A stretch of DNA of 59,758 nucleotides, counting the filler, from Sluysia triapertura (lineage: Eukaryota), in assembly GCA_046118255.1 (NCBI GenBank). It is 5 parts of 5 records of this genome, joined end to end, with 100 filler letters (N's around TTAATTAATTAA, not from the genome) between each part and the next. Parts side by side here need not be neighbours in the genome. Positions count along the whole stretch, not along the records: positions 1 to 11,811 come from JBJNIA010168592.1; positions 11,912 to 24,376 come from JBJNIA010106206.1; positions 24,477 to 35,712 come from JBJNIA010187013.1; positions 35,813 to 48,535 come from JBJNIA010086471.1; positions 48,636 to 59,758 come from JBJNIA010188554.1. The stretch is one strand, 5' to 3'. Positions within the stretch are counted from its first letter, which is position 1. The number at the start of each line of letters is the position of its first letter. Below the pieces are notes generated by a model. The model had not been told where the DNA came from, made no database searches, and saw only the letters and a program-made list of their open reading frames with translations. Made by a program: the position numbers and the translations under genes. Shown one piece after another: positions 1 to 59,758 of the stretch.

Positions 1-361
1 ACAGTGTCCATGGATACGAAGATATAAAGATTTTAAATATTATCAAAACTTAGTACCAGAAGAATATAAACCTATAATATCCAATTCAATTGCTGTAAGA
101 AAGGAACCGGAATGTCTATCTTATATAAGAGAAGAACCTTGTCCAATAAGAGTACCACAGTGTCCATGGATACGAAGATATAAAGATTTTAAATATTATC
201 AAAACTTAGTACCAGAAGAATATAAACCTATAACATTCAATTCAATTGCTGTAAGAAAGGAACCGGAATGTCTATCACATATTAGACAAGAACCTTGTCC
301 AATAAGAGTACCACAGTGTCCATGGATACGAAGATATAAAGATTTTAAATATTATCAAAAC
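1..361 (+). repeat. 156-bp (52-aa) coding tandem repeat, 2.3 units visible
   Basis: acagtgtccatggatacgaag starts at 1, 157 and 313. Confidence 0.95.
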
Positions 362-3300
362 CAAGAGATAGAATTAAAAGCATCACACCTAAAAAATAAT
401 CAAACATATTCATCAATAGGAAACCAAAGTCGATCTAATTCAAGAACTGATACCTCAGTTTCATTTCAAAGTCAAGAAAGTAGAATAAATGCATCATTTA
501 AACTAATCAGTAACAAATTTACATTGAAAGAAGAAAATAGATGTGGACCATCAAATATTCAAGGATCTTCTTCACCATATAATCAAAGTTCAGAGGCTGA
601 AAGACTTTATCAACGAAATGGTCTAAATCCGTGTTTAACATCTGGACAAAGACCATATTCACCAATTTTTCAAAGTCTTAATTCGTCAATAGAAAACCAA
701 AGTCGATCTAATTCGAGAACCGATACTTCAGCTTCATTTCAAAGCTATGGAGGTAGAATAAGTCCACATAAAAATACATCATTTAAACATTCATTATCAC
801 TAATCGATAACAAATTCCCGTTCAAAGAAGAAAACAGATATGAACCATCAAATATTCAAGAATCTTCTTCACCATATAATCAAAGTACAGAGGCTGAAAG
901 ACCTTATCCACGAAATGGTCCAAATCTTGGCTTAACAACTGTTCAAAATGCTGTTTCACCAATTGTTCAAAGTTTTAGTTCAACAAAATATCAAAACTTC
1001 TTTATTTCACAAGTAAGTATAAAAGATACAAATTCATCAACATCTCAACAAGATCCTTGCCAAGTAAGTGGCAAACAAATAAATATTTCGCAATTGAGTC
1101 GAAAAGGTACTCATTCATCAACATCTCGACAAAATCCAAGCCAAAACAATGGCAAAAAAGTAAATATTTCACAAATAATTCGAAATGATATGAAGTCCTC
1201 AACAACTTCACATAATCCTTGTTCGTTAAGTGCAACAGAGAAAGTTAAGTCTATGATTGATCAAAGTTTATCAAGGTTACAGGAATGCTCACCTGCAGTT
1301 AAAATACAAGCGGATCAATGTAAATCGAATTTGAATTCACACCCAACGCCTTTCTTAAACGATTTGAATCCTATATCCAAAAAAAATATATGTAATACAG
1401 ATTATGTGAATAAAGTTACGAGAAAAAGAAAAAATCGAAGCATATCAAGAGTACAAGAATATGCATATCCACTAAGAATTTCAGATTACATATGTGTGTC
1501 AACATTAAACAAAAGGATGGATTTATCAAAAGATCAATGTGGATCAAAGATGAAAATGTGTAAGAGATCAAGAATCCAACAAAATTGTCCACACCCAACA
1601 ACGACAAAAGACTTATTCGAAACTAGTACGTTAAAGCATCCTTGCAAATCAAAATCAGAACGTAATTATGTAACAGCTAAATGTGATCATTCTTTATCAG
1701 ATTTTCAAGATGATATGTATTTACCATGTTCAAATATGCAAGATTATTCATGCAAAGAATCATGTAAATCAAGGGAACAGGAAGGTCATTATGAATCAAG
1801 AGAACAAGCTCCGTGTGAACAAAGAAAACAAAGACTTCCATGTACGCAAAATGATCCACATGTAGAAGCTGATCTTCGTACATCGTATACAGAAAATTGT
1901 TTACGTTCAAAGGAATTATATTTATCAGATAAATTATGTGATCAATTTGCGTTAGATGTGCAAAATGAACTATGTTTATCAAAGCTTAATCCTATATCTC
2001 AAATATCACAAATTTATAAGTCATGTTCATCAAAGTATCCGTGCCAATCACATCCACACTTATCAAATAAGACTGTGTTGTTTGTTTCGAAGAGGCTAAA
2101 CATTCCATCATCATCACGAATTAACAAATATCAATATATGAAGAAGTCTGGAAAAAAACATTGTTCATCGAGACCACACATGAATGATTTAGATTCTTGT
2201 ATAACGAATTTTGATGAAGATCCATGCTCGGCAATAGTGAATGATCAGCCGTGCACAAAGTACGATGATAATTTGTGTTCAGCAGATAGTGATGAGATTC
2301 CATGCTCATCGTGGATTGGCGACGATTTATGTTTATCAGAAGTTCAAGAGCCGGGCACACTTTATGAACAAAGAATACAAAGAGCTCCCTGTGAATCAAG
2401 GAAACAAAGTGCTCGGTTTGTATCAAGGGATCAAGAGATATGTGAAAAAAAAATACGGAGAACACCATATGAATCAATGGAGCAATCATATCCATGTAAG
2501 TCAAGGAAACAAAGACGTTTTTATGGATCAAAAGAACAAGGAGTTCCATGTGAATCAAAGGAACAAAGAGTTCAGTTCGGTTCAAGAGAAGAAGAAGCTC
2601 CGTGTGAACAAAGAATGCAGAGAGCTCCATGTGGATCAAGAGTACAAGCTCCATCTGAGTCAAGAGAACAAAGATCTCAATATGGGTCAAGAGAAGAAGA
2701 AGCTCCGTGTAAACAAAGAATGCAGAGAGGTCCATGTGGATCAAGAGTACAAGCTCCATCTGAGTCAAGAGAACAAAGATCTCAATATGGGTCAAGAGAA
2801 GAAGAAGNNNNNNNNNNNNNNNNNNNNNNNNNNNNNNNNNNNNNNNNNNNNNNNNNNNNNNNNNNNNNNNNNNNNNNNNNNNNNNNNNNNNNNNNNNNNN
2901 NNNNNNNCTCCGTGTAAACAAAGAATGCAGAGAGGTCCATGTGGATCAAGAGTACAAGCTCCATCTGAGTCAAGAGAACAAAGGTCTCAATATGGGTCAA
3001 GAGAACAAATATCTCAATATGGGTCAAGAGAACAAAGATCTCAATATGGATCAAGAGAACAAAGATCTCATTATGGGTCAAGAGAAGAAGAAGCTTCCTG
3101 TGAAGAAAGAATACGTGAATCAAGGGAACAACGATCTCAGTGTGGATCAGGAGTGCAAGCTCCATGTGAATCAAGAGAACAAAAATCTCAGTTTGTATCA
3201 AGAGATCAAATTTTATGTGAACAACGAAGACAGAGAGCTTCATATGAATCAATTAAGCAATTGCACCCCTGTGAGTCAAGGGAACAAGGAACTTTATATC

Positions 3301-3998
3301 TATCATTTGAAGAAGGAGTTCCATGTGAATCAAGAGATCAAGCTCCATGTGAATCAAAAGATCGGTTATATCCGTGTGAATCAATGAAGCAATCACATTC
3401 ATGTGAGTTAAGGAAAGAAGGAGCTATGGATAGATCAATAGAACAAGGAGTTCCATGTGAAGAAAGAATACAAAAAGCTCCATGTGAATCAAGGGGACAA
3501 TCATATCATTGTGAATCGAGAGAACAAGAAGCTCCATGCAAACAAGGAATACGAAAAGCTTCATGCACATTTAAAGAACAAGCACATTCAAATGAAACAA
3601 CAGTACAACCATATCCTATTGAATCAAAAGAACAAACAACTTCATATAAACAACTTTTGCAAGTATTTCTTCCTGAATCAAGTGAACCAATTGAATCAAA
3701 AATGCAAAAATATTCAAGTGTATTAAAAATAGAAAGAGATACACATACATCAGTTGGGCAAAAATATCCTTGTGCATGGAAAGTGCAAACCGATCCAATT
3801 GCAAGAAGACTTCAAAACGATCCATGTGGATGGAAATCTCATAGAACAAATAAATGGATGGCTTTAAATGACCCTCCATGTTCAGGAGTATTCGTAAAAA
3901 ATTCACATTTATCAAGAAGTCGAAAAGATCGATTTTCATCTCAACCACCAGGAGATCCACATGTATCAATAACACAAGGTGATCGACTTACATCGTGA
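2..3998 (+). CDS. Large intronless repeat-rich Ser/Gln/Arg/Glu/Cys protein, 5'-incomplete, spanning a 100-N gap
   Basis: Frame 2 is open from base 2 (QCPWIRRYKDF...) through the TTG at 524 to the gap at 2808-2907. The same repeats (PCKQRMQRGPCGSRVQAP) resume after the gap and run to TGA at 3996-3998. About 1300 stop-free codons in AT-rich DNA; all repeat units are multiples of 3. Confidence 0.85.
2581..3095 (+). repeat. Coding tandem repeats of 105 bp (35 aa) and 27 bp (SREQRSQYG)
   Basis: gctccgtgt at 2597 and 2702 (105-bp period). Four 9-aa units follow the gap. The gap lies inside the array, so copy number is unknown. Confidence 0.95.
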
Positions 3999-6339
3999 TC
4001 GCAAGAAGATCCACATACATCGACATCGCAAGATATCAGTATGTCGAAATCTCTAGGATATCCATACGCATCAAAATCAGAAGGAAATCTGTGAGGCAGA
4101 TGTTCAAATATATCCATGCGCGTCAAAATCACAAGAATATCGGTATGAACCAAGAGTTCGGATAGATCCGTGTGAATCACCGAAACAAATTACGACAAAG
4201 ATATGTCCAGAGAAGTACTTACCAAGAACACAAACCTCTAAATACATTCAAAAGACTGCTTGTCAAACACAAATTCAATCTACTTCATGTCCATCAAGTC
4301 TGGAGGAAGATCTATGTTCATCTAAAATTTAGTACAATCAAATTTCATCAAAACTGCGAAATAATAAATGTTTATCAAGAGTAAAAAATAATTTATATCA
4401 AAAAAATAATTTATTAAATAATAATTAAATGAATATTAAAAATTTGGAATTTTAAATTAAAATGTAATCAATATTCAATATGAATAATGTAGAAATATTT
4501 ATGATATTATATTACATACTAATTTCTTTCCAATGTTATTACGCTACTGAAGTACATGATATGACATGTTTAGATACAATTAAACCATATAAAGAAATAC
4601 TTAGAGATAATCATTTTCATATTAGTATCATCGGTTTATTTAATACATCATGTTTTTTTTACAAAAAGACCTTTTGCGTATACTGACATGGCTATATCAA
4701 TCAATAAATTTTTTCTAACTACTGGAACACCACATGGTGTCTTTATAATAAAATTTACTATTCGTGATGCATTTGGAGAAATGACTTTAGAACACGTGTG
4801 ATGGAAATAATATTAATAATACTAATATTCATTATTTTAAATACGCCACCTATGCGTTACTGGAGATTAATATTTATAACCAATTGCTAGAGATGTTATT
4901 TGATGCTGTTCTAACTGAAGACCGCAAACAATTTTATAGTGCTCCACCACAAGCTATTGCTCATGACGACTTTTTCATGTTATTAGTAGAGAAGATGTTA
5001 GACCAAACTTAACCTACTCGTATAATGATTATGGAGGCATACGATATTTGAAGACTCCCAAAACCAATGTTTTAATCCAAGTTATAGTTATATGTTTATT
5101 ATATTGCTGTTTAAATTTTATTTTTTACACTTTAACAAGTTTTGCTAGTTTATTAAATCTATTAATTGTGTTATTGTTTTTAATTGTTTCAGGCCTTAAG
5201 CCTATGTTGTTAAAGAATATAAAAAGATGTTAAATTGTTTAAGCTTAATCGAATTTTATTTAATCCAGTTAATGTTTAATGAAAATAAATAAAAATAGTA
5301 TTATTTTTAATAACAAAATATTTCTTGCCCTCCACACAATAACCAACCAAGGTTGAGTTATAACGTAAAATTTTATTGTTATTATAACTTATTTTTTAAG
5401 TGTAAGTAAATTTTTAGTTTTATTAAAGTTTATTAATAAACTTTAGTGGGTTAGGTTTTGTTAATTCTTTTAAATAAACTGATTTTTCGAAGCAACACCT
5501 TAAGAAGGGTTGCGCAATTTTTAAATTCATATATTTGTTTTAAAGCAACACCTTAAAACGGTTTGCGCAAATATAAACTATATAAAAATTAATTGAGAAA
5601 TTTCTTAAAAGTGAAGTAATTTTTCGTAAAATAAAAATCCTAATAATACGTTTCGTATATATTAGGGGAACCGACTCCTTAGATATTTTGTAAGTAAGAT
5701 TAAGATAAGATAGAAATGCTTGCATTTTATTCATTATTAATGTCTCAGCTTTATTATAATGCATGTTAATATTATTTATGTACAAGATGTACCTAACTTT
5801 TCAACGTGACTAATTATAAACCTTTATATTGTGAAAAGTATATTAATTAATATTTGCTGTAAAACATGTTCTTAAAGTCTTACACTAAAGCGAAATTTTA
5901 ACTGACTACTTCGTAACTTTTTGGTGATTTTATATTTTGCAGTAGCTGATAGAATATTTTTGAAATTATATGTATTCTATCATTTAGTTTGTTTTCATTG
6001 TGCATTTTATGAACATTACATCATTTTAATAGTGGTCTTTTTTTTGGTTTCAGAATTTTTATTTTTATTTATATATTTAAATATTTATATATTTAAGTTC
6101 TACTTATACTTTTGCGCTCTCGTTTTGTTTTCGATAGTTGGCGTAATTTATTAAAGTGAGGAGTTGAATATAACCTTCTTTGGTTCGGAAAGTTACCATT
6201 GATACCTGGTTTTCATTGTGTTGAATTTCATATAGTATGTTCTTGTAGGTTTGTTATCATCTGAATTTTTATGGTATTATGGTCTTTTATTTGAAATAAT
6301 TATGATGACTAAGGTCAGACATTTTCCTCTGAATTGAGA

Positions 6340-6910
6340 TACGTTGAGATTGCCAGGATGATGAATAGAATATTGTAAACACCGTTGGAATAAGAATGAG
6401 GACGAAAGCATCTGCAGTAGTGTTGAGAGCCAAAGACATTTGTGGGGTCTTGAGACTTTCTGGAGTTTTGGGATAGCTTTGGAAAACCCTTAAAAGTATT
6501 AAGGCACCTTTGAACTTCTTAATCTTGGGATCATTTAAGACCTTATTAGGTAATTTTGAAACCTTGATAAGCATTTATAAAGTAGTTGAAATCTTCAGAA
6601 TATTTGAAAAATTAAATAATTGTTATTAATATTAAAGATAAGTTTGATTCATTAATAAAGAAAAGGAACAAAAGAAATCCTGAATGCCTCGTTAAGTACT
6701 AAATATTTTTAGAACCTTAATAGAACCTTTAAACATAATATAAGATTAAGTCTAAAAATAGATTTATTAATTAAAATCTTGATTAACTTAATTAAGAAAA
6801 AGCACGTTTTATTAATAACTTTTGAATGCGGAATGGTATGCCTAAGTTGAAACTGTGAAGGTATTTGTTTTAAAAAACCTTTCAACAAGGTATGGTGTGA
6901 CCGAGTTCAT
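6340..6910 (+). repeat. Dispersed repeat; inverted copy at ~46940-47600
   Basis: cctgaatgcct...ttaagtctaaaaatagatt...ttaacttaattaagaaaaa and gtatttgtttt...accgagttcat match the reverse complement of 46940-47160. Outer limits are approximate. Confidence 0.8.
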
Positions 6911-7457
6911 GCAAAGAAATCCTTAATATTGAGCAAAATCAAATGTTGAATTTTTAATATTTAGTAAAGCAAATTTAATTAGCGCGAAATCCATATTACA
7001 TTTAACTAGCAAAGTATTTTTAAATAATGTAACTAAATCAAAGGGTATTTTTCAATATCATATGGACACTTCAACTTGCTTAGTACAAAATATTAAATCA
7101 ATATCACCAAAGTGGAATAATTACGATTACAATAAAGCATTAAAATGTGGTAAAAATTAAATTATAATAATTTATTTGATTATATGATGGCCTACTTAAA
7201 ATTAATTAATTATTGTTGTATTTAATCATCAAATAATTATTAGTTTAGGATGATCATGAAATGTATTAGTCAAAAATATTATATATCGATATTGTGCCAA
7301 AAATAAACGTTAATACTAGTTTTCAGTAAACTAGTAAATAAAATAAATCCTCCTTTAACACTAAATGTAACACAACAGGTCAAATACTAAATACTATGAA
7401 ATTGTACTGCTTTTACCATTTTATTATATGATTTAATTTTATACCATCAACGATGGC

Positions 7458-7592
7458 AACTCATAACTGGCAGCTAAAAATTCTTAATCGACTGTTTGAT
7501 GGCAACACAAAAAACGTACCACTACGTCAGTGGCTACTGAATTTCAAATAAAAAATGACGTTTTACTACGTCAACGGCCAGTAATGAGTTAA
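7458..7592. mobile_element. MITE with ~14-bp TIRs; second copy at 36172-36323
   Basis: aactcataactggc...gccagtaatgagtt(aa) inverted ends. Internal sequence is shared with the 36.2-kb copy, and both right ends finish in TTAA. Confidence 0.75.
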
Positions 7593-8370
7593 TATAATTC
7601 CAGATCTAGGTAACGCAGCCGATTGTGAAGCACCATGTATAAATGGTTTTTCAGTTTTCCTTCTACAAAAATATGAATGGTAGTGGAAATAAAAATATGA
7701 ACTGAAACAACTTATAATAAATGAATAAGTATTTATTAAGAACGAATACTTAGTAAAACAAATTAAGAAAAAGTTACAATATATACAGAAATATTTACTG
7801 TAATTTACATAACACATGTAAAATTAACAAACCGTTTTCAACAGATGCCTAGAAAGTAAACAGAATATCGAAAGCACTTCGAACAAATATCTTCCTTGAA
7901 ATTAAATACACGCGTTGCATAAATAATAAATTTATGCATCCGTTACGGTTTATATTAAATATATTTTAAAAGGACCTCGTGTCGAAAGCTGTGATGACAA
8001 CATTTTACATATTTACCATATTTTATTAATAAGTACTTAATTTTACTGATTTATTACACTTCTGATGCAAGACCCGAATCGACCCAACATGGACAATTCA
8101 GCCATATTTCTAATGCATGTATTTTTTCTATCCACTATGCATGATGAAAACAAACCAAATCATCACTATTTAATTAAAGTTTTATTTATCTTATTATATG
8201 TTTGTTAATCGTAACTTTAATTATATTTATCATCATTAATTTTTTAAAATTAACGTTATTAAATCAAAATACAGTTATTATTGATAATCAACATTCAAAG
8301 ACTGAAAATCAAAATGGTAATGTATTTGAAAATAAAATTGCAAATTAAACTAAAATAGAAAAAATAAAAA

Positions 8371-9206
8371 TCAATTATGACTTTCTGCTGATTCACCATC
8401 ATCACTTTCTTCAGATATCACACTACTACAGTTAACTGAAATCACATGCGTTTGTTTTGAATTACTTTGACACGAATCTATTTTCGGTTGTTGAGTTTCA
8501 ATTTTTATTTCATCATCATCCTCTTGCTTAAGTTTCAGTCCATTAGATAATGGGCAACATCGATTAGTGCAAGGCAACATACCGTCCTTCTGTAAACAAA
8601 TGTTTCTTTTGCTATCCGTTTCACCTTTGTTCGGTTTAGAATTTGTACATTTACAACTAATTTTTGGCCGCGGTGGATGATCATTTCCAAGTCTCTCGCA
8701 GACATTTTTCAACATCTTTTTCTTCAAATTTTCTTCCGATTGACATGTTTCATTGGCTTTACTGAAATAATTTTTCACAAATGACAAATTGTAATCAGAC
8801 GAATCATCAGATTTCTTGTTATTCAAACATAAAGATGGTCTTTGTTCGTTTTTACGTTTTAAATTATCTTTGTTCACAATTGTAGGACCACAATCTTTAA
8901 AGCCTTCAAATTCAGCTAAATCTAGTCGACTAACACCTTTAGTCCAGTGTTCTAAATTTCGCGGTGTAACAGTCACATCATCTTCATCAAATGGAGGACG
9001 CAAAAATTGACAATAACCAAAATATAAACAAGGAAATTCGAATACAAAATAATGCAACAAGTTGTTCCATAAATCATCAGTAATACGAAAACGTTTTGGA
9101 AATGCGAACAATAAAGCTGTAGCTACGACAGCAAGAGTCAAAGGATTGTACAAAGGAAAAGATCCTTCTCGATTATACAAATCAAATACAAATTCTGATA
9201 AATAAT
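8371..9206 (-). CDS. Terminal coding exon of an unidentified gene
   Basis: Acceptor tatatttag| then (D)YLSEFVFDLYNREGSFPLYNPLTLAVVATALLFAFP..., open ~278 codons to TGA. Ordered N-terminal part, low-complexity tail. Upstream exons not found. Confidence 0.7.
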
Positions 9207-9827
9207 CTAAATATACATAAAATGTATTATTAAAATCACGATTTAAAAAAATATAAATTGTTCATATAAATTGATAATCGCACAAAAAAGCTACAAAAAT
9301 CACATAGTTTTATGAAAATTTAATAAGAGAAATTGCTTTCGGTGGTTTCGACCGAATCTTTTGTACAAATGTCAATAGCCACTTTGGTGTTAATTCACTT
9401 ATAAAATTATAAATTAATCTTAAATTTTAAGAATTTTAGAATTCTGCTTGTCCTTGCAATGATGTCATATTAATTATTAATTATTTATTTTGAATTGCTA
9501 TCTGTAAGAATACAATATTTATCTTTAAGTTATTGACACTTTATATTCATAAAATTTATATTCCTAATTTGTATTTTCATACGTCTTCTATTAATTGTCT
9601 AACTATTATAGTCATTGTTTATTAAACTCATCAAAAAAGCATCATCATTTGGATTAATACCTTAAGAAGCAAGAAAAGATTATGATTCCAAAGTGAGCAT
9701 GTAGCATTATTTAATGCACTTAGAATATTGCACACACAACTTTATCGAAAACGTACTCGAGTAAATAGAAATGTCTATGCTGAGCCAAACTCCAACTCCC
9801 ACCGGTGTGATGGGATGGAGGTTACTT

Positions 9828-10448
9828 GGTTTACTCGAGCGCGCTTAGTTAGGTTTTAATATGGATTGGTTGAATTTTTCATATTTATTAAAGTATTATA
9901 TTAAATTTGGATTTGGTATTAATGAATTGGTAAATGATTTTTACACATTGATTTATGTGATGCTTATTGTTTTTTGAACACGCATGGAACGTAGGCTATT
10001 TTAAATAGTCAAAGTCGATTTTAATGTTCATTTAATCAGAAAAGTTGGTCGCGTGTCACTACAACATCTATTGTGATATATGCTCTCACTTATCCTGATA
10101 AGCAACCATACTTATATACTTTAACATTCTCATGATGCCGTGAATTTTCTAAGCTTATTGCAGTTTACGTATTCTAATATATACCAAATCTTGTAACTAT
10201 GACGATTGCACTGCTTAAAAATTGCATCAACGTAAAAACACAAATCCATTTGTATAAGAAAAAATGATATCATTCGAAAATATGAGCGTCCGAAGAAATC
10301 CAAAGAATTTAAAGTTAACAGAGTTAATAAACCTGGTTTGCCGGTTTACTCGCTCATGATTAGCTTTTATTATGGATTAGATCGTTCTGATTGATTGAAT
10401 GTTTTATATTTGTTAGAGTATTATATTAAATTTGGATATTGTGTTAAT
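9828..10448 (+). repeat. Pair of ~100-bp direct repeats (9828-9922, 10343-10448)
   Basis: Both read ggtttactcg...tatggatt...agtattatattaaatttggat. Confidence 0.75.
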
Positions 10449-10479
10449 TTTTTTCTGGGATTTTGTTGTTTCTTGACTA

Positions 10480-10912
10480 AACTATTTTTTTAAAAATTCA
10501 AGTTTGGTTAAATTTACCTGCACTATGAATTTTACAAACAGTTGCTTTTAATTTTATGGACTTCAAGATTTTCTTAATAATTTTTAACTTTAGAAATTGG
10601 TGGACATTTAAATTCAGGAGCTAAAGGTAGATAATCTAACTTGTCATGTAAATGAGCTGGAATAATCAAGTCAACAATAAATTTATTTACATCATAAATC
10701 CGTTCGAAGGCATTATGCGGTAATGGTTGTGATAAAGCCTAAACTAATAAATAAATAAACTAGTATTATTTTAGCTCTTATATAACGTTTGTTGACAAAT
10801 GTCAATCTGCCTCGTACAACATTTTCGAAAAAACTAAACGTATCAGGATCAGTTAAGAGAGTGACTCATTGTCCTTCAATTCAAGTGCCGATACCCAACT
10901 TATACCAGGTAA
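10480..10912 (-). pseudogene. Decayed protein-primed family-B DNA polymerase (Polinton/Maverick/adintovirus type)
   Basis: Collinear motifs across frameshifts: LPGISWVSAL, LLTDPDTFSFFENVVRGRLTFVNKRYIRA, ALSQPLP, VDLIIPAHLHDKLDYLPLAPE, KIHSAGKFNQ. These match recalled pPolB motifs PGLSWDAML, LLTD...FFE.GIRGG...RYA.AN, AMSQPLP, VDLEYP..LHD....PLAPE, KIH....F.Q. The catalytic D.N.LY motif is lost. Confidence 0.85.
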
Positions 10913-10974
10913 TTTTTCCCACTACCTTCGCGAATTGCAAGTTTTTAATATCAACCACAACCACTTTACCACTA

Positions 10975-11550
10975 TCAAAAATAACGCAGAGCAGGAAAAA
11001 TTTCAGTTTCAAACAAGCATTGGTTGTATAAATAAAGTGATTCGTCCAATTCGATCGTGCATAATTGCATGCAATCAATTTGGATTCTGATTGGATATGA
11101 GATATATTCTATTGGTTTCTTACACTCCATAATTTTCCATTTACCATTTGCAAAGATAACCAGTAAGTAATCTTTTAATTTACATACAAACTGTTTGGGC
11201 TTTCATTGATTAAATTTTAAATGACTAATGACATCGAACTGCTAGAAAGACGTAAAAAATGATGAAGTGATTTCATTGTACTTATTTACATATGCAAAAG
11301 TTTTTCTATTCAAACACATTAACAAAGAAATTAATACATTCTTTGTTCCATTTATATGGAGCATACAATGCTTTCTGTCCATGTATACACACTCAAAAAA
11401 TTGGTATATAAATTTTCGTTTGATTTTCGTATACAATGTTTCATCAATTTTAGCAAATTCGACCGATATACCGTAATCGTCATCGAATTGTAAACGAAAA
11501 TTTTCGTTCGATACACATACATTAAGTACAGAATTTGATAGTTTATACAA
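10975..11550 (-). pseudogene. Family-A ORF copy with in-frame stops
   Basis: One frame with internal TAG and TGA. QFDDDYGISVEF, CLNRKTFAYVNKYNEITSSFFTS and KQFVC align with QFNSDKNGICIKH, CLDKPKVNNFFHFFDVIELSYFYS and NTFLC of the 14-kb copy. Confidence 0.6.
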
Positions 11551-11811
11551 AAAACCTAGAATGTTTAACTCATATTAAATATCCTTTTTAATCGATATAA
11601 TTTACAAATTCAAATCAAGCACAAAAATCTTGTCAACTTAATTTGGTGTTATTTTATTAGAAATAAATAAATAAGATATAACATCACTAAATGAATTACT
11701 AAATAAATTACACGTATTAAATATAATTTCAGAACATTCTTACGTGAGGTTTAATGATAAAACCAATGTTCTGAATAAGTCACAAGAACGATAGAAAGTA
11801 TTTGATCTCCG

Positions 11812-11911
11812 NNNNNNNNNNNNNNNNNNNNNNNNNNNNNNNNNNNNNNNNNNNNTTAATTAATTAANNNNNNNNNNNNNNNNNNNNNNNNNNNNNNNNN
11901 NNNNNNNNNNN
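11812..11911. other. Assembly gap with artificial TTAATTAATTAA linker (also 24377-24476, 35713-35812, 48536-48635); plain gaps at 2808-2907 and 31066-31200
   Basis: Identical N44-linker-N44 structure four times. Confidence 0.95.
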
Positions 11912-12579
11912 TATATATAACACGTAACAAATTGTAACATAAAAGCATGATTTCTACAATTAATATTTTTAGCTTTGAATTAAAATATTTCATATTATAA
12001 ATCGAAAAAGTTTTGTTTGAAGTAAAGTTGCAGATTTTAATAATGATCTATAAATATTTAAATACCATTTACAAATGCTTTCAATTTTTATATTACTATC
12101 TGTTTTTTTCTAGAATTAAATTTTTACATTTAACGTGTTCATTATAATTTGTTACAAATGCATATTTTTAAAAATTATAATTTCTGATTTTAGTTTCAAA
12201 TTTAAAACAGTCAATTTGTTTAATTAGTTTTCTTTAGATTTAAAATTAAATAAATAAAAATAAAATAAAAACAAGCATAGAAAAAAATGTTGTTGCTGCT
12301 GCTGCTGCTGTTTATGATGATTATTATTATTATTAGTATTATATTCATAAATTTATTTTGTTGAAAATTTAAAATTCTTTATAATTCTAAATATATCTTT
12401 TGATGTAAATTTTATTTTTAATTATGAGGCATAAAATGTGCACTCGTAAAATTGTTTAAAAACTAAACATTATAGAGGTAGAAAATTTCGTATCCTTTTA
12501 TGTGAGATTAATTATTAATTATTATTTATTTTATTATAACATATGCGATTATAATAAAAATTGAAAACTTTATTAGCCA

Positions 12580-12580
<1 letters not shown>

Positions 12581-12640
<60 letters not shown>
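12581..12640. repeat. (AAT)n microsatellite; others near 15763, 21579, 24282, 35370, 38504, 45938, 52118, 59708; (GTA)n at 30072-30160
   Basis: Direct inspection. Confidence 0.95.
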
Positions 12641-13629
12641 GTAATAAAAATAATAATGATGATGATAGAAAAATATTACTTTGTTTTTGGAATCAAACTG
12701 GATGTGTAATATTTAATTTGGCTGACCATAAATGCATTATCAGCAAATAAAAGATGAAAAGAAAACTTCATGACATTGTTTCAGTACACATTGAAATAAA
12801 TACAAACATTGAACTGAATTAAAAGATTGTTTGTTGTTTTTCTTGAAGACTGAAATTTGAAACTTAATCTGGATTAATTTTTATTGCCAAGAAATATTTC
12901 GAATACCTATTGAAAAAGAATTCTGGAGGAATGACAGATTTTCTGGAATAAAATAGTTTTTATAATGAACTATGATGACTATGATGAAAATAAATATTTT
13001 GTTGGTATTTATTTTCTTTCCATGTTAGACTTGCTACTTAATGACTGAGACGCAAGAGGATTTCTATTTTAAAAGATATTATTATTATTTATTATTGTTA
13101 TTATCATGAGATATTTAAATAGAATTTAAAATAATATTGAAATATCATTTGTCTCTTTTGATGAGTCATATATTTCATTTATTTTTTCTTATTAACTTTT
13201 ATATCGGTTATATACTAAAGTACAGTACTAATACTAATAATACAAATAATAAACAGAACAACTTAAATAAAGTGCGATATTAAGGCATTAAAAGTTATTC
13301 TTAAATGTTTGTGGTTTTGTTTTTTTAATTTAATTTTTCTTACACTTCATATGTAAAAATTCAACTATTTATTAAAACAAAATATTAGTGATTATATGTA
13401 ATAATCATTTTAATTTATTTTAATTTTTCTTAATTTAAACTTTTGTAAATGTTTAACACATTGTGGACGGATCATGAGAATTGCTTGCATTGAGATTATG
13501 CATTCAATGATACTTTATAGAAAATGATCTTTTATAAAAAGTGAGTGTGCTTAATTGAGCTCTTGGTCTTTTGGTAATAATCTAAACTTCTTTTCACTTT
13601 ATATTACAACTTAAATTGATCCTCTATTA

Positions 13630-13950
13630 ATTTATTCTACAAGTGATATCTATATTCTATATGTTAAATTTACCTTATCTGGAAGTGTAAATTCGAATAC
13701 ACGTTCCAGTTATTAAGATAGAAGTGCTAAATAATTGATTAATTATTCAATTAAACTATTGTTTATATTCGACAATATTTCAATCAATTTCGTGCAGTTA
13801 GGCTGTTGCGATTTATTCAAATATGTAATTTTTAAGTTAAAATTTGATTTTCTAGTTAAATTTAATTTACATCTGTTAAAAATTTATCAATTTCACTAAA
13901 ATTCTAATTTTTGAATTTATATAATAATGAGAACTTTTAAATTCGTTAAT
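13630..13950 (+). repeat. ~300-bp segment shared with 19733-20020; putative element end
   Basis: ttattctacaa...ttaaatt(t/c)accttaYct(g/a)gaagtgt.aattcgaata...gaagtgct...caatttcgt...ttcact.aaattctaa in both. Confidence 0.75.
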
Positions 13951-13955
13951 AAAGC

Positions 13956-14582
13956 TCAAAGAGTAAAAAAAACACATAAAAATGTATTTGTATTAATGTT
14001 ATATTTTATAAATACAATGTTGCGTACGCCTTCTAACGAGATCCATATTTCACTATCTGAATAAAAATAAGATAATTCAATAACATCAAAGAAATGAAAA
14101 AAATTATTTACTTTTGGTTTATCTAAACATGAATTGTTATTTGAAGTATCTGGAACTGACGATCTGAGACTTCTGAGAATGTTTTGGATTCTGGAAAGAT
14201 GATAATCATAGTATAAGTTTTCAGCCTTGTTAGGTACTAATTGGTTGACCGTGTGGGTATATATGCAATCGATCCCATGCTTGATGCATATCCCATTTTT
14301 ATCGCTATTGAATTGGTAGAACACCTTTTTGATAAGTTCACTCGCATTTGGTGCGTTTATGCATTTCTCTGATCGCAACCAATCTTGGAACTTATCAAGA
14401 CTTTTGATATTTTCTCTGCTTTCTAATGTATCATAATTCCGTAAAGTAGCTTGATAATCGTTCGCATAGTTTGGTAGTGTAAATTCTACAGTATACTCGT
14501 TAATATCCGTCAGAACTGGGAATTGCATTTATATATTTGGAGAAAAATTGTCATCGTCATCGCTAATTATAATAGATTCCAT
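13956..14582 (-). pseudogene. Family-A ORF, best-preserved copy
   Basis: 190-aa ORF preceded in frame by MESIIISDDDDNFSPNI* (ATG at 14582). Core FYQFNSDKNGICIKHGIDCIYTHTVNQL...SRIQNILRSL aligns without gaps to the 29.6-kb copy. Confidence 0.75.
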
Positions 14583-15072
14583 ATTCATTGATATCTTCAT
14601 CGACATTAAGAACTTCGAACGAATTGATAGAGGTGTTGTTCACATCTAATTCAACTAATTTTAGCACATTTGAATTAAACCTCATATTTACTAAAGGTGA
14701 TATTGTATTTAACTCGAAATGTAGATCTTTGATCGACTTAAACATTACGTGAATTATTTCAATCATTTCAAGATCTCTTAGAAATAAAAAGTGATTCAAA
14801 ATTTTCATATTATACTTTATTGATTGAATATAATGATTTAATGTTGATTCATGGATAAAGTGTAGAAACCAAATCCTAATGTAACTGATATTTGTAACGG
14901 GATTGCGAACATCGAGCTGGTATTCAACACAGTCTTTCGCACTTATCTCTTTTATAGCTATCCAAAACTCATGATAAAAATTGCACTTTGGTATATTAAA
15001 TTTTACGATCTTAATAGATGTACATGTGAGTTGCTGATGAAGGAGTATTGCTTCTATGGTAGGAGTTTCCAT
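14563..15072 (-). CDS. 169-aa intronless ORF: either an upstream gene or the frameshifted N-terminal half of the family-A copy
   Basis: ATG-initiated and stop-free; overlaps the start of the next frame by 20 nt. No family recognised. Confidence 0.55.
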   Translation of the reverse strand: METPTIEAILLHQQLTCTSIKIVKFNIPKCNFYHEFWIAIKEISAKDCVEYQLDVRNPVTNISYIRIWFLHFIHESTLNHYIQSIKYNMKILNHFLFLRDLEMIEIIHVMFKSIKDLHFELNTISPLVNMRFNSNVLKLVELDVNNTSINSFEVLNVDEDINEYGIYYN

Positions 15073-15544
15073 TCAATGATCGTGATTAAAATAAACATAT
15101 CTAATAATTTCATTGCTATCAGTATCTATCATCGTTTCATATTGATAGAGGTTAGAATCATGATGACTTAAAATATTTTCTAATTTTAATCCTTCAATTT
15201 CTAAACTTTTGATTTTCTGATTTAACTCTGACATTATTGAAGAGATGGAAAAATGAAATTTATAAAGATTAATTGGTTTGAATCACGTATTGTTTCGAAA
15301 TGATATAAATAACCCGAGCAATAATTGCGTAAAATCAATTTTGATACAATGCAGAAGAATTTATGAAAAGTCAATTAAAATAGAGCATTATCAAACGTTT
15401 TTTAAAATTCTTTATTTTTGTTTCCAATAATCCTTTACGTTTTTAAAATTCTAAATTTTTGTTGTTTTTGTTATTCGTACTCACATAAAATAAATATTGT
15501 GCCAACAAAATTTTTTGATTCTGCATACTTTGTCTGGATTCGTT

Positions 15545-15688
15545 GTCCAATATAAAAAATAATGATGAGGTTCTCTCTGGTTGGACAGCCAGTAATAACG
15601 TTACAATAAAATAATTGACAGGTAAACCACTATCAATGGTGATGATAATTTGTACATGGTTACTAATGGTATCACTATTCATAGTGGT
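15545..15688 (-). promoter_or_regulatory. Double inverted-repeat element upstream of family-A locus
   Basis: accactatcaat (15626-37) / attcatagtggt (15677-88), and gtccaa (15545) / ctctggttggac (15575-86). Homologous to 28605-28761. Confidence 0.65.
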
Positions 15689-15758
15689 AATAACTGTTTG
15701 AACATAATTAATAAAGATTTTAAATAATTAAAGAATAAAATGATAATAATAATAACAA

Positions 15759-15816
<58 letters not shown>

Positions 15817-17469
15817 GTTATAATATATAAATTCCTTTCGAAAATTTACATGAGCTTGCTTTTCGATCTTTTAGATTTCTCGACATATTTAAAGATTAAA
15901 ATGATGAAATTAAGAATGATAATAATAATATAAAACGTTGGTAAAGAAAAAGTGCACAAATTCTTTATGAAGATTAACACGATCTTGCTTTTGAATCTTT
16001 ATTATTTCTTAACATATTTAAATTTTTAAAATATATTAACCTTAAAGAATTGTGAATTTGTGATGTTACAGCTTCCTGTGATAAGGTAATACATAAAACG
16101 TTTTAATATAATTTTACACTGTTTACTAGTTTTACGTGAATTTTTAAATACTCTTTAATGTTTCTTACTGAGGATGTATTTGAGTGTAGAAGATTATGAC
16201 TTAAGTACTTTGGAATAGTATAAATATTAAAAGTGGATGATAAATGTGCATTGATGTTTTGAAAGAAAGTAATGTTTAGCTGTTAGGATTTAAATGACAA
16301 CATATCATGAATTTAGAATGTTCGAATTAATTTGAAGGTGTCTGGTAATTAATTTCGAATGTTGTTGTAATTGGATTGTTATAAAATGACGAATACAATA
16401 TTTTTGATGAATTTTCTAATGTAAATTGATGGTATTGAATGTCACTGTGGTTTGTATGTTATAAGATTTAAAATGTTTTGAAAATGAGAGTTGATTTTGG
16501 TGGATCTGCAAAGACATAAGATATGGAAACGGTTTTGACGAATTCGACATGGTTATTGTGTGGTGTTGAAAAGGATAAGATTTTAGTTGTGTTTGTATTG
16601 AATCATGAATTTTAAAAAATGTTATTTGTAGGTTTTGAGGGTGAGTGTTATATTGAAACATGTGATTTTGATTATATTGACATAGCATTATGTTAAAAAA
16701 TGTTTCTAATGAATTTTTTTAATGTATATTGTATATTTTGAAAGTGAATGCGGTTTTGATATGTTTAAAAGAAAATCTTTAATGAAATTTGTTAAAATTA
16801 ATAGGTTGGTCACCACATAGGCTTTAAGGTATCTTATTCTTTGTTAAACTTTATTATCCACTAGAAAGGTAATAAGTAAAATAAGGTAAGTCTATTATTA
16901 TTTTATTAAAAGAAATCAAATAATATACTTATTATAATATGCTTTAGTTATATTCTAATATAATTAGAGTAATTATGTTATAACAAATAAAAATAAAAAT
17001 TTTTATTAACTTTTACATTATTCGAATATATAAAGCAATTCTTACTTTATTTGTAGAGTTAATTAATATTGATTTGGTATTTAATCGGTTGATCACGATT
17101 GCTTTATTGATGCTCTAAGTATACTCTCCAATATGTTTCTCTTCTTTTTTATTTATTACGACTTGATGTATGTACTATTTTACTTCCAAATGATTAAGCA
17201 AATTAATATATATTATTTACGAGTTGTCGTTAGCAAAAATTGATATTATACAATTAAATTATGACAATAAATTCCAAAATGATTAAAAAATTACATTATA
17301 TATTGTATAGTTGTTAGCAACAATTACAATTATTCAATAATAAATAATTACATACGAGTTACAATTACAAATTGTTTTTATATCCAAATAATTATACATA
17401 ATATATTATGAGTTATTTGATTATATTGTATTATGATTATTCTTTGATATATAAGATTATTTCTAAAAT

Positions 17470-17945
17470 TGTGATGCTAAATTTCGATTTTATATTATTT
17501 TTATTTACTGCAAATTTAAAATTACTCGATTACAATGGTTTTAAAATTTCATTACGTGCAACTTTTGTTTATTCTATCAAATCTTTAATATAAGTTAGTT
17601 TTATCGAGAATAATGTTATTATTTTTAATTACATATTAATTATATTCAATCTCAATTTAATATAATTTTAACTTACTTGGTATTCTAAATCATGTTTTTA
17701 AGATAATTCAAATCGGATGTTATGCTATTAAATTTTGATTTCACATCACTGTTATTGATTCTAAATTTAAAATGATTTGTTAACTACAATAATAAGGTTT
17801 GAAGTTTATAAATTTTAATTTTAGAATGATTATTTACACAATTTCATTTTAAAATTGATTGTTATTTGTTACAAAATTTTTAATTTATATTAATTCCATG
17901 TAATATGAATTTTAAATTAATATAAAAACATAATCTCAGTGATAA
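17470..17945 (+). repeat. ~480-bp dispersed repeat; second copy at ~20490-20985
   Basis: Shared collinear blocks tattctatcaaatctttaat, aatttaatataattt, tctaaatcatgtttt, gtttataaattttaatt. Confidence 0.8.
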
Positions 17946-19984
17946 TGATTTTAATTATTTTAAATTAAAAATGATTAAAAATTTGAAAATTGAAAGTTAA
18001 ATTGTGAAAGTTTAAAGTTAAAATAAACATTATATTACATGAATTTAAAAAATACTTGGCTACTGTGTGTAGTTCATAATGTATTAATATGATTTTTAAC
18101 TAAAAAAATTATAAAATGTATAATTACAAATGTATAAATCCAAATTTAAATTAATATGATTACATAAATAATCATAACTAAATAAACCATAAAATAACAA
18201 TAATGATAAAGAATCGATTATATATTTTAATGTTTTAAAAACATACTTACGCTTTCGTGCCCGGATGTGTAATTAATGAGGTAAACCATTATTTGTTCTT
18301 TAATGTGTTTAGAATAGATTGAATATTAGTATTGTAATGATAAAAACAAAATTAGCTTTATAGAAATTTAAATGTTTACTTGAATGTTTATATTTATATA
18401 TTTTAAACACCAAAGTCTTTATATCTATTTAAGTTTTCTTTAAATTTATGATACATCTGAATATACTGAAAGATTAATTTATGCAGAATTGTAAAACTTG
18501 AACTAAACATTGTACATTTTTATGCACTAAACGGAAAATATAATAAGGCTTTATGAAAATTTAATTTCAAGCAATAAAAATAAGCTGAAAGTAAACTATA
18601 ATTAATTAAAACAATTTATTTTATTCAAATACAATTCAATAAAAATAATTATTTCTTCGTTTTTATTTGAAATTAAAATGTAAATACAATTATTAAATAA
18701 AATGTTTTATAAAAATAAGGGTTAGATAAATTTTAAGTATACAAATTTTGAATACAAATAACAAAAATTTATATTTATTCTGGTATATGAATTCTTTTAC
18801 TGACACTTAATGAAAATTTGAGATTGGCATCACAACCTTGTGACATTAATAATATAGCCTTCCTGTGATAGTATATTGCATTTCATCTAGCAAATCTATA
18901 AGCTAAAATAATACATTCGACGGTAAACATTCTCATAAAATTAGTATTAAATGTGTTAAAACGATAGGAATTGGAGAAGGCCTTGCATTACATCATATTT
19001 GCAGCCGAGTACTGTGTAACGGAATCCATTAAGTTTCTTTATTTTGCTTTAGAGTTAAGTAAGAAAACTCATGAGCAGAAATAAATATAAATATCGACTA
19101 AAATAGTAAATAACTAAAATAGTAAATTTTTATTTTACAAAATAAATTTTATAATCAATATTTTTAATTGATTAAAACTTAAAAACTGTAAAATAATATG
19201 TGATATATTGTATGTATCTTATTTCTTTATTGCTTGTTGTTTTTTAAAAAGTGTATTTTATATGAACATGGAAAAAATATTATTAATACTTATTATAGTT
19301 TTGCAGAAAAAAATACAATTTTCAATTACTTTAAAATCAAGCCAAATCTTGATACAATAACCTAAGATTGACAAAATAACACAGCATGGTACGAAAAATC
19401 GTTTAGAAAATGCTTCAAAATATGTAAACAATTTAAAGTATTGTATCTGATTTCAAATTTTTTTTAATTTTGACCCAATTTTAGAACAAGTCAAAATTGT
19501 ATTTTAAAAAATTAAAAAAATGTTTGATGGTTCTTTATAAAATTTGACTGTGTACATTTTATAAATTTTATATATGCTTGTAATTAACTCGCCGCTTCTA
19601 CTAATAATCTTAATTTTATAAATTCTTATCCTTAATAATATTCTAAACTCTGTATTATTAATAATATCCTCACTTTGTATTAAGTTTAACTGAAGGTACA
19701 ATCTTTTGTCAAAATAAATCTTTCCTATTGTCTTATTCTACAAATATTATTTTACTTTATATTAAATTCACCTTACCTAGAAGTGTGAATTCGAATATTC
19801 GTTTCGATGGACTGAAATGGAAGTGCTTAGATGTTTCACTTCTTTATTTAATTGAATCTTTTCGCTTTTTTTGAATTTTAACTCAATTTCGTAAGCTCTA
19901 ATTTCTAACTCTTTACTATATATGTAGAACTATATAAAAATTAAATATTAAAAATTTATTCACTGAAATTCTAAATTAAAACCA

Positions 19985-20210
19985 ATAAAAAAGAAATTCT
20001 TTACCTTCAAATCGATTAACATATTAAATTTAATGCAATATTTTAATTTTCTATTGTTTATAACAGTAAATAATACCAAGGTCATAATTCCTTCTAACAA
20101 CAAAAGAAAAAATTAATGGTTAGAATCGGGTTCAATATTTTTTCTCCAATTAACAATATATTTTACTGATTTTGGTTGACTCTCGCTCAATATATATCCA
20201 GATAATAGTA
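19985..20210 (-). pseudogene. Probable C-terminal fragment of a family-A ORF
   Basis: ILLSGY...IVNWRKNIE and KYCIKFNMLIDLKV resemble IELSYF...EIWISLE and FLCVFFTL*ALLTNLKV. It is followed by the same downstream segment as the 14-kb copy. Confidence 0.45.
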
Positions 20211-21578
20211 TCTTTTATTATTTTTTTTGTGTTTTTTGTTTTGTATTTATACCAATCAGTTATATTATTTTCGGTAATTTAATTACAATTATACATAAAT
20301 GAATAATTCATTAACAATTTTGAATACAATAGCTTTTTAATATAAATAAATAAACATGATCAGTTTTTCATATAATCATTGGTTAATTAAAATTAATAAC
20401 AGTTTACAGTCTAATAAAGTACAAACCAATAAATCAAACACAAACTAAAAAGTATATAATTTTCGGTTAATAATAAGATTTGATTTCGAATTCTTAAATT
20501 TTTATTTCATATTACTGTTTTTAATTTATAATTTAAAATGATTTTATTCGATTATAATGCTTTTAAATTTTGATTACATGTAATTTAGTCTATTCTATCA
20601 AATCTTTAATTTAAGTTAATTTTGACTGATAATGATGTTATTTATTTTTAATTATATAATAATTCCATTCAATCCAAATTTAATATAATTTGTCTTATAA
20701 TACTCTAAATCATGTTTTAATCATGATTTTTATGCTCTTAAAATTTGATTTCTTATTGGTATTATTAATTCTTTTTTGGTATAATTTCTTAATTATAATA
20801 TTAAAGTTTTTAATGTTTATAAATTTTAATTTCGTATTTTCGTTATTGAATCTCATTTTAGAAAGATTATTTATACAATTTCAATTTAAATTTGATTACT
20901 ATTTGTTACTAAATTTTGGATGTATATTAAGTATATGTAATCTCATTTTAAAGTGATACTAAAGCATTATAATCTTAGTCATTTTTGAGTATTATTATTT
21001 TAACAAATATTTTAAGAAGAATGATTATTATTATTTTATTAAAAATGAGTTTATTTTTAAAATGAACATTATGTATTTAAAAAATCTAAATAGTAAAACT
21101 GAGTATTATAAATTTTTTAAAATACTATATTAAGTTAATTTAAAACATGATAAAATTGTTTATGTCACTTTCTAAAATCGTATAGTATTTTTGATTTTTT
21201 AATTTTTCAATAAGAAGATAAATATATAATATTAAATAATATCTTAAATAATTATGCAGTTTCCAATAAAAATCAATATAAATTAAGATGTTCAAAAGTA
21301 AATAAAATATGCAAAAGTTAAATATAAACAGAATTTACAGTGACGCGAAGCTAATTTATTTGCTATAATTTTATTTTCTATATTTTCTAATTTATTTTCT
21401 ATAATTAGTTAAAAATTTGTTGTTTAAACAATTAAATGAAATTTCAGTCTAGAATTTCTATTTTTATACTGTCCAGTACCACTCGACGTATTTCACTGAC
21501 ATTTATTAGTGTCATTTATTCAAATTGATTTATTTAGTTCTAAAATTAACATGGATCTGGCTAGCAGAACTCGAATAA

Positions 21579-21630
<52 letters not shown>

Positions 21631-21994
21631 TATTAAAATCACTTAAAATAAATCATTTATTATAATATTTCTTTCAGTTATTTAACATTTTATCATTATA
21701 CGTTGAAAATAAACCTATTCAAAAAAGTTTTATCAAAATTCTATTCTATTTTATTCATTTCTATATGTCATTGTTTTGCTAATTAGTTTTAAATTTCCAA
21801 AACATGATATTCCTAGAAAACGTGGAAATTGCATTAAATAATTAATTATCATAGAAAATGTGCGATTTTTATTTTGAAGAAAAAATTAATTGAATAAAAC
21901 CTACACCTTAACAATTGCATCAGTATTTCATACTTATGACTAAAAGATTTTTCTGGCGTGAACAAAAGAATAAGAATAAAAAACATCAATTTTT

Positions 21995-22120
21995 ATGATA
22001 AGATTTAGTAAGGATGATACCACTCATAGTTATATGGATCTTGACTACAATCATCATACATCAACTAAATCTGAAACTGTTTACTGTGGATCAAAAGATA
22101 GGCGTTTTGGAAGCAATGTG
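21995..22120 (+). CDS. Candidate isolated exon (MIRFSKDDTTHSYMDLDY...RFGSNV)
   Basis: 42 open codons of coding-like composition ending at |gtaagg. No homology recognised. Confidence 0.25.
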
Positions 22121-24279
22121 GTAAGGAAAAAGAATCCAACAATTTTGTGTTAAACGTTACTAATACATATTGTTAATTATATATAACCTAGAATAAAACA
22201 ATGATTTTATAACTTTAAACTCTTTAGTGGTTCTCAATAAATCCTTGACTCTAAGTACTCCAATAGACACTCTTCTACGTAAATAAATAGTGAAAAAGGC
22301 TTCATACTCTTCATACTTTTTCTGACATTGAAATTTAAATTTCCATTTGTAAGATAAAGTAATCAAAAGTTAGAAATAATTAAGAGTGTTTATAGCCAAA
22401 AATGCTTTTAAAACGTCTTAATATCCATTCATTAAAATTTCTATTAACCTAAACTTTTAAGAAAATTTTAAAGTAGCAACTTTTTTACATTTGAAGAGTT
22501 TATAATAGCACTATAATTAAACAGGTTGTATTTAAAATCGTTATGCAAAACCCCAAGTGTCATCACAATTATATAACCCTTCTGACACTTTAAATACAAC
22601 ATAAAAACTACAGTAACTAATATTATTTATAACTCAAACATAAACACTGGCAACATTTTTTGTGGACATATTTATTTGTTCAAAAATTAATTCAATGCAA
22701 TGTGTACCATTGAATGAGTTGGTTATTAAAACAATGTCTTTCGTTTTCGCATTTCCTTTGTTCTCCTCGCGATTTTAATAATTGGAATTCAAATTTTCAT
22801 CATAAACTGTTTAATTTAGATCTAAAACGAGAAGTTTCATTCTTCTCATCAACATAACCATATCTGTTTCACTCAATTTAATTTTAAAAATTTTTACAAA
22901 AAATGACGCATGAAAATATATTTATGGAATTTATTGTTGCGGTATAATCCATACAAAATGCACGAATACTTGAACATTATGATTATAATTTTTATAACAG
23001 TACTAAGAAAAATCGCACATAAAAGAACTGGATTCTTTATTTGGTCTGCTTTTTTCTTTGGAATATTTTTTAACAATTCTTCAGAAACACTTTGGATATA
23101 AATATTTAGCAAGAAAAAACGTAGTCTTACAACTAATAATCATGTGTGTTTAACAGCATTCCTAGTATTTTCTAATTCGTTGTTTTAAAATATGCTAGAT
23201 TCTCTAACAACCCTCTAAAATTATTAAATATCAGAAAAGAAATCATTTAAAATTGTTAATTTCCATAAAATAAAATTATTTTCGAAAGAAGAAAATACTA
23301 TTTAAAAAAAAGGAAATCGAAAATTCTAGAACATTCTGGAATTTTCTATCAACAAGTATATATACTAGTATCAATCTAATATCACGACGTAATTTAATTT
23401 ATTATTAGAAAATTCACTATTGACTCTCTACCAATTATCATCTTTATTATAAAGATTGACGCTATATTGCAGTTTATTTATTTTTTCAATTTCACAATTT
23501 AATTCATAGTTAGCAAAAAAAATTAGTAAAGCAATTCAGTAGTTTCCAGCTTGAATTCAATGAAATTATCAATTGGTGTTCAATCTTAAAAATATTCCAT
23601 TAATTTGTATAGTAAGTTATTTTTTATAAGGTTGTTTCGATTTTACCTATCGAAGTATTAAAATCACAGTTAAACTATTTTATTTCTACCAATTTGTAGT
23701 GAGAGGAAAATTTTTAATTTAAAATTAAATACCTAAAACGGCTTTAATTACAAATTAGCTATTTTTATTTTTTATCTAATTTTTATAATGAATTTTGAAA
23801 GTGTCTTAGGGTTGTTAAATCTTTTCAGAATTTTAATCATTCTGTAAAGTATATAAGATTAAGGTAAATTGAAAATAAAATTAAGGATTGAATTAATTGA
23901 AATCATACATTTAAATATAAGACACTTTACAGTCGTCAAAGTGAACAGAAAGAATAGAAATCGAAAGATAAATTTTACGTTAAGATTTGCCAATTTATAA
24001 TTAAGGGAATACTCACTCTACCTCACAAGTCATTTACTGTAACCGGATCCCGCTCAATTTTTATTTTGTTTTAGGTTAAGTATGAAGAAAACCAGTCTAT
24101 AATTGCAGAATTTATTTTGATTTTAAAATTTATTTTTAAATAAAATCGCGACAGAAAAAAATCTTTAAAAATCTTAAAATCTTAAAAAACAATGTACCTT
24201 TGCGGCAAAATAAAATTAACTAAAGAATATTTTACAATAAACATTGGCAAATATAACAACACAAATTAATATCTTTGAT

Positions 24280-24318
<39 letters not shown>

Positions 24319-24891
24319 TATTATTATTATTATTATTATTATGAAAATCTTTAACAAGAATAATAATTTATAATATNNNNNNNNNNNNNNNNNNNNNNNN
24401 NNNNNNNNNNNNNNNNNNNNTTAATTAATTAANNNNNNNNNNNNNNNNNNNNNNNNNNNNNNNNNNNNNNNNNNNNACAGATTTTACAAAGAAAAATATT
24501 TTTTATTTTATCAATTTGATGAATGTATTTTTAAATTTATCATATTAAAATAAACAAATATCAAATAAATTATTTGCAAAATGACATAAATTTTCCGGGT
24601 GGCACAATTTAATAAATTAGATTAAATAATCTCTGATTAAATTATATTTGAATAGAACATTTCATTTAATAGCAAAAGAATGTTTTTATGATTATTATTA
24701 GAATATCTTACAGTAAAATATAAAATATAAAAAATGTTGGCAAATTAGCAAGAAAATAAAAATTCTCAAAGAAGCTCTATTGTAGTATGCTATAATTATA
24801 AATGTATAAAAGTTTGTCAACACTTTATAACAATCTATTCTTTTCTAAATTTGTAATTTTCTAAACATTAAAAAATTATTTCATGTTAAAA

Positions 24892-24971
24892 GGACTGATC
24901 GGGATACGAGCTCGGGACCTCTCGTTTCACATCTGTGCAGTTCGATGCTCTGATCACTGAGCTATCAGCCC
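24892..24971 (-). pseudogene. Degenerate tRNA-like sequence inside a repeat
   Basis: gggctgatagctcagtgatcagagc...aggtccc...tcagtcc. Acceptor and D stems are present; B-box and anticodon arm have decayed. Confidence 0.75.
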
Positions 24972-25568
24972 TTTCTAACAATTTTATTTTATTGTTGTTA
25001 ATTATACTATCATTATTCTGGATGGCACTTTATGCCTTTACCTCAACACTTGCATAATATGCACCACGATTATCATCCAAAAAATGAGAAGAAATGAGTA
25101 TTATTTTTCTGAGATTATGTAATGTATTAGAAACCATATATAGCATTCAGAAATTATGTCCAATGCAGTAGAATGATATATTAATGTTGATGTTTTGAAT
25201 GAATAGGAATTAAACCGAATGGACTGTTTTGAACTTGAAAAGATATTGCTTTTGTGACTTAAAAAATTCTAAAAAGGACTCTTATCATTGTGAACTAACA
25301 AAATTAACGTTCTTATTTTTGGTATACCAAAAACTTTTGTTTATGTCTAATTGAAAACCATGCGAGAATTTATTTTGGGTTACTTCGTTACGGTAAAAAC
25401 TTAATTTAATTTTCATAACGTCAGAAATGTTAAATTTTAATTTGAAGAGAAAATTTTTACTACCTACTTCATTATTATATAAGTAATACATTTTAGTGTA
25501 AGTTAGCTTCAAAATTCGGTTAAAATTTATTTCAATCTTAATGCTGCTTAGTGGAAGACTTAAATTTA

Positions 25569-25888
25569 TTACAGCCTAAAACTATTATTCGTTTCCATTT
25601 CAAATTCGACTTTAGCATTAATAGGAGTATGATCTAGTCTAATTATAACATCCTCATCCCAGCCAAAAACACCAGCGTAAAGTTGATATTGATTCAGAAA
25701 ATTTAATAAAGCTTCTGGATTGCCGTAAAAAGACTCCAGTAGAAGAACAAAGTATCTCATAGATTCAGTATTCATTTCTTTTTTCTTTCTAGTCTGTGGC
25801 ATAAAATGTTAATTCTGAAATTATAAACTTCTTTTTGTTTAAAAACAAATCTATATAATTATAATGAAACTTTACTGGGGGCACCACA
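25569..25888 (-). mobile_element. LTR-retrotransposon 5' remnant: candidate PBS plus gag N-terminus
   Basis: SFYGNPEALLNFLNQYQLYAGVFGWDED fits the F.G....L..FL..Y..YA...W pattern of Ty3/gypsy Gag. tggtgccccc lies ~80 nt upstream. Confidence 0.55.
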
Positions 25889-26499
25889 ATTCATGTTGTG
25901 TTTTTATATCTTTTTAATATTCTATAAATTATAAAAGCTATTGAATGGGTCTCAATCTCAATATATGACAATTATATCACAATATATCACAATTAAAATA
26001 AAATAATGATTAAGTCAATATAACACAAACTTTTAAGACAATTAATAATCTCTCAGGGATTACACAACACAAATAAATGTTAGTACCCAGAATAAAATAA
26101 ATAAATAATAAAAGCTCAAATAAGTTGGCTCTTTTAATAAAATTTAGTTCGATTTTTTAAAGAATTTTAAGATTCAATCAGTGTTTGCCACTACTGTATT
26201 TAATCACCCTTCTTACACCAATATTTTCTTTTATTCTTTGTGTGAATGATAGAAAAATGTGGTTATTTATGTAGTGTTTGGATAATTGCTAGAAAGTCGA
26301 GAATTCAACTTGATTATTGTGAATGTCGACAATACATGCTTACTTCTTATTCCATTCTTAAGTTTTATGCCAACCAATTTTTTAATCAAATATGAACATA
26401 AATTTACTTCGATTTTCCGACTTAATAGTATCTAGCAATTATCCAAAGATAATGAGTTTATAGCAAACAAACTCTTATCTTTCGAAAATAATAAAATAA

Positions 26500-26735
26500 A
26501 AATTTAACATCATAATATAACAATAGATTTACTTAGATTGAATAAAAATCTAATCAAATATAAAACTAATTTTCAATGATAATAACGAAATACGTTAACA
26601 GTACGTCTCACGTCAATATCAATAACATATTTCGAATGATCTCTTAATGAGCATTAATTTGATTATACTTTTACTATGTATGCTCATTATAATAAATAGA
26701 AATTTAACTTCGTATTAAGGAAAATTAATTAAAAA
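26500..26735 (+). repeat. Dispersed repeat; second copy at ~47850-48065
   Basis: acgttaac.gta.gtc.ca.gtcaat...tatgtatgctcattat...atagaaatttaactt...gaaaattaattaaaa in both. Confidence 0.8.
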
Positions 26736-27427
26736 TAATGAATAACTCTTAATATACTCTTAATAGTTACAAACTGAATATAAATTCTCAATTATAAATC
26801 CAGAGGTGATACAAAACGCAAAATTTAGTAGAACAGATATAACATAAACGTGGATCATCTAACCGCAACAATAATACTTCGGTTCGTATATGTTATTTTC
26901 TCATACACAGACGTCTTACATAAAGCTATTAATTCGAACCATTTTTTAATTTGATTAATGAATAAATGTACTTTTATAATTGTTTTAAAACCGTAAAGAG
27001 AGTTTTCTTTTAATTTAAGCACTTTACAAATATATCCCATTAACAAACATGAAACATCATGGTGTTAGGATTATTTTATAGGTGTTTATAAGTTTATTAA
27101 GTTTATAACGTGGCTTTGACTTAGCTCTTTTTACCTATATTATTTTTTAACACTTGTATTAACTTCTGGAGGTTATTGTTCACTCGTCTCTGGTGTAAGA
27201 AATGGAAGTGCAGTTTGTTTGATTAACGTTAGAATTCAAGTTCTTCTCCTTAAAATCAAATAATATAAACTAAACTCACTAAAAGTTTAATTATCAAATA
27301 TAAGTATTTATCAAATACAAAGTCTACAAAAATAGTTCGAATAATATTCACAATGTAAAATGTACCACATGTAGTTATATTTTGAGTGCTTACAAACTTC
27401 TTTTAAAATTAAATTTAAATGTAACAC

Positions 27428-27700
27428 TTAAGATATTTTAAATGTTATTCTGACTTGAACGATATCTTCAATGAATAGCCTTTTCTTCTTCGACAAATAT
27501 TCTCCAAATAATAATTACAAATGGAACCAAATAACTTCTCCTTCTTCAAATAATAATTGCAAATTGAATGAAACCCATCTATTTATACTTGATTCCTTCC
27601 ATAATAATGATATTTTTCAATTTTTATAATACAGTAATATATAGTGTAATTACTTTTTTAATATTATTTCATTTACACCATAGTCTGATTTCATATACAC
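27428..27700 (-). pseudogene. Family-B degenerate ORF fragment
   Basis: KISLLWKESSINRWVSF...EYLSKKKRLFIEDIVQVRITF resembles KSTLLRRESSLGKPVRF...FYINYRHKAYDLIVDYRYLF at 49.1 kb. Confidence 0.45.
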
Positions 27701-28081
27701 TCTAGTTTGTTATTATTCTACATTATATGTTATTATTTTTCTCTCTTAATTTTAATTACTATTGTTTTAGTCACTTATTGTTTATTATTATGTTATTACT
27801 TTTTGACTTAATTTTTAATTTGTATAATATTTTTCTATAAATATAATTTTTTAATAATAATTTTATACAGATTTTAATAGATAATTTTATAAGTAAACTT
27901 TAATATTAACAAACAATAATTTAACGACTAAACTTTAATATTACCAAATAATCTTTATAATGGTACTTTATTTTAATAATACTCGTTTTATTCTCATATT
28001 ATAAGCTCTAACACACATGGCTATTCACACTTTTGACTGAACCCAACACACACATACACAATTCATGATTTACAAAGACTA

Positions 28082-28240
28082 TCAAAAAGTTAATTTGGAA
28101 TCACATTTAAATTTCGACGTTTATAACCACAATAATGACTTTTTGTCTTCGTGGAAATCAATAATATCATCGAGAATACTCATTTTGACTTCTACTGTGT
28201 AATCTTTCATCCATTCTAGAAACAGTATCTGATTTATTAA
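28082..28240 (-). pseudogene. Family-B degenerate ORF fragment
   Basis: MKDYTVEVKMSILDDIIDFHEDKKSLLWL*TS shares DY.V...IL and K.SLLW...S with the adjacent fragment. Confidence 0.35.
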
Positions 28241-40583: not shown

Positions 40584-41504
40584 CTTAAGACTAAACTAAG
40601 TTTCTTTTTATTCTATCGCTTCACTTTTATTTCTCACGCTACTTATGAATTGTATGTAAGAAAATTATTTATTAATGTAATATGAAATAAATTAAATTAA
40701 AATCACAAATTGTAACAGTATATATGCAATCAAAATTTTTTGAAACAGACAATTATTATTGCAAATACTGAGAGGAAAATTTAAAGTGGACATTTTGCTG
40801 AACATTATTTAAACATAAATTATTTTAAAATTCAACGCTATAATGAGAAGCTACACTGGTTTTACGGTTAGTTTCAGTCTAATACGTGTATGTGCGGATA
40901 TGTAAAATTTGATTGTAACTTGTATACGATCTCCACAGGGTTATCATTAAACGTATCAAGATCTCAGATGCGTTTTTAGTAATATCTCTAACAATCGGGA
41001 GAAATAAATCTTATACTTGCAACTTCATTTATATTTTTTTAGTTATTACTTTTTTCTTTGTTAAACTTATAAAGTGTATACTACATCACACAAAATTACT
41101 ACAACAACCAAAAGGACTGCGTGATAAAACTCTGTTTTAAAATAACTGTGTACTATTGAAACACATAACTTTATTTTCAATAGACAATTCCGAAAATTTA
41201 TTATTTGCATAATTCTTAAATACCGTTTCATCTGTAGAATGAAAATTAGATAAATCTTTTAAAATTTTGATCACTACAGATTATAAATTATATAAATCAA
41301 CGTCAGTGCAATATTTTACAAATTGTTGAATCAAAAAAACTGTACAAAAATATTTTGTATCACTATCTATTTAGGAAATATAAGAAATTTTAAAATGTAT
41401 GATAGTTTAAATTTTACAAATTATATACATCTGATTAAGAAACACAAAATACCTTTAAAACTAATTTAAAAAAATGCGACTCAATAAAATACCATTTTAC
41501 TTAC

Positions 41505-41539
41505 CTTTTTTTCTTTAAAGCTGTCTTGATTATTGTCTT
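41505..41539 (-). CDS. Candidate PIX exon (EDNNQDSFKEKK)
   Basis: Strong |gtaagt donor. The acceptor was chosen for phase compatibility and is uncertain. Confidence 0.35.
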
Positions 41540-41680
41540 CTTCAATAAATTTTTAACTTTCTTAGGTGGGTTTCCACTTCAAGATAATTATGTAAACATT
41601 TAACAAAAAATACTTGATTAGAACTCCACGATTATTAGACATTTTAACTAAATATTAATTCAAATAAATGGATAATTTAC

Positions 41681-41750
41681 CTGGTAACTTTGAAATATAT
41701 TCATCTGTAAGTGAATCTTTTGACGTAACAATTGTAGAAGGAGATTTATT
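41681..41750 (-). CDS. ARHGEF7: PIX-like RhoGEF, post-PH exon (NKSPSTIVTSKDSLTDEYISKLP)
   Basis: tttcag| ... |gtaaat. Phase 0 start matches the previous exon; KSP.T as in beta-PIX. Confidence 0.6.
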
Positions 41751-42153
41751 CTGAAACAAAAATCTAACAATTAATTAAAATTGTTGCAATTTAACATAAC
41801 ATAATTCTTAATAAAAATATTATCGATTAACTTAACTAGAACTGTTTACTCTTGTAGCACTAATGATGCACCGTAGCATCAGAAAAGTTTTACTCATTGA
41901 GACCTTCGCTTATATTCCATATAGTTCCGCTCCAATAAATAAAAATGTATTCTACAAACATGTACAGAGTATTTAAACTGACATAAAAGACGATACTTTA
42001 ATATTTGGAACTAAACAGTTTGTTTACATTAAAAATAATATAAATACGCAATTTAGATACAAATATATTATAAATACGTGAATACAATTATTTTGGCATA
42101 TTCATTATTTCTTAAATAAATATCACAATAAATAATTTTTTATTTGCACTCAC

Positions 42154-42268
42154 CTTCGACATTTTATATTCTAAAACAATACATTCATCGCGTTTTATAA
42201 AAGGGGATATATTACAAGAGCGATAAATATTTTCCGTAAACCAATTCGTATCTTTCTTCGAGTTTATT
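42154..42268 (-). CDS. ARHGEF7: PIX-like RhoGEF, post-PH exon
   Basis: tag| ... |gtgagt. W...SCNISPF...LEYK resembles the recalled beta-PIX W.LSCLRPAPPL...LCYK region. Confidence 0.6.
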
Positions 42269-42304
42269 CTAGTTTAATATAAATAAAAAACAAATTTTAC
42301 TCAC

Positions 42305-42348
42305 TTGTTGGGTGATGGCAATGACGAATTTAAAATGTCTTTTTTAAT
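42305..42348 (-). CDS. ARHGEF7: PIX-like RhoGEF exon (IKKDILNSSLPSPN)
   Basis: tttag| ... |gtgagt. Phase 2 end fits the next exon across a 36-nt intron. Confidence 0.55.
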
Positions 42349-45300
42349 CTAAATTAATTTAATTGAATAAAAATTAGCAATACTTGATTAATAATTTTTG
42401 TCATTGACTAATAAAGTATATGAAATATATAAACGCTTATTATACACAGGAATAAATTTATAATATTAAATAATAATAAAATTATATTAAATTATATTAA
42501 ATTATAATTAAATTAATTAAAATTAATTTAAAAAATTATTAATATATAAATAAAAATGTCATTAATCGCCTAAAATATAAATTTATTTATTTAAACAAAA
42601 ATGATATTGTCAATGTAAAATTGTTAAGTAATGTAACTGGATATCAAGTAGAATAAGATGTAATTTAAAAATGTTTTTGTTTCATTAAAAAAACTAATAA
42701 AAATCATTAATTTATAGGAAGTCAGTTATGAACAAAAAAAATTTATGTTGGAAAATCTGATATATTAAATTATTACTAAAACAATTTAGATTAAGATTAC
42801 TATGTACTTATCCGTTAATATAAGAACAATTGTAAAAAATCGAAAGATTTGATTTATCTTACAATTTTAAACGATTTAATCAATTCTAATTTACAACATA
42901 TAGTTATATAATATGATCTCAATTTTGGCATTGTCTGTTTGCTTCACCTTTACTTATATTTAATTTATTCGCTTAATTTAATTTTAATACAACTACCAAA
43001 TAAGAAATATAAACAAAAATATAAATCTCTGATAGACTTACTGATAGATAGCAATATATTATTAATTAAGATATTATTAGTAACAATAAGTCAATAACTG
43101 ATCAATTTACTTAACAGAATCTCGACAATTTCAACAATCACAAAAACAAACATACATTATCACAAATTTTCTTATTTTAGCAATAATATTTATTATAACT
43201 CGATAATTTACTAATTACAAAATCAATTACCGTAAGTTTTTACTTTAACAATAATACAAATGAATTAAATTAACAGTAATTTTATAATAATAATATTACT
43301 AACACAATAATCTATCAAAAGAAACCAGAGGTGACGCAACTAACAAAATCAAATTATTCTTAACACTTCTAAAAAATAATTCTTTAAATAATTAACAAAT
43401 TTCATTAATATGTTCGCTTTTCTTTGCTGAACAATTATGAATACTTTCATAAAGACTGGGTTCGCCTACGTTAAGCGATTTATCTTAAGGAAGGACGCCT
43501 ATGTAGGATTTTGCTAAAGAAAAGTTGATGCTGAGGGTCACCGTGTCAAATTCTTACACGTAATATTCTAATCTTTTAATCTTGATTTTAATTTTTATAT
43601 TTCTATGGAACCTTTAACTTTTAATCTATGTTGCTCAAAACAAAAAATTTTAAAATAAAAAAATTTATTAAAACAACTTTTTAACAAATAATATATATGT
43701 ATCAAACAAAAAAAAATATATAATAAAAGCATAAATTTCAAATTTTAATTTAAATTAATTTGACCCAGAGTTAATTTTTGGGCATAAAAATTTAAATGAT
43801 TTTAAGTTGAATGTTAAGACAGCTTTTATCAGTGTCTTAAACCTAACAAAAATAAGCTTACTTAAGGTACTACAGAAAAATCAATGGCTGTAATACATAT
43901 ATCCAATCGAATTCGAATGGTAGTCTTCTGGATAAGTCTTTCTACTTATTAGTGTTTCCCACGTGTTAACAACTGACGAAATCGGATTAACAAAAGTCTT
44001 TTTAATTTCTTGTATTTTAAATTTTCCACGAACGAAAACCAAATCTTTATGTCTCTTTAACAATAACAAGTTACTAAAAATTGTGTTAGTCAAATAATTA
44101 TGTAGTACCTTTTCCGACAATAAAATTCCGTGAATAATATTTATATTTATAAATTTTGGTAAATAAATATATAGTTTATTAATTTTTCGACGATAAATTT
44201 ATAAATATTTGTGAATATTTGTATAAATATTTGTTTCCGTTTTTTCAAATTAGATAAATTATCAAAGTTTAAAACTTAATACATTTAATTAAATTATATT
44301 ATTAATTATTAACCATAATTATTTACACTAATGAATATATAATTAATATCATTAAAATTAAATTTACAAAAATTTATACACGTTTATTAAATTTACAAAA
44401 ATTTATACACGTTCGTCTTGATTATTTACAAATAAAATTAGTCTGAAAACTCAATATATCTTCCAATATAATGAAACAGAATAATTAATCTCATCTAAAT
44501 AAAAGTTATTAACTACAAACGGACTTTACTCGTCGATTAATCAGGAAACAAAATGTTTAAAACAACTGTAAATAATTAAAGAGGAAGTCTCCCAAAAACG
44601 AAACTAATTTACTTAATATCAAAATAACAAAATAAAATAAATTCACAATTTTATGCATATTCACAGCAGCAGCATTAAAGTTTCATTACTTGATGTGTTG
44701 CGTGTTCAAAATATTTAGGTATTTCTTTTATATTTTCTCATCATTCAATCATTCCTGAATTTTTTGATCAAGCATTCTTTCACACAAATCATATCAAAAT
44801 TCTATGAGAATTAAACCGGCAATTACAGTTACATGGTATAGCTTGTTGAGCTTGATTTACGATCATCTATTATTCTTCAACTCTATTTAGTAGTTTTAGA
44901 AAGAAGATTGTCTTATTAAGTTTGTAGTTTATACTGAAAAATAGGTGAACTGTAAGTATGAATTGAACTTAAACTTTGAGATTAATGGGCGTTCGGTGAG
45001 TATAGATGTGGTGGCCAACTTCTTCACAAAAAATTTTATTGTATCATTTTACGCAAAAATCATACCCATTTAACACTTAAACACTTACCACATCAAAATC
45101 GTTATACTCACATTACAAAAAAAAATTTTCAAAATAACAGTAAACAAAATGGAATTTCTTTTAACACTTCTAACATCACCAAATCTCTCTTAAAAATACT
45201 CTTTTCTTCATTTTTATTATTATCCTTCCTTTTTCTCAATTTACACAATTTTATTTGATTACAACGTGTAAATTTTCTGTAACAATCATTTTGTAACACA

Positions 45301-45935
45301 GACTTCAAAATTTAAAAACTTCAAGTTTAACTACCTTAACATTATACAATAGTTTAAAGACTCGTAAAGTCATTGAAACATTCAATGATTCAGAAATTTC
45401 AAGAAACCTACTTATTTAATAAGATTTAAGTAATAAATAGGGAAGAATATCAAAAGACATGAATGGACTTTTTAGACATAAATTTTACATAAAACAAAAT
45501 TATATTAAAGAAAAGGAACAAATATTAAAATATATGTATTTATATTTTAAAGAAGTTCGTTAAGAAAAGACAAAGAATTTATAGAAATTTATGCAATTAT
45601 TTCATTTAGAACAATGTATTACATTTCCTGCAACAAACGTTTTATTCCTTATGATGCGTCTTTGAAAACTATTAAATTATATAAAATAAATATCAATTTA
45701 ATTAGCTTAAAAAGAATCTCAACTATTTAAGTGTTCACTAGTTCAAATATAAATTTTCAAAAATTCTCTTATTTAATATCAATAATTATTCACTCCAAAA
45801 TGAAGCTCTTGAAAATCAAATTAATAATAAAAACACAATTATTTACTGTTAAACAAAAAATCAAAATACAATTATTATGAATCTCTACTAAAAAATACTA
45901 AAAATAACTAAAATGAGAAAATTAAAAATAGTGTT

Positions 45936-45982
<47 letters not shown>

Positions 45983-48900
45983 GGATACTAAAATCCAAAA
46001 AAACCCAGGAGTGGCTCAAGAGACACTAACAATTCAGTATCTGGAAAGTTAATAATAATTATGCTGCTTACATATTTTTAGTTACCTTAACCAAGCATAA
46101 TCACGATTAAATATTAAAATAAAAATTTTGGACAGAGATCCTTTCTAAAACTTAACAGTAATATCTAAAATATTTTATATTTGTAGGGTGTTTCCCACAA
46201 AACTAGTTTTTAAAAATGGCTAAAAAGAGATCAAGAATAATAATCAAATATACATTAAAATAATCACCTAAAATTTATTATCTTTCAATCAAATGTTTTC
46301 CCAAAAAAGAAAATTTAATTATTTATTTTATTTCAATTTTATAATAATAAAATAATAAAAATGAAAATAAATAAAGACATTAGCATGGATCTTCAATATC
46401 GGTAGGATTAAGTGATTGTAAGATTGTGCAATTGTGATGTAAAAATTTAGAAATTTTTATTTTATACTCTCTCATCATCCATTCAATGCACAGTCTCACA
46501 ACCAAACACTCTCTCATACAGATCATCTATACCTCTTTGAAAATCAGACCGACAATAACAACTTTGACAATTACATGTACGATCTGTCAAACTTCATTAG
46601 GTACAAAACATAGAAATCTGATTTATTATCAACCATCATTTCCTTTTACACTACTCAATCTATTTTTACTTAAATTAATTCTCACATTAAAATAATGATC
46701 AACAATATTATTAACATACATAAAAATAATGAACCTAATTTCACTTTTACTATTTAATTAATTTTTGATTTTCACACCCAATTTTCTAATAAAGATATTT
46801 TAAGGTTCTCATTCTCAAACGAACCATTTTACAAAATTTAGAACCTACTTATAGATTCTCCTCTTTGACAGCAATCAACTCATATTCAATTCATTACATT
46901 TGCATCACTCTAAGTATTAAAAATAAAACATTCCATACCATAATGAACTCGGTGAAACCATAACTCCATCGGAAGGTCTTTTCAAAACAAATACATACAC
47001 AGATTCAAATTCAACATAGTATTCCTCATTTAAAAGTTATTCACACAAACGTAATTTTTCTTAATTAAGTTAATTAAGGTTTTAATTAATTAATCTATTT
47101 TTAGACTTAATTTTATTTTATCTTTAAAGGTTTTATTAAGTTTCTAAGGCATTCAGGAGGCTCTAGATGTTTTCGCCTCACTTCTCACATTCCTTTTTCT
47201 ACTTCTTCATATTAATTATTTACTTCACTAAACTAATTCTTAATATTAATAACAACAATTTCATTTTTCAAGTGTTTTAAAGATTTTAAATAACTTTATA
47301 AGGTTACTAAAGAATCTCAAATGCTTACTGATGTTTTAAGAGTACTAAAGGTTACTAAGATCTCAAATAATCTAACAGTTCATAAGTTCAAAAGTATATT
47401 AATACTTCAAAAGATTTTTCAAGTCCATCTCAAACATCCATAAAGGTATTTGGTAGATATTTCATAAACTTTCATAGATCTTTGCATTGCCAAGATATTC
47501 TTTAGATGTTAACATTATTATAAATATTTAATTTTTATGATTCTTATTTCAACGCTGTTTATAATATCAGATCCATCACTTAGTATCAGTTCTTTCTTAA
47601 TTTTGTAGTTCTATATGTTTCTCAGTTGGGCAATCCCAACAGTATGTTTAAGAATCTTAAAGATTATTTTTAAAAGAAAATTATAAATTTATATGCCGAC
47701 TAATTTTATTAATCAAATTTGAATATAAATTTCCGTCGAATTTCCGCCTTAATATTATCTGGAAATTATCTAAAATAATGAATTTTGTGACAAATAAACG
47801 CTTACTTTTTGATTATAATAAAATTAAAATTTAAGATTATAATTATAATAATACCTATCATTACAACAATACATGAAATTAAATTGAATATAAATCTAAT
47901 CACATATAAAACTTTTGATACAATACGCAACACGTTAACGGTAAGTCACATGTCAATTTCAATTAACATATTTAGAATGAGAATTAATTTAATATATACT
48001 TTTATTATGTATGCTCATTATACTACATAGAAATTTAACTTTATAATAAAGAAAATTAATTAAAACTGATGATTTTAAATTGGTGTTAATAACACTGATA
48101 TATTGTTTCGTAATTTATTTAATTAAAATTTGTTTATTATGCAATTTGTTTGATTGTCTTTTAATTGCTTTTTATTTATTTTAAAATTATCTTAATTATT
48201 GTTTGTTTTTAATTAAATTTTTACTTAATTTTTTTAAATAGCAGGAGATTTCAGAAACAGTATTGTCGAAGTTAAACAGATAAGTAGTCTCCCTCTTTAT
48301 ACAGTCTGTAAAAATCTTTATTATCGTCTTCTTTGTCATAAGACATCATATTTATCTGGCCTGCAAACACCGTTTAGTCATTGTTTGTTTTAGAACGATT
48401 GTCATAATTGTTGTGTCTTTTAATACTTTTATTTTCCCAAATTATTAAATCAAAAGTCAATAATTAAATAAACTCAAAACCTCAGTATATTTGATATATT
48501 ATCAAAACTACAATCAGATTATATAAATTATAATANNNNNNNNNNNNNNNNNNNNNNNNNNNNNNNNNNNNNNNNNNNNTTAATTAATTAANNNNNNNNN
48601 NNNNNNNNNNNNNNNNNNNNNNNNNNNNNNNNNNNATGTTGTGAAATAGTATTAAATGTACTTGTGGTTTATATGTTGTAAGTTGTGATTGTGATTTGAT
48701 TTAAACCAATAAGCTATTGAATAAATATTATTAAACATTGAGTATTAATTGTTACAGAGTGGTGTAAAATGAAGGTTCGAAAGTATTAGATGGATTGTCT
48801 CGGATGTGTTTGTTGTTTAATTATTGTAAATGTCGAGTATTTTTTCTGATGAGTTAGTTAATGTAATTTGGTAATGTTAAATATGATTGTGATTTAGATG

Positions 48901-49019
48901 TTGTGGAATTTTAATAGATTTTTAGTGGTTATGAGTGTTGGCCACCACATTAAGCACCAATTTTGTCATAACTTTAGCCTTAATATAAATAAAATTTCTA
49001 GCAATAATATGAGTAACAA

Positions 49020-49270
49020 AAGAGATAACGATAATCCACAATAAGGTCATACGCTTTATGTCGATAATTGATATAAAAGTCCCAAACAATTTGATATTTT
49101 ACACTAATATGATACAAACTCTTGCAGCACAGTTCAAAAGAATCGAACTGGTTTACCCAAACTTGATTCACGTCTAAGAAGAGTTGACTTACTTCTTAGT
49201 ATTCATAATATTCATTCTATTAAAATTTTTTCTTCCAATATTACGGTTTCAATTATGACTTTTTTTACTT
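49020..49270 (-). pseudogene. Family-B fragment in a PIX intron
   Basis: KSTLLRRESSLGKPVRFF*, then after a frameshift KYQIVWDFYINYRHKAYDLIVDYRYLF. Confidence 0.45.
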
Positions 49271-49461
49271 GTTAATTAAGTCAATTTATATCACTGTGCA
49301 TATTTATTTATTTTATTTCATTATTTGTTTGAGATTGTAGAATATTTTACGATAATTTTATTAAAGTTTTTAAAAATTATATTTTAATATACTTAAATTA
49401 TTTTTATTTTTTGCTTTATTTTACTTATAATTTTTTTATCATATTTTCTACATAGACAAAC

Positions 49462-49542
49462 CTCTCCTTTCCATCCAAGAATAGTAGCACAAATAATATC
49501 TAAATCACGTTCCTTCTTCTTCCGAATGTTATTGGATTTGTC
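49462..49542 (-). CDS. ARHGEF7: PIX-like RhoGEF exon, DH-PH junction (DKSNNIRKKKERDLDIICATILGWKGE)
   Basis: tttcag| ... |gtttgt, 81 nt, phase 0/0. Matches PIX RKRKELELQIL...I..WEG. Confidence 0.88.
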
Positions 49543-51399
49543 CTGAAACCATAATTATTACTAATAATTTTGTTCGAAATTATTTTAAATGATTTTTATT
49601 TTAGTTATTAATATTTTTAGATGTTAGCTTTCAACAATTTATCAATTTTTGAAGACAAATAATGTACATATTTCCGAATTTTCTAATATGGAAGGATATT
49701 CAAGTACTGAAGAAGTTAAGGTAAAGAAATAATTTTGATGTACAGGATGTTCAAAAACTAACCTAGAACTTCGAATAATCATAGTGCAGGAAATTTTGGA
49801 ATAATTTTGGAAATTTTTTAAATCAAAAGTTCATTCAGAATTAAAGTTTCGAAGCACAGAACAAGAGCCTTGAATCCACAACAAACTGTATTCGATCGTA
49901 ATTTGCAATAAGACAAAAAAGCGAATAGTCAATATTTGAATTAAATAAAATTGATTTTACTTGTAATTTGTAATTTCATTTAAGCTATTTTAAGCTAGCT
50001 ATAAAGTCATTTAATATAAAAGTAAAAAGAAAATTTCTCATTGTTATTGTAAGTGTTTATGCTAAATCTACACTTGCAAAATAATTCTGGAGGTTAAGTT
50101 CACCTAACAAGCACGGTTTAAATCCTTTTAGGTTTTGCCTAAAAGAGTAAGTTACTTAATCTTGCTTACAAAGATCACTTACTAATATATTCTCAGTACT
50201 TTTAGGTCAATAACTTACTAAATTGTAATGATTCGGTTAAACTAGCCGATTATGGTCTAGCGTACAAAATCAAACCATTTTAATGAGTTTAAACGTTGAG
50301 CTAGCCTTTAAGGTCTAACATAAAACTGCAAAGATTTTAAATCAAAAATCAAAATTGAATCGATTCTCTAAATGTTTTATTATTAGAGAAACTTAATAGT
50401 TGAAATAAACAAAATTATAGAATAATAGTATTTTAAAATAATATTAAAAAAGTTCTTTTTCTCAATATTAAATTCGAAATTTTATAATTAAATTAAGCTA
50501 TCTATTAAGGTATAGCGTTAAGTTAACAAAAATTACTTAGATATTAAGTCTTCCTAAATGGTAAGTGCCTTAACAAAAATGAAATTACTCCTTGACATGT
50601 ATCTTCTTTAATAGTAAAATTTCTTAAACTAATAATTGTTAAATCATGTTGTATAATTATAAATTCCTGTTGTAAATTCCCAATATATATATATATATTG
50701 AAAATTTCCAATATGTATGTCAACAAAGTGAAATATTTAAAAACAATGGCTGATTTAAACTTTCTTAATTTACAAAAACAAAATATAAGTTTTAAATTTT
50801 AAATATATAAATTTTAAATATTTTATATTTAAGTAATACTAAAAAACAAAATATAAATATTTATATTTAAACTTTATTATTTATAAATTACAAAACATTA
50901 TTTTTAATATATAATAACTTATTATAATAATATTTAAAAATTTAAAATAAAATATACACAAATCAACATAAATGTAAGTCATTAAATCATCGACAACTCA
51001 ACACTATAAATTAAATATTATTATAACTGTATTACATTTTTGGCAATTTGTGTTATTAATAAAACTTGTGCAGTTAGTCGATTTTTTTGATTTTTAGCTC
51101 AGCACACAATTCTGACGATTTTTGCTTGATCGTTAGTATATGACAATTATGTCTTTATTAAAACTGATATATACAATAAAATGTTTATATTTTTTAATTA
51201 ATTGTATCTGGATACAAATGTAAGCGATCAGTTTAAAATATTTAATAGTAAATATAATATTTATATACTATTATTTAGTTATAGTTCAACCACGTGTTCA
51301 AATATAAACGTTGAATTCGAATTTACACAACTCATAAAATTACTCACAAATTACCTTTACTTTACAAAACAAAAGGTTCTTTTCTTAATGGTGATATAC

Positions 51400-51700
51400 A
51401 TTCACCTATAGTTAAGCGCCTTCCAAACTTGTTAATGCTATTGAATTATAAAATTCCAAACGAGGGATGAAATGATCAACTGTTCTCAATTAGCTACTGG
51501 ATCTTGAATATTATTAACCAGTTCTGGCTTATAATGAATTGTAGTGTTGAACGTTTGACAGTTAGTATAAAAAGAGTAATCGCACAAATTTAAGTCTGGA
51601 ATATAAGGCCATAATATAACACGTTCATTCCTTTATTTTGTCAAAAATACATGTTGGTGCACCAAAATTGTTGAATAGACTGCGACTTGGATAACAAAAA
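51400..51700 (-). mobile_element. Tc1/mariner-superfamily transposase remnant
   Basis: Frameshifted QQ..GAP, WPYIPDLNLCDY (compare WPP.SPDLNP.DY) and INKFGRRL, in the expected order. Confidence 0.7.
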
Positions 51701-52115
51701 ATGTGCTGAGAAAAATGCTTAAAAATTCATCCATATGGTCAATTCTTTGTACAATGAACGTAAAATTAATTAATTAATCTGCTGCTTAAATTTTCGTAAC
51801 GCAATATTTTCATAGGAACAAAGGATGACGTAACACGATTAAAGGAAAATGATTTTTTGATCCAGATACAGCAGTTTAAGTGTTTAAAATAGTTCATATT
51901 ATTTCAAAAATGTGGAGATTTGAGTGAAAATAATTTACATTATACTGATGATCGTGAGTAAGAGATGTTTCAAAATGACTAGAACATGAACATCCAGGTG
52001 GCAAAGTTTATATTTACAGATTTAAATAATATAAATCTACTTTTTCGTAAAACTACTCCTCTTCCTCCTCCTCCTACTATACTACTCATATTATTAATAT
52101 TAATAATATTATTAC

Positions 52116-52155
<40 letters not shown>

Positions 52156-52168
52156 AACATTAACTTAC

Positions 52169-52228
52169 ATTTATTTCACTGTACACTACAATAGCTCTTT
52201 GTATGTCTCCTCGATCGGGATGACCATC
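52169..52228 (-). CDS. ARHGEF7: PIX-like RhoGEF DH exon (DGHPDRGDIQRAIVVYSEIN)
   Basis: ttaag| ... |gtaagt, 60 nt, phase 0/0. HPDRGD.QR is typical of PIX DH domains. Confidence 0.9.
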
Positions 52229-53040
52229 CTTAATATAAAACGTATAATGATGTAAATAACCACAATTATAAAATAACGTTAGCTACTTGAATAAACCACA
52301 TACGAAATATGAATTAACTCAATGTCTCAAAATTATAGTTCATATAATGCATAAAAAGAAATGACTTTTGTCGGAGATTCACAAGCAACACTCATTCCAA
52401 TTAGTTTTCCATAGCTAAACGAAATAGAAATTGAGAGTTAGAATAAAGATAAGAGCCTATAAGAAATCCAGCGTGATAATGCAACATAGTTTCAGTTTCA
52501 TTCAAGTGGTCTTGTGTTTTAATGCAACCATGAATTCGAAAAATAAGCGAAACGAGCTCAGGTGGGAATAGTGATTTTGTTGTGTATTGTTAAAATATTG
52601 GGTTGGCCACCACAGTTTTATTAAAATAAAAAACTATATAATAAGCCGACCTTGTATTATTTATAGAATTATTAATAATTTTTTAAGAGATAAAAATTTG
52701 AAATGACATCTCTTGAAAATATGAATTTAGTTGAGATAGATGCTAAGTCAATACCAATGATGTTCGATGATGAAAGAAGAAGTCTATCCATTCTAATTGA
52801 TGATCAAATATTACTCAGAACTTTGTCTACTTACCACCATAACAAACGAGATTTTATAAATTAGAATTCAATGTTGTGTAACTTCAAAAGTATGAATTAT
52901 GTCAACCATAATGTAACGACAGCCTCTGCATACTTAAGCATGTCAGTGCTGCGTGTCATACATTTACCACTTTATACTGGTATCACCTCCACTTGACTCC
53001 GAATGTTTTAGACTGTTTGCATAACGAGTCACGTGCAGGC

Positions 53041-53275
53041 CATTTAAAAGATGAACTAGATGCTTTAAATTTAGACCAGTTTAAATGATTAGTTTAGATT
53101 GTCCGAAGCTCCATTTGAAAGATGAACCAAATGTTAAAATTAAGTTTTAAATTTAGACGTTCAAAATGGAGCGAGTTCATGATTAGTTTGGATTGCTCAA
53201 GACTCCATTCAAAGGATGACGAGCCGTATGTTAAGTTAAAAGTTTTCAACATAGGAAGTCAAAATTGAATGAATT
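53041..53275 (+). repeat. Three degenerate 70-95-bp tandem units
   Basis: catt..aa.gatga at 53041, ~53111 and ~53205; atgattagttt.gattg occurs twice. Confidence 0.7.
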
Positions 53276-54782
53276 TACGATTATTTCGAATTATTTTAAA
53301 CTGGAAATCACTAACATGTATACGCGGCCTAACTTGCAGATCAATACATTCTATGTTCAGGAATATTTATTAGTGTTAGTAAATTTATTAGTGACTGAAA
53401 ATTTTATTCAAGGTAATCCAAAAGTGATCTGTAGACGATTTGATTATAAGCCCTCTTTTTATGTATGTTAATTTGCAACAAAAATAAAAACTGTTTTCAT
53501 TATTTTTGTATTCGTAATGCAAAATTTGAGAATAATAAATTATTTAAGCACAGAAGTAAACTTTATTAGCGGAGATGATAATAAAATTTTCTGTAACAAA
53601 GTTAAGAGATTAATAATTAATATCATGAATAATAAATCATATAAATTTCATAATTTTAATAATCCATCACTAAACTAGTATTATCGCTAGGTACATATTG
53701 AAAAATTTTTAAACATTATTGTTTTTTTATACTTGAAAAATTAATTTTTAATTTTTAAAATTTATTTATTTATTTTAAAATATAGTGTAATTTTAATTTT
53801 ATTATAATTTTATAAATATCTTGTACAAATTAAAAATCATTTCCAATTCATGAAACGTGAAACTTTAATTATTACTTTTAATTTAAAGAAAAAAAGAATT
53901 GTAAAATTGCGCACTGATGTTTCGGTCCGCGCAAAGCCATTTGCCTAGAATAAATTTTACAAAAACGATAAAATACTAATAAAGATAACAAGAAATATAC
54001 ATACATAAATTTGCATAAAAGAATCAATAAGTGGGACAATTTCAATTATAATAATCATAAATTATTACCACTGTGTTTATACTTGTGTTTGTGTTTGTGT
54101 TTGTGTTTAGTATGTATTGAGTAATTCGTTCAATAATTTGTTTATGCAATATGTGTTGATTTGTGTTGAAGTTTGTTTTTGTGATAAGTTGATTTTCAGT
54201 TCACAACATGAAATCCGTATTATTGAATTTTATAGCTTTTTTAGACATTATCAAACAAAACAAAGTCACAAGATATTACAAAATCAGTCTTCTTTCGGCT
54301 AAGAACTATTGCATCCTGTGATGAGAGAATCCTCTCTACAATAAATCGTACCCTCACAAAACAGCCCCTAGTAGATTATTTGATTATTGAACATGTTATT
54401 TTGTATTTTTAAAAGTAAAGTGGAAGATTTAGTGAATGAACCTGATAAAGTAAGCATTCGGTTCAAAAAGATTGAAAGGCAGACTTAAATGCCTTTAATT
54501 GAAATTTTAGATATAGATATTTGGGACCCTGAAATTTCCCATAATTTATTTATATTTATATTTCCATCGAGAAAGTTCTAGTCAACAGCCGTGCAAATAG
54601 ACCATTAGTTCAAAGTAGTTATTAAACTGTAGAGTTAAAAAAGTATAACCTAATTTATTATATTTAGAATTTAATTATGGATTTGACAAAAAAATTACAA
54701 AACGTTTACAATAAATTTAATCTTAAAAATTATTTTAATGTTCTTTAAATTTTAAAGTTTAAAATATCAAGTAAAAAGTTAC

Positions 54783-54921
54783 CTCTAAATATCTTTCCAT
54801 TTCTTTTAATAACAAAGGGTATCGAGATAGTCTATCAAACACCAATGATAATTGTTGCTTTATTTGAGCCCAATCAAAAAAAGTTGACATTTGAGTTTCA
54901 AAGAATTCACACACTGCAGAT
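54783..54921 (-). CDS. ARHGEF7: PIX-like RhoGEF DH exon (...LSLVFDRLSRYPLLLKEMERYLE)
   Basis: tttag| ... |gtaact. Matches PIX LSKPF.RL.KYP.LLKELERH.E and splices in frame to the next two exons. Confidence 0.9.
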
Positions 54922-56484
54922 CTAAATATATTACAAATGATGCAAAGCAATATTTTTTGTAATACATTTTCATTTTTAAGATTTTTTGTAATAATAATAT
55001 TTCGATTATTAAACAAAATGACTAGAAGCCTATCTAATAATTAATATCCCTTAATAGTATTATATTCGGCCTTTGTATTAGACATTATACTTAGATAGAT
55101 AATTACATTTTCATTATTGAAATATTGGAAAGATCAAACATAAGTTATACTTTAAATAGTAATTTAAATAAAAATTATAATTTTACAAAGTTTTGCACAC
55201 GTCACACACCACATGATTTAACTGTGTGAAAAATAATTTCATATAATTTTTTTAATTGAACAAAAAAAATTATGAAGTTATTTTGATGTATTCAGCACTA
55301 TAACATTTAATTAAAAGAATCAATAAGTGGGCTAAGATTTGATGACTTTTAGTCAATTTTTAAATTTGTCATATAACAATATCATAAAGAATAAAATCTT
55401 TTTATTTACAATATTAATTGTTTGAATGAGATTTATAAATTACAATAAAAATATAATTTCAAATCTGAAAATCTAATAAAATTATAAAAAATATATAAAC
55501 CGTAATAACATTTTAACACGGTAACTAAGTCAGAAACGGATATATTTAATAAAGTATTTTCTTAAGGGCCTAAACCCTTTATTGAAGTGCAAAGTGGGCT
55601 TAAGGTTCTTATTGTTTAATCTTATTATGAATGAACGTTTGAAAATGATTGCTAATAATTTAAAATAATAATTAAAATATATTACAGCACCATTTAAAAT
55701 ATCTGAAATTTGGAAGTCATTTGCAATTCCGATATGGTATCCAACACAAAAAAGAAAAAAAAGTTTTCAATATGATGAAACTCATAACTCAATTATTCTA
55801 TCCGTAAACCATCTTCCATCGCTTTTTTTTTAAAAAAGCTAAAATTCGCATCATCCTTTCCATGAAAATTGATTATGAAACATTCAGATTTGTTACATAA
55901 TTTGACAATTGTTACACATTTGACATTTAATTCAGTAATTTCGCTTGTTTAACTATGACATATCAACATCTTTATTGCATCTATATTTCTACAATATAGA
56001 GGTTTCTTGATATACTTTATTATCAAGAATCAAGATAATAAATATTAAGATTTAAAATGCCTTTGCTTTGAGCATCAAAACTTTCCTTAAAACGTATGAA
56101 TCATTGTTTTTATACTAATTAAACCACCTTTAAATATACTTGTGTAAATAGCTACATCTTATAATCAAACTACGCTTCACTCCAAAAATGATATTCATCA
56201 AAGTCTAAACAGTATCAGATTCAACTTGATCATACAACATAATCTGAAAACAATTTTTAATGTTATAACTCTTTTCCATCATGATGTAACTTGAATTAAT
56301 AAAAGTAAAGCTATGATTTTTTTAAAATGCAATAATAAACTATGCCACGTATTATTAAACAATTAATAAAGAAAATATATCCTAAAATAAAAATAAAAAC
56401 ATAAACTAATAATGATAATAAAATTTATTACAAAAATTAATAAAATAAAAATTAATAATAATAATAATAAAGAAAATAGAAATT

Positions 56485-56558
56485 AATAACGTTCACTGCT
56501 GAGACAAACACAAACTTCTACCTACGAGATAACTCGTAGTTGGCAGCGAACGTGTTAA
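56485..56558. mobile_element. Tiny TIR element with TTAA end (piggyBac-like MITE)
   Basis: acgttcactgc...gcagcgaacgtgttaa inverted ends; subterminal palindrome ctacgag-ataa-ctcgtag. Confidence 0.55.
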
Positions 56559-57174
56559 TAAAAATTGCAAAGATAAATGATAAAATTAATAATAAAAATT
56601 AATTACAATATTCGATTTTAACAATTAATAATGACAATGTAGAAATATTTAATTGAAGTACATAGTAAAATGAAATAGAGTAAGTTCTCATAATTGTGTA
56701 AGTATAAAGAGATGTACAAACGAATGGGAATTAATCGTTTTGTGTGAATATTGGAAAAATGTATTATTGTATTTGGAATGATTAATTGAGGTTTTGATTC
56801 AACATAAACCTTAAAATTAAAAATCTTAAATGTCCTGAAATCAAAATAAATGAAAAAATAAAAACGGAAAGTAAGACTAAATTAATAAAACAAAGAATAA
56901 GTCAAAACAATTAAAATAGAAGTAAAAAAGAAACATCGTTTCAAAAATATGCAACCATCAACCAGAGAATATTAAATTACTGAAAGATCATGAAATACAT
57001 TTCTATTTCAGAAATATTATAGTGAATAATTTATTTTTAGATATTTTGAATACTTATTATACAGCATCTGGTGTTAAATGATTTGAAATTATTATTTTTA
57101 TTGTATGAGTAAATGTTAGATTGAAATTGAAATACGTTGAATTATTAACTTGTTAAGAAAAGAACTTGTTAGAA

Positions 57175-57812
57175 TTATTTTAAAACCTTCATTATATACT
57201 TTTTATTTATAAGATTAAATAAGCAAGAACTTGAAACTTTATTATTAAATATACAACATTTAATTTTTATAATAATTAACATCAAAGTTTGTATAATGTC
57301 TGTATTTTCATGTCGTTGGATATTTTGGTTGTGGAGTCCTAAAAAATAAATAATACGTATAAAACTCATGTTCATTAAAGAATAAAATTATAATTCTTCA
57401 AGTCTTGGATTATGAAATCGATAATAGAAATTGTCTTCATATTGGAAGTTTGAAAATCGTTGAACTTCGAATTGTTGTAGGAATAACTGCATTGCAACGA
57501 GGCCAATAAACTATGTAATCGTTGTCTGTGTTCGTATGCCACTTGTTCATTGCCATATATTTCAGTGACATTTTGGTAAAAACTGAAGGATGTACCGAAT
57601 TTGATGCATATTCCAAAAGCATCTAGTTGATAAGGATATTGTGCCATACGCTCTTCTGGTTTTATACTTGGTATAAAAGCCGATTCTTCCAGTGTTTCAC
57701 ATTGTTTAGTTGGTATTGCTTCAGTTCTAGTCGTTTCTGATTCAGAAAAGTTTTCTAATCGCCTAATTACATTGTATGACACTACAGCGTACACGTCCTC
57801 GTTCTAATACAT
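57175..57812 (-). pseudogene. Family-A ORF copy
   Basis: YPYQLDAFGICIKFG...YEHRQRLHSLLASL versus YQFNSDKNGICIKHG...YHLSRIQNILRSL. In-frame stop after MY at the start; frameshift near 57380 into FFNEHEFYTYY. Confidence 0.7.
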
Positions 57813-59705
57813 CTTCAAAACTTTTAAAAGTTTATTATTTTAGGAGAATAATAATTAACGTATATAATAGAAAATAATAATAAATATGTTCTAAATAAAT
57901 TAGAACAGAGAAAAAATAATAAATAATGTAGGATTTATTATTTTATTACGAAAAAGAGAAATTATTAATTTAAAGAGTATATATAAAGAAACGATCGATT
58001 GTGAGGGTACATTAATATTTGATACTACTTATTCGATTGTGAAGAAGATACATTAATTCGATCGTGAAGATTATGAAGAAAGGACTGATACATCAACCTT
58101 ATTTTCTTTGTAACAATTTTGATTCCAACATATTTATTATTGGGATAATATTTGAATAATTATAACATTGTTAAAATTTTCTAAGTTTAAAGAACATTTA
58201 AATCACGTGTGGTATTTGTAGTTATTTTAAAAACATTTTATTTAACATTAATTCCTTTTGGATTTTATTCTTGTTATATCTGTTAACGTTGATCTGTATT
58301 TAACATCGCATATTAATTTTATCCCCACTGTTTGTCAATATTGTAAATTTTTTAGTTAGTTTTACAATCATCTGTTCTATTATTATTCAGTTGATAATAC
58401 GTATAAATATTTTAGTATATTTTGATTAGTGTGAATAAAATTTTTAAACTAGTTCGTTTTACTTACTAGCTAGACAAGAGGAAGAGAATTCGAATTCTAA
58501 AATCACATACTTAATATTGCACTTACATCTCTTCCATGAGAGACGAGCGAACAGTAACCTCCAGTTATTATTACAAGTATTAGAAAATAGTTATCTTAAA
58601 CTCAAGTTGCAAAGACATAAAGTCTTGAAATCTTAAGAACACAGCTATTTATTCTAACATTTATTATTATTATTATTATTGTGGAAAATTTAAAAGTAAT
58701 AGAATAAAGCGAAAGTTTAACGTGAGTTCACCAACGTACTGGGCTTACCGGTTAGGACCAGCCGTTGGATTTTGTAAATCAAAAAGTCTTAAGTAATGCT
58801 CAAAAGAAATACTGGAAAATCTCAAAACTTAATTATGCTTTTAACTACCTGGAGGTAAGTCAAAGATTTTAGTTAATTTATTAATAATAATGTTAACACG
58901 GTGATTTTTCGTCGATTCCTTGAAATGGAATCTATAAATTTATTTTACGTTGTTAGATATAAACTCTAACTTTTGGAAAGCTTATCTGACGATCAATTTT
59001 ATAGTTGAAACTATATAAATTAAATTATAGGCAAAAAATTAATTATCAATAATTTATTTTCCAAAATCTAAGAACATACAAAAAATGTGGATAAAAATAA
59101 TAGTTTGCACTAATTAACTACTTGAGTTAATAAATAAAATAATTGATTTTGTTAAGGTATTTTACGTTGATCTATGATAAGATCCTAAAAATGGTTAAAA
59201 GATTTTAAGTAATAGTTTACAGACGATACATGAAGGTATCAGACCTTAAAATAATTAAACTAAAGAGATTACAAATAACAACTGATTGTTGCTGAAATCG
59301 TGACGATGTAAATAACTTGCAATTCAAGTCGAAAAATAAGATTTTTAACAAAATTATGGAAATTGTATACAAAAATTGTGAATTGTTTCTAAAATTTTAA
59401 CCTATTTATTAATTTAGAACAATAAATTTCACGTTAATTTAATAAATATTATAATTTTTTAAAAAATAATTAAAACTACTTACATTAATAACAAAAATCC
59501 AGAAATTATTTCATAAAAAATTGTTAATAAAATTCAAACAATTATTTATTATTAATGTTCTAAAAATCATTAAAATAAAATTAATTTTTCAAAATCAATA
59601 TTCAATATAATAATGTTTATTAGTGTTTGTTATTGTTCACATTATTATTCATTATGAATGTGTTCTGATGTATTGATGTGTAAAGCTCGAAGTATCAATG
59701 TGATA

Positions 59706-59758
<53 letters not shown>

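Follow-up and report, generated by a model that had tools for sequence, protein, structure and literature searches.

The stretch of Sluysia triapertura DNA analysed here (59,758 nucleotides, filler included; hereafter the window) is AT-rich eukaryotic DNA with a GC content mostly of 17-36%, and contains microsatellites, dispersed repeats and gaps. On its minus strand lies a decayed fragment of a protein-primed DNA polymerase (pPolB), about 430 nt long and keeping some 180 of about 1250 codons, next to a largely open frame that we refer to as frame U. The features of this locus are as follows, with reference residues counted on the intact polymerase of the locus L064.

10485-10912, minus strand: decayed pPolB fragment, aligning to reference residues 790-971
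10895-10912, minus strand: LPGISW block (reference 790-795), the first piece with significant pPolB similarity
10773-10859, minus strand: LLTD...RG...RYIRA block (reference 808-836), in a frame that differs from that of the LPGISW block
10809-10859, minus strand: LLTDPDTFSFFENVVRG piece of pPolB, collinear
10739-10772, minus strand: expected site of motif A (DxNNLY), shortened by about 50 nt and carrying a frameshift and a stop
10577-10738, minus strand: open 54-codon piece that runs from ALSQPLP to LPLAPE (reference residues 865 to about 940)
10913-10974, minus strand: spacer of 62 nt between frame U and the pPolB piece, the likely junction
10975-11574, minus strand: frame U, 199 codons, described in the earlier note as a "family-A ORF"

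Identity and decay of the polymerase fragment

References were gathered with a DNA pattern taken from the window's own HDxxxxLPLAPE block, which brought 7 viral and 119 metagenome loci (14 of them retained as polymerases by eye), and with an alignment of 8 references, which brought 22 viral loci, one of them already found earlier. The final set comprises 28 ORFs longer than 400 aa, of which 27 entered the profile (one duplicate was dropped); three broken L147 pieces were excluded.

Six-frame translation places the pPolB blocks in two or three frames of the minus strand, running from 10912 down to about 10485 as the collinear motif series that had been described for this DNA: KRYIRA ends at 10773, ALSQPLP occupies 10738-10718, VDLIIPAHLHDKLDYLPLAPE lies at 10675-10613, and a weaker tail extends to about 10485. 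A tblastn search of the window with the L064 polymerase joins two of these blocks at a sum E of 3.5e-7. Frameshift-aware alignment to the profile, with an X placed at every break, gives the fragment a score of 170.2, which none of 362 control stretches from the window reaches (maximum 50.6). Since the references had been fetched with the window's own motif, the HDxxxxLPLAPE block is circular as evidence, and the score was therefore recomputed without it; the fragment then scores 104.6, and the 750 controls again all fall short (maximum 40.6). Matches of an 8-sequence HMM among 1194 window tiles are confined to the pPolB pieces (i-E 3.8e-6 and 3.5e-5, against an E of at least 1 for any other tile), and the value of 3.5e-5 belongs to the LLTD...RYIRA block, which is independent of the seed motif. 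The two best of the 28 references are 39% (L064, 159 aligned residues) and 41% (L128, 157) identical to the fragment, and the 54-codon piece retains 75% DNA identity to L064 over 67 nt.

It could be argued that AT-rich DNA has produced these motifs by chance, given that neither Pfam nor PHROG recognised the broken frames or the window ORFs at curated cut-offs, and that two protein-collection searches with the pPolB-bearing frames in the correct frame came back empty. PF03175, however, also misses the intact references (see below), no control attains either score, five blocks are collinear, and a block outside the seed motif is significant in its own right; we regard chance as refuted. Judged by these comparisons of sequence, the pPolB remnant is real, and the Polinton/adintovirus-type identity earlier proposed for it is supported. 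The assignment holds for 10485-10912; the rest of the interval originally given to the polymerase (10480-11550) lies outside the match. A viral-contig scan with the 54-aa piece found no relative, phage tblastn gave two chance rows and nothing more, a PDB sequence search with the pPolB alignment returned 0 matches, and an exact sequence look-up matched 0 of 8 sequences. Some AT-rich reference genes matched other parts of the window in DNA comparisons at low stringency; these matches were set aside, there being no protein-level support for them.

Decay of the fragment is marked by about three frameshifts (near 10870, 10755 and 10565), at least two in-frame stops (one immediately ahead of ALSQ, another following KNY) and several short deletions. 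By motif pattern, the Exo I-III motifs of the reference lie at residues 449, 599 and 757, and Pol motifs A, B and C at 857, 993 and 1090. No intact copy of these motifs occurs in the remnant, whose alignment spans only 790-971: the exonuclease motifs precede the match, motifs B and C come after its end (around residue 971), and the residues flanking motif A, 87 nt apart in the reference, are 37 nt apart in the window. With motif A lost to a deletion of about 50 nt, and neither the exonuclease motifs nor motifs B and C present, the remnant is, as read from its motifs, dead as a catalyst and has no present function. The loss of the N-terminal region and motif A had been recognized in the earlier note and is borne out; the loss of motifs B and C goes beyond it.

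Polinton-like relatives and the probable polymerase class

The reference loci are Polinton-like, with ORF clusters for an rve integrase (15 loci), a Pox_A32 ATPase (11), an adenain-like protease (8 loci; representative E 0.0096) and a double-jelly-roll capsid (3), the identity of each cluster being taken from a scan of one representative. The corresponding profiles found none of these genes in the window. The best i-E was 0.25 for the integrase (15-sequence profile, 1194 tiles, from which a very decayed copy could escape; a gap lies at 11812), 2 and 4.1 for the A32 packaging ATPase and the protease (11- and 8-sequence profiles), and 2.2 for the capsid, whose profile holds only 3 sequences. Eleven profiles built from the non-polymerase reference ORF clusters likewise had no match in the window (best i-E 0.25), and when all 500 reference ORFs were compared with it by tblastn, the polymerase matches and one unrelated short match were the only results. 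Target-site duplication is a feature of Polinton/Maverick elements. No terminal inverted repeat (TIR) was found in 9300-11811, where the longest inverted pair is 32 nt, 75% identical and AT-only; the gap at 11812 bounds the upstream side.

None of the eight intact reference polymerases scanned has a PF03175 match, and seven of the eight match Endonuclease_7 (HNH). Starrett et al (PMC8502044) apply the name Alpha to PolBs of the pfam03175 type and Beta to a divergent type, and report that degraded endogenous adintovirus relics occur widely in animals, with a frameshifted, stop-ridden example on human chromosome 7. Jeong et al (10.1101/2023.08.22.554363) place an HNH domain in pPolB2 of nematodes and oomycetes; further domain background comes from Krupovic et al (PMC11161782). 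Since its closest intact relatives have no PF03175 match (8/8, in a comparison set without Alpha-class members) and mostly carry the HNH domain, the remnant likely belongs to the Beta/pPolB2 class, a label that derives from the absent PF03175 match and the published descriptions and not from a tree.

With the Beta adintovirus and Polinton group-1 PolB relics of Starrett et al (PMC8502044), the remnant would share its class of pPolB, one without a pfam03175 match as judged from the references, and like the chromosome 7 relic it is a frameshifted, stop-ridden pPolB in a eukaryotic chromosome. The likeness to Beta adintovirus relics is one of description, and unlike them the present locus has about 180 of about 1250 codons, with capsid, protease, ATPase, integrase and TIR not found. 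The pPolB2 Polintons described by Jeong et al are matched by the Endonuclease_7 domain inside pPolB of seven of eight references; they differ in keeping all Exo and Pol motifs, whereas the remnant is without the N-terminal region in which this class has its HNH and OTU domains. L064 and L128 are nearest by identity, and L064 is AT-rich and matches at the DNA level; these elements, in contrast to the remnant, are intact, and no other gene of theirs matches the window. Within L064, a phospholipase A2-like ORF (4296-4607, minus strand) is convergent with pPolB and has relatives in the Polinton-like loci L128 and L131.

Frame U and its boundary with the polymerase piece

Frame U and the pPolB piece lie in repeated DNA.

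9792-11810, no strand assigned: multi-copy block in contigs of one public run, holding frame U and the pPolB piece and ending at the gap at 11812
9864-9923, plus strand: 60-nt direct repeat, 87% identical to its partner at 10389-10448

Depth was taken from contigs of that run over 8000-11810 (n=2377; the run may be the assembly's own source) at an 80% cut-off, and summed contig depth is not equal to copy number. It amounts to 15-60 over 8128-9791 versus 260-3600 over 9792-11810, with single positions of the pPolB piece covered by 28-31 different contigs and position 11101 by about 100. Between the two copies of the direct repeat, several other contigs omit 433-444 nt; a wider imperfect direct repeat pairs 9828-9923 with 10343-10448, 511-525 nt apart. 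More dispersed repeats of 70-75% identity were seen at 6456-6910/46943-47445, 17478-17963/20495-21003 and 26354-26741/47680-48072. The gaps at 11812-11911, 24377-24476, 35713-35812 and 48536-48635 share an identical 12-nt filler between N runs, so that apparent repeats at these four places are artefacts. Three further observations concern other parts of the window: a very long ORF at 2-3998 (plus strand) with degenerate 9-residue (27-nt) PCESREQ-type repeats, interrupted by an N gap at 2808-2907; a 296-codon ORF at 8371-9261 (minus strand) that lies in low-copy DNA and has a C-terminal cluster rich in cysteine, with no family match at cut-off; and a segment at about 30330-30480 (plus strand) that by eye we take to resemble the second membrane helix of DEG/ENaC channels, with no Pfam match at E 0.1. 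This resemblance is the single pointer in the sequence to an animal host.

Frame U has no start codon at its 5' end, internal stops at 11244 and 11205, and a terminal stop at 10977-10975. Two stops in 199 codons compare with a window mean of 16.5, and none of 2000 shuffles is as open; this openness beyond chance shows that U was once coding. In-frame stops of all three kinds give no indication of an altered genetic code. Among 25 listed variant sites in U, 4 fall at first, 10 at second and 11 at third codon positions, a distribution that says nothing about coding either way. Pfam and PHROG scans of the frame gave nothing at curated cut-offs, the Atlas held no usable match for its 5' ORF, a viral-contig scan with that ORF found no relative, and a single-sequence fold reached a pLDDT of 31. 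A 172-nt block inside U (11057-11229), bounded sharply at 11057-11069 and at 11229, is matched by up to about 100 different contigs; it could be a short repeat in its own right or the portion of the family that has survived best. Weak matches of U to 23443-23581, 25474-25624 and 43998-44060 were the top scan hits, and were put down to chance, these three being mutually dissimilar in the matching block.

The polymerase match begins 62 nt past the end of U on the same strand, as the earlier note had it (about 60 nt). The note also held a deletion to be the probable origin of the junction. Beyond 10912 pPolB similarity is no longer significant, and depth falls to 21-68, about that of a single contig, at 10868-10915 (280-640 upstream, 590-1550 downstream), which makes a deletion near 10913 plausible; the dip, seen in one run at the 80% cut-off, overlaps a frameshift of the window copy and may instead reflect that copy's own divergence. 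Among the 15 contig joints listed of 66, none crosses 10868-10915, and the listed joints connect the spacer with U and parts of U among themselves.

These data leave room for an unlikely but substantial alternative, in which U is no separate ORF and no cargo: its 3' half would be strongly eroded upstream pPolB, from the exonuclease III side (reference 690-789), with a short insertion ahead of the first clear motif. Strand and order are as this requires, and for the blocks that begin at 690, 712 and 735 an in-frame end-to-end fit is equalled by only 0, 1 and 9 of 500 shuffles. The two best of 32 sliding blocks fall at the expected place (z 3.2 and 3.5; next 2.8), a free 90-nt spacer with the 8-sequence profile gives 4/704 controls and 0/200 shuffles, and the best local hhalign match of U along the whole polymerase is to 705-766. 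These supports all draw on a single signal rather than on independent ones. Against them, the absolute score is negative (-18), and the most conserved reference motifs of this region are unrecognisable in U while the core of the polymerase is 40% identical. Upstream of 10912 the local pPolB score is not significant (31 of 346 controls reach it), strict frameshift-aware anchoring fails in 12 of 12 settings (fraction 0.10-0.94), and hhalign of U with upstream pPolB is equalled by 36 of 100 shuffles. Nor do the parts of the fit fare better: block 770-789 alone is matched by 116/500 shuffles, the 5' half of U by 150 and 183/500, and the single-sequence L064 version by 83/704 controls. Codon-position GC in U (0.32/0.24/0.30) also differs from that of both pPolB pieces (0.42/0.39/0.26 and 0.48/0.28/0.15). 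A neighbouring frame at 11015-10976 had been considered by eye as an exonuclease III block, near the expected distance; about half of random positions score as high, and it was set aside as unproven.

A further comparison is offered by a second scrap of polymerase in the window.

7005-7204, plus strand: second decayed pPolB scrap (reference 684-760, exonuclease III side)

It lies 3.3 kb away on the strand opposite to the main fragment and scores 68.5, a value that none of 236 shuffled tiles reaches (maximum 46.9). This scrap retains recognisable motifs of the very region that is missing upstream in the main fragment, and it has no DNA similarity to frame U; both points speak for a break near 10913.

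The three-copy ORF family and the origin of the locus

The earlier note had taken the frame upstream of the polymerase for a member of a family A carried by the replicon. Only one multi-copy ORF family was found in the window, with three intronless, partly broken copies (pairwise z 5-10).

13956-14528, minus strand: copy 1, degenerate CCCH-zinc-finger-like, probably the family A of the earlier note
29259-29789, plus strand: copy 2, with two internal stops
57375-57803, minus strand: copy 3, placed by pairwise similarity

Sub-threshold zf-CCCH_UNK matches in two copies (E 0.003 and 0.01) recall CCCH (TIS11/Unkempt-like) zinc-finger proteins, from which the family differs in its degenerate fingers, and from which the aligned block of U differs in being free of cysteine. 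Atlas neighbours of the family at 0.76-0.78 serve as a lead only, and a viral-contig scan with copy 1 found no relative. Long frames lie directly upstream of two copies (14563-15282, minus strand; 28854-29258, plus strand), showing similarity neither to one another nor to U. The idea that family A is itself part of pPolB was considered and dropped (hhalign E 0.16).

We think it improbable that U is a CCCH-finger-like family-A gene carried as Polinton cargo and fused to mid-pPolB by an internal deletion. U and the family have DxxGIxxxF and HxxxxxNxLxSL blocks in the same order, codon-position GC in U resembles that of the family ORFs, and other contigs join spacer and U collinearly (10954-11020 to 11057-11117). 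Local scores are borderline (7, 14 and 36 of 500 shuffles as high, within a range of 7-141/500 over six profile settings; hhalign 8/100), while end-to-end fits are equalled by 24-141/500 shuffles, pairwise comparisons by 61-181/300, and the family profile places U tiles 38th and 100th among 396. The block of U aligned to the family has none of the CCCH-like cysteines. Membership of U in the family is thus not confirmed, the tests running from not significant to borderline.

The cargo reading needs, in addition, that family A travels with the element, and here no match was found: when the whole window was scanned with the pPolB profile, no significant match lay beside any of the other three family copies, and the family profile had no convincing match in the 500 ORFs from 29 Polinton-like reference loci (best E 0.024; 0.23 for U). 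The empty viral-contig scans and the lack of a TIR in 9300-11811 weigh the same way. With its first requirement borderline and its second without a match, the claim that family A is cargo of a Polinton replicon is not supported, and in DNA full of decayed repeats the adjacency of U and pPolB is weak evidence. We accordingly give little credence to a fuller scenario in which a Beta-type Polinton lineage took up a CCCH zinc-finger gene and carried it through the genome as cargo, the present locus being a deleted, high-copy, non-autonomous derivative with the cargo fused into mid-polymerase, and the scattered family-A ORFs being remains of the same elements.

The reading we prefer, at a probability of roughly 0.6, is that the locus holds a broken, non-catalytic Polinton/Maverick pPolB fragment, likely of the Beta type, likely left by an old integrated element and likely brought beside a separate decayed frame by deletion or nested insertion. 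By the gene content of the reference loci, an autonomous element with pPolB, rve integrase, A32 ATPase, protease and double-jelly-roll capsid would have integrated and multiplied via protein-primed replication, and its copies would afterwards have eroded; a deletion or nested insertion would have put the pPolB piece beside frame U. The pPolB scrap is most likely an ordinary relic.

Were the CCCH-finger-like family Polinton cargo after all, this would be a case of a DNA-virus-like element amplifying a gene of RNA-binding type. As it stands, the locus is of little further importance beyond recording the past presence of a probable Beta-type Polinton in this genome. For annotation it carries a lesson, in that PF03175 misses this class of polymerase even where the gene is intact, as in all eight references.

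Follow-up and report, generated by a model that had tools for sequence, protein, structure and literature searches.

Three decayed gene copies with a probable CCCH-type finger core and dissimilar fronts in Sluysia triapertura

Introduction

Within a stretch of 59,758 nucleotides from Sluysia triapertura, the whole of which is called the window below, several broken reading frames resemble one another mainly as protein. A preliminary description took them for an unrecognised family of seven copies, carried as old cargo by a mobile element or a DNA virus. This locus raises the question of which of these copies are genuinely related, what their common part resembles, and by what kind of unit they were spread. 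We have addressed it by comparing the frames with shuffled sequence, by searching protein, structure and RNA families, and by examining the DNA on both sides of each copy.

Results

Three copies share a protein core

The frames at 14, 29.6 and 57.6 kb (copies 1, 2 and 3; Table 1) form a supported group. The gapless 52-codon alignment reported between copies 1 and 2 was recovered as quoted (14321-14166, minus strand, with 29562-29717, plus strand; 15 of 52 residues identical), and its score (z 7.2) was reached by none of 300 shuffles. Copy 3, also named as a relative, scored z 7.7 against copy 1 (0/300 shuffles) and z 4.4 against copy 2 (1/300). Among non-overlapping pairs in 105 pairwise tests exactly these three gave p<0.01, and window-wide tblastn returned them at E 9e-5 (copies 1 and 2), 2e-3 (1 and 3) and 0.04 (2 and 3). 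In the comparison of pairwise scores with shuffles, named beforehand as a refuting test, three core pairs stand well above shuffles.

The remaining members fared differently. The piece at 11.5 kb, earlier a clear copy, is borderline, its score against the copy 1 core being reached by 18 of 500 shuffles and that against all three cores by 62 of 1000; a candidate 48-nt intron (11289-11242) lies at the place expected from the other copies. Frames at 20.1, 32.9 and 37 kb, listed as weaker members, score at shuffle level against the cores. The 20.1 kb piece is tied to copy 1 by DNA only (13623-13728 with 19724-19827), and upstream flanks are common as well (17.5-17.9 kb with 20.5-20.9 kb). The suggested profile search, made with the three cores in six frames of the window, gave no additional member (its next score, 5.0 bits, lies within the shuffled maxima of 2.7-9.1), and the seven-copy family is reduced to three copies supported within the window. 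A further copy at 52.9-53.1 kb was dropped (65/1000 shuffles reach its score), as were two motifs resembling a finger, at 37.0 kb (112/1000) and 37.5 kb (934/1000), and a SWIM finger at 37116-37160, a pattern match without Pfam support.

Because dN/dS would be saturated in 52 codons that are only about 30% identical, the copies were compared by identity at each codon position. Codon positions 1, 2 and 3 are identical at 40, 48 and 35% (p 0.016, 0.0015 and 0.07), and 9 of the 15 shared residues are encoded by different codons. The frames, which were chosen for openness, contain 0-3 stops against 9.5-24 expected. The earlier picture of old copies that diverged as protein and are now broken is borne out for these three; that all are disabled holds for the three as assembled, in view of stops, a frame change and missing metal ligands.

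Table 1. Positions of the features in the window
Feature	Copy	Position	Strand	Basis or remark
Twin inverted-repeat leader	1	15555..15700	-	alignment to 29.6 kb leader
Variable front	1	14319..15234	-	intron-free coding sequence, two stops, frame change near 14.57 kb
Likely Unkempt-type CCCH finger remnant	1	14253..14318	-	Pfam, PDB 5elh, motif position
H..R..L.SL helix after finger	1	14166..14201	-	pairwise alignment, motif position
Predicted intron 1, 55 nt, GT-AG	1	14057..14111	-	intron scan
Predicted mini-exon, 41 nt	1	14016..14056	-	layout comparison
Predicted intron 2, 61 nt	1	13955..14015	-	layout comparison
Non-coding upstream module	2	27139..27250	+	common with 58479-58591 (-)
Twin inverted-repeat leader	2	28593..28770	+	alignment; inverted-repeat test
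Variable front	2	28899..29564	+	intron-free frame, two stops
Likely Unkempt-type CCCH finger remnant	2	29565..29630	+	Pfam, PDB; first ligand position not Cys
Helix after finger, one stop	2	29670..29717	+	pairwise alignment
Predicted intron 1, 55 nt, GT-AG	2	29789..29843	+	intron scan
Predicted mini-exon, 59 nt	2	29844..29902	+	layout comparison
Predicted intron 2, 54 nt	2	29903..29956	+	intron scan
Upstream partner of 27.1 kb module	3	58479..58591	-	DNA alignment
Likely finger remnant	3	57573..57638	-	alignment to other cores, motif position
Helix after finger	3	57495..57530	-	motif position
Degraded intron/mini-exon/intron layout	3	57230..57399	-	placed by eye, missed by scan
Finger-less duplicate of 3' flank of copy 1		19724..20110	-	DNA alignment
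Possible fourth copy, more degraded		11242..11574	-	borderline; without finger cysteines

The core resembles an Unkempt-type finger

The statement that the core holds no known domain is contradicted by a weak, consistent match to zf-CCCH_UNK (PF25427), which is the best or second-best Pfam family for copies 1 and 2 (E 7.8e-4, 19.7 bits, for the former; E 0.0095 and 0.02, 15.3-16.3 bits, for the latter) and is matched over positions 12-39 of its 40-position model. No copy reaches the curated cut-off of 31.1 bits, and the copy 3 finger alone has no Pfam match. In PDB, the copy 1 finger matches 5elh at E 4.7 and the copy 2 finger matches the CCCH fingers 2e5s (E 0.037) and muscleblind 5u6l (E 0.7); in the Atlas search CCCH clusters take ranks 3, 4 and 6 with scores of 0.76-0.78. 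Unrelated matches score as well as the finger (3nt8, E 0.011; DUF6078, E 0.0032). The pattern D-x2-G-x-C-x6-[CF]-x3-[HQ] is found in the window only at the three copies, while C-x6-C-x3-H occurs three times, twice in copies 1 and 2, where this half of the finger is intact. Because these four weak sources, Pfam, PDB and Atlas among them, are concordant, we read the core as likely to be a decayed Unkempt-type CCCH zinc finger followed by a short helix; residues 105-123 of copy 1 are helical in a low-confidence model.

Copy 1 reads x-x9-C-x6-C-x3-H, with no Cys at the first ligand position, and of the metal ligands C, C, C and H three are kept in copies 1 and 2 and one in copy 3. As assembled, none of the copies would form a finger able to bind zinc. 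Unkempt itself binds RNA cooperatively and contains, besides a RING finger, six CCCH fingers in tandem (PMC4358403). Its likeness to the copies consists of the weak profile match (PF25427, 5ELH) and of the half-finger kept in copies 1 and 2, whereas each copy has one finger, minus its first cysteine, with an unrelated helix behind it and a variable front joined to it. An Unkempt orthologue was rejected on the number of fingers and the RING. Motifs had also suggested that the 14 and 11.5 kb pieces were CCCH and Tudor exons of one gene; there was no Tudor match, and the supposed Tudor strand falls within a predicted intron.

The 3' part carries predicted introns

Behind the helix the preliminary description placed a shared C-terminal block and called the copies intronless. 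As protein this block is at shuffle level, its three pair scores being reached by 133, 180 and 434 of 500 shuffles, and it coincides with two predicted GT-AG introns of 54-61 nt around a mini-exon: in copy 1 its [FY][DN]xI motif sits inside predicted intron 1, and its C..F motif is the pyrimidine tract of predicted intron 2. For this reason the copies are probably intron-bearing in their 3' part, which partly agrees with the exons of a spliced gene that had been named as an outcome speaking against the family. In copies 1 and 2 the predicted 55-nt intron follows the helix at a distance of 55 and 72 nt, respectively; the mini-exons of these copies have equal length modulo 3, and the predicted introns have a GC content of 16-22%, compared with 35-36% for the finger exons. 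Shuffled windows yield 2.3 such intron pairs each, so that only their position is informative. Copy 3 has an acceptor-like end at 57339 and no GT donor at the matching place. Since the predicted introns lie at matching places in copies about 30% identical, the 3' part would have moved as DNA.

Fronts differ between copies that share a leader

The front of copy 1 has one stop in 223 codons against 19 expected (15234-14566), and the intron scan gave no candidate in it. Its segment at 14.69-14.97 kb provides a weak RUN-domain lead (PDB 8jca, E 0.011-0.043; 0.011 after trimming), with no RUN match in Pfam, no usable match in Atlas, and strands, not helices, in a low-confidence model. For the front of copy 2, Pfam gave nothing under E 0.1 and PDB nothing at E 10, and there was no lead to another gene; a resemblance of the 28.9-29.7 kb frame to the extracellular region of the adjacent DEG/ENaC gene was discarded, with no ASC or PDB channel match. 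None of 21 upstream pairs showed significant front-to-front similarity (lowest, 25/300 shuffles). The fronts of copies 1 and 2 appear unrelated; with the core about 30% identical, they could also have diverged past detection.

Ahead of these fronts, on opposite strands and correctly oriented to the gene, lie leaders that align at 54.5 bits against a shuffled-tile maximum of 36 (microsatellites masked), with 102 of 185 columns identical (55%). The inverted repeats of the copy 2 leader (arms 28605-28667 and 28710-28761) gave z -3.4 and -5.8, and 91% of 46 cells are paired in the two leaders; the one compensatory change, obtained in 230 of 500 shuffles, is no covariation evidence. Searching the window with a profile of both leaders gave no further one, and none was found upstream of copy 3. 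A second non-coding module is common to copies 2 and 3 (79.5 bits, shuffled-tile maximum 36), in the same orientation relative to the finger. The copy 2 leader contains CCAAT at 28764. The copy 1 leader stands behind a (TAA)n run at 15761-15821.

The copies lie on both strands amid host exons (DEG/ENaC, RhoGEF). An inverted pair, 26436-26652 and 32600-32354 (59.4 bits, null 26.1), flanks copy 2 with an N gap in between, and a third copy of this repeat is found at 47.7-48.0 kb. No bracketing repeats were found for copies 1 and 3; none of the three copies has flanking direct repeats above shuffles, nor do their 3' flanks have anything in common above shuffles. No transposase was found in the window and no Rep/Helicase among 142 window ORFs scanned, and the only Rfam match over the window is tRNA-like (31577-31648).

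Discussion

The shared probable finger and predicted introns, the leader in two copies and the apparently unrelated fronts argue for a copied cassette and not for a new viral protein family. On balance we favour three decayed members of a cassette copied as DNA, composed of a leader (in two of three), a variable, probably captured front, a fixed, likely Unkempt-type finger with its short helix, and a 3' end with short predicted introns. The leader with its twin hairpins may have served as a promoter. The unit would have been copied as DNA, as its retained predicted introns suggest, either by a non-autonomous element or in the course of dispersed duplication, and its front replaced by retrocopied or otherwise captured sequence, probably from other genes; the product would be a chimeric protein with an RNA-binding tag, and each copy would have diverged while selection kept its frame readable, and would later have died. 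We infer gene capture and mobility from this layout. We propose only tentatively the fuller version, in which a mobile cassette with fixed leader and fixed intron-bearing Unkempt-finger exons shuffled genes by swapping host-gene fronts into translated chimeras with an RNA-binding tag. The mobile element origin proposed earlier is plausible in that the leader is shared and the copies lie on mixed strands among host exons, but neither a transposase nor a defined element end was found.

A serious rival, to which we give a real but minor chance, is a fast-evolving, ordinary lineage-specific host gene family in birth and death. Its genes would have been copied whole, with promoter, fast-evolving front, lone CCCH finger and introns, by segmental duplication, local or dispersed, and neither capture nor a mobile element would have taken part. 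Introns and a promoter-like leader copied together, a local duplicate at 20.1 kb, the lack of ends for copies 1 and 3 and of a transposase, and fronts of which none was recognised as another gene would all suit it. Against it, a non-coding leader that aligns at 55% beside some 220 dissimilar front codons is the reverse of the usual pattern, and introns are absent from the fronts but predicted in the 3' ends. That some copies are live, their stops and frame changes being errors of the draft assembly, is unlikely: the scaffold is gapped (11 N runs) and the frames are strongly poor in stops, but the first finger cysteine is missing in all three copies, copy 3 keeps a single ligand, and all three types of stop codon are present.

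Cargo genes of an integrated DNA virus, the other origin proposed earlier, are very improbable. In Atlas the top two matches are unnamed clusters that include viral members, but their score of 0.80 is reached by shuffled proteins one-third of the time. The copies have predicted spliceosomal introns and host exons between them, and neither viral protein homology nor core-gene linkage appeared: the best PHROG match among 17 pieces had E 0.008; the folds predicted from single sequences were of low quality (mean pLDDT 37 and 40) and gave no match, viral or other, at E 0.001; and one viral-contig and one metagenome match, both short, were rejected as chance matches inside long unrelated frames. The three-copy alignment had no homologue among 1.84 billion representatives, the 14 kb ORF none among longer proteins, and searches with two context pieces were empty. 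This reading is largely refuted. Chance resemblance in AT-rich DNA explains the C-terminal block and the weak pieces. It is refuted, and hardly credible, where the three main copies are concerned, as the core is consistent three ways (z 4.4-7.7), and the leader and intron matches at the DNA level are independent of it.

The new protein family mostly dissolves into three copies of a known finger type, dead as assembled, and what remains of value is the layout of conserved leader, unrelated intron-free fronts, fixed finger and conserved short predicted introns. We found no paper on such a finger cassette in titles and abstract openings, with few subscription journals covered. Pack-TIR and Pack-MULE elements resemble it in being multicopy, in carrying duplicated sequence as DNA and in giving rise to chimeric transcripts (PMC8277862). 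They are defined by terminal inverted repeats, with distinct target-site duplications in multicopy cases, whereas the inverted pair here brackets copy 2 only and has an assembly gap between its arms; the accessible part of that description mentions no fixed finger exon that carries introns of its own. Helentron-derived HINE/DINE-1 elements share dispersed non-coding modules, short inverted repeats and a microsatellite, but have SubTIRs, a 3' stem-loop and TT insertion (PMC4067079), none of which was located here, where the inverted repeats stand directly ahead of the coding region. LTR-mediated chimeric retrocopies likewise place intron-free captured sequence behind an element-borne promoter, sometimes in frame (PMC5131818), but direct repeats bracket none of our copies, and the fronts alone are intron-free. 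RNA copying of the whole unit is disfavoured, as it would have lost the predicted introns that persist in the 3' part. If confirmed genome-wide, the copied cassette would open a way to new chimeric genes unlike that of LTR retrocopies or of simple Pack-TIRs.

Results

Three copies share a core

The preliminary description had proposed a seven-member family A, four of its copies being clear. We found support for three: copy 1 at 14 kb (-), copy 2 at 29.6 kb (+) and copy 3 at 57.6 kb (-). The gapless alignment of 52 codons (the core) described between copies 1 and 2 was borne out, with 15/52 residues identical. Of the non-overlapping pairs in 105 pairwise tests, significance was reached only by those joining these copies (0/300, 0/300 and 1/300 shuffles), so that they withstand the comparison with shuffled sequences proposed in that description; in a window-wide tblastn the three core pairs gave E 9e-5, 2e-3 and 0.04. 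The fourth copy described as clear, at 11.5 kb, was borderline (18/500 and 62/1000 shuffles). Frames of the weaker copies, at 20.1, 32.9 and 37 kb, scored at shuffle level, and a profile of the three cores found no fourth copy in the window, the next best match reaching 5.0 bits vs shuffled maxima of 2.7-9.1 (20 runs).

The core is likely an Unkempt-type CCCH finger

Where no known domain had been recognised, the core resembles an Unkempt-type CCCH finger. It matched Pfam zf-CCCH_UNK at 14 kb (E 7.8e-4) and 29.6 kb (E 0.0095-0.02), below curated thresholds, and muscleblind-type and Unkempt fingers in PDB (E 0.037, 0.7 and 4.7); in an Atlas search CCCH clusters ranked 3, 4 and 6, with scores of 0.76-0.78 that are leads only. 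Because all matches fall under curated thresholds and unrelated families and structures score as well, this assignment, made from sequence, is likely and not certain. The ligands are arranged as x-x9-C-x6-C-x3-H. All three copies lack cysteine at the first ligand position, copy 3 retains one ligand, and a helix with H..R..L.SL follows the finger. The copies are not Unkempt orthologues, since Unkempt, in the portion of its description available, carries six fingers and a RING (PMC4358403).

Predicted introns behind the finger

The shared C-terminal block described 3' of the core was not significant as protein (133/500, 180/500 and 434/500 shuffles for the three pairs), and the stretch is probably an intron. 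Calling the copies intronless was probably wrong as well: in copies 1 and 2 a 55-nt GT-AG stretch lies 55 and 72 nt 3' of the helix, followed by a predicted mini-exon of 41 and 59 nt, equal in phase, and a second predicted intron of 61 and 54 nt. GC is 16-22% in these predicted introns vs 35-36% in the finger exons. Tandem GT-AG patterns are not rare by chance (4 in the window vs 2.3 per shuffled window); the weight lies on the position of two of these four, immediately 3' of the finger and on its coding strand. In copy 3 an intron/mini-exon/intron series in degraded form was placed by eye, and at 11.5 kb a 48-nt intron candidate occupies the expected site, with a next exon of 54 nt that differs in phase.

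Leaders and variable fronts

Copies 1 and 2 are preceded by homologous non-coding leaders, both rightly oriented to their copy (54.5 bits with microsatellites masked vs a shuffled maximum of 36 over 25 tiles; 102/185 columns identical). Each leader holds two inverted repeats; compared with shuffles, folding is better for three of these four (z -3.4, -5.8 and -2.5; the remaining one -0.7). One hairpin pair is changed on both sides, two sequences being too few for significance. No leader was found for copy 3, which has another upstream module in common with copy 2.

In copies 1 and 2 the leader is separated from the finger by the front, a stretch of coding frame (0.7-0.9 kb) with no candidate intron. 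Stops number 1/223 and 3/297 codons vs 19 and 24 expected, in frames chosen for being open. The fronts have no detectable relation (0/21 pairs significant). For that of copy 1, PDB 8jca (E 0.043, falling to 0.011 once trimmed) hints weakly at a RUN domain, with no backing from Pfam or from a poor structure model; that of copy 2 matched nothing in Pfam or PDB. The 20.1 kb region has DNA in common with both flanks of copy 1; it appears to be a local duplication that lacks leader, front and finger.

Genomic setting

The eukaryotic scaffold is AT-rich and gapped (GC 18-36% per 2 kb across the window), and host exons of a DEG/ENaC channel and a RhoGEF point to an animal source. The DEG/ENaC last exon shares its strand with copy 2 and begins 237 nt 3' of the latter's second predicted intron; upstream exons of this gene were not found, and therefore copy 2 may lie within an ENaC intron or splice into the ENaC exon.

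Features of the window, with positions along its whole length
Feature	Position	Strand	Details
Repetitive coding frame(s), very long and higher in GC; resembling a large, intact host exon	1-4330	+	Units of 27, 54 and 156 nt; PCESREQ-like repeats
Dispersed two-copy non-coding repeat	6456-6977 / 46895-47445
Dispersed two-copy non-coding repeat	7460-7617 / 36173-36348
Open frame, 296 aa; probably last exon of a host gene	8374-9261	-	Homologue search empty; weak HEPN match only; may resemble FAM227
Leader, copy 1	15555-15700	-
Dispersed two-copy non-coding repeat	16330-16493 / 48775-48940
tRNA-like sequence, two copies; probably tRNA-derived SINE or pseudogene	24884-25061, 31570-31731		Rfam tRNA 41.8 bits at 31577-31648; not called by ARAGORN
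Two adjoining open frames, 79 and 96 aa; possibly another decayed intron-free gene	25288-25808	-	No database match
Non-coding repeat, three copies	26350-26750, 32300-32700, 47680-48070	+, -, +	Two of the three, in inverted orientation, flank copy 2 and the ENaC exon
Upstream module, copies 2 and 3	27139-27250 with 58591-58479
Leader, copy 2	28593-28770	+
End of DEG/ENaC channel gene (last exon, Asn-rich tail)	30194-31037	+	Pfam ASC E 0.006; PDB channels E 4e-4 to 0.1
Duplicate of part of DEG/ENaC tail	near 35.15-35.44 kb
Decayed coding-like region with higher GC, outside family A; possibly a transposon remnant	36950-37992		Weak DUF4806 on - strand (E 0.0013; 37.7-38.0 kb); C-x-C-x9-C-x-H pattern at 37116-37160
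Dispersed two-copy non-coding repeat	40529-40620 / 58695-58776
Dispersed two-copy non-coding repeat	44644-44827 / 46376-46560
Decayed coding-like region 3' of a (TAT)n run	52694-53468	+	~75-nt internal duplication near 53.09-53.25 kb; borderline likeness to core (65/1000 shuffles)
RhoGEF exon	near 54.8-54.9 kb	-	E 0.007

Discussion

We lean, by a modest preference, towards reading family A as decayed copies of a cassette, copied as DNA and made of a leader, a variable front and an Unkempt-type finger. The retained predicted introns point to a unit copied as DNA, and the intron-free fronts suggest that these would have entered it through RNA or as single exons. A less likely, serious alternative is an ordinary fast-evolving family. 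Core identity at codon positions 1, 2 and 3 is 40, 48 and 35%, and different codons encode 9/15 shared residues; peaking at position 2 and resting on different codons, this similarity indicates that the cores diverged as protein, and the few stops in the copies arose after that divergence.

Both strands carry copies, which are spaced by 15 and 28 kb amid host exons. Among 142 window ORFs scanned there was no transposase, only the weak DUF4806 match at 37.7-38.0 kb; direct repeats bracketed 0/3 copies, and the 3' flanks of the three are unrelated, so the mobility of the proposed cassette stays putative. Copy 2 alone is flanked by an inverted repeat pair, which spans an assembly gap; a third copy of this repeat lies at 47.7 kb. 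Cargo of a DNA virus, as had been suggested, is an unlikely origin: 17 pieces gave no PHROG under E 0.007, and the three-copy alignment had 0 homologues in 1.84 billion representatives. Matches to viral and metagenome contigs were rejected as chance matches.

Our literature search, at the level of listings and abstracts, found no report of a leader/front/finger cassette, and membership tests place family A in none of the three known systems that it recalls. As far as the available portions of their descriptions go, the proposed cassette resembles Pack-TIRs (PMC8277862) and LTR-mediated chimeric retrocopies (PMC5131818) in gene capture, and its non-coding modules recall those of HINE/DINE-1 (PMC4067079).
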